Source: Candidatus Altimarinota bacterium (GTDB lineage: Bacteria > Patescibacteriota > Gracilibacteria > BD1-5 > UBA2023). Taken from it: 50,908 nt of DNA. Of the stretch, positions 1 to 50,908 are shown one piece after another (positions within the stretch are counted from its first letter, which is position 1; the number at the start of each line of letters is the position of its first letter). The notes beneath the pieces are model-generated. The model did no database searches and was not told where the DNA came from. It worked only from the letters and a program-made list of their open reading frames with translations. The stretch covers positions 1-50,908 of the forward strand of contig JANPGO010000011.1 in assembly GCA_031423995.1 (NCBI GenBank), in the 5' to 3' direction. Position numbers and translations under genes: made by a program.

Positions 1-1035
1 ATGTATATGTGGCGGGATGATCGAGCGGGGAATATGATCTTTCGTGCACTGCATCAGAAGTCGCGACTCTTTCCAGGTATAGATATCATCATCGAGAAAG
101 ATGCCTTCGGTTCTCGGGTATACAACGCTCAGAAACTCTGGAGTTTCGGGAAGGTAGGGGGAGATATATTTTCTACCGCTTCGATCCAGGCACTCATACA
201 AGATGCGAAAAATATACAATTCGTCTCTATCTGATCCTGATGGCCCCTCAGACTCAAGCACCTGAGAGAAAATAATCACTCCAAGGTATTTCTCTTCGAT
301 GAATTCACTCCCTCGAGTCATGCCCTCATCGGAGGGATGAATATCGCGGATCAGTACCTCACGGCACCCGCACTGATACCTACCGATACTGGGGGTTGGC
401 ATGACTATATGGTGAAGGTGACCGGCGAACTCGCAGACACTATCGCACGATGACGAAGTACCAAAAAACGGTGAAAAATAGAACAAACATTCACCACAGG
501 AGTCGAGATATTCATGACCCTTCGTAATCGTCTCGCCATGCGCAAACGTATCCTGAATGAACTCTCACGTGCAGAGAAATCTATCATCATCGAACATGGA
601 TATCTCACGGATATGAAGATCATCAGACAATTGCGGCGACTCGGTCGTGCCGGTATCGATATCGATGTGATCCTTCCTGATCGTTCTGATGGCGTCTGGC
701 ATGCGAATATGCGAAGTATTCATAGTATTCTGAGACCTTCACTCATCCACCCTCAGAGTGAGAGCCGAATACGAGTATGGCTCTATCCAGGGATGATCCA
801 TGCAAAGGTCATCCTCATCGATAGATCAGTTGCCATCATCGGTTCGGCGAATCTCACCTATGGGAGCTTCGACTTCCTCCATGAGACGAATGCAATATTT
901 CGAGGGAAAAATGGTGTCGTGGGTCTCCTCGCCGATCAGCTCGAGAAGGATATCTCTCTGAGCAGAAAAGTGCTTCTCGCAACCATCCCAAAGTATTCGC
1001 TCATCCTCGCATGGATCCAAAAATGGTTTATATAA
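1..1035 (+). CDS. HKD-family phospholipase D / cardiolipin-synthase-like protein (5' end outside window)
   Basis: Frame 1 joins track ORFs 1..234 and 514..1035 across four in-frame TGA. Two HKD motifs are present (HSKVFLFD and HAKVILIDRSVAIIGSANL). Ends at TAA 1033-1035. Confidence 0.8.
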
Positions 1036-1063
1036 GTGTTTGAATTTGAATAATGTCAGTGTT

Positions 1064-1130
1064 CCGTCATTCTGAACGGAGTGAAGAATCCAGTCGAGAA
1101 AATGGATTCTGGCATTCGCCAGAATGATAA
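1064..1130. repeat. Short copy of the CCGTCATTCTGAACGGAGTGAAGAATCC palindromic repeat family
   Basis: Its 5' arm is identical to 12449-12477. An internal inverted TCATTCTG...CAGAATGA pair is present. It lies in the intergenic space after the PLD gene. Confidence 0.5.
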
Positions 1131-1255
1131 AATTGATTCTATCCAAACAAATTAAGTAATATATACTTCACAAATTCCTCATCCGAAAGCATTGGGAATT
1201 TCGAGTTGACACTCAGGGTGAAAGGATAGAATGAAGGGTATCATAAACTCTTCCT

Positions 1256-3211
1256 ATGCACACTATTTTCTCTATCTTCTCGCTCCAGAATCTCATCATA
1301 GAACTCAGGAGAGTCATCAGTCGATTTCCCCTCTCAGCTCTCTGTATTCTCATCGTGACAGGAATACTCTCATATGAGAATGCGATGAGCTATTCAGATA
1401 TCAGTAGTGAGCTCCGTGATACACTTGGCTATATCACGATCGCAAGTGGCATTGCTTTCTTTCTCGCAACAGCACTCGATCTCTTCCTCGAACAGGTTCA
1501 TAGGAAGTGGGTCTATCGAGTGATTGGGTATATTGGGACTATCGCCTACGCATTCTACCTCTACACTTCACTCGAGAGTCGGATGAGTTCGACTGAGTCA
1601 ACGACGCTCATTTTGCTTTCACTTTTTGGATTCCTGATCACACTCTTCTTTGCTCCGTATATTCGGGATCTCGTGCAGAAAAAATACTCTCAGGAAGCGT
1701 ATATTCACTATTTTTATTCCATTGCAATAGCATTTCTGACGGCTATGATCATGAGTGGTATCCTCATGATCCTTGGATCGATCGCACTCTGGAGTATCGA
1801 TATACTCTTCACGGTGGATTGGATTGGGGATAAGGCCTATGGATATATGGCGATTTTTTCCTTCGCCTTTGTAGCTCCACTTTTCTGACTCTCGCGTATC
1901 CCATGATCGTGAGATACTCATGCTCGGGAAGGGAAGGTGAATGTTTTTTTTGCATTCCTCGTCACGTATGTTGGAACTCCGTTCATCTGTATCTATTTCC
2001 TCATCCTCTATGCCTATAGCGCCTATGTACTCATGCACTTCAATGATTGGCCACAATGACAGGTCTCATGGATGGTGATCGGATTTTCTACATTTTCCTA
2101 TGTGCTCTATATCTTCTCTGAACCGATTGCTCTCGAGTGACGGATCGTGAACTTGGTACGAAATATCCTCCCCGCAGTTGTCCTCCCACAGGTCGGGATG
2201 CTCTTCTATGCGATCTATCTCCGCATCGCTCAGTATGACTTCACGATCAATCGATATTTCGTCGTCGTTTTCGGACTCTGGCTCGTGGGAATATCACTCT
2301 ATTTCCTCATCTCCCGAGAGAAGCGACTGATCATGATCACAGCTTCACTTGCCGTCATCACACTCCTCATCTCAGTCGGACCATGGTCGGTCTACCATCT
2401 TCCTCTTGCTCGTCAGTATAGTCGACTGGTCGCCAATCTCGAAACAGCAGGTATCCTCTCGAATGGACAGATTAAACCTCTTGCTACGTATGAATCCATC
2501 GACGTGACCCTCTCAGATGATATCTATACCGGCATCGAGTATGTCTGTGGATTCGATCACTGTCGCCTCGTGCGAGCCCTGTTCGAACCATCACTTCCGA
2601 CGCTCGTCCAGGCAGAGAACGATCGAGAAAAAAATTGGGAAAAGGATGCTCTCGAATATCAGAAATGTCAGACGCTTGGGCAATTCGATTGCTATAGAAA
2701 AGTGATGGACAAAGAAATGAGTTCTTGGGAAATACGTGAGCATATAGCCAGTATCATCAAAGTGAGAGTCAAGCCATACCAATGAGACAATGAATACAAT
2801 GCCTTCCTGAACTTTTCTCTCGATGAATCCTCTGGAGCACTCTTTCCGATCGATATCGCATGATATGAGCGAATCTTCTCAGTTGCACAGAATACAGAAT
2901 GGTCTGTACAACAGAAAAATATCCTCCTCCTCGATACCACTTGATCCACTGCAAGTCTCATCATGAGTGGGCAGTTGGTCGATACCTTCTCGATCAAGGA
3001 TTTTGAGAATTCACTTCTCGAAACCTTCCGAACTGAGAACAAGCTCAATCTGCCGAAAGATCAGATGACTGTAACACTCGATGGGAAGGCATACTCGGTG
3101 AAGATCTATCTTCGTTCGATCAGTATACTGAATCCAACATATATCACACCCAAGAAGCCAATTAATATTTACATCTCTGCGGATGGATATGCTCTCGTGA
3201 AGCGAAAATAG
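1256..3211 (+). CDS. Polytopic membrane protein (DUF4153-like)
   Basis: Frame 2 joins ORFs 1256..1888, 2147..2785 and 2963..3211 through in-frame TGAs, checked codon by codon. The N-terminal two thirds is highly hydrophobic. Ends at TAG. Confidence 0.65.
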
Positions 3212-3482
3212 CTTGACTTCTCATGGAAAGTCATAGAATGAGAAATTATCTCTTCACTCAAAATCTATGCTAGAATGACTACATCCAGATACAGTAAGAC
3301 AAATTCAGGAAAAAATGTCTCCAACAGAACGCCTAAGGAGGCTATGATGAGCAAATACACCCAGTTTAACTTCTTCTAGTGGATGAGAAAGTTGAGTATG
3401 AGCTGAAGCAGCGAGAACACTGAGTAATGGTAGAACTACTGAGGTGCTCTGAAGTCCAGTTAGAAAAAATTGAGAGTAATTC

Positions 3483-4790
3483 CTATTTTCTATACCAAAA
3501 CCGACACTCCTCACCTCCGTTGAGGAGTTTTCTATTCGCGAGTCAGAATCGGATATCGACCGGATAGCTCGTGATGAATCCTCATCCAGATTCACTCACT
3601 TCATGGATGAGCTTCTTGTAGATCCCATCGAGGTCGTCACTCTGCAGGCGATTGCCATAGGGAGGATTGGTGATGATGGTTGGTGGGGGAGTGGGTTGTC
3701 CAGGGAGAACAGTTTTAGATTTCCCTTCTTCATCATGCTGAGTAGGATTTAGTGTCTCAAGAGATTCCGCATCAAGTGCGGAATGACGAACTTGAGGCAT
3801 ATCCAGAAAGTTTCCCACTGAGAACGTGATATCTCATTCGACTCAGGCACGTCGAGCATTTTCTCTTGCTACAGAGATCATGGCAGGATCAATATCTCGG
3901 GCGTGGATTGTATAGCTTCCTGAGGGGTAGATTTTTTTCTCTGCTTGTTCTCGCACCTGCTCGAGAAGATCTGCATCATGGAAGGGGAGTTCTTCCATAC
4001 GGTATGAGCGAAAGAGTCCTGGAGCGATATTTCGCGCCATCATCGCTGCTTCGATCGGGATCGTTCCAGAGCCACAGAATGGATCGAGCAGGGGAGTCCG
4101 ATACTTCCAGTTCGCGAAGGCAACCAGCGCAGCTGCGAGATTCTCTTTCAGGGGAGCCTCCCCTGCATCACGACGATAGCCACGCTTATGGAGGGGATCA
4201 CCTGTCACATCGAGGAGGACATGGGCAATATTATCGATGATGAGGATAAGTATGTGAACCTCTGTGTTATTGGTATAGTTCGGGGTCGTGATGGTGGAGA
4301 ATATAGCATTTTGCCCGACGCTCTGGATGGTTGGGATACTCGAGAGTGTCGATCGGGTCGATGATGCCTCGATGACGATCTGTTCCTTTCCTGTCAGATA
4401 TTTTTCCCATTCGATATTCCTAAGGACGGCATGGAGCGTATCGAAGTCGATAATCGCCTCTTCCGCAAGGGAGAGGTAGACTCGATTCGCGAAACGAGAG
4501 GAGATCAAGAGTTCATACATATTCTGCAGAGTTCCACGAGACTGCACGAGTCGATCGAGTGCACGGATGTCACTCACTCCGATTTTCTCACATTCTCGCT
4601 TCACGAGGGATTCGAGGCCTGACTGGCAGGTGAGGAGAAAATTGAGTGGTAGAAGGTTCGAATCTTGGAGTCTTGGAGTGTTGGAATCTTGGGGGGCTTG
4701 AAGATTCGAACTAGAACTGATTTTTTCTGATCTCGATACGATGGGAGTATTTGGATCTTGTTTCTTGACGAGTTTGATGATTTTTGGCAT
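3483..4790 (-). CDS. THUMP-domain SAM-dependent RNA methyltransferase (RlmL/UPF0020 family)
   Basis: Joins ORFs 3843..4790 and 3582..3818 and extends to TAG at 3483. Carries DPFCGSGTIPIEAA (SAM motif I), NPPYG (motif IV) and a C-terminal LLNGGEECRFW. Confidence 0.85.
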
Positions 4791-4897
4791 GGGGGAAGTG
4801 TAGCGAAAAAGGAAAAAAGAGCAAAGGATGTTATTTATATTGAAAATATTTTACTATTATGTTAGAATTCAAAAAGAATACTAACTTTTAAATAAAT

Positions 4898-5947
4898 ATG
4901 AATACTGTTTGAGTTACACCTTCTATTCCTCAGTCGTTTGGGTTTCTTTGACAAATTTGATCTGGAATACTTACATCATCATCAACAGTTGCTGCAGTAC
5001 AAGCAAACGTAAATGTAGTTTTAGACTTACACATAAGAGATAGCATACTTGCTAATAATACAGTAAAAAATCTCTTAGTTTCATCCATAAAAATGGCTCA
5101 TGTTGATGAAAATGGAATCATAAAGAATGAAATTTTGCTTCATAATCTCGCTGGTTATCTTAGATTAATGTATCCTGAACAAACAGATGAATACATTGCT
5201 CACCTGTTATTTTTTACAAAGAAATCTAATCTAATAAAGTTGATTGAGGATTATGTTCCCCCATCATCTCTCCCTCAAGGACCAAGGATACAGATAGAAG
5301 CTCCTAAGTGACCGAAAAGCATCGATAAATTACAATACACCTCTACTACATATGATGCTGATGCATTAGATAGATATCCATGAATTCCTGATAAATATAC
5401 AAGAGTTACCCCTCAACAAAGGATGAAGCTCGCTGAAATCTATGCATCAGGACTTAATATGAGTAATCTATTTCCAAGGATTTTAGCTATATCCGCTGAT
5501 TGAACTTGAACGCTTCCTGATAGTATAGATGGTTGGATAGTATGGTGCTGACTCTTCAGGGACCTAATGGATGACATTCGTGCGAAGATTGTATCCCAAT
5601 CAGAAAATATGAATATTCTTCGAATGAAAAACCCTAAGGAGTATGCAATTATGAGATATCTTGTATCACCAATTCATCCAGTAACAAATAAATTAAAAAG
5701 AAAAATATTATTAACTCCAGAATTCTCAGATAGAGATAGTCTTAGCATGTATGAGGTGTTTTCAGTGGACCCATTATTTCGTAAATTATTTCCAAATACA
5801 AAACTGTGAAATGATTTCTATAGTCCACGAAAAGGTGAAGGACTATTAGAATTTACTAACTATTTTGAACTACTTGATCTACTTTGAATAGACTCAGATG
5901 AATATAAACAAAGAATAATTGATTTTATTGGAGAACAGGTAACTTAG
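4898..5947 (+). CDS. Hypothetical protein, A+T-rich orphan (349 aa)
   Basis: Frame 2 is continuous from ATG 4898 to TAG 5945-5947 with multiple TGA=Gly, checked codon by codon. No motif recognised. Composition is visibly more A+T-rich than the neighbouring genes. Confidence 0.6.
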
Positions 5948-5956
5948 AAGTCTTTG

Positions 5957-5989
5957 AAATCCCCCACCATCACGGTAGGGGATTTTTTT
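5957..5989. terminator. Bidirectional rho-independent terminator
   Basis: AAATCCCC...GGGGATTT stem followed by a T-run, placed between two convergent genes. Confidence 0.6.
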
Positions 5990-6575
5990 ATACTGAGAAC
6001 TTCGGAAGGTATTCCTTCACATAGCGCTCTTCACATTCACGGATGATCTTGACAGCTTCAGTTGCATCGAAGAATCCGTTTACCTTACAGGTTCCAGGTT
6101 TCTTCAGATCCTTGTAGTGTTCGAGATAGTGAGCTGCTTCTTTCTGCCAGTGAGGTCCGAGTTGCTCATAGGAAGTGATATGGTCCATACGTTTGTCATC
6201 AGCGAGGACGCCGATCACTTTATCATCGATCTCACCACCATCATCGAACTTGATAATCCCGATCACTCTCACTTCTGCGAGTGATCCAGGGACGAGTCAT
6301 TCTGTCACATTTGCGATGACGACATCGAGCGCATCATTATCATGATCCCATGTACATGGGATCGCTCCATAGGCGAATGGATAGGCAAGAGAAGAATATC
6401 CGACGCGATCGAGTTTGAGAGTTCCTGTCTCAGTGATGAGCTCATACTTATTGATAGACATCGCATTGATCTCGATGATTGTATTGATCCGGAGCTTTTC
6501 TACATCTGCGAAAGCTGGGAGGATATGGAGGAGATTGAGCATATATTTGCTCGGTGGGTGGTCGATATTGGCCAT
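5988..6575 (-). CDS. ppa: Inorganic pyrophosphatase, family I
   Basis: ORFs 6297..6575 and 5988..6272 are in frame across one TGA. The sequence reads as a family I soluble pyrophosphatase by eye, including the DNDALDV and KVIGVLADD segments. Confidence 0.9.
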
Positions 6576-6810
6576 AGTATGGATGAATGTTAGAATGTTA
6601 GAGTGTTTGAATCTTAGAGTGGGAAAAGTTGGATGAGTATTGTATGAGCTTCAGATAGGGCATTGTTCTATTCAAAGATACAAAACTTCCAAACTTCCAA
6701 GACTCTACTCGAGCATATTGAAAAACTGGAAAATGCAACCATTTTGCACGAGAAATGTTGCGATCCTTGGCTTTGTCTCTATACTGCAGTCAGTATTTCT
6801 CATGTAGCCT

Positions 6811-8691
6811 ATGACACGAAAGCTTCTCATCCTTCTCTTGCCAATAGTTCTCTCAGCATGCAATCTTCTCGGTTCCACAACCAATTCTGACAATCTTCCT
6901 GAACATGATCTCACTACCGACTACTCCCGAGCAATGAATCGGGTGTTTTCAGTTACGTATGATACCGAGTTGAAGAATTTTCTTGATTGAGTTTATCAGA
7001 AATTTGCACCCCCTGGATATGATACCGGAAGTCTTCAGGTATTCTATAATTCCCCGAAGGTTGGAAAGATGGATCTCACGCTTCACGCAGATGCTGTTCG
7101 CGAATCATGGAGAAAGATGTCAGCGAATATGAGTCTCACAGGCAGTATCGAATCACCAGATACGAATATCCGATTCAACGATGTTCGCGGTGGATATATT
7201 AGCCTCTTTCCAGCAAAAACTTTTATCCGACTGGATGCATTTGATATCGTCGGAAGTCTGAACGAGACAATCAAAAAATCTCTCAAATGAAGTCGTCTCA
7301 AACTCGGGACATGGTACTTATCGGATGGTATCCATATACCTCAGAACCTTGTTGATGGGGAGATCTGATCATTCTTTGTTCCATTCACAGCACGACTTAT
7401 CGATGATGTCCTCGATAATGGACTCGTTCATATCAGACGAACACTCGCAAGTCATCCGATACTTGAATCTATCTCTGGTACAGGAAATCTCGTCAATTCG
7501 AACTATGAATATGATGTGCGATATTCGGCCTCTGGCGCGGAGGATCTTTTTCTAACCTTTGTCGATATCTATACCGATACAGGATCGATCACTCCATCGA
7601 TACGATCAACAATCCATGAACTGACGCAGTCGATCAATGGAAAAGGAACATTTCGTATAGATAAGCTCGATCCAAGTATTTTCCACTTTACCGGACGATT
7701 CTTCACACTGAAACGGATGTACGATCTCGCGATCGATGTAGAGAAAAATCATACCTTCTATGAGTTGACGGGAAAGTATTGGGGATTCACTTCAACCTTC
7801 GATCGATTCCCGGATAATCGAGTCCTATACTCACTCGAAATGAAAGATGGAACGGGTTCTACAGAGTGGATCCACTATGAAGGAAAGCCCTCTTCCAAGG
7901 GTCTATATCTCACACTCCGAGTCTGAGATATAGAAACACGAGCACTCCAGATCCAGTATGCGAATACCGCGAATACATTCTCTGGAAGCATAGAAATGCT
8001 TCCCGTTGATCAGAATGCAATATTCTTGAGCTATTCCGGAAAGAGAGAATGAGGAGTCTTGACACGAATTTGAGGGCATATAGAACAGGGAAATACTAAT
8101 ATTGATGGGGATGTTCTCCTTGATTGAGATGAGAATTTCACAGGAACACTCACGACACCAGTTGGAGTATTTCATGCTCTTGATCACATTCATACTGGTG
8201 ATATCTTCATCAAGGGAGAGTCACAGTGATTGACAGCCACACTTGTACAGACTTATACGAATGCAGGACTCCTTGATGGCAAACTTGAACTCCCTGTCGG
8301 GAGTCTCTCATGGACAGGAAAAATATTAGATGGAACAATATCCTGATTCCATTCGGCATTTGTCTCGCCATTCGGACATGTGTCGGTGAATCTCGACCAG
8401 ACAAGCCAGGGCCTCGTCGCTTGACCGTTCATCATTGCTGATGAAAAGAACGAAATCCTCTCAGGAAAACTTCTTCTTCATATCGAGCCAAAAAAACGAG
8501 GATTGAGAATAGATACCACCAATCCGATCGATGGAACACCACTCTCATTTGGGATCGAGACTATTTCCGATATTCTCTGGTCAGAATCTGCTCATGTTGA
8601 TATTCCGAAGGATTATTTTCCTATCGCAGACCTCCTAGGAACAGGGTGAATGGATGGAGTGAATTCACTGCCAGGGCTGTCAGGATTTTAG
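6811..8691 (+). CDS. Large lipoprotein, function unknown (626 aa)
   Basis: Signal peptide with lipobox MTRKLLILLLPIVLSAC. Frame 1 is continuous across many TGAs to TAG 8689-8691, verified codon by codon. Confidence 0.7.
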
Positions 8692-8707
8692 ATACTTTCT
8701 CTTTGCT

Positions 8708-9211
8708 ATGCAATTCTCACACAAATGATTTCTCTTCATAGAAAGTTCCCTCCTCTTCTTCGTGGCATGAGTATGAATTCTTTCTTGAGCGTTTTTTCCA
8801 GCCATGACTTCCTATCTTGAGCGTTCTCGTGATGCAGCACGTATTGCCTGACTCATGCAGTACAAAACCGCACTTCAATGATTCTATGCTGATAACGAAG
8901 TATATCCGACAGAGTCTGATACATCCTGCATTCCTGGGAAAGTCCTCCAGGGAAAATATCTTCTCACGCTCCCGACTGATCCATCGAAGCATCCGACATC
9001 ACCATGCAATGGAGATGAAGGTATGACCTATGCATACCGAACATGGAATGATGCGAGTGGAAAACCTCACTTTCTCCTCTCAGCCCATATGGAGGATGAG
9101 GCGCGGTGAAATTCCCCTAAAGGAATCAATGAATATTCGAATACTGAGCTTCTCTCATGATCAGTTTCATTCATACCGAATAGCGGACAGTATTACTCGA
9201 TATTTTATTAA
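8708..9211 (+). CDS. Type IV pilin / pseudopilin-like protein
   Basis: Class III signal MQFSHKG|FLFIE with Glu at +5, then a hydrophobic helix and SYLERSRDAARIAGL. The -1 Gly is encoded by TGA. Ends at TAA 9209-9211. Confidence 0.8.
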
Positions 9212-9233
9212 CTATACACATTATAAGTAAATA

Positions 9234-9256
9234 GTCTCTTCAGAGACGATTTTTCT
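9234..9256 (+). terminator. Rho-independent terminator after the pilin gene
   Basis: GTCTC-TTCA-GAGAC hairpin followed by GATTTTT. Confidence 0.5.
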
Positions 9257-9309
9257 CTTGATATGATCCAGGAGATCTCTATACTAGGCGCATTGCATAA
9301 TCTTTTTCT

Positions 9310-10923
9310 ATGTTCAAAAAATATATTTCCATTGTTCCTGCACTTTTCCTTGTCGGATGCAGTTGGTCATCAGCTCCATCAGACTTCTCATGAATGTACC
9401 GTGCACATGTGACAAAACAACTCGACTCAGTCCATCAAGTAGCTGAGGATATCGGAATCGGGAAGAAATATATGATCGATGGATCAACCAAATTCTGAGC
9501 GAATGTTCCTGGGTATATGAGCGGTATTCTCTCGATGGATTATACTTCCAAGATTGATGGACGAGACATAGAATTCACATGACGAAAATTCCTTCTCGGC
9601 TATGAGGCATTTATTGCATCTGGTTCAATCTCTCTCGATGCGCTCGGAATTACATCAAAATGAGGAGATACCTATTTCTTCTTCAAGGATCTCGCTGAGC
9701 ATAATATGCTCAGTCCTCGAATGCTCGAAGTATTTCAGAAATATAATGCAAAGTGGCTCTCTCTCACCAAGGCAGACATAGAATCTTCGCTCTCTGGAGG
9801 AACTCTCCAGGACGTCCTCTCATACAAACTTTCCGAATCACTCTCTTCGCTTACACTCGATGAGGTGAAAGAGAGATTGAATAAGTACCCACTCTTCCAG
9901 GAAGTGGGCGACCTTGGAAATTCTGGCTCACTCCATCAGTATGCAGTCTCGCTCAATGCTCCAAATATTGTTTCCCTGATTGATGATTTCTCTCTCCGCC
10001 TCACCGGAAGTTGACTCTCTTCAGATGATCGGTCGACACTGACGAAGGATTTTGCATCTGTATCAAGTAGTGGTACAGTGAGTTTTGATCCGAAGGATGC
10101 AAGGTACATCAACCTCGATCTCATGCTCTCATCATCAGATATGTGAACTACACGAATTATGCTCAAGGAGGCAAAAGATGAATTCCAACTCACGCTGAAG
10201 ACAAATGTTACCACTCTTTCTCTTTCTGCAGTGAAGTCTGAGAATGGTGATCAGAATAGCACTCTCTCGCTCAGTCAGGGAGACAAGGAGGTCGCAAAAC
10301 TCGTCGTCCTCTTCAAATACGAAGATGGTCGTATGAACGAACTTGATCTCACTATGAGTGCTCCATCTCAGGGGCTCACGATGAACCTCATAGAGAAGAA
10401 TGCAAAAGATGGATCATTCGAAGGAAATATGAACGCAGGTATAGGAAATGCAACTTGGACAGGAAAAGTTGATCATCGGGCTCTCATGGCGCTCCATCTT
10501 CATGGGGCAGTAGTGGGGACAACTCTCGCTGTCGATCTCGAAGCAAAAAATGGAGATATGATATATGGTCCACTTGTCATGAAGAGTGGAAATACGATTG
10601 ACTTTGCTGCGGATATATGACTTCGTGTCACTCCAGAGCGATTCTCTCTGAGTATCGATACTGCACTCCCATCAGATGGGACTGGGAGTGGTGCCACGGA
10701 ACAAAAGGCACACTTCGATGCTGATATTATCGCAAAACGATCAGGATTCTCAGGTAATGTCGAGACACCAAAAGCTGAAAAGACATTTCGAGAATTCATC
10801 AAGGATATCGATGCGATTGCTCCTGCAGAAGAATCCTTCCAAGAAACTCCCCCTGAAGAGTCACTTTCTTGAACTCCAGGAATGGGATCAGGGACCGTTA
10901 TTCAGGGAACCGTATCGAACTAA
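9310..10923 (+). CDS. Lipoprotein, function unknown (537 aa)
   Basis: Lipobox MFKKYISIVPALFLVGC. Frame 1 joins ORFs 9706..10014 and 10159..10620 through TGAs to TAA 10921. Confidence 0.7.
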
Positions 10924-10933
10924 TCTTCTCTCT

Positions 10934-11059
10934 ATGCGCAAAGCGTTCATCACTATTACTGTCATTGCCCTCCTTCTTTCAATCATCGGAACAGGGGTCC
11001 TTGTCTACATAGATTCACACAGTCCAATACCGTCTGAGTCTTCCGTATCAGGAGAATAA
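10934..11059 (+). CDS. Small single-pass membrane protein (41 aa)
   Basis: MRKAFITITVIALLLSIIGTGVLVY... starts 11 nt after the upstream stop. Confidence 0.4.
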   Translation: MRKAFITITVIALLLSIIGTGVLVYIDSHSPIPSESSVSGE

Positions 11060-11081
11060 TTTATTTGTATTTTTTCTTCCT

Positions 11082-11393
11082 ATGTCTGATCCACACATCA
11101 CCAACGAACAAAAACTTGAAGCCATGTTTCGTATTATTACAGAACAAGAAGATCGGAGAAAGCGAGCGCAATGGTTTCGTCTCTTGAAGTGGTGTATACT
11201 TGCTGTTGGTATCTATTTCATCGCGACACAGCCAGCACTCATCCTCGGGAAGGTGACTGAGATCATCAAACCGCTGGTACTCTCGACGGCGAGTGGAATG
11301 ATCTCAACACAAAAAGATGAACTCATGAAGAGTATCAAGGATGTCCTTCCAGCAGGTATTGACGTCAAAGAATTCCCACTTCCTCCCCAATAA
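11082..11393 (+). CDS. Hypothetical membrane protein (103 aa)
   Basis: Uninterrupted track ORF with one predicted TM segment. A terminator overlaps its stop codon. Confidence 0.55.
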   Translation: MSDPHITNEQKLEAMFRIITEQEDRRKRAQWFRLLKWCILAVGIYFIATQPALILGKVTEIIKPLVLSTASGMISTQKDELMKSIKDVLPAGIDVKEFPLPPQ

Positions 11394-11407
11394 TTTGGGG
11401 ATTTTTT
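11385..11407 (+). terminator. Rho-independent terminator
   Basis: CCCCAA-TAAT-TTGGGG hairpin followed by ATTTTTT. Confidence 0.6.
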
Positions 11408-11419
11408 CTGAATATTTCT

Positions 11420-12427
11420 ATGATCATCACCCCACTCGGACATACAGAATTCCTCGTCGATATCGCGAATAGTGAGTGAGAAAATGTCCGTATCCTCGTC
11501 GACAGTTGGCTCTCGGATTTTGCCATCGGGGATCTCATGGAACGCGCAGTGAAGGTAGAACTTGATCCTGAAAAAATCGCGACCATCGATGCCATCTATA
11601 TCTCGCATGCTCACTCAGATCATCTGGATCCGTATACTCTTGTTTCGATCTACTGACTATCGCAGGCTCACAAGGAGGGGAATTTCCCCCTCTTGATGCT
11701 TCCAGTCACACTGGGGTATCTCAAGCCACTTTTTGCTCAGTATCTGCCGAATGCTCCGATTCATTGGCTCATGAACTATGAGTCCCATACTTTGAACGGG
11801 ATCAAGATTACTGGCTATATGTTCCCACAGTCTTCGATTACCAATGAAGATGACGTCATGATGCTCTCGGTCGACAATGGTCGAGAACTTCTTTTTGCTG
11901 AGATCGATACCCTTCCGGAAGAGGATTCTCTCGATGCCCAGCGCGAACTCTACCGTATCCTCTCGAGAGAGGGATACGAGACGATCTCTTATATCGCGAG
12001 TCGAAATGAACTTCCAGGACAGCTCCCACTCCTTGACCTCCCCATGAAGAAACGCAAATCATTTCGGGACGAATATATTGCTGGACGCAAAGAGGAAATG
12101 TACTTTGCCTATCAGAAATGGGAATACGAGGAATTCGAAAATTTCCCGAATATATTCGAGATCCCCAACCTGGTTCGTGGGTATATCGGGCAGGGAATCG
12201 CCTATCCGAGACAATGCTCGCTCGATTATTCTCACCTCCAAATATTCCCTCTCGAAGAAATCGCTTCGATGGAGTCGGATATCGCACGCGAGTGTGGCTA
12301 TGAATTCCCACAAAAGGCGCTCCTTCCTGGTCGTCAATACAAGATCGAGAAAGCCAGTATTGAAGCAGGAAGAAAAGAATGTCCGATAGGGAAAATAATA
12401 GACAATAAGAAGCAGAAAGGAGATTGA
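11420..12427 (+). CDS. MBL-fold metallo-hydrolase
   Basis: ISHAHSDHLD (HxHxDH motif). ATG 11420 joins ORF 11693..12427 in frame 2 through two TGAs. Confidence 0.8.
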
Positions 12428-12448
12428 ATTCAAGAGATGTCGAGTGAT

Positions 12449-12542
12449 CCGTCATTCTGAACGGAGTGAAGAATCCATTTGTCTGATTCACGGGATCCTT
12501 ACCCACAAGGGGTATACTGACTATCGCAAGCTCAGGATGACG
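12449..12542. repeat. 94-nt TIR element (CCGTCATTCTGA...TCAGGATGACG)
   Basis: Near-perfect terminal inverted repeats. The 5' arm is identical to the copy at 1064. Confidence 0.55.
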
Positions 12543-12743
12543 ATACAAAGAGACAAAAGAGACTCTATGCTTCCTGACCACTTTTTCCTCGTGAACATAC
12601 TTCAGAGAGTATTGAGGCAGCGAAGATTCATATTCTCGAAATACTGAATCATCGATTCCTCCCATACTGGTCAGCTTCTCCCATCGCGAGCCTCCGAGAT
12701 GCACTCCTGAAGAATCGGGATGGGGCATATAGGATATCCTTCT

Positions 12744-12847
12744 CCGTCATTCCTGCGGAGGCAGGAATCCAGGATTCTGGAGGAAGAGATTCCGGGTCAT
12801 TCATCCTTCGGTGTAAACCAACGGAGAACGGAAGCCCGGAATGACGG
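12744..12847. repeat. 104-nt TIR element (CCGTCATTCC...GGAATGACGG)
   Basis: Perfect 10-nt terminal inverted repeats with internal palindromes (CCTGCGGAGGCAGG). Confidence 0.55.
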
Positions 12848-12916
12848 AAGAGAGAAATTATTTTTGAGTATTCTTTTGCTTTCGTCTGATTCAGGGAAGT
12901 TGCGTATTCAGAGGGC

Positions 12917-13162
12917 ATGAGAATCGATGAAGATTATTGGCTCGATGATGTACTTGATTTCCTCGACGGATGACAGGAACTCTATTCGAACTTCTGGCAT
13001 ACCCTCGATCCGAAGCGAATCTACCGGCTCTGGACCTGCCTCGGTGCGAACTATATGAACCATGATCTGGTCGTAAACAAATATCGCCTGCATTTTGAGC
13101 GGGCGATACGGGGAGAGACGGCAGAATCATATGTCACGGCTATTTTTCCTCATCTTTCCTAA
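12917..13162 (+). CDS. Hypothetical small protein (81 aa); strand uncertain
   Basis: The plus-strand frame uses the local codon preferences (CTC, ATC, GAT) and one TGA. An antisense ORF (12908..13093) is also open. Confidence 0.35.
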
Positions 13163-13253
13163 TATGTTCCAACTCAGTCCATTCGTGATTTTTTGCCTCT
13201 TCTGAGGAATACTCTCAGTGATCAGAGTTGGACTCTCTTGAAATACGGATCAT

Positions 13254-13844
13254 ATGGGACTCATCTGGAATCTTATCCTTGCCCTCATCCCATATTTCTT
13301 TGCTCTGATCTACGTCCGTGAGAAGCGAAAATGGCATATGATTTTTTTCTTTCTCTGGCTCCTCTTCTTCCCAAATAGTCTCTATATCTGGACTGACTTC
13401 ATCCACCTCGAACAGGATGGAATACTCCTTCATTTTGATATCGTCTACATCAGTATCATGGCGCTTGCAGGACTCTTTGCGGGATTCAGTTCGCTCCATC
13501 TCATCCACATCTATTGGAATCTCAGGTATCATCGTGTGCGATGATGGATCTACGTTTCTGTGATTATGATTGTCTCACTCTTCTGAGTCTTTCTCGGAAG
13601 ATTTCTCCGGTTCAACTCATGGGATATCATAAATGAACCGCTTCAGCTCGGTCGTGAGATACTCTCGCTCCTCATCCATCCGAATACTCTTCCACAATTA
13701 GAGGATACAGTTCGGGCGACAGGGCAGGTGATCTATGGGCGATGATTCATGAATATGTATGGATTCATCACCCTTTATTTCATATTCTATATGCTCTTAT
13801 ATGGGTTTCTGTATCGGTCGAGGAAGAGTGAAAATATTTTCTAG
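13254..13844 (+). CDS. Integral membrane protein (DUF1361-like)
   Basis: ORF 13254..13544 continues in frame 3 through three TGAs to TAG 13842. Hydrophobic throughout. Confidence 0.6.
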
Positions 13845-13880
13845 AGAAACCAGTATTATTGCCCTTTCAAACTTTTTCTC

Positions 13881-13886
13881 TATAAT
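13881..13886 (+). promoter_or_regulatory. TATAAT box 6 nt upstream of the murC ATG (possible leaderless transcript)
   Basis: Exact TATAAT; the spacing would place the transcription start at or near the ATG. Confidence 0.3.
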
Positions 13887-13892
13887 CCCCTC

Positions 13893-15413
13893 ATGCAAAA
13901 ACACCTCCACGTCATCGGTATCGGAGGGATCGGTGTCTCAGCACTGGCTCGATACTATCATCACCTTGGCTATTCGATCTCGGGTTCAGATTGATTAGAT
14001 TCTCCACTGCTTGAGACGCTCAGAAAGGAAGGATTCCAGATCCATATCGGTCATGATGTAGGCAATCTTCCTGAAGATACAGATCTCGTCATATATTCGG
14101 AAGCGATCATCACGAAGCCTGATCTCACTCCAGAAGAGCAGATCTACTCGAATCCTGAACTTGCATGTGCTCGAGATCTTGGCATTCGGCATATTTCCTA
14201 TCCTGTTGCCCTCGGTGAAGTCTTCAATGCGAAGCAAGGAATCGCTATCACTGGTTCGCATGGAAAATCAACGACAACGGCTATGACGGGTATTTTGCTG
14301 ACCTCATCCCCAACCCTTCTCCTGAAGGAGAAGGGAGATTCTGGTTCCTCCTCTCTGAAGGAGAGGGGGTTAGGGGGTGAGGTGGGTGCATCCGTACTCG
14401 TGGGGACACAGGTACCACAGCTTGGAAATTCGAACTTTCACTATGAAGAATCCGAAAATTTCGTGATCGAGGCATGCGAATATAAGCGATCATTCCTCCA
14501 GTATCATCCCTATATCACGGTCATTACGAATATCGACCTCGATCACCTCGACTATTATAAAAACCTCGAGGATTATCTCTCTGCGTTCCAGGCGATCGTC
14601 GACCAGACGAGTGGATATGTCATCATCTCAGCGGATGATGAGAATTCTCTGAAGCTCCAGATCCCAGAAGAAAAGAAGATTGTAGTAGGGGGGTCCGAGA
14701 TCCGATATTCAGCAAAGGTTGAAATGCTTTGTCACTGTGGCACAGAAGTGTCATATGAAGAAAAGACTCTGCCGATTCCATCGATGCACCTCCAGGTACC
14801 AGGCGATCATCTCCTCCATGATGCGCATCTTGCCTATACGGTCGGGCGACTTCTCGGAATGCAGGATGATGTGATCGTGGCGAAGCTCGAATCCTATACA
14901 GGTTCTTGGCGGAGATCGGAGATTGTCGGCACAACGAAACATGGAAATATCGTGATGTCTGACTATGGTCACCATCCCAATGAGATCCGTCCGACACTCC
15001 GAGCAATCCGTGAAAAATATGGAGATAAAAAACTCCTCGTGATCTTCCAGCCACATCAGTATTCTCGAACACGTGAGCTCTTGCATGAATTCGCAACAAG
15101 CTTTTCCGATGCTTCAGAACTCATCATTCCGAATATCTACTTCTCTCGGGATAAGCAGGAAGATGTCGAATGGATGACGACAGAGCGACTCATCTCTGCA
15201 ATAGTATGAACAATGAGCAGTGAACAATGAAAAATGAAGATATCGAGCTCCCCTGATAAGGGGGGAAGGGGGGTTTTCTCAGTCAAAAATGGAAATGGAC
15301 TCGAAAATACTGCGAAGCTCATCCGAGAATATGACGAGAAAAATCCTAATTCTTCTATTATTCTCCTCCTCGGAGCAGGGGATGTGGATAAGCTCAGATA
15401 TGAGATAGTCTAA
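13893..15413 (+). CDS. murC: UDP-N-acetylmuramate--L-alanine ligase
   Basis: HVIGIGGIGVSALA, GSHGKSTTTAM, DYGHHPNEI and GAGDV motifs. Frame 3 joins ATG 13893, ORF 14283..15209 and a TGA-containing tail to TAA 15411. Confidence 0.9.
14305..14390. repeat. Twin-hairpin repeat retained in frame inside murC
   Basis: CCCTTCTCC-TGAA-GGAGAAGGG and CCTCTC-TGAA-GGAGAGG encode ...LLLKEKGDSGSSSLKERGLGGEV... between the P-loop and the next conserved MurC block. Confidence 0.5.
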
Positions 15414-16171
15414 TCAAAAAAATCCTCCAAAGAATTGTTCACGAGAGCGTCATTATATCCCATCATAAAAGTCTCTTCCAATATTTTTGGATTATGAGTC
15501 AGTAATTTTGCTGGTATTTCCATATTTCTCACAAGATGTATCGATAATCACTTTCTTTGAAGAGATGAAATATTCTGATCTTGTGCTCTCGATGTATCGA
15601 TAGCAAGTATTTCAGTAGCTCAGAGCAAAATAGCTTTTTCTATAGTTGCAGAAAATGGTGCCGCTACTCAGCCATCAATATACTTTTTCCCATAGAATGA
15701 CTTTACTCATCCATAAAGTACTGGTACTGACATGGACGCTTCTATAATATCGAAAATATCCTCTCATGATACAATATCCCCTCTTGAAAAATATGCAGGA
15801 GTATTCCGCGGAATTTCACTCGCGGTTATGTACCAATTCGTCTTTGTCTGGAGGAACCTATCTATAAAAAGGGGTTTATTTTTTCGAAGAACTGTGTTTA
15901 TGACAAAATCAATACTCATAACCCTATAAATCTTGTATGGATTTATAAAACCTGTATTTGCAAGTTGATTGGTCCAAATATTATAGATTTCATCATACTG
16001 ATCAGTGAGATAATACGTTGCACATCCAGCTCATCCTGATGTAGCAATTATGATATCAGGTTTTTTCGATGGGAATTTTTGGGCAAGTCAACATAAAAAT
16101 CCTCAAGTATATGAACAACGCATTCCTCATCAGGACAGTATTATTGCAGTTTTTTTTGAGCTTGAAATCAT
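15410..16171 (-). CDS. Patatin-like phospholipase
   Basis: ILSGGGMRCSY (oxyanion-hole motif), ATSGGAG (nucleophile elbow) and YIDGGV (Asp of the dyad). The whole 253-codon frame was verified. TAG 15410-15412 overlaps the murC TAA. Confidence 0.85.
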
Positions 16172-16255
16172 GAGTTTTATAGTATCATTTATTATTTCCC
16201 ACGTCAATTTCCTGAAACTTTTTTGTCAAAAATCGTTCATAGATATACTCACCGC

Positions 16256-17440
16256 ATGTCTGTAGATTGTATCACCTCAAACATCTGGAAACTCTATCTC
16301 CATCGAGCGATCGGATATTTTCTCGTGATTATGCCGATTATCACGATTTTCTATCAGAAAAATGGACTCTCGATGCAGGACATTTTCATGATCCAGTCGG
16401 TTTTCTCTCTTTCTCTGGTACTGTTCGAGATCCCGACAGGATACTTCTCTGATGTCTATGGACGCAAGGGAACGATGATTCTCGGGACGATTTTTGGTAT
16501 CTTCTGACTCGGTATCTATTGTCTCGCTTCTGGGTTCTGGGGATTTCTCCTGGCAGAACTCATACTCGGACTGGGTGCGAGCTTCCTCTCGGGAAACAAC
16601 GCTGCGCTCCTCTATGATACGCTCGTCCAGTCAGGAAAAGTCGATGAACACAAGAAAATCTCTGGGAGAATGCAGGCGATCGGATGAGCTTCTGAGGCAC
16701 TCGCGAGCCTCCTCGGAGGATTCCTCGCTGTCGTGAGTCTCAGAACTCCGTTCTATGTGCAATTCTGTCTCCTCTTCTTCTCACTCTGACTCGTCATCTC
16801 ACTCATTGAACCCGACCGACACAAGCACGATAATGCTGAATGAGCATGGAAAGGGATGCGAAAAATCGTGCAATATTCCCTCACGCATCATGAGATCCCC
16901 TGGATCATCCTGTTCACGGGAACGCTCGGTGCATCGACCTATGTGATGACGTGGATATCACAATCCTATATGCAATCAGCCTGACTTCCACTTGCATACT
17001 TCGGTATCATTTGGGCGATACTCAATCTTTCGCTTGCTTTTTTCTCCCTTTTCGCACATGATATCGAGGTATTTCTCGGGAGGAAGTGGTCACTTATCCT
17101 CCTTGCTTCACTTCCGATTCTTGGGTATTTCTGACTCGCTTCCACGGTTTCCATATTCGGGATTGGACTCTTGTTCCTCTTCTATTTTGCTCGAGCATTC
17201 GGCATCATCGTGCTGAATGACTATGTGAATCGTGTCCTCTCGTCAGATATCCGTGCAACAGTTCTCTCGATTCAGGCACTCTCATGGCGGGTAGTCTTTG
17301 CCATCATCGGTCCGATTATCGGATGGATGGGTGATGTGTATTCGCTCTCATTGGCTCTCTTTGCATCAGGAACCATATTTTTCCTGCTCTTCCTGATCTC
17401 ACTCGTATTCCTCTCTCGTAGATGAGTTCTCGATGTTTAA
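16256..17440 (+). CDS. MFS transporter (paralog 1)
   Basis: Frame 2 joins ORFs 16223..16507 and 17171..17425 via TGAs, verified. Contains FEIPTGYFSDVYGRK (an MFS loop 2-3 type motif). Confidence 0.8.
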
Positions 17441-17451
17441 TCCCTGTTACT

Positions 17452-17604
17452 ATGAATCTCGATCCTACCCACCTCCTCTGGACTACTCTCGTGACTCTCG
17501 TTCTTTCTCATTTTTGAGCAAAATACCTCCAGGAAAATACTCCACGATGATATATGTTCTGGTTCACGATACTCAATATAATATTGGGATTTATGTTTAT
17601 GTAA
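17452..17604 (+). CDS. Possible small two-TM membrane protein (50 aa)
   Basis: ATG-to-TAA frame containing two TGAs. There is no support other than hydrophobicity. Confidence 0.25.
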
Positions 17605-17678
17605 AAATTTTGCAATTTATAAAAGATAACATATACTATCTGTGTCTTCGAAACGGACATGAGTAAAAACTCCTTTGA

Positions 17679-17707
17679 AAAATCCCCACTATGAATGGGG
17701 ATTTTTC
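17679..17707. terminator. Hairpin terminator
   Basis: AATCCCCA...TGGGGATT stem flanked by an A-run and a T-run. Confidence 0.5.
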
Positions 17708-17917
17708 TTTGTCGGTCTAGCGCGGTGGCTTCACGACTCGTTTCTTTTCGATATAGAAAACTATACCAAATAAACGATGCTTCCAGTATGGAAGTTCGAA
17801 ACGGAATCTTTTCATAAAATGAAAAGGATTAAGGAGTAAAAACTCCCTGCTCCTCCTGGAAGCAAGGAGCCTATAAATTATAGAAAGACAATTCAGAAAA
17901 TCAATCGAAAACCTGCT

Positions 17918-17945
17918 TTGCTTTTTCACTTCTTTTCTCTATACT
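17918..17945 (+). promoter_or_regulatory. Candidate sigma70-type promoter of the kor operon
   Basis: TTGCTT, a 16-nt spacer, then TATACT; located 25 nt upstream of ATG 17971. Confidence 0.35.
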
Positions 17946-17970
17946 CTGTCCATCTTTAGAGTTATTTTTC

Positions 17971-19707
17971 ATGTCTACCAACACCCACTTCGCAATCCGT
18001 ATCGCCTGACCTGCTGGACTCGGGATGCACTCCATCATGGATATTATCGCGAATGCATTCGCCTCGCTCGGTCAGCAGATCATCACGGACTCAGAATATC
18101 AGTCGATTATCAAGTGAGGATTGAATTATTATGATGTCCATGTCTGCAGCGAAGCCCCCTATATTACCAAGGCAGTCGATATCCTCATCTCGCTCAATGA
18201 GAAAAATATTACCCCGAATCTCGAGAGCCTCAGGAAGTGAGGATTCCTCATCGCGAACCAGAAATGGATCGAGAAAGTAGAAGTACATTTTCCAGATCTC
18301 AGAAGTGACTATATCGTCATCGATCCGCTCATCGAGGATAAGTATGAGAATACCTACCTGCTCGGGATCCTCGCAGGGTATCTCGGTCTGGATACGACGG
18401 TTTTCGAACCTGCTGTTACCAGAGCTTTTGCGAAGAAAGGTGAGGAAGTGGTTGCGAAAAATATCTGAATTCTGAGAGAGTATGCATGAATTGGCTCCCG
18501 TCATTCCCACGCTTTGCTCGGGACAGGCTCTGAGCTTGCGAAGGATCCAGAGTACCAGAAACCTGGATTCTTCCTATCGTCAGAATGACGGACACCACTC
18601 CAGATCACCTATGGAAATAAGGCGCTCGCCTATGGAGCAATCGCCTCAGAGCTCGAGTTCTTCGCAGCTTATCCGATGACACCTGCCTCGACCGTTCTCT
18701 CCGAGATCGTGAATTCGAAGAAAGTTACCTACCTCCAAGCGGAAGATGAGATTGCTGTTATGAATACTGCACTTGGGGCATCATTCACGGGAAAGCGTTC
18801 TATGGTAGCAACATCTGGCGGAGGATTCGCACTCATGACGGAGGCACTCTCATTCGCAGCACAGGCAGAGTTCCCGATCGTCGCGATCCTCTCACAGCGT
18901 GCAGGACCATCGACAGGAACGCCAACCTATCATGAACAATCAGAGATCAGCTATGCACTCGTTCCGACATTTGGCGGGGGAGATCATGTTGTCCTGATCC
19001 CTTCGACGATGGAAGAAGCGTACTTCATGGGAGGGCAAGCGCTCAATATCGCTCAGAAATATCAGACGACCGTCATCATCCTCACGGATAAGCAGTTCTC
19101 AGAAGGGAAGGTCACCATCACAGAACTGAAACCTGCACCTGTTGACCGAGGAAAGCTCATCACTGATCCTGGAGATGGATTCAAGCGCTATGAGCTCACT
19201 GATGATGGCATATCTCCGTATGTCCGTGTCGGAACTCCGAATGGTGACTTCATCGCGACGAGCTATGAACACGATGAATATGGAGCGACGAGTGAAGAGA
19301 TGGAGATGAAGGTTGCCATGACTGAGAAACGCGCTCGCAAGCTTCAGGATTTCTATGCGAAAGAGAGAATTATGGGATACCGAGTCGTGAATCCGACCGC
19401 AAAGAAGATGATCTTCACATTCTCTCTCACATCCTACACGGCAGAGGCATGGGTACGAGAAAATCCTGAATGGGGAGTCATCATCATCACGTGTCTCAAG
19501 CCACTCGATGTTCGTCTCCGTGAGGTGATCATCGGACTGGATCGGGTTGTCTTCGTCGAGTCGAACTATTCGGGTCAACTCGAGGACTATGTCACGAAGG
19601 AATTCGGACTGAGGTTCATAGATTGACTCGAGATCAGTCATATCAGAAAGTATGATCTGATGCCGTTTTTCTATGAAGATTTTGATATTTTAATCACTGA
19701 GGACTAA
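17971..19707 (+). CDS. korA: 2-oxoacid:ferredoxin oxidoreductase, fused gamma-alpha subunit
   Basis: The N-terminal gamma-type domain joins the alpha domain (GNKALAYGAIASELEFFAAYPMTPAS, ORF 18676..19626) in frame 1. Ends at TAA 19705. Confidence 0.85.
18498..18591. repeat. TIR element (CCGTCATTCC...AGAATGACGG) retained in frame in the korA interdomain linker
   Basis: Same termini and size class as 12449..12542 and 12744..12847. Translated as ...SRHSHALLGTGSELAKDPEYQKPGFFLSSEGR... with no stop codon. Confidence 0.6.
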
Positions 19708-19710
19708 AAA

Positions 19711-19881
19711 ATGGTTATAATTGAACTTATAGTGTCTGCAGTTTGAGTAATGGTAGAATTGCTTCCGAACAAGGTAAAAAATCATCCTTACTTCAACACG
19801 ATAGCGATTCTTATTTTAATTCTAATTATTTTGTTGATAGTTACAGAAATCTTCTTGGTATTTATTTGACCGGTAGACTAG
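19711..19881 (+). CDS. Possible small membrane protein between korA and korB (56 aa)
   Basis: ATG-to-TAG frame, A+T-rich, with a hydrophobic core ILILILIILLIV. Confidence 0.25.
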
Positions 19882-19906
19882 CCATAATTCTTTTCTAAAA
19901 ACTCCT

Positions 19907-20515
19907 ATGCGCTCTTGACTCACAAACATCCAATGGTGTCCCGGTTGTGGGGACTTCCTCATCATCATGGCGATCAAAAATGCCTTCAAAGAACTGGGTA
20001 TCCCATCTCATAAACGGGTGGTAGTATCCTGAGTAGGGTGCTCTGGGAAATCATCTCAGTATATCGATGGATATGCAGCGGAGACACTCCATGGTAGAGC
20101 TGTTCCATTCGCCACCTGAGTGAAGATGGCTGATCCAGAGCTCACCGTCGTCGTTGTTGGAGGTGATGGTGATGGCTATGGGATCGGGATGGGACACTTC
20201 ATCCATGCCTGTCGTCGCGATCTCGATATCACGTATATCGTCTTCAATAATGAGAACTACGCTCTCACTACGGGGCAATCAAGTCCGACGACTCCGATAG
20301 GCGCCGTTACCAAGACGGCTCCAGAAGGGAATCTCATCCGACCACTGGATCCTATCGCTCTCGCAGAACATGCTGGATGTTCATTTTCGAGGAAGGCTCA
20401 CTCGAAAAACTTTGCTGAAATGAAGGAGATTATCAAGGCTGCAATCCAACATAAAGGATTCGCACATATTGATGTTGAGCAAGATTGTCCATCATTTAGA
20501 CGTTGGGCTATATAG
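19907..20515 (+). CDS. korB: 2-oxoacid:ferredoxin oxidoreductase beta (TPP-binding) subunit; C-terminus appears short
   Basis: WCPGCGDF, GVGCSG, HGRAVPFATG and GGDGDGYGIG motifs. Ends at TAG only a few codons after DCPSF, exactly at the left inverted repeat. Confidence 0.8.
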
Positions 20516-20518
20516 GTT

Positions 20519-20993
20519 AATGTACAATTAACAATGTACAATTAATAATTTCGAAAATATGAAAGAAAATATCTTAAAAGATAAAACTTTTATTTTTGCC
20601 TTAGAAGGAGTTAAGTTTTCACAATTTCTCATATCAGAAAAGAAAGAATTTGTGATTTCTAAACAATTCCTCAGGAGTGGGAATGCTATCTGAGCTCTTG
20701 TTCGGGAGGCTGAATATGCACAAAGTCTCCAGATTTTATATCAAAGTTGAGTATTGCTCTCGAAGAAGCCAATGAAACTGAATACTGGATTGAACTACTA
20801 AATGCTGGAAAATATTTACAAAAAGACGAGTATGAACGACTCCTTTCGTGAAACAAGGAACTCTTAAAATTGCTTATTTCCAGCATTAAAACAGCAAAAG
20901 AAAATCAATAATATTATTGATCATTGATTACAGTATATTAGTTACCTATTGTCCATTGATTGTAAATTATTAATTATTCATTGTACATTGTTA
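20519..20993. mobile_element. Inverted-repeat-flanked A+T-rich cassette
   Basis: TAACAATGTACAATTAATAAT (20529-20549) against its reverse complement at 20973-20993 matches at 20 of 21 positions. AATGTACAATTA is duplicated at the left end. Confidence 0.4.
20559..20911 (+). pseudogene. Four-helix-bundle protein gene (23S rRNA intervening-sequence / Avd-like family) with a 1-nt frameshift
   Basis: The N-terminal frame gives ...QFLRSGNAIGALVREAEYAQS. The C-terminal frame gives PDFISKLSIALEEANETEYWIELL...KTAKENQ*. The frames differ by one nucleotide near 20725-20732. The track antisense ORF 20686..20886 confirms the sequence is contiguous there. Confidence 0.6.
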
Positions 20994-21512
20994 CTCCTCC
21001 TCCCCACCGACACATGCTATGGTCTTGCCTGAGGATTCACTGAGCAGGATTATCTCGAAATCTATCGTCTCAAGTGACGAGACTTCACTAAGCAACTGGC
21101 TCTTCTCGTAGAGGATTTTGATGATATGAAGAACTATATCGAAATCTCAGAAGAACAGATAGAATTCTTGAAGAATTATCCATATCCATGGAGCTTCCTC
21201 GGGAAGAGGAATGATAAATTTCAACTCCCAGCGTGGATGAATGTTGAACAATATCAGATGCTTTCTCTGAGAGTTGCAGGGGTCTGCCTTCCAACACTCA
21301 AAGATTCTAACCTTCCAACACTCCATTTTCCACTCTACCTCACTTCAGCGAATCTCGCATGAATGCCAGAATCAAAAACTCTCGCCGAAGCGAGAGGGAT
21401 TTTTCCAGAAGTTGAGTGAATCGATGGAGGTATCTGTGATCGTCCATCTTCAGATATTTTCTCGATAGGGAAAGATGGGGAATTGCAGTATATGAGGAGG
21501 AATTATAACTAG
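20949..21512 (+). CDS. tsaC: L-threonylcarbamoyladenylate synthase (YrdC/Sua5 family); N-terminus atypical, start uncertain
   Basis: PTDTCYGLAG, YPYPWSFL, LYLTSANLAG, GIDGG and PSSD motifs. There is no in-frame ATG upstream of PTDT, so the proposed TTG 20949 lies just upstream of the right inverted repeat and the N-terminus reads through it. Confidence 0.7.
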
Positions 21513-21943
21513 AGCTCTATGCAGCTAGAGCAAGTAGCCTTCTTTGATGATTTCATGTGAGGATAGAAATGGCAGAACTTACATCGGAATTTCAAGAATA
21601 AATATACTCACTAACCATCGTATCTAAATGCTTCCCAGAACTTGAAAAATTTCTGTTGAAAACTGGATTCTCATTGCGTTTCTTAGTTGCCAGAATTACT
21701 AGTATACAGGCTTTTAATTGAATATAATCTCAGCGAATTCTTGAAGGACTATTAAAGAAAAATCATAACGATTCCACACAGTCTATATATTTTTGGCTAA
21801 AAAAGTTTGTCTTATCTATCCCAAGACTCAAAAGGTGTATGCATAAAGCTAGATCCGCTCGTCTTCGTGTCTCTGAGCTTACCTGTACTCATTGAGCCAA
21901 ACATTCTGCATAAATTGCAATATCACAACCAGATTCTCAAGTA

Positions 21944-22843
21944 TTAGTGCCCATACTTTCTATTCCAGGTTATCTGCCGTTTTGCATAGTTTCGCGAGTG
22001 TTGTTGTACGAGGCGGATAGACTCTTCGAGTGAGATACGTCACTCGAGGTGATCGACCACTTCCTTGTACCCGATCGTCGTGAGACCTGGGCAGGATGAA
22101 TTAAAATTATCTATAATGTATGACACTTCTTCGATAAGTCAAGAGGAAAACATTCCCTTGACCCGTGTATCGATACGGGAATAGAGCTCTGCCCGTTCAC
22201 TATCTGTATACGGTGTAAGAAACAGGGGGGAGAATCGTGGTGTTTTTCGGTTCTTTGACTCTCGTTTCGAATGACCTGTCGCACGAAATACCTCGAGTCC
22301 ACGCATCACATATCGATAATTCCCAACCTCGAGTTCATGAGCGTATTCAGGATCAATATCTTCGAGCATCTTCCAGAGAATTTCATTGCTTCATTCAGTG
22401 CGTATTTTTTCTAGCTCTTCTCGATATGCCCAATCAGGAGGTGTATCTGGGTACGCCATCTCATAGAGAATGCCATCTATGTAGAGCCCTGTCCCGCCAC
22501 AGATGATTGGGATTTTTCCTTTTTTCTGGATGGACTCGATATGTGGAAGAGCCCTATTCACGAAGTCAACGACTGAATATTTCTCACTGGGATCGATCAC
22601 ATCGAGCATATGATGTGGGATTCACTGCATCTCATCTGGACTCACTTTCCCTGTACCGATATCCATGTACCGATAGATCTGTCGGGAATCAGCAGAAATA
22701 ATCTCAGTTCCTAGGTATTTTGCTACTTCGATCGAGAGAGTGGTTTTTCCACAGGCGGTCGGACCATAGATGACGATGAGTGAAGGGAGTGTATGATGTG
22801 CACGAAGAAATTGCTCTATACGCTCTCGGAAGATTGAATTCAT
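21944..22843 (-). CDS. miaA: tRNA dimethylallyltransferase
   Basis: [10 protein letters not shown]-loop and [16 protein letters not shown]. The C-terminal TIGYKE...YAKRQITW is reached by reading through three TGAs that join ORFs 22622..22843, 22391..22609 and 22139..22369. Confidence 0.9.
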
Positions 22844-23988
22844 TGTTTTCTCTTGAGAGTATATGTACGGCGAATAGAGTCGATGTGATTATCAAGATCT
22901 TCTGCGAGGCTGATGAGGATGGACATCGTCGGAACTCAGACGAGGAGTCCTATGAGTCAGAAGAAATGTTCAGAGACTGAGAGGACGATAAAAGTCACGA
23001 AAACAGGGAAATGCATATAAGAAGAAACGATCTTTGGATTGAGGTAGTACGCCTCAAGTGCATGGATAATGAGGATCATTATGAGGATCCAGAAGACTAC
23101 AGAGAGACCCCCATAACTATATCCGATGATAATGATCGGAATGCCTGAGAGTATAGTTCCAAATACAGGAATGAAGCCAAAGATAAAGACGATCAAGCTC
23201 AAGGTGATGAGGTAGGGAAAGGCTCGTCATCAGATGATGAATCATATGAGAAGGAGTCCGATGGACGTGAGAATACTGTTGATCAGAGCTATGATAGACT
23301 GAGCTTGGAATATAATCCCAAAGCCATTACCCACCTTTCGAGCGAGGACCGCATATTCATCATAGAGGAAGGCGAAGTTCCCATCACGCATTTTCTTCAA
23401 GAAGGTTTCGATTTTTTTCCGTTCGATAATAAAAATATAGGAGAAGAGAAGCCCGAGAAAAAACTTCAAAAATATGACCCCGATATTCTTGATATTTTCC
23501 AGAGCAAATTTACCGGCAGATTCCATATTTGACTGGCTGAATATGTTCTTCGCCGTCTCTTGGAGTCAGAAATTCATCGTTGTCTTCTGTTCTATGTTGA
23601 TGATGAATTCTTGAACTTTTCCGGCGATGATTGGAGTCGTTTTAACGAAGTCCCCGAGATCTCCACCAATTCGTGGTACGATATTAGCGAATATGAGCGT
23701 GACGACAAGGATGAAGACTATATAGAGTACTGTGACGACGATATTGGTCGTCGCATATTTGGCTGCAAGCTTGTGTCTCGTATCTCGTTTCCCGTGCTCT
23801 CACCAATTATGTATTCGTGTCGCGATCGATTCCCCAGACTTCAGGAATATATAGGCACAGATGAAGATGATGAAGAAAAAGGCGAGAAAATCATAGAGAA
23901 AATAGACGATGAGTCCGAGGAGACAATAGGCGAGGAGCTTCTGGAAAAACTTCTCTGAGAAAATGAGGGGAAGTAATGTTTTGAACAT
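22816..23988 (-). CDS. AI-2E family (PerM-like) transporter
   Basis: Joins ORFs 23800..23988, 23242..23526 and 22957..23202; the whole frame was verified. A multi-pass membrane protein. TAG at 22816 lies inside miaA. Confidence 0.8.
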
Positions 23989-24089
23989 ACGCTATCAGAT
24001 GGTTACGAGTACCAAGACTTCAAATATTGTAGTGAATTGTTCCAAAAAGCAATCCTGTGTTTTTAGATGGATTCTTCTTTTCTGGTGAT

Positions 24090-25679
24090 CTAGAAAACTT
24101 CGTCGACGTTGAGAGTTCCTATACCAGCATCGAGACGACATTCGACTGTCCAGTCTCATCCGAAAAGTTTCGTGAGTCATTCACAGATAAGATTGCGTAC
24201 TTTTGGCGTATCGACTCGTCCATGATTCCAAGACTTTGAAAAAATGAGTGTCAGTTTCAGTCCATCTGTTTGGAATCGCGCCGTCTTCAGGTCTGTCATG
24301 AGGGGCAGATTGGTCTCACGAATGTGGTTGATTAAGGCAGGAAAAGAGAATGGTTGGGTAGTGGGGTGGTTGGGTAGTGGGGTGGAGGTAGAAGGAGTTT
24401 CGAGTTTTTGTCATTCTGAACTTATTTCAGAATCCAGTTTCTTTGAATCCTTCTGTACTTTTCATGAACCCATTTCCGTACTTTTGTAACCAAAAGTATC
24501 AAAAGTTTCGGGGGGCAAAAAACTCGCTCCTCCTCGCTCTGCTCATCGATTCTCAGTATTCGTCTTCGCTCAAACAGTTTCGCCCCCCGAACCCCCATAA
24601 GATTGTTTATCATCATCTTTCTTTGAGTTTTGCGATACTTTCGTATTTTCTGGTACAGCAATATTATTTTTATTTCCTCGCTTCACGATCTTCAGAAAGG
24701 TTATCTCAATGAGCATCATCCCATCAGGAATGGTACGGATCTTCGAGTGACCTTCCATGATGAACGTGAAGATGGAATGATACTCTCAGAAACGAGGATC
24801 ATCGATGTATTCGAACAGGAGGTCACGTAGACGATAGAGTATCTGCTCGAAAAGTCCACGAGCATCGATATGTCCACTTCGGAGCGTATCGAGGATTTTG
24901 AGAATTTTTGGTACGTCTTCGAGTCGAAATGCCTCAATAATAGTGTCCACCAGTGCATCATCGACGAGTGCGAGTGTATAGCGAACATGGTCTGATCGGA
25001 CTTCGCGATCGATGATATTCTGCTCGAGGAGCGTGAGCGCATCTCGGAGTCATCCTCGAGCAGCTTTCGCGATGATTCTCAATGCTTCGTCTTCTACAGT
25101 GATTCCCTCAGTTTGGGCAATATACTGCAGTCGAGCAATGATATCTGTTTCAGTGATCTTTCGGAAGTCGAATCTGAGCGATCTCGATCGTATTGTCTCG
25201 GGAACTTTCTCGATCTCCGTGGTGGCGAGGATGAACTTCACATGACTTGGTGGTTCTTCGAGGATCTTCAGGAGGGCATTGAAGGCTCCAGTCGAGAGCA
25301 TATGGACTTCATCGATGATATAGACTTTGTAGGTTCATTGATTGGGTTCGAATCGCGCCTTCTCGATGAGTTCACGGACGTTCTCGACGCCATTGTTCGA
25401 GGCCCCATCGATCTCGATACAGTCGAGCATCATCTCCTGATCGAAGGCGATACAGTTCGTACACTGATGGCAGGGATTTCCATTTTGGAGGTTCATACAA
25501 TTCACTCCCTCTGCGAGGATGCGAGCACTCGTCGTTTTTCCGGTTCCGCGTGAACCATGGAGGAGATAGGCATGTCCGACACGTCCGGTTTTGAGGCTAT
25601 TTCTGAGAATCGTTGTGATGTAGTCTTGCCCGATGACAGAGTCCCAGTCATGAGGTCGGTAGGTCGTATAGAGTGACAC
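24090..25679 (-). CDS. dnaX: DNA polymerase III subunit gamma/tau
   Basis: [21 protein letters not shown], a Cys cluster, IIDEVHMLS and SRSLRF motifs. The frame was followed through TGAs to TAG 24090 (529 aa). Confidence 0.85.
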
Positions 25680-25740
25680 GTTTGGTGGAGAGGGTGTAAA
25701 GTAGCTGAATTATAGAGAAAATAGAGAGAAATACAAAAAA

Positions 25741-25770
25741 ATCCCCTTTCGTTCGGAAAAGGGATTTTCA
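25741..25770 (-). terminator. Rho-independent terminator (minus strand)
   Basis: ATCCCTTTTC...GAAAGGGGAT stem followed by T7 on the minus strand, downstream of the lipoprotein gene. Confidence 0.55.
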
Positions 25771-25780
25771 TTTTTCTCAT

Positions 25781-26257
25781 CTATGGAATCGTGATGCTCT
25801 GGATCATGGTTTCACAGACTTTCTTCATCGCATCAATATTTTTTTCCTGGAGGGTACATGCGATCGTATAGAGATACTTATCTTTTCCTGACCATGCTTC
25901 TTTATGGAGGATTTTCCGCTTGCCGACGGTATTTGTATATTCGATGTAGCTCCCTCATGCATTCTTGAAGGCGATCGTTCCAGAGGTGTCGATTGCTCGT
26001 TGTTTCTTGTAGAGATTGATGAGATCTGTATCACTCTTGGTTGTATCGGCTCGATCCTGTCTCGATGCCACGATGATTGCCTGAGTATCCTTATTGGTGA
26101 AGAGAATTCCCATAGGTGTTTCCGTACCAATACTCCAGTCTTTCGGATACTGGATACTCCAACCATCTTTCGATGTGAAGGTAGAATTTGTCACGACTCC
26201 ACATGATACAAGGAAGAGTGAAAAAAGACTAATGAGAATGAGAAATGTATTTTTCAT
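25781..26257 (-). CDS. Lipoprotein (158 aa)
   Basis: Lipobox MKNTFLILISLFSLFLVSC. ORF 25955..26257 extends through one TGA to TAG 25781. Confidence 0.7.
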
Positions 26258-26281
26258 ATGAGGAATTTTAGAGAAATAACC

Positions 26282-26725
26282 CTACTTGTCAACCTGTTCG
26301 ACGGCATCATCGAGAAATTGATTCACAAAAGTTCTCGTGAGTATCATGAGTCCCATTCCAAGAAGGAGTGATGCCGCAGCACTGAGCATCTTCATATCAT
26401 CACCTGGAAAGAGGAAATGATCCGCGAGATTCCATATTCCACGCCAAAAGAGGATGATTCCTGCGCCAACGAGAAATGCTTCTGCTCGCTTTTCCCAGAT
26501 CTCAAGGAGGGTGTACCGACGTCGAAAGAGGTGAATATTGCGAATCTTCTTCACAAGACCTCTGACATGATCGATAAGAGTCGGAGTACTATAGAATCAA
26601 CTAAAAAATCCGCTCTCTTCGGGCATCGATTCATCGACTTGGCGCTTCATCCAGTTCTGAGCATGTGTGAGCTTTTTCTTGAGGCTTGCTATCTCCTCGA
26701 GGAGTTCATCTTCGCGTTTGGTCAT
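26282..26725 (-). CDS. Membrane protein with N-terminal coiled-coil (147 aa)
   Basis: ATG 26725 joins ORF 26282..26554 through one TGA. Two C-terminal TM segments. Confidence 0.6.
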
Positions 26726-26883
26726 AGAATTGTGATACTATCATTAGCCTATCATAACTCTGTTTTTTTTGCAAAAAATGATGAATTTTGTATATTGGAA
26801 GGAATCTTAGAGTGTTGGATTCGTAAGAGTCTTTATTATGCAGTCGAACATTCTAACACTCTCATATTCTAACATTCTCAATA

Positions 26884-28185
26884 ATGATCGATATCAAAAT
26901 TCTCCGTACCAATCCCGAACTCGTCCGAAAAGCGATTCACGATAAAGTGACCAAATGAGTCGATCTCGATGAAGTGATCCGTCTCGACCTCGCTCGCGTG
27001 TCTCTCGGGCAGGAGCTCGATGCTCTCAGGGCCCGACGTAATGATCTCTCGGCGAGCATGGGGAAAGGAAAACCTGAGCCTCATATTCTCGAAGAAGCGA
27101 AATCCATCAAAGAAAAAATCCAATCCCTCGAACCAGAATTTGAGAAAATAGAAGGAGAATTCCTCGCGCTCTACAAGAAAATCCCAAATATCCCAACAGC
27201 CGATACCCCGATCGGACTCACCGAAGAGGAGAATGTCGTCGTGAAACAGTGGGGCACTATTCGACAGTTCGACTTCCCAGTCCGGAATCATGCGGAGATC
27301 GCCGAGATCCGAGGCTGGATCGATAAGGAACGTGCCGCGAATGTGGCAGGATCTCGTTTCGCATACCTGAAGGGTGACCTCGTGAAGCTCCAATTCGCCC
27401 TCATCCAGTGGGTGATGGACACACTCGGGGATTCTGCTGTCCTCGACCAGGTGATCGCCGAAAACGGTCTCACAGTCTCGAATAAGCCATTCACTCCCGT
27501 CCTCCCTCCCTACATGATCAAGACCGCTCCCTATGATGCGATGGATCGCCTCGAGCCTCGTGAAGAACGATACAAAATAGAATGAGAAGATCTCTGGCTC
27601 CAGTGATCTGCTGAGCATGTCCTCGGATCGATGCATGCAGGAGAGATATTTGCAGAATCAGAAATGCCCGTCCGCTACCTCGGATATGCGACGAGCTTCC
27701 GTGGTGAGGCGGGAACCTATGGGAAAGATATGGAAGGGATTATCCGTATGCACCAGTTCGACAAGCTCGAGATGGAGTCATTCTCTATAGCTGAGACCTC
27801 ACATGATGAGCACCTTCTCTTTGCTGGACTTCAGGAGTATCTCATGCAAGCCCTCGAGATCCCGTATCAGAAGCTCCAGAAGTGTACCTTCGACATCGGG
27901 AAACCGAATGCAAAGGGTTCTGATATCGAGGCATGGCTTCCTGGACAGGATAAATACCGTGAGACTCACACTGCCGACTATATGACTGACTATCAGGCTC
28001 GTCGCCTCCAGACACGAGTTCGTCGGACTTCAGGCGATGTAGAACTCATACATACCAATGACGCGACCGCCTTCGCTTGTGGACGTGCTCTCGTAGCTAT
28101 TATGGAGAACTATCAGAATGCAGATGCGACGATCACTGTCCCGAAAGTGCTGAGGAATTATATAGGAGGGAAGGAGAGGATCTAA
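26884..28185 (+). CDS. serS: Seryl-tRNA synthetase
   Basis: N-terminal coiled-coil arm plus class II motifs (SAEHVLGSMH, FRGEAG..GKDMEGIIRMHQF, TNDATAFACGRAL). Three track ORFs are joined by TGAs in frame 1. Confidence 0.95.
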
Positions 28186-28202
28186 TAACCTAAAATTTGT
28201 TT

Positions 28203-28922
28203 ATGGGCTGAGATGAGCGAAATTTACCATGCTTTTGTGGTAAAATAAATCAAAAAACTTGAAATCCACTCAAAAGAAAAGACTGTTATTTTAAACCTGG
28301 CAACATAAATACTTGTTCTAGATTTCTTATAGATAATAAAAGTAAATTTGTTTTATGAATTCAACAACATCATGATTCTGTTATTTCAGAAGCTTCACTT
28401 CTAATCAATGAACTGAAAGATAGGTCAGAGTTTATCCGATCCAAATTTATATTAGTATTATCAGTACTAGATACATTTACAGATCTTTGGGCGTATTTCT
28501 CTGGTATAGAGAAAGAGTCTGAGTCTTTTGTCTGGAATGATTGGTTTGGTAGATTTATTTTTCAGGCAACTAATATTCGTTATAATAATTGGTCAGAAAA
28601 ATGTTGAATTAATAAAGTTGATTGAACTTATTTTTATAACCTTCGATGCTCATTAGTTCATTTTTATTGAGTTGATCCTAAAAGTAAGATTGTATTACTA
28701 AATGAATCTCCTAATATTTTACTGAATAGACTCAAGAAAGATTGATCTTACTGACTTGATCCGCAGGTTCTTCTGCTGATTATTATAGATGCTTCAAAGC
28801 TTATGCTTGATGAAATGAATAATAGGATAAAGTCTAATAATCTGGAATATTTATTATCTTTAAAGAAACTTTATTTTATGGTGAAAGAACGATGATGAAA
28901 TAGACTTGAAATTACCATTTAG
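28203..28922 (+). CDS. Hypothetical A+T-rich protein with an Rx4H (HEPN-like) motif (239 aa)
   Basis: Frame 3 was verified from ATG 28203 to TAG 28920 with eight TGAs. FYNLRCSLVHFYG is the only recognisable motif. Confidence 0.55.
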
Positions 28923-29006
28923 TTTATTACCTATTCTATTTTTTAAATATTTAAATTGAGCAAGTTAATTTTGACAAATATATAATTCATCGTACATCCA
29001 TATCTC

Positions 29007-30017
29007 ATGAACACGGTTGTTCGTCCACATTTTTCTGGAATTCTCGATCAATATGCTAGTCCGATTCTCGCTGCACGGAGTCGATCGCTTTTTGAAGTCG
29101 ATGCAGTAAAGGCACGACTTGCGAGAATCCATCCATGAGAACATGAGAGTTTGAAGAGAAGATATGATGATATGATTGCACGTTGACCTGATCGCTTTGA
29201 TGTCAAACCTACACGGATGCCTCATTTTGATGAATTTTCTGAAGAGGTTCCGAATTTCCAAGAGGTGATCATGGAGATAAGACGTAGACTTGCTCTAACA
29301 ATAGATTCGAAGGACTCTCTCGAACTTGAGCCTATACTCCTCCTCGGTCCACCAGGAATTGGGAAGACTCACTTCGTTCGTGAGATTGCGGAGCTCATTG
29401 GTACAGGATATTGATTCATCACTATGAGCTCGCTTAGTGCGGGATGGGTACTCTCGGGTGCGAGTAGTCAGTGGAAAGGCGCACGTCCAGGGAAAGTATT
29501 TGAGACGCTGGTCGATGGTGAGTATATCAACCCAGTTATGGTCATCGATGAGATCGATAAGGCAAGAGGTGGACATGCCTATGATCCACTCGGTGCTCTC
29601 TATAGTCTTCTCGAACATGATACAGCAGAGAGATTTATTGATGAATTTGCCGATGTGCCTATTGATGCCAGTCGAATGATCTGGTTTGCTACTGCGAATG
29701 ATGAGCGGAGTATTCCTGATCCTATACTGAGCCGTATGTATGCTTTTAATATTTGACTGACACGAGAACATGCTCGAGTTATTGCTGAACGACTTTACAA
29801 GAAGCTCATAAAACAGTATGATTGGGGGAAAAAATTCGAAAGAGAACCATTGGGAGATGCACTCGATGTACTTTCCCAGACTGCTCCCCGAGAGATGCGT
29901 CGAGCACTGAGGACTGCTTTCGGAAATGCTGCACTTGATAAGAGATGAAAGATAGAAGTTGCAGATTTACCAAAATCTCAATCTTGAAAAAAATGACTAC
30001 TCGGGTTTATAAATTAA
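29007..30017 (+). CDS. Lon-type AAA+ ATPase without a protease domain
   Basis: Walker A LLLGPPGIGKTH and Walker B VMVIDEIDK. DPLGALYSLLE..RFIDEF..PIDASRMIWFATAN..IPDPILSRM is colinear with the Lon AAA module. Ends at TAA 30015. Confidence 0.8.
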
Positions 30018-30093
30018 TAATATATAGTGTTATCATTTTGAGATCGTTTTTTCTCATATGTGGATATACTAGACTGAATTAGTTCTATATTTG

Positions 30094-31248
30094 ATGAACA
30101 TCCTGAGAAACATCTCCCTTCTTTCGTGGTTCAATTTCTGCCTCGATTTCCGTATCTACAATGCGATCGCGATTCTCTATTTCGCTCAGGTGACAGGCTC
30201 ATATGCACTCGCACTTGGGGTATTCTCTGTGTCCACGATCGCATCCTCCATATTCGAAGTACCGACAGGAGTATTCTCCGATAGGATCGGAAGGAGATGG
30301 ACGCTTCTCATCGGACAGATGAGCACGATCGGATCGATCTTCTTCTATGCACTCTGAGGGACTTGGATGATACTCATGATCGGTGCAGTGCTCGAGTGAC
30401 TCGCGAGATCACTCTACAGTGGGAACAACACCGCACTTCTCTATGATACGCTCCGAGAGCTCGGCAAGGAAGGTGAATACAGTCACTACGAATGACGAGT
30501 GAGCTCGATGTTCCAGTTCGCTCTCGCGATCTCAGCGCTCATCGGAACAGAGATGCTCGGATTCGCGTCATTCCAGATACTCTTCTTGCTCTCACTCATC
30601 CCACAGCTGATCGGTCTCGGTATCGGGCTTGCCCTGATCGAGCCCAGAACCCATGATACCAGGCAGGAAGCCAATATCTTCTCCCACCTCTCCGAAGCGA
30701 TCACGAGATTTCGTACCAATATGCGGCTCAGGAAACTGAGTCTTGCCTCGATCACGAGCTATGCTATCAATGAGCCAATTCATGACTTCTATCCGACCTT
30801 CATGGCAACACTCTGGCCTGCCTGGGCGATCCCACTCGCGAAGACGCTGAGTCATATGTTCGCGGCGACAGGATTTCGTATCGCGGGGAGAATAGTCGAG
30901 AAATACGGTGCAGATCGGACACTGAAGTGGGAGAATCGCATCAACTATATCGTCTCGACACTCATCATCGCCTTCCCGAGTATTGTGACTCCGCTCATCC
31001 GTTCGGTCACATCACTTGGCTTCGGTATTGGGACAGTTGCCGAGAAGTCACTCTTCCAGAGTGAGTTCTCGGATAGACAGCGTGCGACGATGGACTCACT
31101 CAATTCCCTCGCGGGGAATCTCGCCTATTCGATCTTCGCGACCCTCCTCTGACTCCTCGCGGATAGTGTCTGAATCTATACAGCCCTCCTCATCGCACAG
31201 ATCCTCTCGATCAGTGGAGTGATACTCTATTGACGAGTGTTGAGATAA
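30094..31248 (+). CDS. MFS transporter (paralog 2)
   Basis: FEVPTGVFSDRIGRR motif. ORFs 30091..30357 and 30499..31152 are joined in frame 1. Confidence 0.8.
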
Positions 31249-31337
31249 TCATATTATGAATTTTTCTACGAACATCATGTTGATCTCACGAATTCCTGTG
31301 TCGAAATAGGTTAAACGGATAATATTTACCTAACATA

Positions 31338-32504
31338 ATGCCTCTCCAAAGAATCAAATTCCTCTTCTCATTTTCAGGATTTCTTTCGGCTCTGTATTTC
31401 TCCATCCCGATCTGGATGGTATTCTTGACAGTAGAGCAACATTTCTCCGTCGAGACAGCGATCCAACTCTCGATGCTCGAATGACTCGTGATCGCCGTAT
31501 TCGAGGTGTGGAGTGGTTCATGGTCAGATCGATTCGGAAGGAGGAAGATATTTGCTCTCGGATGAATGTTTCAGATACTCGCGACGACAATCTATGTATT
31601 TGGGCATGGATTACCGATTTTTCTCTTCTCAGCTATCTGTGCTGGGATCGGTGGAGCGATGATGAGTGGGAATATCGAGGCTATCGTCCATGATCGACTC
31701 ACGAAGCTCGGAGATGAAGCTCAGTTCTCGAAGATGCAGAGTCAGAGCTATATGTGGCGTTTTATTGGGCGGACATTTGGAGCTATTGCGGGAGGATATC
31801 TCTTTTCTTTGAGTCCGATTTTTCCCTATATGGGGAATCTTGCTATTTTTACACTCTATACAACGACTATTTTTCTCTTTCCGAAAGACGAGCAGGAGAA
31901 ATCACACTCAAAGAGTGACTTCGAGCATATACGAATCGGGTTCTCTGATATCTGGATGAAGAAATCCATCTTCTATAAGCTATTACTTATCATCCTTGCT
32001 GCATCTGTCGGGAATATTTACTGGTTCACGTATCAAGAATATTTCCGCTTGTTGTGACTTCCTGTAGCGAGTTTCGGATGGTTCTATGCTCTGACATCTT
32101 CCATGAGTGCACTCTCTGCTTGGCTCTTATGACGATCGAGAGAGAAGGGTATTTCTGAGAGGATTTTGTTCAGGATCTTTCTCTTGTTTCTAGCTAGCTC
32201 ATCGGTGTTCTTGGCATTTTCTCATGAACTATGGAGTCTTGTCGGGATCGTGACTCTTTCATGTATGTCTGGATGGGTGATGACTCTTGGGAATACACTC
32301 ATCCTCGCTCATGTTGCCCCGACTCATAAGTCATTCGCCCTTTCTGCCTTTTCCTTTGCTCAAACAATGGGATATGTGATATGTACCTATACTGCAGGAT
32401 TTTTTATCGAACGATATGGTTTGTGACTTGTTTACTCTTTTCTCTCGGTGAGTATCCTTTCAGGTTTTATACTCTGGATAGTGTATTCATGGAGCCGAAA
32501 GTAG
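31338..32504 (+). CDS. MFS transporter (paralog 3)
   Basis: FEVWSGSWSDRFGRR motif. ORFs 31566..32057 and 32166..32426 are joined in frame 3 to TAG 32502. Confidence 0.8.
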
Positions 32505-32734
32505 AAATATAATTTTGTGGACTGTTCTTTCTTCGAAAACTCAATTCAACCTCATATTTTCCCCATTGAAATCCTCAATTTGTAATCTTTCCATTTACTT
32601 CAAAATAGATCTACATTTTTCAATAAAACCACATTTTTGACACGCTTTGTCTCCAGAGAAACTTTTTTGTCTTTGTTTTTTCTTTGCTATTGGAGAGTAT
32701 AAATCATAGAGTGGAGTTTCATTTACCACTCTTT

Positions 32735-33241
32735 ATGTTCATACGGACACTCATCATACTCAGTATTTTCATGCTTTCGGCATGTGTTTCGGATCCCAAT
32801 ACGTATCCGCCGAATACTACGACGACGGGTTCTCTCAATCAGACAGGAATCACGATCGATTCTGGAAGTCAGGATCATCAGCCACCACTTGTTGAGGATC
32901 TCTCGTGAAGTGGCAATATATACTATCCCATCTTCCAGGGACTTGAGACAAGAATAATCCCCGTCAAACATACGACTGGAGTGACGACAAAAATCTCCTT
33001 CATCAATTCAGTAGCAAAATCCATGCACGTGAATGTGAGTTTTCCTGGAACTGCGACAGGAAACCTCCGTCTCAGTCAGATTGTCATGCCAGATGGGAAT
33101 ATGGATGGACCTTTTGGGACTGATATGACCGTGAGTCTCGCGCAAATCGGTGGATATGAGCTCCGATTTTCAGAGAATCAGATGTCTGGAGATCGGTGGT
33201 CGGGGAATGCGATTATCACGATTAGCCTCACGGCAAAATAA
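32735..33241 (+). CDS. Lipoprotein (168 aa)
   Basis: Lipobox MFIRTLIILSIFMLSAC. ORFs 32684..32908 and 32981..33241 are joined through one TGA. Confidence 0.65.
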
Positions 33242-33389
33242 GATTTTTCTTCTCATAAGCTTATAGGTTTTTTCGTTGAGAATGATATGAGCCACATTTT
33301 TCGAGAAGAGTGAAGTCTGATTTCCCTCTTGAATTTGCATTCACACCTGATGAAGATATACTCTACGGGTTATTTTGTTATTTCTCTGT

Positions 33390-33776
33390 ATGAAAAAATC
33401 ACTCTCTCTCCTACTTCTCCTCGTATCACTCGGTCTCGGATGCTTCACCTATTCAGTAGAAACACTTGCTGCATCTGTTTCAGGAGAAGCACGTATAGTA
33501 GTTGATATGCCAGCTCCAAAAAGAGTCGTCAAGCCAATTCCAGCGACGAAATCTATCGTTCGAAAGCAGATTGCGAAGCTCAAGGCTGATCTCATGACAC
33601 TCAATCTCTCGATCAAAAGTATTGAGAAGAAGCTTGCCCTCTCGAAAAAGTGAGCAAAGAGTACCCTCATCCTTGAAGCACGTCTCACAACCCTTCGCGA
33701 TCAGAAGGTTCAGATACAATCAGAAATCGATAGTCTCCAGACCCAGCTTACTGAGATTCAAGCAGGTCAACAATAG
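33390..33776 (+). CDS. Secreted coiled-coil protein (128 aa)
   Basis: Signal peptide MKKSLSLLLLLVSLGLG followed by heptad-like K/L/Q-rich sequence, with one TGA read through. Confidence 0.6.
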
Positions 33777-33782
33777 ACTTAC

Positions 33783-34343
33783 TTATCTCTTGGTTCCTCA
33801 TCTTTCGAGATCGAGGAGCCATTTTTTGCGTTCGAGCCCTCAACCATATCCGATAAGGTCACCTGATGCACCGATCACACGATGACAGGGAATGATGATG
33901 ACTATGGGATTCTTATTATTCGCTCAGCCGATCGCGCGGACTGCCTTCGGGTTTCATGCGAGTATTGCTTCTTCCTTGTAGCTTCTTGTTTCACCGTATG
34001 GGATTTTCTGAAGAGCTTTCCATGACTGTAATTGGAAGTCTGTCCCTACGGGCTCATGGGTAAGAGTGAAGGATTTTCTCGTTCCAGCGAAGTATTCTCC
34101 GAGTTGGAGTTCGGTTTCTTTGAGGATCTTGTTGTTACCGTCATCGCGAAGCATGAAGCGATCAAGTCAGTAAACAGAATCCTTTTTTTGTCACTGGTTT
34201 GCCACGTCGCTATAGCTCCTCGCAATGTCGGAAATCTTTTTCTCGAGTCCTTTTGAATCTGCGAACTCGAGGAGGATGAGGCGTGTCTCACTCGCGACAG
34301 CGATGAGGTCACCGAGAGGGGAGGGGATAGTATGAGAGTGCAT
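33783..34343 (-). CDS. ogt: Methylated-DNA--protein-cysteine methyltransferase
   Basis: IPCHRVIG active site, YGETRSY, NP.AVRAIG. The frame was verified from ATG 34343 through TGAs to TAA 33783. Confidence 0.85.
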
Positions 34344-34396
34344 AAGAAATGAATAATATACACTGATAGTATCCAGAAATTATACTTTTGCGAATA

Positions 34397-34420
34397 AAAA
34401 CCTCCACAATTGTGGAGGTT
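34397..34420. terminator. Bidirectional hairpin terminator
   Basis: AACCTCCACA-AT-TGTGGAGGTT perfect palindrome flanked by an A-run. Confidence 0.6.
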
Positions 34421-34424
34421 CGAT

Positions 34425-34853
34425 TTATCCGATCAATTTCAGTTCTCACTCAATCTTCTCGAGGTCATTCTGCGCATCTTGGTCATCAGGATTCTCTTCG
34501 AGATAGTCACTGAGATATGTCTTCGAGCTTTCGAGAGACTGTCGTTTTATGGATTTTTCTGCTTCAGTCTGTCGTTTCTCGAGACGGCGTTTCTCATATT
34601 TCTCGAGATCAACACCTTCGGGAAGATGACGAGTATCAGCAGGAAGTGAGGGGAGTATCGAGCCACGACCGGTGAGAAGTGTATCTCACCAGAGTCACCA
34701 CGGATTCCAGAAATTCTGGAAGAGTCGAGTAGAGTCATACTCTGGATTGTCCCCGATGAACTTCTGACTATCATCATAGTCATCGAAATCCTTCTGGAAT
34801 GTATGAATTTTCCCATTCATATTCGAACGGGAGACGATGCGTCATTTGAACAT
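34425..34853 (-). CDS. Hypothetical acidic protein (142 aa)
   Basis: The frame was verified from ATG 34853 to TAA 34425 with four TGAs. The track ORF 34547..34816 is out of frame with it. Confidence 0.6.
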
Positions 34854-35040
34854 AGGTGAAAAAGTGAGAGAATATAGATATGCCTTTTGCAATGCCTACA
34901 TCTCTCCATTGGTTGTATAAAACCGAGATGAAGAAATTCAAACTAGCACATAAGCTATATATCTGCCAAAGAATAATTCAAGAATAATTTATCATATTAG
35001 TGATAAATATACTTGCATATTTATCAAATTTTATTATAAA

Positions 35041-35063
35041 AAAATCCCCTCTAGGGGATTTTC
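35041..35063 (-). terminator. Rho-independent terminator (minus strand)
   Basis: AATCCCCT-CT-AGGGGATT hairpin followed by T7 on the minus strand. Confidence 0.55.
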
Positions 35064-35303
35064 GTATAAATCAGGCTAAAGCTAGGCAACATTTCCTCCA
35101 TTCGTATCAGAGGCAACATTTCCTCCAGATATATCCGAAGACATATTTCATAGAATCAATAAGTAACTAAGGAGAACTCAAAACAGTATTTTTGCTTTCA
35201 TATATATTTATTTTAAGAGTAAAGCATGTATATGATACAATATATCTTTATATATGTCAATATATTGTACTGTTAATATTATTTATTTGCGTATTCAAAT
35301 CCA

Positions 35304-37211
35304 ATGACTGTAACTGCTGATAACACACATTACCTGGAACAAGCACAAGATTTGCCGGAATGATTGGATGTAATCCCAACTTTTTTATCATTCTGAGATG
35401 CAAAAGTAACTGTTTCTAAGTATGCATCTATCATAGGAGGTACAGTTGCAACTCAACACCAGAATGGTGTTAATGATCTTAGAAATGCTCTAGAATCTGC
35501 TACAACAGCGCCACTTCCTGTACCACAATCTGGAATCCTTGATGAACTTGATAGAATTGTATCATTGGCTCAAAGAATCAACTGGACAAACAGCCCATGA
35601 ACATATACCCTATTGAAACCTGAAGTTACAGAAATATTTTGATTAATAAATGAATTCTGGAGGGAAATAATGACAAGAAGAGATGATCAAAATTTTATCG
35701 AATGTCTAAGGGGAAAAAACGGAATGAATTTTATCGCTTTGATGAATAATTTCTGACGGTATCTTGCAGTGACGGAAAATGAAGATCATGCATATTTATT
35801 CTTTCGATGATCAATTGATCTTGCTCGTTATCTCCGAGCAAGACAATTTTGTTTTGATGCATACGTGAATATTCTAACCTGTTTACCCAAACGATTCCAT
35901 CCAAGAAATACTGATCAACACATAGATGCATTAGAAGAATTTGCTCATGATGCGAATACTTGATTCTATTCAAAAGAGCCAGAATTTATTCAGACAGATG
36001 ATTGATCAAAAGCATTCCAGAGAAAAGATGCTGCTGAGAGAAGAATGAAGTGACTCAGAAATATACATTCAATAGAGATACTTCGGTTGCTCTCTTTCTT
36101 CAGAGTTGATTCAGAATTTGATATATTTAGTGAAGATTTTAGTCGTAATGTTGAAGCATTTGAGGATGTTAAAGCAACATTTACGTCATCTTTTAGGAGT
36201 CCTGATAGTCCATCCAATTGACTTATATTGGCCGATGGCAGAGTCCTTCCAGTGAATATCGGGTGAACTTTCGATATACATATGGCAGAATCACTCGCTT
36301 CTATAGAATTACAAATTGCCAAAGCAATACAATTAGCAAAGGGTAGAAATAACTTACCTGCTCTATTATCAAAATATGTATCTCATTCTTTCTGGACGAA
36401 TTATCAATCAGAAGATATATCAACGCGGACGATCATTTTTTCAAAGCCATTTGTACAAGTATTTTCTGAGCGATATTTCATGCAGGCTCTTGCTCATGCA
36501 GTTTCATTTAGTGCTGACGGGGATTCAGTTAGAGAATTCAATATTTTCAAAGAAGAAGTTATATATATGATAGTACAGGCTATTGCATGATATCCTGACG
36601 CTAGTGTATGAGATTCCAATGCCGCGGTATGAAATACACTTTATGATTATTTTACACTACATAAAACTGATCCAGCTGTCTTACTTTTTTTAGGCAACGT
36701 ATTACCTTGAATAAGAAGTGCAGCTGAATATTTCAGGACGTATCTAGTGAAGAATGCGAGAAGAATAGTATCAGATGCTATCACAAAGATTGTGGGTGCT
36801 CGATGATGGACAATTACTGTACATGGTATACCACTTATTATTTCATGAAGAATTCAATCTTGATCATACCAAAGAATTCGTATGGATGAAGATTATTGAC
36901 TCGAGATAAATATTTCATGACCAGAAAAACTTAATAAAATAGTCTCTAACTGTCTTGTACAGCCAGCACTTACGAGATGGATCCTCAATCTAATGGCAGA
37001 AGAACATAAGGCTCTGCTTAATAAGGCAATTAAACATTCAAAAAGTATTGCTAAAACAATAGATATTGCTTGTCAATGAGCTAATCGATTGCTAGCCCAT
37101 CTTGATTTTCCATGAAGTGAAAAATTGAGGAAAACAATTTTAGCAATTTCAACGAATGTTTGAGCATTATCAAGATGAGAACCACCAGTGAGAGGCGATA
37201 TTGATGAATAA
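35304..37211 (+). CDS. Hypothetical A+T-rich orphan protein (635 aa)
   Basis: Frame 3 is continuous from ATG 35304 through ORF 36282..36590 to TAA 37209 with many TGAs. 35304-36284 was checked codon by codon; the rest was checked against the sequence lines. No motif recognised. Confidence 0.65.
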
Positions 37212-37332
37212 AACTTAGTATAAAACAAATTACTTCTCACTAGATCATTAACCTTCCCGATACATCCCTTCGAGACAATCGAGAAGCAATATCTACAAAT
37301 CTAGTTCATAGAAAAGTCACAGAAAATAAAAA

Positions 37333-37360
37333 ATATACCGAATGATTTCGGTATATTTTT
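37333..37360 (+). terminator. Rho-independent terminator
   Basis: ATATACCGAA-TGAT-TTCGGTATAT hairpin followed by TTTT. Confidence 0.65.
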
Positions 37361-37700
37361 CGAAGTGAATGTATTGATAAGGGAATCAGTATCGAGAATC
37401 TAAACTGAGAAATATGACAGTTACTTGCGGCCCTTCATTGAGACATAGAAAAAGCTGAAAAATTTCAACAAAGGCTGAGTAAGGATGATAATACAATTTT
37501 TGAAGGTATGTGATCAGTGCCTCAATCCGATGAGTGATTAATCCGATGATTACTCAAGGAAAAAAAGGGGTTAATACTTATAAAACTCCGTAAAATAAAA
37601 CAGTACTTATCTTCTATAAATACAGTAACCGCATAAGTTTCGTTTCCATTTTTCCACTTTTTCCATATACTCTCTCTGTTATTTCCAAATTCTCCTCACT

Positions 37701-38216
37701 ATGTACTATACACTCGCTGTCACATTCACGACTGACCGACTCCGTGCTCTCCAGAATCTGATCAAGAAGATTGATGCAGAGGCACAGGAAGGTGGCATCC
37801 CTGATCAACGTATCATGGATATGCGGCTCACAGCAGATATGTTCCCATTCTCTCGTCAAGTACAGATTGCCACAGATAATGCTAAAGGGATGGCATCTCG
37901 ACTTGCCGGGAAGGAGACGCCGAACTATGAAGACAAGGAATCAAGTCTTGCAGAGCTCACTGAGCGACTCGAGAAGACAATCAACTATCTCAATTCACTT
38001 ACAGAGGATGACTTTGCTGGTGCTGAACAGCGAGAAGCACGCTTCCCATGGTTTCCTGATATGCATATGAAGGGGGGTGGATACCTCCTCTCCTATGCAA
38101 TCCCGAACTTCATGTTCCATGTCACGACTGCCTATGCGATCCTCAGACATCATGGATTCGAAGTTGGCAAGAGTGACTTCCTCGGAACCCTTCCTCTCAT
38201 TCCTGATGCAAAATAA
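37701..38216 (+). CDS. DUF1993-like protein
   Basis: Uninterrupted 171-aa track ORF. The family assignment is from overall sequence resemblance only. Confidence 0.7.
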   Translation: MYYTLAVTFTTDRLRALQNLIKKIDAEAQEGGIPDQRIMDMRLTADMFPFSRQVQIATDNAKGMASRLAGKETPNYEDKESSLAELTERLEKTINYLNSLTEDDFAGAEQREARFPWFPDMHMKGGGYLLSYAIPNFMFHVTTAYAILRHHGFEVGKSDFLGTLPLIPDAK

Positions 38217-38223
38217 TACACCT

Positions 38224-39159
38224 ATGCAACGCTACGCTCTCACTGTTAATGATCTCAAGAAAGTCTATACCAATGGAACAATTGCCCTTCGAGGAATCAC
38301 CTTTCATATTGAGAAGGGTGATTTTTTCGCGCTCCTTGGCCCGAATGGGGCAGGGAAGTCGACAACAATCGGCATCATCTCCTGACTCGTGAACAAGACG
38401 AGCGGACATGTCGTCATCGGAGGTCATGACCTCGATACCGCTGGAGCGGATGCTCGACTCGGAGTCGGGATTGTACCACAGGAATTCAACTTCGGAATAT
38501 TCGAAAAGGTCTATGATATTGTCCTCGCCCAGGCAGGATACTATGGGATCGCCCCAAACATTGCTGCTCCTCGAGTCGAGAAATACCTCACGGCTCTCGG
38601 ACTCTGGGAGAAGCGAGATGTCCAAGCTCGGATGCTCTCCTGAGGGATGAAGCGACGACTCATGATCGCTCGTGCCCTCGTGCATGAGCCAGAACTCCTC
38701 ATCCTCGATGAACCGACCGCAGGAGTCGATCTCGAGCTCCGACATGGAATGTACGAATTCCTCCGTGAACTGAATGCTTCCGGAAAGACGATCATCCTCA
38801 CGACACATTACCTCGAAGAGGCAGAATCACTCTGTCGCAATATGGCGATCATCGATAAGGGGGAGATCGTGAAATATGGACCGATTCGCGAACTTCTCGC
38901 TTCTATGGAGGATGAGGTCATCACGATCGATCTCGATCGATCATATAGTGGATCAACACTTGGTGAATATCATCCAGTGCATCTCGAGAACGCTGTCGAT
39001 CTCACAGTCTCCTCACATCATACGCTTGACAGAGCGATCCAAATGCTCCAAAGTGAATGATACAAGATCCGAACTATGAAGCCAAAAAGTGGAAGACTCG
39101 AAGAGTTCTTCCTCAAGAGTACTCAAGAAAGTGGAAATCTTCTCGGACAAAAGGCATAG
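38224..39159 (+). CDS. ABC transporter ATP-binding protein (ABC-2 exporter type)
   Basis: Walker A GPNGAGKST, signature LSGGMKRRL (first Gly is TGA), Walker B LLILDEPT and H-loop TTH. Ends at TAG 39157. Confidence 0.9.
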
Positions 39160-39184
39160 TCTCTCCAAGAGTAAACTATTTCCT

Positions 39185-39712
39185 ATGAATACTGTCTCTC
39201 TGGATCAAGTATCACCACTGCAGAGAAAACTCATTGGAGCGGTGTGTATTGTTTCTGGTCTGAGTATCATACTGGTTGCTTGTGGAATTATCCCGGTCGA
39301 CCCGAGTCGGATCTATGTCCCACTCTGGGTACTCGGTGTCTCTGGACTTGCCTTTCTGGTTGTCGGAATTATGGCATTGATATTCTGAAGTCTTTTGAGA
39401 AGAGGATCGAACATCTTCTGAGCAATCATACTGATACTTTTTTGTAGTATTGCCTGATGGATTGCTTTCTGACCATGACCTCGGGTGTTCAATGGAGGGT
39501 CTGTGAGTCCATTGGTTGGTCGGATGGTGTTCGGATTGAGTACATTTATCCTCTTCTTCCTCGCATCGTGGGCAGGTGCTCTCACATATAGGAATGAGCC
39601 AGAAGAGTCAGAGAAAACGGTTGAGCTTCCGAATTGAGTTCTAATAGTCCTACTGATTGCAGTCATCACGGAAATTATTGTCTTTCGAAACTTTCTCCTT
39701 CCCGATGGATAG
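39185..39712 (+). CDS. Multi-pass membrane protein (175 aa)
   Basis: ATG 39185 lies within ORF 39089..39388 and continues in frame 2 through TGAs to TAG 39710, verified. Confidence 0.55.
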
Positions 39713-39727
39713 TGGAGTTTTTAGAAA

Positions 39728-40597
39728 CTATATCTGCTCCATCACAATCGACTCTTTCGGTATGAATTGATCATGATTCATCTTGAAAAGTCTATCTGTA
39801 AGCTGTTTATAATTTGTCTCAATCTGTACTTGAGTCTCGTTATCGAGCAATCATTTCATCGATGAATTATAAAGTCATATAACGTATTCTAGAAAATCAG
39901 TTCTTGATTGTATCCATGCTTTATTTCGCGTTTTATCCATTCATTCCTCATCATAGTAGTTATCACTTTCCGCCATCCAATACTCCCATCAAGATAGAAG
40001 ACAGCCACAAACATCAGCGAAGACGAGGAGTTTCTCTTCAACTGTTTTTGGTTCATATGGACGATAGAGGGGGCTATCCAGTGTGACTATAGGAGGTCTC
40101 TGGTGGGAAGAAGTACTGAGAATAAGTCGATATAGTCTTCAGAAATCACTATCTTTTATTCTCTTGCTGGCTCCTCGGAAGTCTTTCCGTAAAAGTAAGA
40201 GAGCGTATTCTTCATTCGATTTTGAGTCTCATTTAATTACCTCCTGACGATACTTTTTTCCTACGTGTCCATCATCATGCCGAAATGCTGCTTCGAGCAT
40301 CAAGATCTTCATCCGATCATTGATAGATACTGGATCTTTCAGGTGACTGAGAAGATATGATAGACGGCCATGAACATCGAAATGATGTTCAAGTGTATGG
40401 AGTTTTCATGGGAGTTGCCTGTGTCTATTGAGTACTTTTTCGTGCTGAGTGCTGAGGATTTTGAGGAGATTACCTTCTGTATGACTTGCCCCAAGTACTG
40501 TCTGCGTTCTCATCGCTATTCGACCTAAAAGATCTGAAGATTCAGACATTCAGTCGATAGGTTGAAGATGTATACTTTCTTCAGCGTGTTCTCACAT
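39728..40597 (-). CDS. HD-domain phosphohydrolase-like protein
   Basis: LEAAFRHDDGH motif. The frame was scanned line by line with no TAA or TAG between 40597 and 39730. ATG 40549 is an alternative start. Confidence 0.7.
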
Positions 40598-40663
40598 ACA
40601 GTGAGTCTAGCAGAAATCGCAAAAAAGAGCAATAAATGAGCCAACTTCCAAGACTTCATTCTT

Positions 40664-42403
40664 CTATTTTGAATTTTCACTCAATCGTTTCGGTGGTTGC
40701 GGAACAAATGGTTTTGGATTCACCTTCTTTGCTCGAGGTGAACGAGTCCTCTCAGGCTTATCTCAGTCTATTCTTTCTGACTTCTTCTGTTGTTCACTCT
40801 GAGTTGCTGCAAGCGCCTTGTTCTTGCTCCAGCTTCGCTCTGCACGTTTATTGATCCGTTGTGGCTTTGCATCCTTCTCACTATCAGTATCTTTTCATTC
40901 TTTCTTTCCAGAATAGAAGGAATTTTTTTTCTGTTCCCATGGCTTCCCAGTTGGTGATTTTTTCTGAGTATCCTTTTCCCAATAGGCATACTTCTTCTCT
41001 GGAACTGATCATTTCGGAGCACCCTTGTTCTCGCTTCTCTCAGGACGAGGATGTCAGAATGATGATTTCTCCTTTTTCTCAAATGATTTTGGTGATCTCT
41101 CAGATTTCGGAAACGTTCCTCATTCTTTTTTCTCTGTATATCTTCGAGATGGTTCGCTCTGTGGTCGAGCAGTTCGTTCTTCTCTCTGAGAAAATCATTT
41201 CTCTTGTGGATTTCCTCGAGGATTTGATCGTGTATTTTGAGGCTTTAAAATCTTCACAGGATGCTCATCCTGAAGCGGGAATGGATGGTTATTGACTACT
41301 GGAACTTTCTTCGCTATGAGACTTTCGATATCACGGAGGTATTCGCGCTCTTCACTGTCACAAAATGATATTGCCGTTCACTTGGCACCCGCTCGTCCTG
41401 TCCGTCCGATACGATGCACATAGGTCTCAGCAATATTCGGTATCTCATAATTGATCACGTATTCGAGCTCATCGATATCGATCCCACGAGCCGCGATATC
41501 CGTCGCGACGAGAACACGAGTGGTCTGTGCCTTGAAGTTCGCGAGGGCTCGCTGACGAGCATTCTGCCCCTTGTTCCCGTGTATTGCCTCAGCGATAATC
41601 CCATGTTCCGTGAGCATGCGGACGACCTTGTCAGCTCCATGTTTGGTCCGAGTGAAGACGAGAACGGTCTTGATATTCTGATCCTCAAGGAGGTGTTTGA
41701 GGAGGTGATTCTTATTGAGGCGATCGACATAGTAGATCTCCTGCTTGATCACTTCGACGGTCGAAGAGACAGGAGTGACGGTCACTTTCGATGGTTTCTG
41801 GAGAATCGTCTCAGCGAGCTTCACAATCTCAGGAGGCATCGTCGCTGAGAAAAAAAGTGATTGGCGTTTTTTCGGGAGCATGGTGATCAGTTTCTTCACG
41901 TCATGAATAAATCCCATATCGAGCATACGATCCGCTTCATCGAGAACAAAGATCTCGATATCAGCGAGAGAAATATGCTTCTGACCGATGAGATCCATGA
42001 GGCGTCCTGGCGTCGCAATCAATATATCAATCCCTGCATCGAGCGTATTCACTTGAGCAAACTGTCCGACTCCACCGAAGATGACTGTCGAACGAAGTGA
42101 AGTATACCGTCCATATGCTCGAAAACTTTCCTGAATCTGTACAGCGAGTTCACGAGTGGGAGTGAGGATAAGGGAGCGGATTTTTCTCTTCTTCTCAGTT
42201 CGTGGAGTAGCGTTCAGGAGCTGAATAATCGGGAGTGCAAATGCTGCCGTCTTCCCAGTTCCTGTCTGTGCGCAGCCAAGAAGATCAGTTCACTCGAGGA
42301 TGATGGGAATAGATTGTTCCTGAATAGGAGTGGGGGAAGTATATCACTCTTCGGCAAGGGACTTCAGAATCGGTTCGATCAGGTTCAAATCAGTGAATTG
42401 CAT
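40664..42403 (-). CDS. DEAD-box ATP-dependent RNA helicase with a long K/E/R-rich C-terminal tail
   Basis: Q motif (GYTSPTPIQ), [21 protein letters not shown] and [10 protein letters not shown]. The tail frame was verified codon by codon to TAG 40664. Confidence 0.9.
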
Positions 42404-43206
42404 GGAGAAAAGAGAGGAAAAGTAAGAAGGACAAAAGTCCTCAAGGAATGGAAGAGCGCGGATATTACTGAGAAATCGGGAAATAGCGAATCTGATTTCT
42501 TCAGAAATGTTTCTGTACTTGAATCAGTATCGCTATGTGAATGAGTAAAATTCTATCCGTTCTCCAGGATCGTTCTCTGACCCACAGGGAAGAAAGAAGG
42601 TTTCAGAAAGTTTTTTGCTCAGATTGAAATGAGTTCATGCTCTTTTTGGACAACGAGAAGTGTTTTTTGAGTACATGATTGTCTTTCATATAAGACTATC
42701 AGGAAGATCTTCACTCGTCGGGACGATATAGGATCAGAGGTATTGATTCTCCCCATTGTATACTTCGATCTGACTCACTGCTCTACATGATTCACTGACC
42801 AGATGCGTTGAAAGAAGGATCTTCAGCGTTCTTTGTTTTGACTGAACCTTTCCGAGGTAGGTCGCACTGGTTCTGGTACAATCTGCATCTCAAAAAGGAG
42901 ATGGATATGAGAATTGTTTTCCTATGTTTCTCTCTTTCAGTATGCGTCGTTCGAACCTGAGAAATGAAGAATAGGATTTTTCCTCCCTCGATACTCAGAG
43001 TGAGAAACAAGATCAAGTAGATCCTCAGAGGAACATGAAGAGTATCACGAAGGAAATTGTCTGAGAGAAATGGAATCTCATATATTCTTGGGTAAATATT
43101 CTTTGCAAAAATAGTCATTTCATCACATCTGGATCGAATATATCTTGAATAGGAAGAATTCAATCATAAGAATAATCCTTTATTTTGCAAATTCACGCGA
43201 TTTCTC

Positions 43207-43212
43207 TATAAT
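43207..43212 (+). promoter_or_regulatory. TATAAT box upstream of the ABC-2 permease gene
   Basis: Exact TATAAT 24 nt upstream of ATG 43237. Confidence 0.3.
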
Positions 43213-43236
43213 CCACTCGAAATAAACTCTCTCCCC

Positions 43237-44010
43237 ATGAATCCTGAGCAACTCTTCGTCTCGTATATGACCATCGTCCGCAAGGAAGTCACTCGATTTC
43301 TGCGTGTCTGGAAACAGACAATCGTTCCACCAGTGATCACTACGACGCTCTACTATGTGATATTCTGACAATTTATCGGTTCCAAGATCAGTACTGGTAC
43401 TTGAGTACCCTATATTGTCTTCATCGTTCCATGACTCGTGATGATGTCACTCATCATGAACTCATTTTCCCACGTTGTCTCTTCTTTCTACATGGCAAAA
43501 TTCCAGAAGACCATCGAGGAGATTCTCGTTTCTCCAACTCCATACTGGGTCATCATCCTCGGATTCATCACCGGTGGAGTGATCCGTGGTATGGTCACAG
43601 GGAGTATTGTGCTCGGGATTGCATTCTTCTTCACACACTTTCACTTTGCACATATTGGACTCATGCTCCTCTTTGCACTCCTCACATCACTGCTTTTTTC
43701 TCTCGTTGGACTCCTGAATGGACTTATCGCAGATAGTTTCGATTCTACATCGATTATTCCGAATTTCGTCCTTACACCACTGACGTATCTCGGATGAGTA
43801 TTCTATTCTGTGACAATGCTCCCTCCTCTATGGCAGCTCGTTTCTCATGCTAACCCGATCCTCTATATGGTGGATGGATTTCGTTTCGCGGTGCATGGGT
43901 ACTCCGATATCGCTCCTGGAACATCATTTCTCGTCCTCATATCGTGCAATATCATATGTTTTCTCGTTATCTGGTATTGGTTCGCGAAAGGGAAAGGAGT
44001 GAGGACATAG
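43237..44010 (+). CDS. ABC-2 type transporter permease
   Basis: Six hydrophobic segments. ORFs 43438..43797 and 43810..44010 join in frame 1 with ATG 43237. Confidence 0.8.
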
Positions 44011-44151
44011 AAGTAGCTGATAGATCATAGCAAATAGTAGGCAGATGGAGGATGGAGGATAGTCAAAGTACTTGTATTCTCTCGGATGATACATATACTG
44101 AGCATCAGTGAATCTACTATAAAAATTTCTTTATTTCTTCACGTTCTGAAT

Positions 44152-44529
44152 ATGACAATCGCTTATTGGTGTGTCTTGGTCGCAATTCTCCTCCCCTATG
44201 TCTGGTTCGCTATAGCAAACAAGCAGGCGAAAAAACCTCGGAACAATGAAGAGCCACGGGATTTTCTGATAACGGTCGAGGGGATGGCACGCCGTGCTTT
44301 CGGTGCACACCTCAATAGCTTCGAAGCTAATATTGGCTTCATTGCTGGAGTAATCATCGCTTCTCTTGTCCATGCTCCGCAGATGCGTATCGATATTTTA
44401 GCAATCATCTACGTGATAGTTCGGGTATTGCATGGATATTTCTATATAACTGGCAAGGGCACTCTGCGCTCGATCATGTTTGGTATCGGATTCGTAGCAA
44501 CAATAGGATTCTTTGTTATCAGTATGTAG
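44152..44529 (+). CDS. MAPEG-family membrane protein
   Basis: An internal ATG of track ORF 44086..44529. About 125 aa with four hydrophobic helices. Confidence 0.65.
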   Translation: MTIAYWCVLVAILLPYVWFAIANKQAKKPRNNEEPRDFLITVEGMARRAFGAHLNSFEANIGFIAGVIIASLVHAPQMRIDILAIIYVIVRVLHGYFYITGKGTLRSIMFGIGFVATIGFFVISM

Positions 44530-44618
44530 TTCTTAATAATCTAGTATTGGTTTACGAAGAGAAAGTGGGCAAGAGGATGTAAAGTTATAAAAAAGAGACT
44601 TACTGTAAGGCTCTTTTT

Positions 44619-45239
44619 TTACTTCTTCCAAATATAGCGTATAAATCTCCGATCGAGCCAAGCAATCGCTCCCGGGATGAGGCTGAAGAATACCGGAATA
44701 ATGAAGAAGAGAAAGGATATAGTCGGCTGAACATATGCGAGAATCATCGCTATGAGTGTACAAAAGAGTGGGAAATAGATGCGTATCTTCCCATAGCGAG
44801 CATCCTCCTGAGTCACGATCGAGAGGTCTGTCTCGGGATGAGCGTAGATGATATGTCGCATCCAGAGTATCGAGAGGATGATCGAGATGATATTCCCACC
44901 GTAGATAGATATCGCGAGTGGATCACTGATATATCGTCCGAGGAGATTAGCTGAGAAGGGAAGCAGTGAGAGAAGGACGAGAAAGAGGATATTCACGATC
45001 ACGAGGTGACGGCTGATATGCTTCGCAAATATCGTGATGAAGTAGTGGTGTGAGAACCAGTAGGTCGTGAGGGTCGAGCAGACGAGTGCATAGGCAAAAA
45101 ATGTCGGCAGACTCGCAGAGAGACTCTCGACGAGTGAGGCATGAGTACCACTCTCAGGGATCTTCAGATCGATGACGAGGAGGGTGAGGATGATCGCGAA
45201 GACGGCATCCGTGAGATTCTCGAGGCGCGATTTATTCAT
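44619..45239 (-). CDS. TMEM175-like (DUF1211) potassium channel family protein
   Basis: The N-terminal SRLENLTDAVFAIILTLLV matches the family RxxxFSD-type helix-1 signature. Uninterrupted 206-aa ORF. Confidence 0.75.
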   Translation of the reverse strand: MNKSRLENLTDAVFAIILTLLVIDLKIPESGTHASLVESLSASLPTFFAYALVCSTLTTYWFSHHYFITIFAKHISRHLVIVNILFLVLLSLLPFSANLLGRYISDPLAISIYGGNIISIILSILWMRHIIYAHPETDLSIVTQEDARYGKIRIYFPLFCTLIAMILAYVQPTISFLFFIIPVFFSLIPGAIAWLDRRFIRYIWKK

Positions 45240-45247
45240 GATTTCGA

Positions 45248-46021
45248 TTACTTATTGCGTACATAGATGAGCTTGTATCGACTCTTTCCATCATTTCGTT
45301 CCATGATTTCGAAAGTTTCTGTCGAGGCAAGGAGGGGGGTGAGCTTGTTGAAACCATAATTGCGTGGATCAAAGTTCGGTTGCTTCTTCTGCAGGAGTCC
45401 ACCGACATCGCCGAGAAATGCCCACCCATCATCATCGGCAATATCAGAGATCGTATCAGAGATGAGTTCGATCACTTCTGGGGTGACAGTGTCGAGCTGA
45501 GGAGCAAGTGGCTCGAGTTCGCTGAAGGGTATGATTTTTTCCCCGTTTTTCGGTTTCTTTTCTTTTGCAATAGTTTCTTTTATGGGTTTTTTGAGGATCT
45601 CAATGTAGATGAATTTATCGCAGGCAACGATAAATGGCTTTGGAGTCTTTTTTTCACCGATTCCATAGACCTTCATCCCTGCTTCTCGGAGTCGTGTCGC
45701 GAGACGAGTGAAGTCAGAATCACTCGAGACGAGGCAAAATCCATCCACTTTCTCTCAGTAGAGAACATCCATGGCATCGATGATCATGGCTGAGTCCGTC
45801 GCATTTTTCCCGGTCGTATAGCCATACTGCTGGATCGGAGTGATCGCGTTCTCGAGGAGGAGATCCTTCCACTTCGTGAGTCCAGGACGCGTCCAGTCTC
45901 AGTATATTCTCTTGATCGTCGGGTTTCCATATTTCGCAATCTCTTCCATCATTTCCTTGATATAGGCTGATGGTATATTATCACCATCGATGAGTACTGC
46001 GAGTCGAACTTCAGTGTCCAT
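45248..46021 (-). CDS. NYN-domain (LabA/DUF88-like) protein with a C-terminal OST-HTH/LOTUS-like region
   Basis: VLIDGDN..., SAMIIDAMD and LVSSDSDFTRLATRLRE. ATG 46021 joins ORF 45248..45748 through two TGAs. Confidence 0.75.
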
Positions 46022-46182
46022 GGGGGAGAAGGTTAGGGTGTGATAAGTTGGAAGGTTGGAACGATTGAATCTTGGAATCTTCGAAGGTTGGGAGAGGAAA
46101 GATGCTGGAACTTTTCTCGAGAAAAAGAGAATGGATACAGAAAGAGTATTGAAAACTCCGAGGAAATCAATATATTCATCGC

Positions 46183-46845
46183 ATGCAACATGAATCCATT
46201 TTCCTCGATCATCACTTTGAACTCTCAGAATCAGAATTGAGTCAGTTTGAGAGATTTCTTACGATTTTTCGCGAGTACAATAATCATACGAATCTTTCCG
46301 CAATTCGAGATGAAGTAGGTATTGTGGAGAAACACTTCATCGATTCCCTCTATGGAGCACCTGTTATTCTCGAGCTTCTTGAGATGAGCAAAAAAGAAAC
46401 CGAATGATTCAGGCTTCTCGATATCTGATCTGGATGATGATTCCCAGGGATTCCACTCAAGATCGTTCTTCCCGATCTGAGGATGACTCTTCTCGATTCT
46501 ATCGGAAAAAAAGTGAAGGCAATGAACCACTTTATCCAAGAACTCGGACTTACAAATATCACCGCAATACAAGATCGTGCTGAGAACTTAGCGAAAGACT
46601 CACATCATCATGGATCATATGACATCATCGTCTCACGAGCAACGGCATATATGACGGATATTCTCGCATGGTCTGTACCATTCCTTACTCCCTGAGGGAG
46701 AATCATCCTCTACAAAATGCCGTCAGAGGACGAGAAGCGAGATATACAAAAAATAACGAAAAAACTCTGACTCATTCTCGAAAATGAACAGAAGTATGTT
46801 CTCTGAGAAAAAGAACGAATTCTCTATATTTTCGCAAAAAAATAG
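46183..46845 (+). CDS. rsmG: 16S rRNA (guanine527-N7)-methyltransferase
   Basis: LLDIGSGGGFPGIPL, in which three of the glycines are TGA. ORFs 46183..46407 and 46483..46695 are joined. Ends at TAG 46843. Confidence 0.9.
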
Positions 46846-46942
46846 ATAGAGTGATTGCTTTGATATGCGGTATTGTTATTTTTTTGCATTTCTAGAAAGT
46901 ATATGATAGGATAATTGTACGCTTATCCATAATCTTCTTTCT

Positions 46943-47083
46943 ATGATCAAACAGATCACACAATTCCAGAAGAAATACAATGTTCGGCCCTACACGGTTC
47001 TCCTTCTCGGACTCCTCGCTGTGACGAATAATGCACTTGCATTTGCAGCCGTCGCACCTTTCGATCCAACTTCCATGATGTAG
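46943..47083 (+). CDS. Possible small secreted peptide (46 aa)
   Basis: Signal-like VLLLGLLAVTNNALAFAA followed by a short tail. A hairpin and T-run follow at 47118-47141. Confidence 0.3.
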   Translation: MIKQITQFQKKYNVRPYTVLLLGLLAVTNNALAFAAVAPFDPTSMM

Positions 47084-47117
47084 TGATCTCGGGGTTGTAT
47101 GCTATGTGCAAAGAAAC

Positions 47118-47141
47118 CTTCCATTTTTTGGAAGTTTTTTT
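47118..47141 (+). terminator. Rho-independent terminator
   Basis: CTTCCA-TTTTT-TGGAAG hairpin followed by T7. Confidence 0.5.
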
Positions 47142-47312
47142 ATGTTTGCGAGTAAGAATTTGGTAGTATAAGGTAAAGATTTCAGAGTAAATGATGTAGC
47201 CGTCATATAATATTAAACATTAAATATTATATCATGCAATATGAAGTCCGTGACAAAATCTGAGAAATAGTCTAGTATAACCAGAGCAACCAGTATACCA
47301 ATATAAAAATTC

Positions 47313-50300
47313 ATGCGTTTTCTCGATAAATATACACAATCATTCGTACAGCCACGTCCGTGGAGCACTGCTTGGATCGCACTCCAATGGTGAAATCTTC
47401 TTTTCTGGAAGAAGCTCACGGCAATTCTTACTCTTTTTTGTCTTCTTGCATCGTATTTTCCGATTCAAGCATATTTCTCTCGATGACTCGAGTACCTTCC
47501 CTATGCAGATGCCCTCTACGAGAAGAAGATTGTCGATGTTCCATACACAAGGAACGATATGCTCGACTATGTGAGCCAAGATGAAGCACTTCGCATAGCG
47601 ATCAATATTGGCTGATGACTGGATTTTGACTGCCATGGCTCTCGTCACCTCTCACCGAATACAGAGAATATCTACGATTGTGCCTATGCTGGATATGCAG
47701 AGAAGAAGGGAATTATTTCAGCATCCTATACACCAACTGATTATACGAGTCGTATCGCTGCAGTTCGTTCACTCGTCGTCGCATCATGACTTCAGCAATC
47801 ATCACATGGAATTCCCTATGTTGATGTCCAAAGTGAGACTGGGTATATTGCGCGTGCCTATGATGTCGGCTGTCTCCCGAGTTCGAATTATTTCTATCCG
47901 GATACCTATATCTCTCGTGGTGAGATGCTCAAGCTCTCTGACTGTATCAATACGGCGATTGCTTCATCCGTCTCCATGACGATCCCGAAGAGTCATGTGA
48001 TTGCTTCATCCTCGAATCCAATACTCGTACAAAATCAGCCACCTCTCCCTGTGGTATCTATTTCTGTTCTTTCGGGAGAGAATTCAGTATCAGATCCTCA
48101 AAACGTTGTTCCAGTTCCTCCTCATTCAAATACTGGTATAATTCAAACAGGATCAACTCTAGAATCTGGAGCACTTGCTCTTCAGGGTCAAACAATCGTG
48201 ACACGGGAAGTTATTCGTGAAAAAATCGTGGAAGCAACAGGATCGAATATCATCCTTCCACAGGCATCAAATACTCTTCTCGGCTATGACAGCAATGGTA
48301 CGCTCATCACGGTCGGTATTGGATCAGGAGTAGAAATCATCGGAGGGAAAATACAGGCACATCCACTCGTCATCAATACTTCCGAGACATTCAGTGCAGC
48401 TCCGAGTACTCCACCACAGATGAATACTGTAGTTCCTCCATCCAATCTCCTCTACCCATCAACACCACTTCTTCAGTTCCAGGGAATTCCTGGTGGAGGA
48501 GGTTCGAGCTCTATCACTTCTGTCTTCGGTAGAAATGGAATCGTTACCGCAACAGCAGGGGACTATACAACCGATCTTGTCACTGAGGGATCACGTCTCT
48601 ACTTCACGGACCTGAGAGCACAGAATGCACTTTCCGGAAGTATCCTGGCTCTGAACACTGCTATCACGACACTTTCTGGGGCGATCGGAGTGGCTTCATA
48701 TTCAGGATTTCTCTCACTCACCTCTGATGTTTCGAACCTCTCAGGAACGGTGATGAGCCTTGGGAATTCTCTCATAACTTTTTCTGGTGCATTCGGAAAC
48801 TTCGGAAGTACTCTCACAGTTCTCTCGGGTACACTCAATATCCTCAGCGCGGATGTTGGAAGCCTTTCGGGCATACTGAGTAACACCAATTCTGGACTCG
48901 TTTCTCTGGGGAATCTCATGAATACACTTTCCGGAACTCTTGCAACGCGTATAGGACTCTCGGATCTCTCTGCAACAGGAGGAATCACGTATAATGTATT
49001 AAGTTGACTCTTTGGCTGGAATGGTACTACCTCGAATATTGCCGAGTGATTAAATCTTTACTATACTCAGGGACGATTTGATAGTGCTTTCTCAGCGAAA
49101 TCAACGAGCAATCTCACAGAAGGATCCAATCTCTACTTCACTGACCTCAGAGCTCAGAATGCACTTTCTGGATCAATCGGAAGTCTGACAAATAATTTTA
49201 CGACACTTTCTGGAGTGGTTGCGACCATAGGAAGTACACTCGATACCGTTTCTGGAAGTATTCTCAATTTTTCTTGATCGCTTTCCGTTCTTGCTTCACA
49301 AGTTGCGTCTCTCTCTGGAAGTATCAGTTCAGTTTCTGGAAGTCTCGATCTCCTCTCGAATACGGTAACGACTCTTTCAGGGGCAGTATGAGTCATAAAT
49401 AGCGGGCTTATCGCAGCGAATGGAAATATTTCTACACTCTTTTCTGGTCTTTCGAGTGCAACAGGAACTCTTGCAACCATTGCAGGAAATGTTGCGACAC
49501 TTTCTGGAGTTCTCTCGGCACAAAGCGCAAGTATCACTGCCCTCAACTCAGATATTGGAGTCTTAAGTGGCAGCATAGCAACACTTTCGGGAATGGTGAT
49601 AGGAATCAATGCTACTCTCGCAACTCTCTCGGGCACTCTCGCAACAACGAATACAAATCTCTCTGGTCTTTCAAGTACAGTCAGTATACTTTCTGGAACT
49701 GTTACTGCGCAAGGCAATACTCTTATCAATCTCGGATTAAATCTTGCTACCGCAACAGGAACAATAAATGTCCTTTCTGGAACTGTTTCCACTCTTTCAA
49801 CTGATCTCAATACACTTTCGGGTTCAGTAAATGCTCTTTCAGGACTGACTTCCAGTATTGCTTCGAATCTCAACACAACGAATTCCAACCTCGCAACAGC
49901 AACAGGAAATATCCTCTCTCTCCAGAACAACCTCGCGACAACAACGGGATCATTAAATACGGTTATTGTGAACCTCGCAACCGCAACAGGAAATATCGCT
50001 ACATTTTCTGGTTCTCTTGGTATCCTTTCTGGCAATCTTGCAACAACGAACTCCACTCTCAATACTCTCTCAGGTGTTATCGCAGGAAAGATTGGACTTG
50101 CTGACCTCTCAGCAATTGGGCCTATTGCCTATAATAATCTCACAGGGAATTTCTCATTCACTTCTGGATCTGATGGTCAGGTTCTGATGATGTCAGGTAG
50201 CCAATTTGTCTGGAAAAATCCAACAACAGTCGGTTCATCAGTCACGAGTATATTTGGTCGAACAGGTGATATTCTCGGGCAAATAGGGGATTATACAACG

Positions 50301-50908
50301 GCACTTGTGACAGAATCAGGATCCAATCTCTACTTCACAGATCTGAGAGCACAGAATGCTCTTTCTGGAAGTATCGGAAGTCTTTCTGGAACGCTCGCAT
50401 CACTTTCAGGTACGGTTAATACACTTTCTGGGATGATCAATCTCATGAATGCGAACTATACAACTCTCACATTCTCAGTTGCAGGAATTGGAAATAGTCA
50501 GATCGCACTTCAAAATAATTTTAATGCGCTTTCTTGATCTGTTGCTTCGCTCTCAGGAGTCGTTCTCTGAATCGGGAATAACCTTACAATTCTTACCGCT
50601 GACGTCAATACACTTTCATGAAGGGTGAATACGCTTTCTGGCGTAGTGGATAGTGCAAATACCAACATCGCTACTCTTTTCACCAACCTCGCAACCGCTA
50701 CTGGAAACATCGCTACACTCTCAGGAAATCTCAACACCACCAACACAAATCTTACCAATCTCACAACAAGCTTCAACACTCTTTCCGGAAATGTAGTCAC
50801 CCTCTCAGGAGTCGTTGCTACCAAGATCGGACTCACGAGCCTCTCAGTCAACTGACCACTCACATACAATAATGGTACCGGACTCTTCGGCATCAATATA
50901 GCCAACTC
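47313..50908 (+). CDS. Giant repetitive surface/fibre protein (3' end outside window)
   Basis: Frame 3 runs from ATG 47313 (47313-47927 verified codon by codon) through ORFs 47925..49007, 49593..50537 and 50625..50855. It has an N-terminal signal anchor, an SLH-like segment (FYPDTYISRGEMLKL) and then heptad xxLSGxx repeats. Confidence 0.75.

What the first reader, a model, noticed from the sequence alone, without database searches (positions are those of the whole stretch)
1..50908. TGA is a sense (glycine) codon throughout; the standard-code ORF track is systematically fragmented
Over forty genes become full length only when in-frame TGA is read through, and every gene then ends at TAA or TAG. 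The TGA codons sit on invariant glycines. Examples are RsmG DIGSGGGFPG (46426-46452), ABC signature LSGG (38641), patatin SGGG, GxSxG and DGG, the prepilin -1 Gly (8726), Ogt GYGGG, and the SIGA box of the four-helix-bundle gene. This pattern fits Gly (table 25), not Trp (table 4). Any standard-code annotation of this contig would report dozens of false pseudogenes.
Basis: partly seen in the sequence, partly recalled or inferred. Interest (0 to 1): 0.6.

Follow-up and report, generated by a model that had tools for sequence, protein, structure and literature searches.

The report
TGA read as glycine, Gracilibacteria

Summary
Of 30 window genes with a Pfam match, 26 carry TGA inside the matched domain (82 codons), and all end at TAA or TAG. 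In alignments with standard-code homologues TGA sits on glycine. Across the whole genome, at conserved columns against 63 Saccharibacteria loci, the count is G 30 of 35 and W 0. In PDB alignments of five window proteins, 13 of 20 TGA positions are G and none is W. Within the clade, window TGA pairs with GGN (75) or TGA (35) and never with TGG (0 of 169).

The decoding machinery lies elsewhere in the genome. A tRNA(UCA) with G1:C72, C2:G71, G3:C70 and U73 is conserved in 41 of 41 relatives. RF1 is the only class-I release factor found, and RF2 is absent from 81 of 81 genomes of the order. A dimeric GlyRS is present and selA is not found. SerRS is 91% identical to that of Candidatus Gracilibacteria MAGs. 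All 61 sense codons read as standard, including CGA and CGG as Arg.

Two caveats apply. With TGA as sense, long shadow ORFs abound (3.5-fold coverage), so ORF length alone proves nothing. "Over forty genes" is validated for 32 of 35 checked genes. The code change itself is already known.

The parts
46426..46440 (+). RsmG SAM-binding motif D-I-[TGA]-S-G-[TGA]-[TGA]-F-P-G, with three TGA codons at 46426, 46435 and 46438
   Evidence: Read directly from the sequence. Pfam GidB match at 8e-39. In PDB RsmG of T. thermophilus, B. subtilis and E. coli the three positions are G/G/G, A/A/P and G/G/G.
38641..38643 (+). TGA at the second-last residue of the ABC signature L-S-[TGA]-G in the ABC ATPase gene (about 38230-39159)
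   Evidence: Read directly from the sequence. Pfam ABC_tran match at 6.5e-31.
8726..8728 (+). TGA at the -1 position of the prepilin cleavage site K-[TGA]-F-L-F-I-E in the pilin-like gene 8654-9211
   Evidence: Read directly from the sequence. Weak Pfam ComP_DUS match.
15410..16200 (-). Patatin-like phospholipase gene with eight TGA codons in the Pfam envelope, including the motifs S-x-x-G-M-R, A-T-S-G-x-A-G and D-G-x. The 5' boundary is approximate.
33783..34343 (-). Ogt (O6-methylguanine-DNA methyltransferase) with TGA in G-Y-G-[TGA]-G and upstream of the PCHRV active site
   Evidence: Pfam match at 2.9e-32. Aligned with M. tuberculosis Ogt (4bhb), the four TGA positions read G, L, G and S.
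21944..22843 (-). MiaA with four in-frame TGA codons. The Pfam IPPT match covers profile positions 1-242 of 243.
   Evidence: Positions X74, X235 and X268 are G in the best PDB homologue; X151 is variable.
26884..28185 (+). SerRS with three in-frame TGA codons. The gene was used for placement in the taxonomy and for the test against Saccharibacteria.
   Evidence: The third TGA column is G in 68 of 68 homologues that lack in-frame TGA. The second is G in 46 of 68. Close relatives have GGN or TGA at both sites.
24090..25679 (-). DnaX with nine in-frame TGA codons
   Evidence: Against E. coli tau, X114 is G and X210 is S.
40664..42403 (-). DEAD-box helicase with nine in-frame TGA codons
   Evidence: The three TGA positions aligned to Vasa-type structures are all G.
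1..50908 (.). The whole window: 159 in-frame TGA codons in 32 validated genes, 19% of glycine codons. All stops are TAA (18) or TAG (14).

Best explanation
The window belongs to a Candidatus Gracilibacteria (BD1-5/GN02, CPR/Patescibacteria) genome that uses NCBI genetic code 25.

UGA is an ordinary glycine codon here. It makes up about 19% of the glycine codons in this window. A dedicated tRNA(UCA) decodes it. This tRNA keeps the acceptor-stem and discriminator identity elements of bacterial tRNA-Gly, so the cell's GlyRS is presumed to charge it.

Release factor 2, which would recognise UGA, has been lost. RF1 alone terminates translation, at UAA and UAG.

Shown here: in-frame TGA in conserved domains, TGA-to-Gly correspondence in homologues, the tRNA gene and its conservation, RF1 as the only release factor found, and placement in Gracilibacteria. 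Inferred: charging of tRNA(UCA) by GlyRS and actual incorporation of glycine in this organism. Proteomics demonstrated that incorporation for another BD1-5 bacterium (PMC4032931).
For: Domains. 26 of 30 Pfam-supported genes have TGA inside the matched envelope.

Standard-code homologues. At conserved columns TGA gives G 30 of 35 and W 0; over all aligned pairs the counts are G 865 and W 2. In SerRS the third TGA column is G in 68 of 68 standard-code homologues.

PDB. Alignments of MiaA, RsmG, Ogt, DnaX and the DEAD helicase show G in the best homologue at 13 of 20 TGA positions and W at none.

Within the clade. Window TGA pairs with GGA 43, TGA 35, GGT 19, GGG 8, GGC 5 and TGG 0, out of 169 aligned positions. 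TGG pairs with TGG 97 times and never with TGA. An earlier, smaller set gave the same pattern.

Composition. Glycine is 7.5% of residues if TGA counts as Gly and 6.1% if it does not. Trp would be 2.7% if TGA were Trp, against 1.2% from TGG alone.

Machinery. The tRNA(UCA) lies at C90:2481-2559 and carries G1:C72, C2:G71, G3:C70, U73 and an encoded CCA. It scores 42 bits against Rfam tRNA, has a 7/5 acceptor/T-stem structure, and is not Sec-like. It is present in 41 of 41 relatives, with an invariant CUUCAAC anticodon loop and compensatory changes in the T-stem. prfA scores 458 bits, above its cut-off, and itself contains 5 in-frame TGA. prfB is not found in this genome or in any of 81 genomes of the order, 69 of them at least 90% complete. 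A dimeric GlyRS is present and selA is not found.

Taxonomy. SerRS is 86-91% identical to that of Candidatus Gracilibacteria MAGs.

Literature. UGA=Gly in Gracilibacteria and Absconditabacteria, and the same criteria for tRNA identity, are described in PMC8629427. Proteomics found 97 peptides unique to the UGA-Gly translation against 3 for UGA-Trp in PMC4032931.
Against: There is no direct protein-level evidence for this organism.

The assembly is 87% complete, so the absence of prfB in this genome alone would be weak. The 0 of 81 result across the order makes up for this.

Some TGA positions align with non-glycine residues in distant homologues: D, S, K, R and L at a minority of sites. This is the same scatter as seen for GGN codons (GGA gives G at 70 of 85 conserved columns).

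The tRNA has A36 where the Gly identity element is C36, as it must for any UCA anticodon. Its charging by GlyRS is therefore inferred.
Confidence: 0.97

Rival explanations
1. TGA is read as tryptophan (table 4), as in Mycoplasmatales and several insect endosymbionts.
For: TGA and TGG differ by a single base, and table 4 would open the same reading frames.
Against: W appears at none of the 35 conserved columns and in 2 of about 1470 aligned pairs. TGA never exchanges with TGG among 169 and 112 aligned positions within the clade. The tRNA(UCA) has U73 and G1:C72, whereas this genome's tRNA-Trp(CCA) has G73 and A1:U72. Trp content would be an implausible 2.7%.
Confidence: 0.01
2. The standard code applies, and the TGA codons are real stops in a decaying, pseudogene-ridden or mis-assembled genome.
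For: Under table 11 the ORF track is fragmented.
Against: Eighty-two TGA codons lie inside full-length Pfam matches of 26 genes, including essential ones such as SerRS, DnaX and MiaA. The TGA positions are conserved or exchange with GGN in relatives. RF1 itself contains 5 TGA. No RF2 is found.
Confidence: 0.005
3. UGA has a dual or ambiguous meaning. It might be mostly Gly but read as stop or Trp in some contexts, or tRNA-Gly(UCA) might also misread UGG through U34 wobble.
For: The possibility of U34 wobble onto UGG is raised in the literature (PMC8629427). The published proteomics found 3 peptides unique to the UGA-Trp translation (PMC4032931).
Against: No release factor for UGA was found. 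TGG columns stay W and TGG never exchanges with GGN or TGA. All validated genes end at TAA or TAG.
Confidence: 0.02
4. TGA encodes selenocysteine.
For: ARAGORN labels the tRNA 'SeC' because of its UCA anticodon.
Against: TGA makes up 1.4% of codons, 159 in 32 genes. The tRNA has a normal 7/5 structure with a short variable loop and matches RF00005. selA is not found. TGA aligns with Gly, not Cys or Sec.
Confidence: 0.001

Closest known systems
NCBI genetic code 25 (UGA = Gly) of Gracilibacteria (BD1-5/GN02) and Absconditabacteria (SR1). Campbell et al. 2013 and Rinke et al. 2013 as cited in PMC8629427; Hanke et al. 2014, PMC4032931.
   Same: UGA falls in frame at glycine positions. The tRNA(UCA) carries G1:C72, C2:G71, G3:C70 and U73. 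RF2 is lost and RF1 is kept. The genome is small (about 1.4 Mb) and belongs to the CPR, and its SerRS is up to 91% identical to that of named Gracilibacteria MAGs.
   Different: Nothing of substance differs. GC content is 42%, within the published range of 0.21-0.53. TGA is a fairly frequent glycine codon here, at 19%.
Absconditabacteria code with the additional change CGA/CGG = Trp (Shulgina and Eddy 2021, PMC8629427), which the paper also predicted for CGG in some Gracilibacteria
   Same: The UGA=Gly background is shared, and this genome also has tRNA(UCG) and tRNA(CCG) genes.
   Different: Here CGA and CGG read as Arg. At conserved columns CGA gives R 19 of 25 and CGG gives R 2 of 3. Over all pairs CGG gives R 153 and K 86, with W not among the top six. 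CGG exchanges with CGN and AGR and never with TGG. The tRNA(CCG) has an A73 discriminator.
Genetic code 4 (UGA = Trp) of Mycoplasmatales, Entomoplasmatales and insect endosymbionts
   Same: The same stop codon is captured and RF2 is lost.
   Different: The amino acid is Gly, not Trp. The decoding tRNA derives from or resembles tRNA-Gly, not tRNA-Trp.

Membership tests
Genetic code 25 (UGA=Gly; Gracilibacteria/Absconditabacteria) | In-frame UGA inside conserved protein-coding genes | tested here: met
   26 of 30 Pfam-supported genes have TGA inside the domain envelope, 82 codons in all.
Genetic code 25 (UGA=Gly; Gracilibacteria/Absconditabacteria) | UGA aligns with glycine in homologues from standard-code organisms | tested here: met
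   G at 30 of 35 conserved columns and W at 0. In PDB alignments, 13 of 20 positions are G and 0 are W. One SerRS column is G in 68 of 68 homologues.
Genetic code 25 (UGA=Gly; Gracilibacteria/Absconditabacteria) | tRNA with anticodon UCA and glycine identity elements (G1:C72, C2:G71, G3:C70, U73; criteria of PMC8629427) | tested here: met
   C90:2481-2559 carries all four elements. The tRNA is conserved in 41 of 41 relatives.
Genetic code 25 (UGA=Gly; Gracilibacteria/Absconditabacteria) | Release factor 2 absent and release factor 1 present | tested here: met
   prfA scores 458 bits, above its cut-off. No prfB scores above its cut-off in this genome or in 81 genomes of the order. This genome is only 87% complete.
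Genetic code 25 (UGA=Gly; Gracilibacteria/Absconditabacteria) | Phylogenetic placement within the recoded clade | tested here: met
   The best SerRS matches, at 86-91% identity, are Candidatus Gracilibacteria MAGs. This rests on a single marker; no tree was built.
Genetic code 25 (UGA=Gly; Gracilibacteria/Absconditabacteria) | Glycine found at UGA positions in the protein (mass spectrometry) | not testable with these tools
   Shown for another BD1-5 bacterium: 97 peptides unique to the UGA-Gly translation against 3 for UGA-Trp (PMC4032931).
Genetic code 4 (UGA=Trp) | UGA aligns with tryptophan, and a tRNA-Trp-like tRNA(UCA) with G73 is present | tested here: not met
   W at 0 of 35 conserved columns. 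The tRNA(UCA) has U73 and G1:C72, while tRNA-Trp(CCA) has G73 and A1:U72.
Absconditabacteria-type CGA/CGG=Trp reassignment | CGA and CGG align with Trp, and a tRNA(UCG/CCG) has Trp identity | tested here: not met
   CGA and CGG align with Arg and exchange with Arg codons only. The CGG sample at conserved columns is small, at 3.
Selenocysteine decoding of UGA | A tRNA-Sec structure and the selA/selB machinery, with UGA rare | tested here: not met
   The tRNA has a normal cloverleaf structure. selA is not found. TGA makes up 1.4% of codons. selB was not searched.

The most novel reading that the evidence does not exclude
The evidence does not exclude that this particular genome carries a second layer of unusual decoding. 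An orphan tRNA on another contig (C63:15544-15618) has an alanine-type acceptor stem (G3:U70, A73), a 4-bp anticodon stem and an 8-nucleotide anticodon loop, CCUUAGA-A. It lacks an encoded CCA and is absent from 40 relatives. It could act as a UAA/UAG suppressor or read a four-base codon. More likely it is a degenerate or recently acquired tRNA copy with no effect on the code. No in-frame TAA or TAG was seen in the validated genes.
Probability: 0.03. Interest if true: 0.6.

Novelty: already known. Interest (0 to 1): 0.1.

Why it matters
The practical point is annotation. This contig and genome must be annotated with translation table 25. Table 11 would cut at least 26 of 30 recognisable genes into fragments, and table 4 would put Trp at catalytic glycines.

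There is also a method caveat. With only two stop codons, and with TA dinucleotides depleted, code-25 genomes produce many long shadow ORFs. ORF length cannot be used on its own to call genes or to infer the code.

Scientifically the recoding is textbook for Gracilibacteria. This genome adds one more confirmed member. It also gives a negative result for the CGG/CGA=Trp change that has been predicted in some relatives.

Tried and rejected
(1) A self-trained codon-usage gene caller was not reliable. It missed the ABC ATPase, patatin and RsmG genes and gave the true ABC frame a negative score. Gene calls were therefore based on Pfam matches and on conservation in relatives.

(2) ORF length under table 25 was rejected as evidence, because shadow ORFs give a 3.46-fold coverage. 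Six long shadow ORFs had no Pfam match. The 608-aa ORF at 37886-39709 first taken for the ABC gene was in the wrong frame. The true gene lies in the frame of 37744-39159.

(3) tRNA and Rfam scans of the window found nothing. The decoding machinery lies on other contigs.

(4) An alignment of tRNA loci failed at first because the loci carry flanks. It was redone on positions 1501-1579.

(5) Trp, Sec and pseudogene readings were considered and rejected, as set out under the rival explanations.

(6) CGA/CGG=Trp and AGG reassignment were checked and not found.

(7) The odd tRNA on C63 was checked for conservation and found in none of 40 relatives. Its neighbours are housekeeping genes, not phage genes. 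It was not pursued further.
Full report
**What is in the window.** The window is contig C11 of a 1.44-Mb, 121-contig assembly with 42% GC, 87% complete. TA dinucleotides are depleted (observed/expected 0.65) and GA and TC are enriched (about 1.5). Each strand holds about 400 TAA, about 400 TAG and about 1300 TGA trinucleotides.

Under table 11 the longest ORF is 405 aa. With TGA as sense, the window has 275 ORFs of at least 100 aa covering it 3.46-fold. This matters for method. Reading TGA through opens many overlapping shadow frames, so "ORFs become long" is not in itself evidence for recoding. Six long shadow ORFs (390-869 aa) had no Pfam match. A self-trained codon-usage caller also mis-called several loci. 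I therefore relied on homology.

**Observation check.** Pfam scans of table-25 translations gave matches for 30 genes. These include a PLD-like protein, RlmL, inorganic pyrophosphatase, a pilin-like protein, a Mur ligase, patatin, three MFS transporters, 2-oxoacid:ferredoxin oxidoreductase alpha/gamma and beta subunits, Sua5/TsaC, MiaA, an AI-2E transporter, DnaX, SerRS, an AAA ATPase, Ogt, an ABC ATPase, a DEAD-box helicase, an ABC-2 permease, a NYN/LOTUS protein and RsmG.

In 26 of the 30, TGA lies inside the Pfam-matched stretch, 82 codons in all. The longest TGA-free piece is often less than 60% of the domain.

- At 46426 the sequence gives L-D-I-x-S-G-x-x-F-P.
- At 38641 it gives M-L-S-x-G.
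- At 8726 it gives K-x-F-L-F-I-E.
- The patatin and Ogt motifs are as described.
- The "SIGA" box reads AIxA, in a frameshifted four-helix-bundle gene.

In 32 validated genes with fixed starts there are 159 TGA codons. This is 1.44% of codons and 19% of glycine codons. Stops are TAA 18 and TAG 14. Counting patatin, the ABC ATPase and RsmG as well, 32 of 35 validated genes contain TGA.

**Which amino acid.** Three independent lines of evidence agree on glycine.

(a) Solved structures, none of which comes from a recoded organism. With X at each TGA, alignments of MiaA, RsmG, Ogt, DnaX and the DEAD helicase covered 20 TGA positions. The best homologue has G at 13 of them and W at none. The other 7 are variable sites.

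(b) A Codetta-like tally. Genome-wide ORFs were aligned by tblastn to 63 loci of standard-code Saccharibacteria and other CPR bacteria, fetched through SerRS. This yielded 31 gene families.
- At columns at least 80% conserved, TGA gives G 30, D 2, S 1, R 1, K 1 and W 0.
- GGA gives G at 70 of 85 such columns.
- TGG gives W at 8 of 11.
- Every sense codon with adequate counts gives its standard meaning, including CGA and CGG as Arg.
- In SerRS, the third TGA column is G in 68 of 68 homologues without in-frame TGA.

(c) Substitutions within the clade. Window genes were aligned codon by codon to syntenic DNA of genomes of the same genus and family.
- Of 169 aligned TGA positions, 43 pair with GGA, 35 with TGA, 19 with GGT, 8 with GGG, 5 with GGC and none with TGG.
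- TGG pairs with TGG 97 times and never with TGA.
- CGG pairs with Arg codons. A smaller set gave the same pattern.

Composition agrees with this. Gly is 7.5% of residues if TGA is Gly. Trp would be 2.7% if TGA were Trp.

**Machinery.** A 79-nt tRNA with anticodon UCA lies at C90:2481-2559. It has G1:C72, C2:G71, G3:C70, a U73 discriminator and an encoded CCA. These are exactly the criteria Shulgina and Eddy used to call tRNA-Gly(UCA) (PMC8629427). It matches Rfam tRNA (42 bits) with a normal cloverleaf, not tRNA-Sec. It differs from the genome's tRNA-Trp(CCA), which has A1:U72 and G73.

The tRNA is present in all 41 relatives searched, covering 28 genera and 3 families of the order. Its anticodon loop is invariant and its T-stem shows compensatory changes.

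The only class-I release factor is prfA, at 458 bits and above its cut-off, and it contains 5 in-frame TGA. The prfB model hits only that same gene, below its cut-off. No genome among 81 of the order, 69 of them at least 90% complete, has a prfB above cut-off, whereas 10 of 10 bacterial control genomes do. A dimeric GlyRS is present. selA is not found.

**Taxonomy and novelty.** SerRS is 86-91% identical to that of several "Candidatus Gracilibacteria bacterium" MAGs and about 60% identical to that of Saccharibacteria. UGA=Gly in Gracilibacteria and Absconditabacteria has been known since 2013 and is NCBI table 25. It has been confirmed by proteomics (PMC4032931) and by Codetta (PMC8629427).

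That paper also predicted CGG=Trp in some Gracilibacteria. This genome does not show it, though the CGG sample at conserved columns is small.

Earlier notes from this scan on other parts of the same genome also treat it as a code-25 Gracilibacterium. They did not change my reading.

**Mechanism: shown and inferred.** Shown here: the sense use of TGA, its correspondence to Gly, the tRNA gene, the set of release factors, and conservation across the clade. Inferred: aminoacylation of tRNA(UCA) by GlyRS, and exclusive insertion of Gly.

**Verdict.** The biology is already known, so interest is low, apart from the practical warning about annotation and shadow ORFs.

Noticed in passing
G000 contig C63:15544-15618 (+), outside the window (locus L111:1501-1575): An orphan tRNA (Rfam tRNA, 45 bits) with an alanine-type acceptor stem (G3:U70, A73), a 4-bp anticodon stem with a G.G mismatch and an 8-nt anticodon loop CCUUAGAA. 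The anticodon reads UAG or UUA depending on register. It has no encoded CCA, unlike the genome's other tRNAs. It is absent from 40 relatives. It lies between the DHFR and riboflavin kinase / lumazine synthase genes.
   Followed up: partly
window 1-50908: TA dinucleotides are strongly depleted (0.65) and GA/TC enriched (about 1.5). TAA and TAG are rare in all six frames. Under code 25 this produces shadow ORFs up to 869 aa long and a 3.46-fold ORF coverage.
   Followed up: partly
window 35304-37211 (+): A 635-aa ORF with 24 in-frame TGA codons (3.8% of its codons). It has no Pfam match and no match in the fetched syntenic regions of relatives. It may be an orphan gene or a lineage-specific insertion.
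   Followed up: no
window 20559-20900 (+): A four-helix-bundle gene of the 23S-rRNA-intervening-sequence type is split between frame 1 and frame 3 by a frameshift. It sits between the oxidoreductase beta subunit gene and the Sua5/TsaC gene. Its conserved box reads AI-[TGA]-A. An earlier first-reader note covers the same spot.
   Followed up: partly
G000 contig C90:2481-2559 and contig C65:626-702 (-), outside the window: The tRNA-Gly(UCA) has an unusual 10-nt D-loop, AAAAGAGUGA, with A where the consensus has G18. This D-loop is largely conserved among the relatives aligned; two of them differ at two positions. ARAGORN finds the only other glycine tRNA in the assembly (GCC) only at a lowered threshold, and its acceptor stem is G1-C2-A3.
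   Followed up: partly
window 15413-17446 (-) against 16223-17440 (+): The patatin reading frame continues upstream as a 678-codon open frame that runs antisense through the whole neighbouring MFS transporter gene. This is a clear example of a shadow-ORF extension that would inflate a naive gene call.
   Followed up: yes
loci L107-L110 (G004:C1, same genus) against window 1700-28000: The genome labelled 'same genus' is syntenic with the window over about 26 kb but only about 65-80% identical at the DNA level. The region after serS (window 28200-30000) has no counterpart there.
   Followed up: no

What the first reader, a model, noticed from the sequence alone, without database searches (positions are those of the whole stretch)
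18498..18591. A 94-nt terminal-inverted-repeat element is retained in frame inside korA, like a Rickettsia palindromic element
The segment starts CCGTCATTCC and ends AGAATGACGG, the same termini and size class as the intergenic copies at 12449-12542 and 12744-12847. A shorter relative lies at 1064-1130. It sits exactly in the linker between the gamma-type and alpha domains of the fused oxidoreductase. It is translated without a stop as about 31 extra residues (SRHSHALLGTGSELAKDPEYQKPGFFLSSEGR). In-frame survival of a palindromic repeat in an essential metabolic gene parallels the RPEs of Rickettsia. I am not aware of this being described for recoded candidate-phyla bacteria.
Basis: partly seen in the sequence, partly recalled or inferred. 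Interest (0 to 1): 0.65.

Follow-up and report, generated by a model that had tools for sequence, protein, structure and literature searches.

The report
Palindromic repeat translated inside korA
A small hairpin-forming repeat sits in frame in a flexible linker of a core metabolic enzyme of a Gracilibacteria-type bacterium that reads TGA as glycine. Related copies sit in frame in at least two other genes nearby, as known for the palindromic elements of Rickettsia but not found described for this group.

Summary
Window 18498-18591 is a 94-nt element (CCGTCATTCC...AGAATGACGG). It lies in frame in korA (17971-19707, 578 aa under code 25), between the POR and POR_N domains.

A profile built from the other three copies finds it at E=5.6e-7. 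It is two inverted hairpin units (CGTC-ATTCY-loop-RGAAT-CCAG) around a spacer, and the unit stem covaries.

One correction: the copies at 12449-12542 and 12744-12847 are not intergenic. Under code 25 both lie in frame in an MBL-fold gene (11420-13162). A fifth unit (24410-24437) lies in frame in dnaX. So four of five family loci here are inside genes, each read through 1-3 TGA (Gly) codons.

Orthologues show the usual linker is 51-63 nt, so the net gain is about 45 nt, not 94. The same sites hold other variants, an inverted copy, remnants or nothing in relatives. The element is far better conserved than synonymous sites of its host gene (22/24 against 58% identical).

The hairpin unit is near-identical to repeats on a Rickettsia endosymbiont plasmid and to Neisseria dRS3.

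Best reading: a selfish element like the Rickettsia palindromic elements (RPEs), built like a REPIN (REP doublet), tolerated in permissive loops. It is a new member of a known kind. The mobilising enzyme is unknown.

The parts
17971..19707 (+). korA: fused gamma (POR) plus alpha (POR_N) subunit of a 2-oxoacid:ferredoxin oxidoreductase. 578 aa under code 25, with 7 in-frame TGA read as Gly.
   Evidence: ORF under table 25. Pfam POR 16-169 and POR_N 222-449; TIGR03710 E=3e-131. End-to-end homologues in Gracilibacteria. Closest solved structure 6N2N_A.
18498..18591 (-). The 94-nt element of the finding: a doublet of inverted hairpin units, in frame in korA (last base of codon 176 through codon 207). 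Its family orientation is the minus strand.
   Evidence: Leave-one-out nhmmer E=5.6e-7.
18498..18507 (+). Left terminal inverted repeat, CCGTCATTCC.
18505..18528 (+). 24-nt nested in-frame insertion (TCCCACGCTTTGCTCGGGACAGGC) that interrupts the left hairpin unit. It is absent from the orthologous copy in L006, where the unit GTCATCCTGAGCTTGCGAAGGATCCAG is intact.
   Evidence: Pairwise alignment. L006 unit listed.
18563..18589 (-). Right hairpin unit, GTCATTCTGACGATAGGAAGAATCCAG, read on the minus strand. It includes the right terminal repeat and the in-frame TGA at 18586-18588.
11420..13162 (+). MBL-fold (Lactamase_B_2) gene, 580 aa under code 25, that hosts two further copies.
   Evidence: Continuous ORF. 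Collinear orthologues in L007, L008, L011, L015, L077 and L001. Pfam PF12706.
12449..12542 (+). Family copy in frame in the MBL-fold gene (site 1; PSFGTEGRIHLSDSRDPYPQGVYGLSQAQDDD), read through three TGA codons. Absent from L008, L011 and L077.
12744..12847 (+). Family copy in frame in the MBL-fold gene (site 2; SVIPAEAGIQ...SPEGR), read through one TGA codon. Absent from L011 and L077. An inverted variant occupies the same site in L008.
1064..1130 (+). Short (67-nt) family copy, the only intergenic one. It lies 3' of a PLD-like gene that ends near 1038.
24410..24437 (+). Single hairpin unit, GTCATTCTGAACTTATTTCAGAATCCAG. It lies in frame in the variable linker of dnaX, which is on the minus strand (about 24090-25679; [13 protein letters not shown]). 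Shared by L007 and L008; absent from L012, L015, L077 and L090.

Best explanation
The segment is a non-autonomous, selfish palindromic repeat.

Anatomy: its building block is a roughly 27-nt hairpin with conserved single-stranded flanks (CGTC-ATTCY-variable stem and loop-RGAAT-CCAG). The 94-nt element is two such units in inverted orientation around a short spacer, like a REPIN (a doublet of REP hairpins) or a Neisseria dRS3-RS-dRS3 unit.

Spread: copies reach unlinked sites. I infer this happens through a hairpin-recognising enzyme supplied in trans, or through terminus-bounded recombination with other copies. This step is not shown.

Survival: copies inside genes persist only where two conditions hold. 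The total length change must keep the reading frame, and the site must be a permissive surface loop or interdomain linker. In korA that site is the linker between domain III (gamma) and domain I (alpha). The element is then translated as a disordered loop of about 32 residues, with little effect on the enzyme.

Role of the genetic code: reassignment of TGA to glycine helps. Every in-gene copy in this window is read in a frame that holds TGA. The elements are open in 4-5 of 6 frames under code 25, against 2 of 6 under the standard code.

Shown: family membership, hairpin covariation, in-frame position in three genes, absence from some orthologues, and a disordered model.

Inferred: mobility, neutrality, actual translation, and the identity of the enzyme.
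For: Family and structure:
- Alignment of copies and leave-one-out profile, E=5.6e-7.
- Folds with z of -3.5 to -4.9 for four of the five folds; the copy at 12449 gave only z=-1.5.
- In the unit stem, 5 of 8 pairs have compensatory changes. The covariation score is 0.40 against 0.14 in shuffles (0 of 500 reach it), and it collapses when the 3' partners are slid.

Insertion at a permissive site:
- The korA linker is 51-63 nt in most Gracilibacteria, but 108 nt here. It is 84 nt in L006 (same element), 102 nt in L008 (the element at the same junctions) and 129 nt in L005/L010 (a different palindrome). All lengths are multiples of 3.
- In the AF2 model of the L008 protein the insert has pLDDT 47-49 and no secondary structure, with pTM 0.90 overall.

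More genes:
- Two copies lie in frame in the MBL-fold gene, with empty sites in L011 and L077.
- One unit lies in frame in dnaX.
- In 1.54 Mb of related loci, at least 12 of 38 element loci lie in frame between conserved halves of one coding sequence.

Genetic code: frames open, and TGA in the frames actually used.

Activity or turnover:
- The element is 64/70 identical between the window and L006 (third codon positions 22/24), against 58-59% at host third positions.
- It is 68/71 identical between the window and L001 at MBL site 2, against 78% for the host gene, p=5e-5.
- The immediate flanks are not elevated (about 70%; my count on the alignment printed).
- The same sites carry different unit types or an inverted copy in L008.

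Precedent: RPEs inserted in frame in Rickettsia genes, with gmk shown to be translated and active (PMC2229807, PMC10969869).
Against: - No target-site duplication and no TA termini are visible, so classical cut-and-paste MITE behaviour is not supported.
- No transposase was identified. Only some window ORFs were scanned.
- The korA event is not a clean insertion: about 51 nt of the 63-nt type linker is missing.
- The element-bearing state occurs in two separate korA clades, with 63-nt linker lineages between them on a neighbour-joining tree. Simple single-insertion descent therefore does not fit. Reinsertion, replacement or recombination must be invoked.
- The strong nucleotide conservation of the element could also mean a host-level function.
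- Translation of the insert is not demonstrated.
- Under code 25 a random 94-mer is already open in 3.9 of 6 frames. Lack of a stop alone is weak evidence; the argument rests on frame preservation between conserved flanks.
Confidence: 0.7

Rival explanations
1. Cassette exchange rather than transposition. [quoted passage not shown] Resident elements would then be repeatedly replaced or inverted in place by other family members. This would keep them young and explain the same-site recurrence. It refines the main explanation rather than replacing it.
For: - High identity stops exactly at the element boundaries, while the flanks sit at about 70% (and my count on its alignment).
- L008 carries an inverted arrangement (unit order B..A' instead of A..B') at MBL site 2.
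- In korA, L008 carries different unit types at identical junctions (GAATGACGG|ACACCA).
- Element-bearing lineages are interleaved with 63-nt linker lineages.
- Bentley et al. proposed dRS3 as recombinase sites, and Nf phage integrates into dRS3 (PMC1797815).
Against: - No recombinase was identified.
- The termini are only 9-10 nt.
- The neighbour-joining tree has short internal branches and may be wrong.
- Strong purifying selection on the hairpins would give the same conservation pattern.
- Independent insertions at a preferred target would give the same recurrence.
Confidence: 0.25
2. The element has been co-opted by the host. Its RNA or DNA hairpins could serve a function at the domain boundary, for example translational pausing for co-translational folding, mRNA processing or stability. 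Alternatively the peptide could be a functional linker.
For: - Nucleotide conservation is far above host synonymous sites.
- The predicted structure is stable.
- The position is exactly at a domain boundary.
- It is retained in at least three lineages.
Against: - Close relatives do without it. L009, L011, L012 and L077 have a plain 63-nt linker. L001 and L005/L010 have unrelated sequence at the same place.
- The peptide differs completely between the window and L008, although the DNA termini are the same.
- The same units occur in unrelated genes and in intergenic DNA.
- The insert is modelled as disordered.
Confidence: 0.1
3. The segment is an intervening sequence removed from the transcript, or it separates two independently translated proteins (gamma and alpha), so it is not part of KorA.
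For: - It folds into a compact hairpin structure.
- It lies between two domains that are separate subunits in other oxidoreductases (one search lists separate gamma and alpha families).
Against: - The reading frame across the segment is preserved in every orthologue and variant, with all linker lengths multiples of 3 and no TAA or TAG.
- Nested additions of 24 nt (korA) and of 33 and 45 nt (MBL site 2) also keep the frame. That would be unnecessary if the segment were removed.
- There is no start codon with a ribosome-binding context at the alpha-domain boundary (read directly).
- No Rfam family matches it.
- No bacterial mechanism is known that excises a roughly 90-nt hairpin from mRNA and religates it (established knowledge).
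Confidence: 0.03
4. It is only the ancestral, fast-evolving linker, and the resemblance to other loci is chance or low complexity.
For: The linker is hypervariable in length and sequence across orthologues.
Against: - The leave-one-out profile hit has E=5.6e-7.
- Identical 29-mers occur at 1064 and 12449.
- Shared terminal repeats are enriched about 15-fold.
- 56 units were found in related loci, against about 0.08 per 51 kb in shuffles.
Confidence: 0.02

Closest known systems
Rickettsia palindromic elements (RPEs; Ogata et al. 2000, as reviewed in PMC2229807 and PMC10969869)
   Same: - A dispersed palindromic repeat of roughly 100 nt with short terminal inverted repeats.
- Open reading frames across the element.
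- Found fused in frame inside conserved housekeeping genes at positions compatible with the fold.
- Absent from orthologues.
- No clear target-site duplication.
- A doublet with the same termini and an almost identical hairpin (GTCATTCCTGCGTAGGCAGGAATC) occurs three times on a Rickettsia endosymbiont plasmid.
   Different: - The host is a Gracilibacteria-type candidate-phylum bacterium that uses code 25.
- The frames used contain TGA, which would be a stop in Rickettsia.
- The element is shorter (67-104 nt against 105-150 nt) and is visibly built from two REP-like units.
- Homology to a named RPE family could not be tested.
- Translation has not been shown here, whereas it was shown for R. conorii gmk.
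Neisseria dRS3 repeats and NIMEs (dRS3-RS-dRS3; PMC1797815)
   Same: - The hairpin unit has the dRS3 format: a 6-bp inverted repeat ATTCCY/RGGAAT around about 8 variable bases.
- It shares the same outer flanks (CGTCATTCC...GGAATCCAG). Compare window 12745-12773 with N. gonorrhoeae CGTCATTCCCGCGAAAGCGGGAATCCAGG.
- Units are arranged as inverted pairs around a spacer.
   Different: - NIMEs are intergenic arrays, while these copies are mostly single doublets inside coding sequences.
- The ATTCTGA subfamily was seen here only in Gracilibacteria loci.
- No filamentous phage or its recombinase was seen.
REPINs
   Same: - A short hairpin with conserved flanks and a covarying stem.
- Two units in inverted orientation form the mobile-looking entity.
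- Singletons also occur.
   Different: - REPs and REPINs are extragenic by definition, while four of five loci here are intragenic.
- No RAYT gene was found or searched for genome-wide.
- The conserved flanking motif differs from the GTAG-type REP head.
In-frame bacterial MITEs (107-bp Correia element, ERIC, YPAL, Coxiella QMITE2; PMC2229807, PMC5896051)
   Same: Small stem-loop repeats with open frames that are occasionally fused to host ORFs.
   Different: - Those elements mostly have TA termini and target-site duplications.
- They mostly extend gene ends or create new small ORFs, rather than sitting inside conserved enzymes.

Membership tests
Rickettsia palindromic elements (RPE-like in-frame palindromic repeats) | Dispersed repeat of roughly 100-150 nt with terminal inverted repeats, predicted to form a long stem-loop. 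| tested here: met
   94 nt with 9-10-nt terminal repeats. Fold -39.4 kcal/mol, z=-4.0. Four doublets plus one unit in 51 kb. It is somewhat shorter than RPEs.
Rickettsia palindromic elements (RPE-like in-frame palindromic repeats) | Inserted in frame inside conserved protein-coding genes and absent from orthologues. | tested here: met
   korA, the MBL-fold gene at two sites and dnaX. Empty sites occur in L009, L011, L012 and L077.
Rickettsia palindromic elements (RPE-like in-frame palindromic repeats) | The insertion site is compatible with the protein fold (surface or linker). | tested here: met
   It lies between Pfam POR and POR_N. In the AF2 model of the element-bearing L008 orthologue the insert is a coil with pLDDT 47-49, and pTM is 0.90. 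This is the model of an orthologue, not of the window protein.
Rickettsia palindromic elements (RPE-like in-frame palindromic repeats) | Sequence homology to one of the named RPE families of Rickettsia. | not testable with these tools
   RPE consensus sequences were not on hand (PMC186582 is not held). A related doublet exists on a Rickettsia endosymbiont plasmid, but it was not shown to be a named RPE.
Rickettsia palindromic elements (RPE-like in-frame palindromic repeats) | The insert is translated and the host protein stays functional. | not testable with these tools
   This needs proteomics or enzymology. Only frame preservation supports it.
Classical MITE | Terminal inverted repeats. | tested here: met
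   CCGTCATTC / GAATGACGG.
Classical MITE | Target-site duplication, often with TA at the termini. | tested here: not met
   The flanks of the window copies and of the L008 copy show no direct repeat and no TA.
Classical MITE | A related autonomous insertion sequence with the same terminal repeats. | not tested
   Only 51 kb of this genome is available. None was seen among the ORFs scanned.
REP / REPIN | A short hairpin with conserved flanks, whose stem is kept by compensatory change. | tested here: met
   In 22 units, 5 of 8 pairs have changes on both sides. The covariation score is 0.40 against 0.14 in shuffles, with 0 of 500 reaching it.
REP / REPIN | Doublets of units in inverted orientation. 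| tested here: met
REP / REPIN | Extragenic location. | tested here: not met
   Four of five loci in the window are inside coding sequences.
REP / REPIN | A cognate RAYT (Y1 transposase) gene in the genome, flanked by REPs. | not tested
   No genome-wide search was possible.
Neisseria dRS3 / NIME | A 20-bp unit, ATTCCC-N8-GGGAAT. | tested here: met
   Window 12749-12768 is ATTCCT-GCGGAGGC-AGGAAT, which differs from the strict consensus at one base of each arm (T for C, A for G). blastn hits to N. gonorrhoeae repeats are individually weak (E=0.08) but occur at 7 places in one record. The definition is taken from PMC1797815.
Neisseria dRS3 / NIME | Intergenic arrays of dRS3 units separated by RS elements. 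| tested here: not met
   Here they are single doublets, mostly intragenic.

The most novel reading that the evidence does not exclude
dRS3-type hairpins would be recombination cassettes shared across distant phyla (Gracilibacteria, Rickettsia, Neisseria). In Gracilibacteria they would be inserted, swapped, inverted and expanded in place inside coding loops, acting as a built-in generator of in-frame loop variation in housekeeping proteins. The reassignment of TGA to glycine would have opened coding sequence to this invasion by removing the stop codon that these elements carry in their termini.
Probability: 0.15. Interest if true: 0.75.

Novelty: new member of a known kind. Interest (0 to 1): 0.5.

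Why it matters
- In-frame palindromic repeats in essential genes have been treated mainly as a Rickettsia speciality. Finding the same behaviour in a code-25 candidate-phylum bacterium, with a hairpin unit almost identical to one on a Rickettsia endosymbiont plasmid and to Neisseria dRS3, points to a widespread element type whose mobilising enzyme is still unknown.
- It gives a concrete case where a genetic-code change alters which selfish insertions a proteome can tolerate.
- It has a practical consequence for annotation. Under table 11 these copies look intergenic and the genes look split. Under code 25, element-derived peptides such as SVIPAEAGIQ become part of housekeeping proteins.

Tried and rejected
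- **Rfam:** nothing at gathering threshold in the whole window. Only a chance snoRNA hit beside the element at E=0.33.
- **Phage collection:** no match.
- **Sites 30490 and 30565:** these one-mismatch matches to the terminal repeat face outward and were judged chance.
- **Full-text search for the terminal octamers:** only primer noise came back.
- **Coxiella QMITE paper:** it gives no sequences, so a link to QMITE2 could not be tested.
- **Ogata 2002:** the paper is not held.
- **Structure prediction of the window's own KorA:** The L008 orthologue P0032 was modelled instead.
- **The search for related loci with a DNA reference:** failed on the in-frame TGA codons. The metagenome scan then gave only four close relatives.
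- **First automated test of whether a copy is inside a gene:** too loose. The stricter one gives a lower bound only, and its strand labels are unreliable because antisense frames are also open under code 25.
- **Preference for TGA-containing frames:** considered and dropped. About 0.2 probability by chance (my estimate), so not significant.
- **Greedy ORF map under code 25:** it picks many spurious frames and was not used beyond the genes checked by homology.
Full report
**1. The observation**

Window 18498-18591 reads CCGTCATTCC...AGAATGACGG, 94 nt, as described.

The window cannot be read with the standard bacterial code: table 11 shatters every gene. With TGA as a sense codon, korA is a single ORF, 17971-19707, 578 aa, with seven in-frame TGA codons. 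Two of these (codons 13 and 49) align with conserved glycines of the solved homologue 6N2N_A. All close homologues come from Candidatus Gracilibacteria. Code 25 therefore applies.

Pfam finds POR (the gamma-type domain) at residues 16-169 and POR_N (alpha) at 222-449. NCBIfam TIGR03710 covers residues 7-565. The element spans the last base of codon 176 through codon 207. It is read as S-RHSHALLGTGSELAKDPEYQKPGFFLSSEGR, including one TGA (Gly206).

**2. It is a repeat, not chance**

- The 9-mer CCGTCATTC occurs six times on the two strands, where about 0.4 is expected (my arithmetic).
- The copies at 12449-12542, 12744-12847 and 1064-1130 align with the reverse complement of the korA copy. They share the termini and an internal GAATCCAGG...CTGG motif.
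- A profile built from the other three copies alone finds the korA copy at E=5.6e-7.
- Four of the five folds beat shuffled sequence with z between -3.5 and -4.9. The copy at 12449 gave only z=-1.5.
- No Rfam family matches.

**3. Anatomy**

The building block is a hairpin of about 27 nt, CGTC-ATTCY-(variable stem and loop)-RGAAT-CCAG. The full element is two such units in inverted orientation around a short spacer. Single units also occur.

Across 22 units from the window, related loci and three proteobacteria, 5 of 8 stem pairs show changes on both sides. The covariation score is 0.40 against 0.14 in shuffles, with 0 of 500 shuffles reaching it. It collapses when the 3' partners are slid. 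Conserved single-stranded flanks with a covarying stem suggest a protein-recognised hairpin; that reading is an inference.

In the korA copy the left unit is interrupted by 24 nt (18505-18528). These are absent from the orthologous copy in L006, where the unit is intact.

**4. A correction that strengthens the case**

Under code 25 an MBL-fold (Lactamase_B_2) ORF runs from 11420 to 13162 through both copies. Collinear orthologues exist in L007, L008, L011, L015, L077 and L001.
- L011 and L077 lack both inserts.
- L008 lacks the first.

A fifth unit, 24410-24437, lies in frame on the minus strand in the variable linker of dnaX. It is shared by L007 and L008 and absent from four other orthologues. 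Only the short copy at 1064-1130 is intergenic.

An automated test gives a lower bound for the wider clade. In 1.54 Mb of Gracilibacteria and SR1 loci, at least 12 of 38 element loci sit in frame between conserved halves of one coding sequence. All 12 are in the clade nearest the window.

**5. Comparison of korA orthologues**

| Linker state | Loci | Length (nt) |
|---|---|---|
| Typical Gracilibacteria linker | most loci | 51-63 |
| Element | window | 108 |
| Same element without the 24-nt nested piece | L006 | 84 |
| Element with the same terminal repeats at the same junctions but different internal units | L008 | 102 |
| Remnants | L007, L018, L092 | 60-84 |
| A different palindromic element | L005/L010 | 129 |
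| Triple tandem 10-mers on both sides | L001-L004 | 84 |

All lengths are multiples of 3.

Relative to the 63-nt type (L009, L011, L012, L077, L090, L091) the window has lost about 51 nt and gained 96 nt, a net +45 nt. It is therefore not a clean insertion.

On a neighbour-joining tree of KorA without the linker, element-bearing alleles fall in two separate clades, with 63-nt lineages between them. The tree's short internal branches call for caution.

**6. Signs of turnover or constraint**

- Between the window and L006 the element is 64/70 identical, and 22/24 at third codon positions. Host third positions are 58-59% identical.
- At MBL site 2 the window and L001 share 68/71, against 78% for the host gene (p=5e-5). 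Each carries a different nested insertion of 33 or 45 nt in a hairpin loop.
- The immediate flanks are at ordinary divergence, about 70% by my count on the alignment printed.
- At MBL site 2 the L008 copy has the reverse unit order.

Either the hairpins are under strong nucleotide-level constraint, or resident copies are renewed by reinsertion, replacement or conversion bounded by the termini.

**7. The genetic code**

The elements are open in 4-5 of 6 frames under code 25, but only 2 of 6 under code 11. Random 94-mers of this window give 3.9 and 1.9. The frames actually used in korA, at both MBL sites and in dnaX contain one to three TGA codons, so these particular insertions would truncate the proteins in a standard-code host.

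This is a dependence, not a demonstrated preference. By my estimate the chance that all the used frames hold TGA is about 0.2. Because frames are so often open under code 25, the absence of a stop is weak evidence on its own. The argument for translation rests on frame preservation between conserved flanks.

**8. Protein context**

The window's own translation could not be submitted for modelling. I modelled the L008 orthologue P0032, which carries the element at the same site. The model has pTM 0.90 and mean pLDDT 87.6. The insert (about residues 181-200) has pLDDT 47-49 and no secondary structure, between helix 156-175 and strand 207-210. This fits a tolerated surface loop.

**9. Relatives elsewhere**

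blastn of the copy at 12744 against plasmid records finds the first hairpin in Neisseria gonorrhoeae, Photobacterium, Azospirillum, Sphingobium and a Rickettsia endosymbiont. Each hit is weak (best E=0.08), but several records hold multiple copies.

- The 19-kb Rickettsia plasmid holds three 82-nt doublets, GTCATTCCTGCGTAGGCAGGAATC...GGAATGAC. These have the same architecture and a hairpin one base different from window 12746-12772.
- The Neisseria hits are dRS3-RS-dRS3 units (definition in PMC1797815).

**10. Comparison with known kinds**

The behaviour matches Rickettsia palindromic elements: dispersed palindromes fused in frame into conserved genes, tolerated by the fold, and translated in the one tested case (PMC2229807, PMC10969869).

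The architecture resembles REPINs and NIMEs. It fails the classical MITE criteria of target-site duplication and TA termini. It also fails the extragenic criterion of REPs and NIMEs.

No description for Gracilibacteria was found in the held library.

I file it as a new member of a known kind. The mobilising enzyme and actual translation remain untested.

Noticed in passing
window 14307-14387 and 15222-15293 (inside murC, 13893-15413): murC carries other GC-rich palindromic in-frame inserts that are absent from most orthologues. The first has two CTCC-TGAA-GGAG hairpins and is read SPTLLLKEKGDSGSSSLKERGLGGEVG. The second is GCTCCCCTGATAAGGGGGGA. L001, L010 and L018 carry different inserts at the same or other murC sites. 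In-frame palindromes therefore look general in this clade.
   Followed up: partly
window about 24468-24500 (dnaX linker, minus strand); L018 about 2160-2200 and 10920-10960: A second conserved hairpin, GTACTTTTGTAACCAAAAGTATCAAAAG, follows the hairpin unit in dnaX. The same motif follows single units at two unlinked places in L018. This suggests another composite element type.
   Followed up: no
L001-L004 korA linker (L001 5956-6039): In the closest relatives (about 85% nt identity) the korA linker is built from three tandem copies of a 10-mer on each side, ATTGGCAGTG and CTACCAAAAT. These 10-mers extend the conserved flanking codons. It is an unexplained, frame-preserving duplication pattern.
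   Followed up: no
L005 2313-2441 and L010 3441-3569 (korA linker); L018 about 6941 (murC): A different palindromic element (ends GGGAAG..CTCTTTTGAAAGAGG and CCCCTTTCAAAAGGAGCTTCCC) fills the korA linker in L005 and L010. Its right end recurs in murC of L018. The same permissive site therefore accepts unrelated repeat families.
   Followed up: partly
window 20559-20801: A short ORF with weak similarity to 23S rRNA intervening-sequence protein (PF05635, E=2e-4, below the Pfam cut-off) lies just after korB. The same family is called next to korA or korB in L003, L005 and L008.
   Followed up: no
L011 3649-3731: The MBL-fold gene of L011 has its own doublet, with ATCGC and ATTGC stems, at a third site near the N-terminus. 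It is read ...CHREEGSDPGQ... and is absent from the window and the other orthologues.
   Followed up: partly
L112 (plasmid CP084575.1) 7868-7950, 8317-8398, 8676-8757: Three 82-nt hairpin doublets of the same superfamily lie on a plasmid of a Rickettsia endosymbiont of Culicoides. They sit next to, and slightly overlap the end of, an IS256-family transposase gene.
   Followed up: partly
all Gracilibacteria and SR1 loci (L001-L108): The pattern GTCAT-stem-loop-stem-ATCYAG defines a large superfamily with many stem variants (ATTCC, ATTCT, ATTGC, ATCGC, ATCCT, ATTATCCGG, ATTGTCGGG). It gives 56 units at 38 loci in 1.54 Mb, and L011 alone has 8 units in 21.7 kb.
   Followed up: partly

What the first reader, a model, noticed from the sequence alone, without database searches (positions are those of the whole stretch)
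20516..21012. Inverted-repeat-flanked cassette with a frameshifted four-helix-bundle gene, sitting where KorB loses its C-terminus and TsaC its N-terminus
A strongly A+T-rich segment is bounded by 21-nt inverted repeats that match at 20 of 21 positions (20529-20549 and 20973-20993). AATGTACAATTA is tandemly duplicated at the left end. The segment carries a gene of the 23S-rRNA-intervening-sequence / DGR-Avd four-helix-bundle family, broken by a 1-nt frame change near 20725-20732. KorB stops at the left boundary a few codons after its DCPSF box, although related beta subunits normally continue further. TsaC begins with its conserved PTDT box just inside the right boundary. TsaC has no in-frame ATG, and its putative N-terminus (LLIIHCTLL) is encoded by the right repeat itself. 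This looks like an insertion with an associated deletion that remodelled two housekeeping genes. That would be an unreported context for this gene family, which is known from rRNA intervening sequences and DGRs. No reverse transcriptase is present in the window.
Basis: partly seen in the sequence, partly recalled or inferred. Interest (0 to 1): 0.7.

Follow-up and report, generated by a model that had tools for sequence, protein, structure and literature searches.

The report
IVS-type four-helix-bundle cassette in operon
A small A+T-rich gene cassette, built like the "intervening sequences" known from bacterial 23S rRNA genes, sits between two intact housekeeping genes of a Gracilibacteria genome that reads TGA as glycine; it did not truncate its neighbours, and its design recurs across many bacterial lineages.

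Summary
The window comes from a code-25 (TGA=Gly) Candidatus Gracilibacteria genome.

**What is there**
- Between korB (19907-20515) and tsaC (20988-21512) lies a 472-nt, 29% G+C cassette.
- It carries a PF05635/TIGR02436 four-helix-bundle ORF (20559-20911).
- The ORF is bracketed by inverted arrays of tandem heptamers: 4 units at 20519-20546 and 5 units at 20959-20993. The best inverted-repeat arms are 22 nt long and 95% complementary.
- The ORF has lost one base in codon 57 (20727-20728).

**KorB and TsaC are not truncated**
- All 120 best KorB relatives are 181-209 aa long.
- Relatives with an empty junction end KorB at the same "DCPSFRRWAx*" and start TsaC at "MxxxxPTDT".

**History of the cassette**
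- The closest 4HB homologues (74-83% identity, intact, dN/dS 0.05-0.08) all sit at this same junction in related Gracilibacteria.
- Their tree is congruent with the host tree, which indicates one old insertion. It was later lost or replaced in some lineages, for example by a HEPN gene.

**Wider family**
- In 62 of 67 PF05635 loci, both flanks have period 7 as the best tandem period.
- Cassettes lying within same-strand gene pairs are always co-directional with them (19 vs 0).
- This is the architecture of the Coxiella 23S IVS.

The RNA-level mechanism (arm pairing, RNase III cleavage) is inferred, not shown.

The parts
19907..20515 (+). korB, 2-oxoacid:ferredoxin oxidoreductase beta subunit. 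It is the short 202-aa form typical of Gracilibacteria, with three in-frame TGA=Gly codons. It is intact.
   Evidence: PF02775 E=6.6e-34. TIGR02177 covers positions 2-191 of 286. All 120 best relatives are 181-209 aa. The C-terminus is identical in empty-site relatives.
20519..20546 (+). Left heptamer array: AATGTAC AATTAAC AATGTAC AATTAAT.
   Evidence: (D4). Period 7 is the best tandem period. Equivalent arrays are present in L009, L013, L014, L098 and L100.
20529..20550 (+). Left arm of the best inverted repeat.
   Evidence: 22 nt, 95% complementary to 20972-20993 (I3). None of 100 shuffles gave a match. The arms pair in both the MFE and the centroid fold.
20559..20726 (+). Four-helix-bundle (PF05635/TIGR02436) ORF, codons 1-56. 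Includes a TGA=Gly codon at 20691-20693.
   Evidence: tblastn under code 25 gives 89% identity to the L009 orthologue. HMM hits. PDB 2RLD E=3.3e-37.
20727..20728 (+). Frameshift site: two bases remain of codon 57 (Arg, CGN in the orthologues), so one base has been deleted.
   Evidence: Alignment A1, column 257: AGTC-TCC in the window against AGTCGACC / AGTCGTCC in L009, L013 and L014. The tblastn match is split here.
20729..20911 (+). Four-helix-bundle ORF, codons 58-117 plus the TAA stop, in the -1 frame relative to the first part. Includes a TGA=Gly codon at 20849-20851.
   Evidence: tblastn gives 82% identity to L009. The repaired ORF matches the full length of PF05635 and TIGR02436.
20959..20993 (+). 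Right heptamer array, the reverse complement of the left units: ATTGTAA ATTATTA ATTATTC ATTGTAC ATTGTTA. More degenerate units extend upstream of it. It contains the right inverted-repeat arm (20972-20993).
   Evidence: I1-I3; about 4.9 units.
20988..21512 (+). tsaC (YrdC/Sua5-family, 174 aa). The probable TTG start and codon 2 (TTA) lie inside the terminal heptamer ATTGTTA. An alternative in-frame TTG lies at 20949.
   Evidence: PF01300 E=5.9e-17. The TTG aligns with the ATG of cassette-free relatives. All 7 cassette-bearing junctions have TTG at this position, and independent gene callers chose it in L013 and L014.
17971..19707 (+). korA (fused gamma/alpha subunit, 578 aa), first gene of the korA-korB-[cassette]-tsaC co-directional unit.
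   Evidence: POR and POR_N domains. Synteny is conserved in all relatives.

Best explanation
**What it is**

This is an IVS-type four-helix-bundle cassette: a ~117-codon PF05635/TIGR02436 ORF bracketed by inverted arrays of tandem heptamers. It sits as a co-directional wedge in the short korB-tsaC spacer of the korA-korB-tsaC unit of a code-25 Gracilibacterium.

**Shown**
- It is an insertion relative to outgroup relatives.
- It removed nothing from korB or tsaC.
- It was acquired once in the ancestor of a Gracilibacteria subclade and has been inherited at this locus since. It was later lost in one lineage and replaced by other cargo in two.
- Its protein has been kept under strong purifying selection while being translated with TGA=Gly.
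- The window's copy carries a very recent 1-nt deletion, or an assembly error.
- The same architecture is a general property of this gene family in unrelated bacteria, and it matches the Coxiella 23S rRNA IVS. That architecture is about 4-5 heptamers per arm, arms matching each other within a cassette but differing between cassettes, an A+T-rich cassette, and sense orientation inside transcription units.

**Inferred, how it works**
- The cassette has no demonstrable promoter of its own and is transcribed by read-through from korAB.
- In the transcript the two arrays pair into a 22-31-bp stem that closes the cassette.
- By analogy with 23S IVSs, that stem is an RNase III substrate. This would let the element reside in a transcription unit without destroying it.
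- The stem brings the korB stop and the tsaC TTG start close together.
- The encoded protein is homologous to pentameric 2RLD/2GSC and to DGR Avd. It plausibly binds the ~5-unit heptamer arrays or the processed RNA.
- How the cassette originally moved is unknown.
For: **Genetic code and taxon:**

**Family membership:**

**Repeats:**

**Empty sites with identical KorB end and TsaC start:**. All KorB relatives are short, including distant ones that have other downstream genes.

**Closest 4HB homologues all sit downstream of korB and are intact:** P0121, P0122, P0123, P0124 and P0125. tsaC follows wherever the contig extends far enough.

**Host and cassette trees are congruent:** cassette-bearing lineages are both basal and in the crown. 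Identities also track each other: KorB/TsaC/4HB are 98.5/86/83% for L009, 91.6/75/74% for L014 and 91.1/64/75% for L013.

**Purifying selection:** dN/dS 0.05-0.08.

**Frameshift is a 1-nt deletion:**

**Family-wide architecture**
- The inverted-repeat score exceeds the maximum of 30 shuffles in about 58 of the 70 testable loci (66 unrelated plus 4 Gracilibacteria).
- Period 7 is the best tandem period on both flanks in 62 of 67 loci.
- Median 4.6 and 4.4 units per arm.
- Co-oriented with the upstream neighbour in 40 of 44 loci and with the downstream neighbour in 35 of 42. G+C is 0.33 against 0.42 in the flanks.
- Among cassettes inside same-strand gene pairs, 19 are co-directional and 0 antisense, p=3.8e-6.
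- None of the 20 long loci tested lies in rRNA.

**Folding**
- The MFE and centroid folds close the window cassette with the inverted-repeat arms, z=-3.2.
- Arm-arm closure is predicted in 46 of 53 loci.

**Coxiella IVS (PMC4990558):** 428 nt, a 28-bp terminal inverted-repeat stem cut by RNase III, GACAGAT heptamers x2-3 just upstream of the S23p ORF, and an ORF that is decaying.
Against: **RNA-level steps are untested**
- Among arm mismatches, G.U (47) is not enriched over A.C (57), p=0.38. The sequence data therefore do not favour sense-RNA pairing over DNA-level symmetric arrays.
- The fold control, with the right flank reversed, still gave many cross-pairs in this A+T-rich sequence: 32 of 53 loci.
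- The TTG start of tsaC lies inside the right arm, so a stable stem would occlude it.
- RNase III was not looked for in this genome.

**Mobility is not shown**
- There is no target-site duplication.
- There is no second copy in the 51-kb window.
- No close homologue was found at any other locus.

**Single gain is not proven**
- That scenario requires that the lineages which lost or replaced the cassette (L002, L007, L001) regained an ATG start.

**Frameshift:** it could be an assembly error. Reads were not available.
Confidence: 0.75

Rival explanations
1. One reading: an inverted-repeat-flanked element inserted together with a deletion that removed the KorB C-terminus and the TsaC N-terminus, remodelling two housekeeping genes.
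For: KorB matches only positions ~16-206 of ~287-position KorB models, and TsaC starts at model position ~22 of TIGR00057. tsaC has no in-frame ATG.
Against: - Cassette-free relatives have the same 202-aa KorB, ending ...DCPSFRRWAx*.
- Their TsaC has the same 5-residue lead before PTDT.
- All 120 best KorB hits are 181-209 aa.
- Distant Gracilibacteria with other downstream genes also have a 200-aa KorB.
Confidence: 0.02
2. An active or recently active non-autonomous DNA transposon (MITE-like), whose terminal inverted repeats are recognised by a transposase supplied in trans. In this view the 4HB gene is passenger cargo.
For: - Terminal inverted repeats.
- A+T-rich relative to the host.
- Patchy presence and absence among close relatives: L014 is filled and L002 is empty at 98% KorB identity.
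- The G.U versus A.C test gives no RNA-specific signal.
Against: - No target-site duplication at the junctions.
- The ends are variable-copy heptamer arrays rather than fixed terminal repeats.
- There is only one copy in the window.
- Every close homologue examined is at the same junction, with a tree congruent with the host.
- The ORF is always present and under purifying selection, so it is not a passenger.
- The strict sense orientation inside operons, 19 vs 0, is not expected for a DNA transposon.
Confidence: 0.08
3. A domesticated resident operon gene. The 4HB protein serves the host at this locus, and the heptamer arrays are cis-regulatory sites that tune expression of the cassette and of tsaC, for example operators or translational control elements bound by the protein itself. 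No selfish or mobile behaviour remains.
For: - Long-term retention at one locus with dN/dS 0.05-0.08, and adaptation to code 25.
- The arrays abut the 4HB start codon and contain the tsaC start codon.
- About 5 units per arm matches a pentameric protein.
- There is no RNA-specific mismatch signal.
Against: - It was lost or replaced in three lineages without visible consequence.
- It is frameshifted here.
- The same cassette occurs next to unrelated genes in many phyla and inside 23S rRNA, so the function cannot be specific to korB/tsaC.

This rival differs from the best explanation mainly in emphasis.
Confidence: 0.13
4. A remnant of a diversity-generating retroelement: the 4HB gene is an Avd whose reverse transcriptase and template/variable repeats have been lost.
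For: PF05635 includes Avd-like proteins and is the commonest Pfam family near DGR reverse transcriptases (PMC10053308).
Against: - No RT was called within about 5 kb in any of nine related loci.
- No RT was found among 10 additional large window ORFs.
- No TR/VR-like repeat pair lies near the cassette.
- The protein's best solved relative is the stand-alone Bacteroides protein 2RLD, not Avd.
- The flanking heptamer arrays are an IVS feature, not a DGR feature.
Confidence: 0.02

Closest known systems
23S rRNA intervening sequence (IVS) elements that encode an S23p/PF05635 ORF (Coxiella burnetii, Leptospira, others)
   Same: - Similar size: about 470 nt here against 428-444 nt in Coxiella.
- A single sense-oriented ~117-aa PF05635 ORF.
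- Terminal inverted repeats predicted to close the element in a stem.
- Tandem heptamers immediately upstream of the ORF, with variable copy number.
- A tendency of the ORF to decay.

(PMC4990558.)
   Different: - It lies between two protein-coding genes, not in helix 45, 25 or 9 of 23S rRNA.
- The orthologous ORFs are under strong purifying selection, whereas Coxiella S23p is reported as probably untranslated.
- The right arm supplies the start codon of the downstream gene.
- RNase III excision is not demonstrated here.
Stand-alone 'four helix bundle protein' genes (TIGR02436; for example the Bacteroides thetaiotaomicron protein of PDB 2RLD)
   Same: - Same protein family: 83 bits against TIGR02436, and E=3.3e-37 to 2RLD.
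- 55-66% identity to hundreds of such genes.
- Those genes share the flanking inverted heptamer arrays and the sense orientation in operons.
   Different: - This copy is in a code-25 CPR genome and uses TGA=Gly at a conserved glycine.
- It is frameshifted.
- Filled, empty and replaced states of the same site are available among relatives.
DGR accessory variability determinant (Avd)
   Same: Homologous four-helix-bundle fold family (PMC10053308).
   Different: - No reverse transcriptase and no template/variable repeats (and the synteny calls).
- The flanks are heptamer arrays.
MITEs / small TIR-bounded non-autonomous transposons
   Same: Small, A+T-rich, bounded by inverted repeats, with a patchy distribution.
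   Different: - It carries a conserved, selected ORF.
- The ends are tandem heptamer arrays.
- There is no target-site duplication and there are no dispersed copies.
- Orientation is strictly co-directional with host transcription.

Membership tests
PF05635 / TIGR02436 four-helix-bundle (23S rRNA IVS protein) family | Profile HMM score above the curated cutoff over the full domain | tested here: met
   The repaired ORF scores 74.5 bits against PF05635 (cutoff 33.8), covering profile positions 3-105 of 106. It scores 83 bits against TIGR02436 (cutoff 24), covering positions 3-109 of 109.
PF05635 / TIGR02436 four-helix-bundle (23S rRNA IVS protein) family | Single-domain protein of about 115-125 aa with a relative of solved four-helix-bundle structure | tested here: met
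   117 aa after repair. Orthologues are 116-118 aa. PDB 2RLD matches at E=3.3e-37 over residues 1-116, and that entry has 5 chains. The fold itself was not modelled here.
PF05635 / TIGR02436 four-helix-bundle (23S rRNA IVS protein) family | Uninterrupted reading frame | tested here: not met
   A 1-nt deletion in codon 57 at 20727-20728. An assembly error cannot be excluded.
23S rRNA intervening-sequence (IVS) element | Located within a 23S rRNA gene (helix 9, 25 or 45) | tested here: not met
   It lies between korB and tsaC. There is no rRNA match in 19400-21700.
23S rRNA intervening-sequence (IVS) element | Terminal inverted repeats able to form a stem that closes the element | tested here: met
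   22-nt arms, 95% complementary. They pair in both the MFE and the centroid fold, z=-3.2.
23S rRNA intervening-sequence (IVS) element | Tandem heptamer repeats just upstream of a sense-oriented S23p ORF | tested here: met
   Four heptamers at 20519-20546, ending 12 nt before the ATG. Compare the Coxiella GACAGAT repeats (PMC4990558).
23S rRNA intervening-sequence (IVS) element | Excision from the transcript by RNase III at the stem | not testable with these tools
   [quoted passage not shown] The G.U versus A.C mismatch test gave no RNA-specific signal: 47 vs 57, p=0.38.
Diversity-generating retroelement (Avd component) | Adjacent reverse transcriptase gene | tested here: not met
   No RVT domain in the called genes of nine related loci, nor in 10 further large window ORFs. 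Not every window ORF was scanned.
Diversity-generating retroelement (Avd component) | Template repeat / variable repeat pair | tested here: not met
   No direct repeat of at least 35 nt involves the region.
MITE / TIR DNA transposon | Target-site duplication flanking the terminal inverted repeats | tested here: not met
   Comparison of filled and empty junctions shows no duplicated flank. The boundaries cannot be resolved to the nucleotide.
MITE / TIR DNA transposon | Multiple dispersed copies in a genome | tested here: inconclusive
   There is one copy in the 51-kb window, and all close homologues lie at the same locus. Whole genomes could not be scanned.
Canonical KorB (TIGR02177 / PRK11866) | C-terminal ~80-aa domain following the TPP-binding domain | tested here: not met
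   Model positions beyond ~206 of 287 are absent. They are also absent from all 120 closest relatives, with or without the cassette.

The most novel reading that the evidence does not exclude
PF05635 'four helix bundle' genes, together with their inverted ~5-unit heptamer arrays, form one phylum-spanning class of transcription-unit 'wedge' elements. The 23S rRNA IVSs would be only the first-noticed special case.

On this reading the elements insert, or are tolerated, only in sense orientation inside operons or rRNA. The arrays would be the cognate sites of the encoded pentameric protein and/or RNase III processing sites that make the insertion harmless.

The Gracilibacteria korB|tsaC site offers a natural series for dissecting this. 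It has filled, empty and replaced states, and a start codon donated by the element.
Probability: 0.3. Interest if true: 0.7.

Novelty: new variant of a known kind. Interest (0 to 1): 0.42.

Why it matters
For this genome the result is a correction. korB and tsaC are intact, the apparent truncations are lineage traits, and most apparent breaks disappear once TGA is read as glycine.

The broader point concerns the origin and function of 23S rRNA intervening sequences and their S23p ORF, which remain unclear more than 25 years after their discovery (PMC4990558). The evidence here shows that the IVS architecture also surrounds the stand-alone members of the family in many lineages. That architecture is inverted heptamer arrays around a PF05635 ORF in sense orientation within a transcription unit.

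A clade of Gracilibacteria preserves one such insertion alongside empty and replaced versions of the same site. This turns a vague idea, that the IVS may once have been mobile, into three testable questions:
- Does the pentameric protein bind its own heptamers?
- Does RNase III process the arm stem in mRNA?
- How is the downstream gene translated from a start codon donated by the element?

Tried and rejected
1. **Table-11 ORFs.** Reading the region with table 11 gave fragmented genes. This was rejected in favour of code 25.
2. **Other copies of the repeats in the window.** None were found.
3. **Rfam.** No family covers the cassette. The only hit was a chance snoRNA match at E=0.15.
4. **Promoter and terminator scans.** Counts were not above expectation: 8 promoter-like sites against 5.3 expected, and no terminator in the cassette.
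5. **PADLOC.** There were no defence-system hits for the 4HB protein or for the HEPN protein that replaces it in L007.
6. **DGR hypothesis.** No RT and no TR/VR.
7. **Programmed frameshift.** Rejected because three orthologues are in frame and there is no slippery motif at CAAAGTCTCC.
8. **Target-site duplication.** None is discernible.
9. **G.U versus A.C strand-asymmetry test for RNA pairing.** Negative or uninformative: 47 vs 57.
10. **Fold control with the right flank reversed.** A weak control, because the A+T-rich, partly palindromic units still pair.
11. **Literature searches.** Terms included PF05635, TIGR02436, heptameric repeats, STRR and the repeat sequences themselves. They returned only the rRNA-IVS and DGR literature. 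Absence from this library is not proof that the architecture is unpublished.
12. **Genome-collection scan with TsaC.** It returned only one locus, L001.
13. **Pfam.** They failed because DNA references are translated with table 11. The scan was repeated with pasted code-25 proteins for 10 ORFs, so only that one batch was scanned.
Full report
**1. Genetic code and gene models**

With table 11 the region breaks into short ORFs. When TGA is read as sense, the total length of ORFs of at least 100 aa rises from 15,753 to 60,492 aa. TGA falls at conserved glycines. One example is the 'AIGAL' glycine of the cassette protein, which is TGA in the window and L009 but GGT in L013 and L014. The best protein hits are all Candidatus Gracilibacteria. 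The window is therefore a code-25 genome.

Under code 25 the local genes are:
- korA, 17971-19707
- korB, 19907-20515 (202 aa)
- the cassette
- tsaC, 20988-21512 (174 aa)

**2. Checking the observation**

- The segment 20516-20987 is 29% G+C, against 49% for korB and 43% for tsaC.
- The 21-nt inverted repeat exists with one mismatch. As 22-nt arms it is 95% complementary, and no shuffle produced a match.
- The 'tandem duplication' is two 14-mers. It resolves into four heptamers, AATGTAC AATTAAC AATGTAC AATTAAT, at 20519-20546.
- The right end carries five reverse-complement heptamers at 20959-20993, the last being ATTGTTA.
- The repaired ORF is a full-length PF05635/TIGR02436 protein. It has a close solved relative, PDB 2RLD, at E=3.3e-37; that entry has five chains.
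- The frame break is a single-base loss in codon 57 at 20727-20728.
- The two in-frame TGAs are glycine codons, not lesions.

**3. The termini of KorB and TsaC**

Against canonical models, KorB lacks about 80 C-terminal residues and TsaC lacks about 20 N-terminal residues. This is not caused by the cassette, for these reasons:
- All 120 best KorB relatives are 181-209 aa.
- In three cassette-free relatives, korB is 202 aa and ends ...DVEQDCPSFRRWA(N/E/S)*. These are L002 (GCA_031539225.1), L003 (GCA_013268835.1) and L004-6.
- In those relatives tsaC follows after 6-11 nt and begins MIFLLPTDT, MLFILPTDT or MIQIIPTDT.
- The window's TTG-20988 gives (M)LLLLPTDT, which is the same length.
- More distant Gracilibacteria (KorB 78-82% identical) with unrelated downstream genes still have a 200-aa KorB.

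**4. History of the cassette**

*Location of the closest homologues.* The closest 4HB homologues in a 5.8-billion-protein collection are P0121 (83%), P0122 (77%), P0123 (75%), P0125 (75%) and P0124 (74%). All lie immediately downstream of korB in other Gracilibacteria. tsaC follows wherever the contig extends far enough. All are intact at 116-118 aa. The next-best homologues drop to 64% or below.

*Shared anatomy.* All cassette-bearing junctions share three features:
- a left array that starts right after the korB stop;
- a right array;
- a tsaC TTG start inside a terminal (C)ATTG(T/A)TA.

In L013 and L100 the korB stop has been lost, and KorB reads seven codons into the array. All five non-4HB junctions use ATG.

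*Tree evidence.* An NJ tree of KorB+TsaC places 4HB-bearing lineages both basally (L013, L098) and in the crown (L014, window+L009). The empty (L002), HEPN-containing (L007/8) and other-cargo (L001) junctions are nested among them. The 4HB tree is congruent with this host tree.

*Selection.* dN/dS of the 4HB ORF is 0.05-0.08 in every pair for which dS could be estimated, including window versus L009.

*Inference.* The most parsimonious reading is one ancient insertion, vertical inheritance of a functional gene, and later loss or replacement in three lineages. The disruption in the window is very recent, or it is a sequencing artefact.

The junction is evidently a hotspot for cargo turnover. 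So is the neighbouring korA|korB junction:
- The window has a 199-nt insert there.
- L013 has a 463-nt insert.
- L096 has a 128-aa ORF.
- The other relatives have 5-9 nt.

**5. The architecture is general**

A metagenome scan with the protein returned 80 loci at 55-66% identity from other lineages. The analysis of these loci gave the following:
- In about 58 of the 70 testable loci (66 unrelated plus 4 Gracilibacteria), the best inverted repeat between the 110 nt upstream and the 110 nt downstream of the ORF exceeds every shuffle. Scores were 13-34, against a control mean of about 7.
- Period 7 is the best tandem period on both flanks in 62 of 67 loci. The units match between the two arms of a cassette but differ between cassettes. 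AATTGAC is the commonest; others include AATTGAT, AACAATG and AAAAGTG.
- Arms have a median of 4.6 and 4.4 units, with a mode of 5.
- Cassettes are A+T-richer than their flanks, 0.33 against 0.42. They are co-oriented with the upstream gene in 40 of 44 loci and with the downstream gene in 35 of 42. They sit 10-60 nt after the upstream stop.
- Within same-strand gene pairs they are never antisense: 19 against 0, p=3.8e-6.
- None of the 20 long loci tested is inside an rRNA gene.

The Coxiella 23S IVS has the same design: 428 nt, a 28-bp terminal stem cleaved by RNase III, and GACAGAT heptamers x2-3 abutting the S23p start codon (PMC4990558). I found no paper in the held library that describes this architecture outside rRNA. 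That is not proof that none exists.

**6. Mechanism**

*Shown:* the anatomy, the conservation, the orientation bias and the purifying selection.

*Inferred:*
- Read-through transcription from korAB. No convincing promoter or terminator was found.
- Arm-arm pairing in the transcript. The MFE and centroid folds close the cassette at z=-3.2, and closure is predicted in 46 of 53 loci against 32 of 53 in a weak control.
- RNase III processing, by analogy with IVSs.

*Caveat:* the strand-asymmetry test found no G.U excess over A.C among arm mismatches (47 vs 57, p=0.38). DNA-level symmetric arrays remain equally compatible with the data. These could be binding sites for the pentameric protein, and about 5 units per arm is suggestive of that.

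*Unknown:* how the cassette first moved. There is no target-site duplication, no dispersed copies and no linked RT or transposase.

**7. Verdict**

The headline claim, that two housekeeping genes were remodelled, is wrong, and the 'unreported context' claim is overstated. What is present is a vertically inherited, recently damaged member of a widespread IVS-type cassette family.

The family-wide heptamer-array and sense-orientation pattern is the more interesting by-product. So is the filled/empty/replaced series at korB|tsaC.

Noticed in passing
whole window: The genome uses genetic code 25 (TGA=Gly). Reading TGA as sense quadruples total ORF content in ORFs of at least 100 aa. All gene models from standard-code callers in this window will be fragmented.
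   Followed up: yes
window 19708-19906: There is a second lineage-specific A+T-rich insert between korA and korB: 199 nt at 30% G+C. It carries a 56-codon ORF (19711-19881) with two hydrophobic segments. The closest relative, L009, and most others have only 5-9 nt at this position. L013 has a different 463-nt insert that includes a duplicated korB 5' end, and L096 has a 128-aa ORF. The korA|korB junction is therefore also a variable site.
   Followed up: partly
L007 1767-2786 and L008 901-1920; L001 ~480-1790: The same korB|tsaC junction holds a 339-aa HEPN_RiboL-PSP gene in the relative whose KorB is 91% identical. In GFS_6143 (L001) it holds an unrelated ~1.3-kb insert with two ORFs, one apparently carrying a signal peptide. 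This is a small cargo hotspot between core genes. The HEPN protein has no PADLOC hit.
   Followed up: partly
window 19907-20515 and all relatives: Gracilibacteria KorB is uniformly about 200 aa and lacks the C-terminal ~80-residue domain of canonical 2-oxoacid:ferredoxin oxidoreductase beta subunits. Whether that domain is dispensable or supplied elsewhere was not examined.
   Followed up: no
L013 3358-3987; L100 ~286-700: In two cassette-bearing relatives the korB stop codon has been lost. KorB reads seven extra codons (…NQGTNNN*) into the left heptamer array, including a TGA=Gly codon.
   Followed up: partly
window 6585-6621 and 26841-26877 (inverted, 37 nt, 84%); tsaC ~21284-21330: There is a dispersed short tandem-repeat motif, GAATGTTAGAATGTTAGAGTG... 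A related sequence appears in frame inside tsaC, encoding PTLKDSNLPTLHF. This is an ~8-aa insertion relative to the TsaC of L002, L013 and L003, but it is shared with L014 and L007.
   Followed up: no
window 1058-1092, 12443-12477 (97%), 24402-24436 (69%): A 35-nt dispersed repeat containing a hairpin, AGTGATCCGTCATTCTGAACGGAGTGAAGAATCCA. It may be a REP-like element, and some copies lie inside predicted ORFs.
   Followed up: no
window 47307-50906 (+), running off the end: A very large ORF of more than 1,200 aa, built of about 14-aa periodic repeats (direct-repeat families at 48.5-50.9 kb). It is likely a surface or fibre-like protein.
   Followed up: no
L049, L060, L067 ~2900-2976: In three unrelated metagenome loci, a tRNA gene lies about 50 nt downstream of the 4HB cassette on the opposite strand.
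   Followed up: no

What the first reader, a model, noticed from the sequence alone, without database searches (positions are those of the whole stretch)
28203..30017. A+T-rich Rx4H (HEPN-like) orphan gene followed by a protease-less Lon-type AAA+ ATPase: a candidate two-gene defence or toxin module
Directly after serS lies a visibly A+T-rich 239-codon gene whose only recognisable feature is NLRCSLVHF. This fits the Rx4-6H signature of HEPN RNases, including AbiD/AbiF-type abortive-infection proteins. It still uses TGA=Gly eight times, so it is adapted to this code rather than freshly imported from a standard-code donor. Eighty-five nt downstream on the same strand is a 336-aa protein colinear with the Lon AAA+ module (Walker A, Walker B, sensor region). 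That protein lacks both the Lon N-domain and the protease domain. A pairing of a HEPN-like effector with an AAA+ partner is typical of defence islands. I do not recognise this exact pair as a named system.
Basis: inference. Interest (0 to 1): 0.65.

Follow-up and report, generated by a model that had tools for sequence, protein, structure and literature searches.

The report
Two unrelated genes, not a module
Both genes are real, but they are neighbours by accident: the first belongs to a small uncharacterised zinc-knuckle family with an invariant Arg-x4-His pair that elsewhere sits in restriction-modification loci, and the second is a protease-less Lon-type ATPase acquired from Burkholderiales and recoded to the TGA=Gly code.

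Summary
ORF A (28203-28922, 239 aa, 28.6% GC) and ORF B (29007-30017, 336 aa) are real genes read with TGA=Gly. The two-gene-module reading fails.

B belongs to a ~333-aa Lon-AAA+ family with no N-domain or protease. All 80 best genome hits are Burkholderiales. There it is a solitary chromosomal gene with no conserved partner. B nests inside that family, so it is a horizontal acquisition, now at 44% GC with TGA at conserved Gly sites.

A is not an orphan. It has 21 homologues, with invariant R148/H153 and a SEC-C-type Cys4 zinc knuckle. A related contig carries the A orthologue directly after serS (serS 87.5% identical, A 32%) and has no B.

Relatives of A lie in or next to type I R-M operons, a Dam-like methylase or an RT-like gene. 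This favours a single-gene defence or toxin role. HEPN membership is unproven. A confident AlphaFold model (pLDDT 91) matches nothing in the PDB or BFVD, and no HEPN profile reaches threshold. A also matches the probable Rugutis protein only over the SEC-C motif.

The parts
26884..28185 (+). serS (seryl-tRNA synthetase). It is the conserved left anchor, and ORF A follows 17 nt downstream.
   Evidence: The table-25 translation is 433 aa. It is 87.5% identical to the serS of the related contig L095, where an A orthologue also follows directly.
28203..28922 (+). ORF A: 239 aa, AT-rich. It belongs to a small uncharacterised family with an N-terminal SEC-C-type zinc knuckle and an all-alpha core carrying an invariant R-x4-H.
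   Evidence: The gene has 10 TGA codons (67% of its Gly codons) and GC3 of 0.19.
28218..28316 (+). SEC-C-like Cys4 zinc knuckle of A (aa 6-38: RNLPCFCG...KDCY...NTC). It has a 7-residue insertion relative to the family consensus CPCGSGKKYKKCY.
   Evidence: C10, C12, C28, N36 and C38 are invariant in the 14-member long subfamily. Pfam SEC-C is hit by 11/27 members. The family profile hits the SecA zinc domain at 1.4e-5.
28644..28661 (+). R148-C-S-L-V-H153, the Rx4H dyad of A.
   Evidence: R148 and H153 are invariant in all 27 family members. E63, R79, F118, N124 and M201 are at least 90% conserved. In the model the dyad lies in helix 141-154.
28923..29006 (.). 84-nt AT-rich spacer between A and B.
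   Evidence: The consensus scan found no promoter-like or terminator-like site here, so co-transcription is neither shown nor excluded.
29007..30017 (+). ORF B: 336-aa stand-alone Lon-type AAA+ ATPase with no Lon N-domain and no S16 protease. It was acquired horizontally from Burkholiales-type Betaproteobacteria (Burkholderiales).
   Evidence: Walker A, the pore-loop Trp, Walker B, sensor 1, the Arg finger and the sensor-2 region all match the family consensus.
29346..29369 (+). Walker A of B (GPPGIGKT, aa 114-121).
   Evidence: alignment and alignment to Lon.
29535..29552 (+). Walker B of B (VMVIDE, aa 177-182).
   Evidence: The segment is invariant across 30 Burkholderiales homologues.
30091..32504 (+). 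Two tandem MFS-like transporter ORFs. Together with B they make up the variable stretch between A and ogt.
   Evidence: They are absent from the syntenic relative L095, which has acetyltransferase, PspC and YjdM genes there instead.
33783..34343 (-). ogt (methylated-DNA-protein-cysteine methyltransferase), the right anchor of the variable stretch.
   Evidence: It is 52% identical to the ogt of L095. The L095 gene carries Pfam Methyltransf_1N and DNA_binding_1.

Best explanation
The two genes are independent and sit side by side in a variable stretch between serS and ogt.

Gene A is a fast-evolving, AT-rich member of a small family found in TGA-recoded and other small-genome lineages. The family has an N-terminal SEC-C-type Cys4 zinc knuckle. 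Behind it is an all-alpha core of about 190 aa, with no detectable structural relative, that carries an invariant Arg-x4-His dyad.

Shorter standard-code relatives of A are embedded in type I restriction-modification operons. On that basis I infer that A acts alone as a defence or toxin-type effector. The most likely chemistry is a metal-independent, HEPN-like RNase that uses R148/H153, with the zinc knuckle tethering or sensing a partner such as the ribosome or a phage protein.

Gene B is a complete, apparently active Lon-clade AAA+ unfoldase module with no protease. It was acquired horizontally from Burkholderiales, where it is a solitary conserved chromosomal gene. It has since been ameliorated to the recipient's GC content and to the TGA=Gly code.

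Shown: gene reality, family membership, conserved residues, gene contexts, absence of the pair elsewhere, and the donor clade of B. Inferred: RNase activity of A, a defence role for A, and what B does.
For: Independence of the two genes:
- The related contig L095 has the order dnaX, a 235-aa gene, serS, the A orthologue, then an acetyltransferase, and further on ogt. It has no B.
- Six other A-family loci lack any Lon-like AAA+.
- The B family has no conserved neighbour across 85 Burkholderiales loci. It follows gspD-E-F in Rubrivivax, Sphaerotilus and a metagenome contig, and sits between grx4-like and CBS/TlyC-like genes in Variovorax.

Origin of B:
- The top 120 protein hits are 59-64% identical proteins of about 333 aa, and those that carry a taxon name are Burkholderiales.
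- All 80 best GTDB genome loci are Burkholderiales or Betaproteobacteria, apart from a few MAGs with broader or different labels.
- A neighbour-joining tree places B inside that family, as sister to the Comamonadaceae/Sphaerotilaceae clade.
- B has 44% GC and carries TGA at invariant Gly sites.
- Its AAA+ motifs are intact.

The A family:
- HMMER finds 21 homologues.
- R148 and H153 are invariant, and the Cys4 ligands are invariant in the long subfamily.
- The SEC-C assignment rests.
- The long and short subfamilies are homologous: hhalign probability 99.2%, E = 6.6e-20.
- The short subfamily lies inside type I R-M loci, together with HEPN_AbiU2, RhuM and Fic genes.
- Long-subfamily members lie next to an hsdM, a Dam-like methylase and an RT-like gene.
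- Family genes are always AT-rich, at 27-32% GC.
- serS is 87.5% identical between the two syntenic genomes, while A is only 32% identical.
Against: - No HEPN profile reaches threshold. The best result is HEPN_Cthe2314 at E = 0.051 in 1 of 27 members, although that hit does span the dyad.
- The AlphaFold model has pLDDT 91 but finds nothing in the PDB (best E = 1.6) or in BFVD (best E = 0.2).
- PADLOC hits come only through the SEC-C motif.
- The defence role is inferred from the gene neighbourhoods of a handful of contigs.
- In the window and in L095, A sits in a housekeeping neighbourhood right after serS and may be co-transcribed with it, since no terminator was found.
- The tree for B is neighbour-joining with midpoint rooting only.
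- No function is known for any B-family member.
Confidence: 0.55

Rival explanations
1. A (a HEPN-like effector) and B (an AAA+ partner) form a two-gene defence or toxin module. A weaker version is that they were newly recruited as a pair only in this lineage.
For: They are adjacent on the same strand with an 84-nt spacer. The scan found no terminator and no strong promoter between them. Both genes appear intact and functional.
Against: The pair is found only in this organism. The syntenic relative L095 has A without B. No other A-family locus has a Lon-like AAA+. The B family is solitary in 85 Burkholderiales loci. The two genes differ sharply in composition and origin: GC3 is 0.19 for A and 0.33 for B, and TGA makes up 67% versus 28% of Gly codons.
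Confidence: 0.06
2. A is not a nuclease or a defence gene. It would be a non-catalytic zinc-knuckle helical protein, for example a ribosome-binding or SecB-type adaptor or a regulator, kept downstream of serS as part of a housekeeping operon. The conserved Arg and His would then be structural or ligand-binding residues.
For: The gene order serS-A, with a 17-20 nt gap, is kept in two genomes. No terminator lies after serS. No HEPN or nuclease fold or profile was detected. SEC-C motifs are best known as SecB- and ribosome-binding zinc domains, and the family profile hits the SecA zinc domain.
Against: A is only 32% identical between the two genomes while serS is 87.5% identical. This is unlike a housekeeping partner. 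Other family members are not next to serS but in R-M, methylase or RT contexts. The short subfamily lacks the SEC-C motif but keeps R-x4-H. The low GC relative to the host is typical of mobile or defence genes.
Confidence: 0.25
3. A is a distant homologue of the lactococcal single-gene abortive-infection protein Rugutis. Rugutis has an N-terminal SEC-C motif and a novel fold, and is triggered by the phage large terminase.
For: The overall architecture is the same, and both give a confident AlphaFold model with no PDB match (PMC11381338, PMC13064643). The knuckle sequences are similar: RNLPCFCG in A and RNEKCFCG in the Lactococcus protein.
Against: The 359-aa SEC-C protein on Lactococcus plasmid pLLF72B is the probable Rugutis. 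It aligns with the A-family profile over only the 21-residue SEC-C motif (hhalign probability 56%). It has no R-x4-H region in register, and it is 120 aa longer.
Confidence: 0.05

Closest known systems
HEPN superfamily RNases, including Abi-type effectors (AbiD/AbiF, AbiU2, RnlA/LsoA-type), as defined by Anantharaman et al. 2013
   Same: A is predicted to be all-alpha. It has a strictly conserved R-x4-H with small or polar residues after the Arg. Its relatives are inserted in type I R-M operons next to other HEPN, Fic and RhuM genes, as many HEPN Abi genes are. Additional conserved Glu and Arg residues are present.
   Different: No HEPN Pfam model reaches threshold. Foldseek finds no HEPN structure. 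The core is about 190 aa with at least eight helices and a small beta hairpin, not a minimal four-helix bundle. The dyad sits in the C-terminal half of its helix in the model. An N-terminal SEC-C zinc knuckle is present.
Rugutis (Lactococcus plasmid single-gene Abi-like system; PMC11381338, PMC12184496)
   Same: Both have an N-terminal SEC-C motif followed by a domain whose confident AlphaFold model has no PDB match. Both are single genes on mobile or variable DNA.
   Different: No sequence similarity was detected beyond the 21-residue knuckle. Rugutis is 359 aa and A is 239 aa. The Rugutis body lacks the conserved R-x4-H block.
LonA protease (TIGR00763 / endopeptidase La)
   Same: B matches the Lon AAA+ module. 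It has Walker A and B, an aromatic pore loop, sensor 1, an Arg finger, sensor 2 and the helical lid, and it aligns to Lon residues of about 266-519.
   Different: B has no Lon N-terminal substrate-binding domain and no S16 Ser-Lys protease domain, since the protein ends after the lid. Its pore-loop aromatic is Trp where the aligned Lon has Tyr (RRTYIGA). It belongs to a separate family of about 333 aa that appears restricted to Burkholderiales and has no curated model.

Membership tests
HEPN superfamily | Conserved Rx4-6H motif | tested here: met
   R148 and H153 are invariant in the 27 aligned family members. They are also conserved in the independently aligned short subfamily.
HEPN superfamily | Recognition by a HEPN sequence profile (Pfam HEPN clan families) | tested here: not met
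   A itself gives no hit at E <= 10. Among the 27 members, only HEPN_Cthe2314 at E = 0.051 (14 bits, cutoff 27.1) and HEPN_RnaseLS at E = 0.2 appear, each in one member.
HEPN superfamily | HEPN four-helix up-and-down bundle fold | tested here: inconclusive
HEPN superfamily | Metal-independent RNase activity dependent on the Arg and His | not testable with these tools
   This needs expression of a recoded gene and R148A/H153A mutants.
AbiD/AbiF (Abi_2, PF07751) | Match to the Abi_2 profile | tested here: not met
   No Abi_2 hit appears for A or for any of the 27 members. PADLOC gives none either.
Rugutis | N-terminal SEC-C motif | tested here: met
   Pfam SEC-C is hit by 11/27 members (best 9.5e-7). 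The family profile hits the SecA zinc domain at 1.4e-5. A keeps the four invariant Cys but carries a 7-residue insertion.
Rugutis | Homology of the effector body | tested here: not met
   hhalign of the A3 profile against the 359-aa Lactococcus pLLF72B SEC-C protein aligns only 21 columns, all in the knuckle. I inferred that this protein is Rugutis from its size, annotation and origin. I did not check the locus tag.
LonA protease | Lon-type AAA+ module | tested here: met
   TIGR00763 positions 355-517 are matched at E = 1.8e-30. PDB Lon chains match at E of about 5e-25. The motifs are intact.
LonA protease | N-terminal LON substrate-binding domain and C-terminal S16 protease domain | tested here: not met
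   No Pfam LON_substr_bdg or Lon_C hit was found. The TIGR00763 score is 106 bits against a cutoff of 608. The protein ends at residue 336, after the lid.
Conserved two-gene defence module (A + B) | Co-occurrence of the two genes in other genomes | tested here: not met
   There are no B-like genes at seven other A-family loci, including the syntenic L095. There are no A-like genes next to B homologues in 85 loci.
Known PADLOC defence systems | Profile match of either protein to a system component | tested here: not met
   A has no hit. B has only weak P-loop-level hits (DolB 2.8e-4, IetA 9.6e-4) over short stretches. Hits by A-family members are confined to the SEC-C motif.

The most novel reading that the evidence does not exclude
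The A family is a new fold class of nuclease-type defence or toxin effector tethered by a zinc knuckle. It would be confined to small-genome lineages: TGA=Gly-recoded CPR bacteria, other Patescibacteria, and a MAG labelled Woesearchaeota. It would share the R-x4-H chemistry of HEPN without sharing the HEPN fold. Its recurrent position directly after serS in recoded genomes might reflect a link to tRNA or translation.

Separately, the Burkholderiales origin of B could mark the host or prey lineage of this episymbiont.
Probability: 0.15. Interest if true: 0.65.

Novelty: new variant of a known kind. Interest (0 to 1): 0.4.

Why it matters
This analysis removes a false candidate defence system and replaces it with two cleaner leads.

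1. Gene A defines a small, uncharacterised protein family. It has a confident predicted structure with no known relative, an invariant catalytic-looking Arg/His dyad and a SEC-C zinc knuckle. Its relatives sit in restriction-modification loci of ultra-small bacteria and one MAG labelled as archaeal. Little is known experimentally about defence in these lineages.

2. Gene B is a well-documented case of a gene moving from Burkholderiales into a genome with an altered genetic code. It has been fully adapted there, with TGA now sitting at invariant glycine positions. This is useful for studying amelioration after code change and may hint at host association.

Neither lead is surprising enough to overturn current views.

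Tried and rejected
- **Table-25 translations refused.** Structure prediction and the search of protein representatives would not accept them. I used the database copy P0001 instead, which has Trp at the 10 TGA sites.
- **Single-sequence AlphaFold of A** was useless, with pLDDT 41. Adding the 27-sequence alignment raised it to 91.
- **The word-indexed protein search** made A look like an orphan. Only the exhaustive HMMER search found the family.
- **Metagenome scans.** With four close sequences it returned one locus.
- **Two viral-contig scans** for the family found nothing.
- **Plasmid tblastn** with A and with P0138 gave only SEC-C-motif hits. A Bacillus SEC-C protein whose match seemed to extend beyond the motif turned out to be unrelated and has no R-x4-H.
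- **Rugutis homology** was tested and rejected beyond the knuckle.
- **The weak DUF7632 hit** in A (E = 0.005) appears in only 1 of 27 members, so I treat it as chance.
- **Flanking repeats around B** showed only short matches consistent with chance, and no insertion signature.
- **No tRNA or Rfam element** lies in the window.
- **Literature searches** for a characterised protease-less Lon AAA+ found nothing relevant.

Full report
**1. Checking the observation**

The window reads TGA as a sense codon, so I translated with table 25 in Python. ORF A is 28203-28922: 239 codons, 28.6% GC against 43.2% for the window, with NLRCSLVHF at aa 146-154. ORF B is 29007-30017, 336 aa, 44% GC.

Two small corrections apply. 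A has 10 in-frame TGA codons, not 8. The A-B spacer is 84 nt, not 85.

A is a real gene. An open frame of 239 codons at its composition has P of about 1e-7, and the other five frames hold 8-23 TAA/TAG stops. Its ATG start is supported by alignment with an orthologue: MGGDERNLPCFCG in A against MRGEDRNDACPCG in L095.

TGA=Gly is shown directly. TGA codons 60 and 136 of B align with Gly in 30/30 and 26/30 homologues. In A-family members from recoded genomes, TGA falls on the Gly positions of the SEC-C consensus CPCGSGKKYKKC.

A public 2209-bp contig from another assembly (L004) is identical to window 27942-30150. The serS-A-B junctions are therefore not an artefact of this assembly.

**2. Gene B**

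B hits Pfam AAA (1.5e-12). It hits the lon equivalog TIGR00763 only over model positions 355-517 (1.8e-30; 106 bits against a cutoff of 608). No Lon N-domain or protease domain is detected.

Against the PDB it aligns to Lon residues of about 266-519, at E of about 5e-25. Walker A (GPPGIGKT), a pore-loop aromatic (SSQWKG), Walker B (VMVIDEID), sensor 1 (TAN), the Arg finger (ILSRM) and the sensor-2 region (PREMRRA) all agree with the consensus of its family. The assignment of these roles follows the standard Lon and AAA+ motif order and is inference.

B has thousands of homologues. The best 120 are proteins of about 333 aa at 59-64% identity. Where they carry a taxon name it is Burkholderiales: Rubrivivax, Ideonella, Azohydromonas, Sphaerotilus.

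In one genome per GTDB species, all 80 best loci are Burkholderiales or Betaproteobacteria, apart from a few MAGs with broader or different labels. No code-25 genome appears among them.

A neighbour-joining tree puts B on a long branch inside this family. It is sister to the Comamonadaceae/Sphaerotilaceae clade, with other Burkholiales-type (Burkholderiales) lineages further out.

In Rubrivivax, Sphaerotilus and a metagenome contig, the gene stands alone just after the type II secretion genes gspD-E-F. In Variovorax it lies between a grx4-like gene and a CBS/TlyC-like gene. Across 85 loci no neighbour is conserved, and none resembles A.

B is therefore a horizontally acquired copy of a solitary, conserved chromosomal gene of Burkholderiales. 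It is now at the recipient's GC content and uses TGA for 28% of its glycines. No member of this family appears to have been characterised.

**3. Gene A**

The profile libraries see nothing in A itself. The word-indexed search found only its own database copy. An exhaustive HMMER search of 1.84 billion representatives found 21 homologues of 87-260 aa.

The 27-sequence alignment has R148 and H153 invariant. E63, R79, F118, N124 and M201 are at least 90% conserved. In the 14-member long subfamily, C10, C12, C28, N36 and C38 are also invariant.

This N-terminal element is a SEC-C motif. Pfam SEC-C is hit by 11/27 members, and the family profile hits the SecA zinc domain at 1.4e-5. A carries a 7-residue insertion there but keeps all four cysteines.

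With the alignment, AlphaFold gives a confident model, mostly helical with a small hairpin (pLDDT 91.1, pTM 0.87). Foldseek finds no match in the PDB (best E = 1.6) or in BFVD (best E = 0.2).

No HEPN profile reaches threshold. One member gives HEPN_Cthe2314 at E = 0.051 over a stretch that includes its R-x4-H, and another gives HEPN_RnaseLS at E = 0.2. PADLOC and PHROGs give nothing beyond the SEC-C motif.

The motif is therefore real and functionally constrained, but HEPN membership is unproven.

**4. Context of the A family**

A related 55.9-kb contig (L095) has this order: dnaX, a 235-aa gene, serS, the A orthologue 20 nt downstream, an acetyltransferase, PspC, and further on ogt. It has no B and no MFS genes.

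serS is 87.5% identical between the two genomes, dnaX and ogt are 52% identical, and A is only 32% identical. Either A evolves very fast or different alleles are swapped in at this site.

The stretch between A and ogt differs completely between the two genomes. B therefore lies in a variable region.

Other long-subfamily members lie immediately upstream of an hsdM N-terminus (L097), downstream of a Dam-like methylase (L098), and beside an RT-like gene (L087).

A shorter subfamily has no SEC-C motif, uses the standard code, and comes from Patescibacteria and a MAG labelled Woesearchaeota. It is homologous to the long subfamily (hhalign probability 99.2%, E = 6.6e-20). These genes lie inside type I R-M operons next to HEPN_AbiU2, Fic and RhuM genes.

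Family genes are always AT-rich, at 27-32% GC, even in contigs of 38% GC. No member was found on viral contigs.

**5. Mechanism**

The pair is not a module.

For A, my best-supported reading is a single-gene defence or toxin effector. The invariant Arg/His dyad would be catalytic, with HEPN-like, metal-independent RNA cleavage. The zinc knuckle would mediate binding to a partner.

This rests on conservation and on guilt by association. I put it at roughly 35-40% for the nuclease chemistry, and somewhat higher for a conflict-related role.

The main rival, at about 25%, is a non-catalytic adaptor or regulator kept in the serS transcription unit. No terminator separates serS, A and B in a simple scan.

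For B, the intact motifs argue for an active hexameric unfoldase. Its substrate and role are unknown in the donor clade as well.

**6. Comparison with known systems**

By motif and context, the closest known kind is the HEPN/Abi class. By architecture, the closest is Rugutis. Rugutis is a lactococcal single-gene Abi-like protein with an N-terminal SEC-C motif and an AlphaFold fold with no PDB match, and it is triggered by the phage c2 large terminase (PMC11381338, PMC12184496, PMC13064643).

I located a 359-aa SEC-C protein on a Lactococcus dairy plasmid from Ireland (pLLF72B) that is very probably Rugutis. It aligns to the A-family profile only over the 21-residue knuckle. A is therefore not a detectable Rugutis homologue.

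B is a Lon AAA+ module but not a Lon protease.

**7. Verdict**

The Rx4H motif is significant, A is plausibly conflict-related, and B is a protease-less Lon AAA+. The headline two-gene module is not supported.
- Novelty is moderate. A defines an uncharacterised family with a possibly new fold, and B is a clean inter-phylum transfer into a recoded genome.
- Interest is 0.4.

Noticed in passing
window 35304-37211 (+): A 635-aa ORF at 35% GC, with GC3 of 0.21 and 24 in-frame TGA codons (63% of its Gly codons). It has the same atypical codon usage as ORF A and may be another lineage-specific or mobile gene.
   Followed up: no
window 30091-31248 and 31338-32504 (+): Two tandem MFS-like transporter ORFs lie directly after B. 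They are absent from the syntenic relative L095, so the whole serS-to-ogt interval is a variable region.
   Followed up: partly
P0003 (ENA protein, 534 aa): A B-family protein in which the AAA+ core is duplicated internally. It is either a tandem duplication or an assembly artefact.
   Followed up: no
L001 8001-9011, L002 8001-9005, L005 6001-7008: In Rubrivivax, Sphaerotilus and a metagenome contig, the B-family gene sits immediately downstream of the type II secretion genes gspD-E-F. In Variovorax it is instead between grx4-like and CBS/TlyC-like genes.
   Followed up: partly
L088 1536-10328: This NCBI MAG contig is labelled Woesearchaeota. It carries a type I R-M operon (hsdM ... hsdR) interrupted by HEPN_AbiU2, an A-like 194-aa gene, an unknown 390-aa gene and a Bro-N/Fic gene. 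A terminase fragment lies at the contig start.
   Followed up: no
L087 774-2645 (-): An RT-like 313-aa ORF (faint RVT_1) and a 279-aa ORF lie next to an A-family gene on a TGA-recoded contig. This may be a retron- or DRT-type defence pair.
   Followed up: no
L100 3986-5065 (NZ_PP589797.1 36225-37304): A 359-aa SEC-C protein on Lactococcus plasmid pLLF72B, probably the Rugutis antiphage protein. It lies next to an Fst type I toxin gene and IS elements. It shares only the zinc knuckle with the A family.
   Followed up: yes
window 1-50908: No tRNA gene and no Rfam family at gathering threshold were found anywhere in the 50.9-kb window.
   Followed up: no
window 47313-50908 (+): A very long ORF (over 1198 aa, Gly-rich with 130 Gly) runs off the right end of the window.
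   Followed up: no

What the first reader, a model, noticed from the sequence alone, without database searches (positions are those of the whole stretch)
47313..50908. Giant heptad-repeat fibre protein with a thrice-repeated conserved module and 21-nt DNA periodicity
An N-terminal signal anchor and an SLH-like segment are followed by hundreds of residues with a strict 7-residue period marked by LSG (for example TLSGVVATIGSTLDTVSGSILNFSGSLSVLASQVASLSGSISSVSG). The repeat field is punctuated three times by a near-identical module, ..FGR.G.I....GDYTT.LVTE.S.LYFTDLRAQNALSGSI. The DNA cores of these modules (48597-48644, 49131-49178, 50328-50375) are almost identical. The protein is rich in Ser/Thr/Asn/Leu/Gly and runs off the window after more than 1190 codons. 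It is a strong candidate for a cell-surface or host-attachment fibre of an episymbiont, and the repeats are a likely site of recombinational length variation.
Basis: partly seen in the sequence, partly recalled or inferred. Interest (0 to 1): 0.6.

Follow-up and report, generated by a model that had tools for sequence, protein, structure and literature searches.

The report
Cell-wall-anchored coiled-coil surface fibre

Summary
Under code 25 (TGA=Gly), 47313-50906 is one open frame of 1198 codons that runs off the contig end. TGA alternates with GGN at conserved Gly columns in orthologs, and 4 of 13 TGAs are the G of the LSG motif.

The protein has:
- a signal anchor (res 35-53);
- a divergent triple SLH domain (res 56-219; model matches SpaA/Sap SLH, TM 0.66-0.70);
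- a linker;
- three almost uncharged heptad coiled-coil rods (about 17, 47 and 24 nm if helical), separated by beta-rich connector modules.

The thrice-repeated core LYFTDLRAQNALSGSI is where each predicted helix starts. The FGR..GDYTT part is in only two of the three copies.

Positional orthologs, also just downstream of rsmG, are 2460 and 3463 aa. They end in a tail-fibre-like tip, a Peptidase_G2-like intramolecular-chaperone domain and a Pro-rich tail. The 3' part is not assembled in this genome.

The ~45-aa module is widespread, has no Pfam family and also occurs in phage structural proteins.

Best reading: a cellular, SLH-anchored, probably trimeric host-attachment fibre that works like Bdellovibrio MAT fibres. 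The DNA repeats are diverged (longest exact repeat 21 nt), so slippage-driven length variation is weakly supported. This is a new variant of a known kind.

The parts
47118..47134 (+). Terminator-like hairpin plus T-run. It ends the upstream unit, so the fibre gene is its own transcription unit.
47250..47278 (+). Promoter-like site (GTGACA-17-TAGTAT) in the A+T-rich spacer before the start codon. This is a consensus match only.
47313..50906 (+). Fibre gene, 5' part: 1198 codons under code 25, 13 TGA=Gly, open at the 3' end of the contig.
47415..47471 (+). Signal anchor or signal-peptide hydrophobic core (res 35-53, LTAILTLFCLLASYFPIQA).
   Evidence: Orthologs have the same feature.
47478..47969 (+). 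Divergent triple SLH (S-layer homology) cell-wall-binding domain, res 56-219.
47970..48503 (+). Pro/Ser-rich linker and a short beta-rich stretch (res 220-397), including a 'G..G..L....G' element like the one in module 3.
   Evidence: Sequence. No family hit.
48504..48608 (+). Connector module 1 (res 398-432): SVFGRNGIVTATAGDYTTDLVTEGSRLYFT.
48609..48947 (+). Coiled-coil rod 1 (res 433-545, about 17 nm if helical), starting at DLRAQNALSG.
48948..49142 (+). Connector module 2 (res 546-610). It runs from RIGLSDLSATGGITYN through two NLY(Y/F)T units. It lacks FGR..GDYTT.
49143..50087 (+). Coiled-coil rod 2 (res 611-925, about 47 nm if helical): 4 charged residues in the 308 residues counted (res 618-925), no Pro.
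50088..50339 (+). Connector module 3 (res 926-1009): KIGLADLSAIGPIAYN, GSDGQVLMMSGSQFVW, SIFGRTGDILGQIGDYTT, LVTESGSNLYFT.
50340..50822 (+). Coiled-coil rod 3 (res 1010-1170, about 24 nm if helical). Its first 40 residues are modelled as a helix at pLDDT 77-95.
50823..50906 (+). Start of connector module 4 (TKIGLTSLSVNGPLTYNNGTGLFGINIAN), cut by the contig end. It is 96% identical over 28 aa to an internal stretch of the same-genus C-terminal fragment G003:C73.
46183..46845 (+). rsmG/gidB, the conserved upstream neighbour of the fibre gene in three genomes of two genera.

Best explanation
This is the N-terminal 1198 residues of a cellular surface fibre, probably 2400-3500 residues in full, from a Gracilibacteria-type bacterium that reads TGA as Gly.

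Proposed mechanism, with each step marked as shown or inferred:
1. The protein is exported by Sec through its N-terminal signal anchor. Shown: the hydrophobic segment. Inferred: export.
2. A triple SLH domain fixes the base of the fibre to the cell wall. The partner is probably a pyruvylated secondary cell-wall polymer, and the putative S-layer protein of the same genome is probably fixed the same way. Shown: the fold, the homology and a csaB-like gene. Inferred: the ligand.
3. A Pro-rich linker crosses the wall and S-layer (inferred).
4. The shaft is a chain of parallel alpha-helical coiled-coil rods made of almost uncharged L-S-G-x-(L/I/V)-x-T heptads, about 87 nm in the visible part. Short beta-rich connector modules separate the rods. 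ATKIGLxxLSAxGPLxYN ends a rod, and NLYFTxxRAQNALSG starts the next one and is where the helix begins. Shown: the periodicity, the helix prediction and purifying selection on the cap. Inferred: a trimeric state and the connector role.
5. The unassembled C-terminal part, judged from positional orthologs, carries a tail-fibre-like globular tip and a Peptidase_G2-like intramolecular-chaperone domain. These would trimerise the three chains outside the cell from the C-terminus and could then be cut off. A Pro-rich tail follows. Shown only in orthologs. Inferred for this gene.
6. The tip binds a surface structure of the host or prey cell, so the fibre acts as a long-reach adhesin (inferred).

The building blocks (LSG heptads, connector module, chaperone domain) are shared with virion proteins of uncultivated phages. 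The gene itself is chromosomal.
For: Code and reality of the gene. The frame has 1198 codons without TAA or TAG. TGA alternates with GGN at conserved Gly columns and fills the LSG glycine. The three LYFTDLRAQNALSGSI copies differ only synonymously.

SLH domain:
- Res 21-211 are 25% identical (E 1e-13) to the N-terminus of a 971-aa protein on C28 that passes Pfam SLH (43.5 bits, cut-off 20.8).
- The family profile hits only SLH structures in the PDB: SbsB 2.4e-5, SpaA, Sap.
- The AF2 model has pLDDT 81 and pTM 0.79.
- The top 15 Foldseek hits are all SpaA/Sap triple SLH (TM 0.57-0.70, prob 1.00). The next hit has E>1.
- A PS_pyruv_trans (CsaB-type) gene is present at 99 bits.
- Seven SLH-type loci are found in this genome.

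Coiled coil:
- 3.5-residue power is 5-10 times the shuffle maximum in coil 2 and about 2.5 times in coil 3.
- The modelled stretch is a helix at pLDDT 77-95.
- The best PDB sequence matches are trimeric coiled-coil fibres: tail needle gp26 4LIN at 3.8e-4, reovirus sigma-1 and cavin.
- There are sub-threshold hits to SlaB and to P22-type tail needle families.

Cellular, not prophage. rsmG lies directly upstream on the same strand here, in G008 and in G030 (60% identity). The other neighbours are housekeeping genes.

Full-length orthologs are 3463 and 2460 aa with the same order of parts.

C-terminal chaperone. Five of five ortholog C-terminal domains match Pfam Peptidase_G2, best E 2.6e-8. Other LSG-heptad proteins carry PF13884/Peptidase_S74.

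Viral sharing. The module is found on 45 IMG/VR contigs, one of them with terminase and portal next to it. An LSG-heptad protein lies in a phage structural block.

Literature context. Related CPR predators have a fibrous surface and giant membrane proteins (PMC8080830). Bdellovibrio uses phage-like trimeric fibres to recognise prey (PMC10769870).
Against: - No expression, localisation or binding data exist.
- The 3' half of the gene, including the presumed tip and chaperone, is missing from this genome. It was not found on any other contig.
- The protein's own Pfam SLH score is below threshold (13.9 bits).
- The ligand-binding TRAE motifs are degenerate (SQDE, SRIA, SRGE).
- The oligomeric state was not tested, because only a monomer could be modelled.
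- The connector module modelled poorly (pLDDT 50-78) and has no PDB fold match.
- One glycine per heptad is unusual for a stable alpha-helical coiled coil.
- The host of this organism is unknown.
- A near-complete genome of the same genus (G004) lacks the gene, so it is not essential.
Confidence: 0.65

Rival explanations
1. An envelope spacer or stalk rather than an adhesin. The fibre would hold an outer layer (S-layer, sheath or neighbouring cell) at a fixed distance from the wall. SLH-coiled-coil proteins such as SlpA, OmpM and Omp-alpha do this in diderm Terrabacteria, and SlaB does it in Sulfolobales.
For: It shares the SLH plus long coiled-coil architecture with SlpA/OmpM (PMC9388160, PMC10628300). 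The coil composition resembles SlaB (NCBIfam NF040788, E 1.4e-18, far below cut-off). Vampirococcus cells are separated by 20-100 nm of fibrous material (PMC8080830).
Against: Orthologs end in a tail-fibre-like tip, a G2-like chaperone and a Pro-rich tail, not in a beta-barrel or membrane anchor. Length differs by 1000 residues between two genomes of the same genus, G008 and G030, which is odd for a ruler. The gene is absent from a 96%-complete genome of the same genus.
Confidence: 0.15
2. A prophage or phage-derived tail-fibre gene. It would be carried by a mobile element and used by a virus, or by a tailocin-like particle, not by the cell.
For: The heptads, the connector module and the chaperone domains all occur in phage structural proteins. 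There are PHROG sub-threshold hits to tail needle and minor head protein families.
Against: The protein has an N-terminal signal anchor and an SLH wall anchor. The position next to rsmG is conserved in two genera, with housekeeping neighbours and no phage genes. There is no match in 50,697 GenBank phage records.
Confidence: 0.07
3. The heptad field is not a coiled coil. It would be a beta-structured trimeric shaft (triple beta-helix or beta-prism), as in many tail fibres and in the Bdellovibrio MAT proteins.
For: The field is rich in Gly, Ser, Thr and Asn and almost uncharged. The first 25 residues of the modelled fragment, also heptads, were not helical, although at low confidence.
Against: There is a clean 3.5-residue hydrophobic period with L and L/I/V at a/d. 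The modelled stretch is a confident helix. All family and PDB similarities are to alpha-helical coiled coils.
Confidence: 0.08
4. An assembly artefact or a decaying pseudogene.
For: The contig ends inside the gene. The same happens in both same-genus orthologs. Reads could not be checked.
Against: The frame has 1198 codons without TAA or TAG. Differences between the module copies are synonymous only. No long exact repeats exist that could collapse. Intact 2460- and 3463-aa orthologs sit inside long contigs.
Confidence: 0.03

Closest known systems
Bdellovibrio bacteriovorus MAT (mosaic adhesive trimer) fibres (PMC10769870)
   Same: Both are carried by a bacterium that lives on other bacteria. 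Both have a signal peptide, a conserved N-terminal surface-anchoring domain, a long fibre built from phage-like parts, and variable C-terminal tips with or without an intramolecular chaperone/protease domain. In MAT the proposed role is recognising the prey surface.
   Different: The MAT N-terminal domain is a beta-rich domain of about 130 aa with no PDB homologue, whereas here it is a triple SLH. MAT shafts are intertwined beta-helices or prisms, whereas here they are heptad coiled-coil rods with short beta connectors. The chaperone in orthologs is G2-like, not S74. No sequence homology was detected.
SLH-coiled-coil envelope connectors: Deinococcus SlpA, OmpM of diderm Firmicutes, Thermotoga Omp-alpha (PMC9388160, PMC10628300; Omp-alpha from my own knowledge)
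   Same: An N-terminal SLH wall anchor is followed directly by a long parallel coiled coil, which is homotrimeric in SlpA.
   Different: Those proteins have one SLH per chain and end in an outer-membrane beta-barrel or membrane anchor, and they tether an outer membrane. Here each chain has three SLH repeats, as in Firmicute S-layer proteins. The organism is presumably monoderm, the rod is several times longer and is interrupted by modules, and orthologs end in a tail-fibre-like tip.
Phage fibres and spikes with C-terminal intramolecular chaperones (Peptidase_S74: K1F endosialidase, T5 pb1; Peptidase_G2: phi29/GA-1 appendage) and the trimeric coiled-coil tail needle gp26
   Same: The heptad sequence style resembles gp26 4LIN (E 3.8e-4). 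Orthologs carry a G2-like domain. The connector module is present in phage structural proteins.
   Different: This gene is chromosomal and exported. It is anchored by SLH rather than by a virion-attachment domain. The module was not found in GenBank phages.
Trimeric autotransporter adhesins (YadA, BadA)
   Same: Both are modular rod adhesins that alternate coiled-coil stalks with beta connectors ('necks') and show highly variable length.
   Different: TAAs are anchored by a C-terminal outer-membrane barrel and have the opposite polarity. No YadA anchor, head or stalk domains were detected here or in the orthologs.
Giant membrane proteins of Vampirococcus lugosii (Absconditabacteria) (PMC8080830)
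   Same: Both come from the same broad lineage and code-25 clade. Both are giant, membrane-associated proteins proposed to form the fibrous surface and to attach to the host.
   Different: The Vampirococcus proteins are described with WD40, PKD, integrin, fibronectin and DUF11 domains. No SLH-coiled-coil-module architecture is reported.

Membership tests
SLH (S-layer homology) triple domain, PF00395 | Match to the Pfam SLH model above the gathering score | tested here: not met
   The protein itself scores 13.9 bits (E 0.054) against a cut-off of 20.8. The homologous domain of the C28 paralog scores 43.5 bits.
SLH (S-layer homology) triple domain, PF00395 | Three tandem SLH repeats folding into the pseudo-threefold helical SLH trimer fold | tested here: met
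   The AF2 model has pLDDT 81 and pTM 0.79. The top 15 Foldseek hits are all SpaA/Sap SLH over the full length, TM 0.57-0.70. The profile hits only SLH chains in the PDB.
SLH (S-layer homology) triple domain, PF00395 | Conserved TRAE-type motif (Arg) in each repeat, used to bind pyruvylated cell-wall polymer | tested here: inconclusive
   The motif positions read SQDE, SRIA and SRGE. The paralogs have TRAE, TRAE and SRGE. Arg is kept in repeats 2 and 3 only.
SLH (S-layer homology) triple domain, PF00395 | Polysaccharide pyruvyl transferase (CsaB type) in the genome | tested here: met
   PF04230 scores 99.4 bits at G000:C18:1400-2251. The family is broader than CsaB, so this is supportive only.
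Alpha-helical coiled coil | Heptad (3.5-residue) hydrophobic periodicity with a/d core positions | tested here: met
   Power at 3.5 residues is 11.9 in coil 2 and 6.6 in coil 3, against shuffle maxima of 1.2 and 2.6. Core positions are L and L/I/V.
Alpha-helical coiled coil | Helical secondary structure | tested here: met
   Residues 1010-1049 are modelled as one helix at pLDDT 77-95. Only 40 residues of rod were modelled with confidence.
Alpha-helical coiled coil | Defined oligomer (a trimer is proposed) | not testable with these tools
   Only monomer prediction was available. The best sequence matches are trimeric coils, and trimerising chaperone domains occur in orthologs.
Phage tail fibre or spike with intramolecular chaperone (Peptidase_S74 / Peptidase_G2) | C-terminal autoproteolytic chaperone domain | not testable with these tools
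   The 3' end of this gene is not assembled. Five of five relatives with the conserved C-terminal domain (the two positional orthologs, the same-genus fragment G003:C73 and two database homologs) match Peptidase_G2, best E 2.6e-8. The first member scores 22.8 bits against a cut-off of 25.
Phage tail fibre or spike with intramolecular chaperone (Peptidase_S74 / Peptidase_G2) | Encoded in a phage or prophage structural module | tested here: not met
   Synteny with rsmG and housekeeping neighbours is conserved in three genomes.
Bdellovibrio MAT superfamily | Conserved beta-rich N-terminal domain of about 130 aa after the signal peptide, and a beta-helix/prism shaft | tested here: not met
   The N-terminal domain is a helical triple SLH. 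The shaft is a heptad coil. The comparison rests on the description in PMC10769870. No MAT sequence was fetched.
Trimeric autotransporter adhesin | C-terminal YadA-type membrane anchor, with YadA head or stalk repeats | tested here: not met
   No such Pfam families were found in this protein or in the full-length orthologs.
SlpA/OmpM-type OM-PG connector | Single SLH, coiled coil, then a C-terminal outer-membrane beta-barrel | tested here: not met
   There are three SLH repeats per chain. Orthologs end in a tip, a chaperone and a Pro-rich tail, and no barrel family was detected.

The most novel reading that the evidence does not exclude
Gracilibacteria would have taken over the construction kit of viral tail fibres (uncharged LSG-heptad rods, the NLYFT/GDYTT connector modules and C-terminal self-cleaving trimerisation chaperones) and grafted it onto an SLH wall anchor. 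The result would be fibres 100-400 nm long, assembled outside the cell, that capture the host and set host range. Because the same modules circulate in phages and in other CPR lineages (Saccharibacteria, Peribacteria, Parcubacteria), episymbionts and viruses that target the same hosts would be exchanging receptor-binding hardware.
Probability: 0.3. Interest if true: 0.75.

Novelty: new variant of a known kind. Interest (0 to 1): 0.55.

Why it matters
How uncultured CPR bacteria such as Gracilibacteria find and hold their hosts is an open question. The papers found here mention pili and unspecified 'giant proteins'.

This locus gives a concrete, testable candidate. It has a defined wall anchor, a shaft of measurable length, conserved connector motifs and, in orthologs, a swappable tip with a self-cleaving chaperone.

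It also defines a widespread connector module of about 45 aa with no Pfam family. It was found in 725 representative proteins at E<=1e-3, with up to 19 matched stretches per protein. A marker position next to rsmG lets the fibre gene be found in fragmented genomes.

The tip domains could help predict host identity. The link to phage proteins bears on how receptor-binding modules move between viruses and predatory or episymbiotic cells.

Practically, the locus explains why assemblies of this genus break here. It also shows that public protein databases hold many of these proteins mistranslated, with TGA read as Trp (LSW in place of LSG).

Tried and rejected
1. The C94 fragment as the missing C-terminus. 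The 5'-truncated ORF at the end of contig C94 has Peptidase_S74 and looked like the missing end. Rejected: its G002 ortholog is the end of a different 1304-aa signal-peptide protein without LSG heptads, followed by the same downstream gene. The same-genus C-terminal fragment G003:C73 has a G2-like end instead.

2. Search for the rest of the gene in G000. Neither tblastn under code 25 with this protein and with the G003 C-terminus, nor contig-end overlaps of 15-127 nt, found anything.

4. Pfam, NCBIfam and PHROG scans of the whole protein. Only sub-threshold coiled-coil look-alikes came up: DUF1664, NPV_P10, SlaB, SMC, tail needle. These were not used as membership evidence.

5. PDB sequence search with residues 1-446. 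No hit.

6. Foldseek with the module model. No match better than E 3.8. The model is too uncertain in that part.

7. PDB profile search with the ortholog G2-like domain. No meaningful hit.

8. tblastn of the module against GenBank phages. No match.

It was repeated with a single sequence.

10. Earlier findings of this scan, searched by sequence. Nothing.

11. Tandem Repeats Finder. No array, so this is not a true tandem DNA repeat.
Full report
**What is there**

Under the standard bacterial code the region breaks into many short ORFs. Under table 25 (TGA=Gly) one frame is open from the ATG at 47313 to the last complete codon at 50906. It has 1198 codons, 13 TGA, and no TAA or TAG.

The window is the whole of contig C11 of a 1.44-Mb, 121-contig, 87%-complete genome. 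The gene therefore runs off the assembly.

TGA=Gly is supported from inside the gene. Four of the 13 TGAs supply the G of the recurrent LSG/FSG motif. In an alignment with the two same-genus orthologs, TGA in one genome faces GGN in another at ten conserved Gly columns.

The upstream unit ends in a terminator-like hairpin at 47118-47134. An A+T-rich spacer with a weak promoter-like site precedes the start codon.

**Anatomy**

- **Signal anchor.** Residues 35-53 form a hydrophobic segment after KK, with a Kyte-Doolittle 19-residue mean of 1.73.
- **Triple SLH domain, residues 56-219.** See the next section.
- **Linker.** A Pro/Ser-rich stretch follows the SLH domain.
- **Three heptad rods.** They span residues 433-545, 611-925 and 1010-1170, and connector modules separate them.
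- **A fourth connector.** It starts 28 residues before the contig ends.

The heptad consensus is L-S-G-(N/T/S)-(L/I/V)-(A/S/N)-T. Hydrophobic Fourier power at 3.5 residues is 11.9 in rod 2 and 6.6 in rod 3, against shuffle maxima of 1.2 and 2.6. The N-terminal 400 residues show none.

The rods have 4 charged residues each and no proline. At 0.1485 nm per residue they would be about 17, 47 and 24 nm long.

LSG keeps the same phase modulo 7 from residue 617 to 1163, even across module 3, except for one 11+10 stutter.

At DNA level there is a 21-nt signal: identity 0.35 at lags 21, 42 and 63, against about 0.25 elsewhere. The copies are diverged, however. TRF finds nothing, the longest exact repeat is 21 nt, and LSG is spelled by 20 different 9-mers.

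**The SLH anchor**

Pfam SLH alone does not reach threshold on this protein (13.9 bits). The other evidence is as follows:

- Residues 21-211 are homologous (E 1e-13) to the N-terminus of a 971-aa protein on contig C28. That protein passes Pfam SLH at 43.5 bits and looks like the S-layer protein.
- A profile of this domain family hits only SLH structures in the PDB: SbsB, SpaA and Sap.
- An AlphaFold2 model of residues 56-219 has pLDDT 81 and pTM 0.79.
- It superposes over its full length on the SpaA and Sap triple-SLH crystal structures, TM 0.57-0.70. These fill the first 15 ranks, and rank 16 has E>1.
- The genome has a CsaB-type pyruvyl transferase gene.
- It has seven loci with this type of domain.

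The TRAE ligand motifs are degenerate in the fibre (SQDE, SRIA, SRGE). The fold is therefore shown, and the ligand is inferred.

**The rods and the 'module'**

A model of residues 901-1050, with an 18-row alignment, gives a single helix from D1010 of LYFTDLRAQNALSG onward at pLDDT 77-95. It gives two beta hairpins at pLDDT about 75 in the connector. Confidence is low for the FGR..GDYTT stretch and for the short N-terminal flank.

Its three DNA copies are 40-44 of 48 bases identical, and every difference is synonymous. The copies are old and are held by selection on the protein. They are not a recent duplication or an assembly artefact.

The FGR..GDYTT part belongs to connectors 1 and 3 only. 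Connector 2 has two NLY(Y/F)T units instead.

A local iterative search shows that the connector is itself modular. The elements are KIGLxxLSAxGPxxYN, GxxGQVLxxxGxxxxW, SVFGRTGxVxxxxGDYT and TExxNLYFTxxRA, and they occur in different combinations and numbers.

The best PDB sequence matches of rod 2 are the trimeric coiled-coil fibres tail needle gp26 (4LIN, E 3.8e-4), reovirus sigma-1 and cavin. The connector model has no PDB fold match.

**Relatives**

An exhaustive HMMER search with residues 1-446 found 725 representative proteins at E<=1e-3. Nearly all match through the 45-residue module, with up to 19 matched stretches per protein.

Module-rich proteins have no Pfam family over the module.

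Orthologs by the N-terminal 394 residues (41-45% identity) exist only in two other genomes of the genus. In both, the contig also ends inside the gene. A 96%-complete, 5-contig genome of the same genus lacks the gene.

Two genomes of another genus in the family carry complete genes of 3463 and 2460 aa. They have the same order of parts:

- signal peptide;
- SLH-like domain;
- connector;
- LSG rods alternating with connectors;
- a globular distal region;
- a conserved domain that matches Pfam Peptidase_G2, the intramolecular-chaperone autocleavage domain of phi29/GA-1 appendages (5 of 5 sequences, best E 2.6e-8);
- a short coil;
- a beta domain;
- a Pro-rich tail.

In both genomes rsmG lies immediately upstream on the same strand, as in the window (60% identity), and the other neighbours are housekeeping genes. 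These are positional orthologs of a chromosomal gene.

A same-genus C-terminal fragment (G003:C73, 1189 aa) contains a stretch 96% identical to the last 28 residues of our ORF. It ends in the same way. That part is not present anywhere in this genome assembly.

**Link to viruses**

- Other database proteins with LSG heptads carry Peptidase_S74.
- One LSG-heptad protein sits next to a phage cement protein gene.
- A module-rich 1804-aa protein lies on 54-kb marine contigs full of small orphan genes, with a DNA ligase and a PolD-type polymerase.
- The module is found on 45 IMG/VR contigs. In one of them it lies in a structural block with terminase and portal.
- It was not found in 50,697 GenBank phage records.
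- It also occurs in Saccharibacteria, Peribacteria, Parcubacteria and one archaeal MAG.

**Interpretation**

The best reading is a cellular, SLH-anchored, probably trimeric coiled-coil fibre used to reach and bind the host.

Shown here:
- the code and the open frame;
- the signal anchor;
- the SLH fold and homology;
- the heptad periodicity and helix prediction;
- purifying selection on the predicted helix-start motif (LYFTDLRAQNALSGSI);
- the conserved chromosomal position;
- the ortholog architecture.

Inferred:
- export;
- the wall ligand;
- the trimeric state;
- the connector function;
- the nature of the missing C-terminus;
- the adhesive role.

A C-terminal self-cleaving chaperone makes mechanistic sense for a Sec substrate. 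The chain emerges N to C, so the trimerising domain appears last and could zip the three chains together outside the cell without ATP.

The closest functional parallel is the Bdellovibrio MAT fibre family (PMC10769870). The closest architectural parallels for the base are SlpA/OmpM-type SLH-coiled-coil connectors (PMC9388160, PMC10628300). It meets the defining features of neither family.

Papers on Gracilibacteria and Vampirococcus mention giant or repeat-bearing surface proteins and a fibrous surface. They do not mention this architecture (PMC8080830, PMC6851277, PMC11452946).

**Limits**

- Only monomers could be modelled.
- The host of this organism is unknown.

Noticed in passing
G000:C28:12061-15129 (-), outside the window; homologs in many related genomes: The putative S-layer protein has a signal peptide, a triple SLH, a PT linker and about 750 beta-rich residues. 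Its ~1000-codon open frame contains no TGA at all. The same is true of about 20 homologous ~1000-aa frames in related genomes. The fibre gene, in contrast, has 13 TGA in 1198 codons. TGA=Gly seems to be avoided in this presumably very highly expressed gene.
   Followed up: partly
G000:C94:27727-28452 (-), outside the window: A 5'-truncated gene ends in a Peptidase_S74 intramolecular-chaperone domain. Its G002 ortholog is a 1304-aa signal-peptide protein. Such S74-ended secreted proteins occur in 18 of 41 related genomes, with up to 6 per genome. This is a second, MAT-like family of fibre proteins in these bacteria.
   Followed up: partly
window 46943-47083 (+) and hairpin 47118-47134: A small ORF with a signal-peptide-like start lies between rsmG and the fibre gene. 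It is followed by a terminator-like hairpin. Another first-stage note also flagged it. I did not test whether it is conserved in G008 or G030.
   Followed up: no
L043 (Tara contig, 54 kb), gene at 10001-15415: A virus-like marine contig with many orphan genes, a DNA ligase and an archaeal-type PolD DP2 polymerase encodes an 1804-aa protein. That protein consists largely of the NLYFT/GDYTT connector units without any coiled coil.
   Followed up: partly
Database homologs P0003, P0004, P0007, P0024: In public databases many Gracilibacteria-type homologs are translated with TGA=Trp. The heptad motif then reads LSW, and TEGTNLYF reads TEWTNLYF. Searches and profiles built from them inherit the error.
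   Followed up: no
G004 (same genus, 5 contigs, 96% complete): This genome has the S-layer paralog but no fibre gene and no LSG-heptad match. The fibre is therefore an accessory gene within the genus.
   Followed up: partly
L029 (G030:C4), inside the 2460-aa ortholog: A run of N (34 X in the translation) lies in the middle of the heptad field of the G030 ortholog. That assembly too is uncertain or masked within the repeats, and its length is approximate.
   Followed up: no
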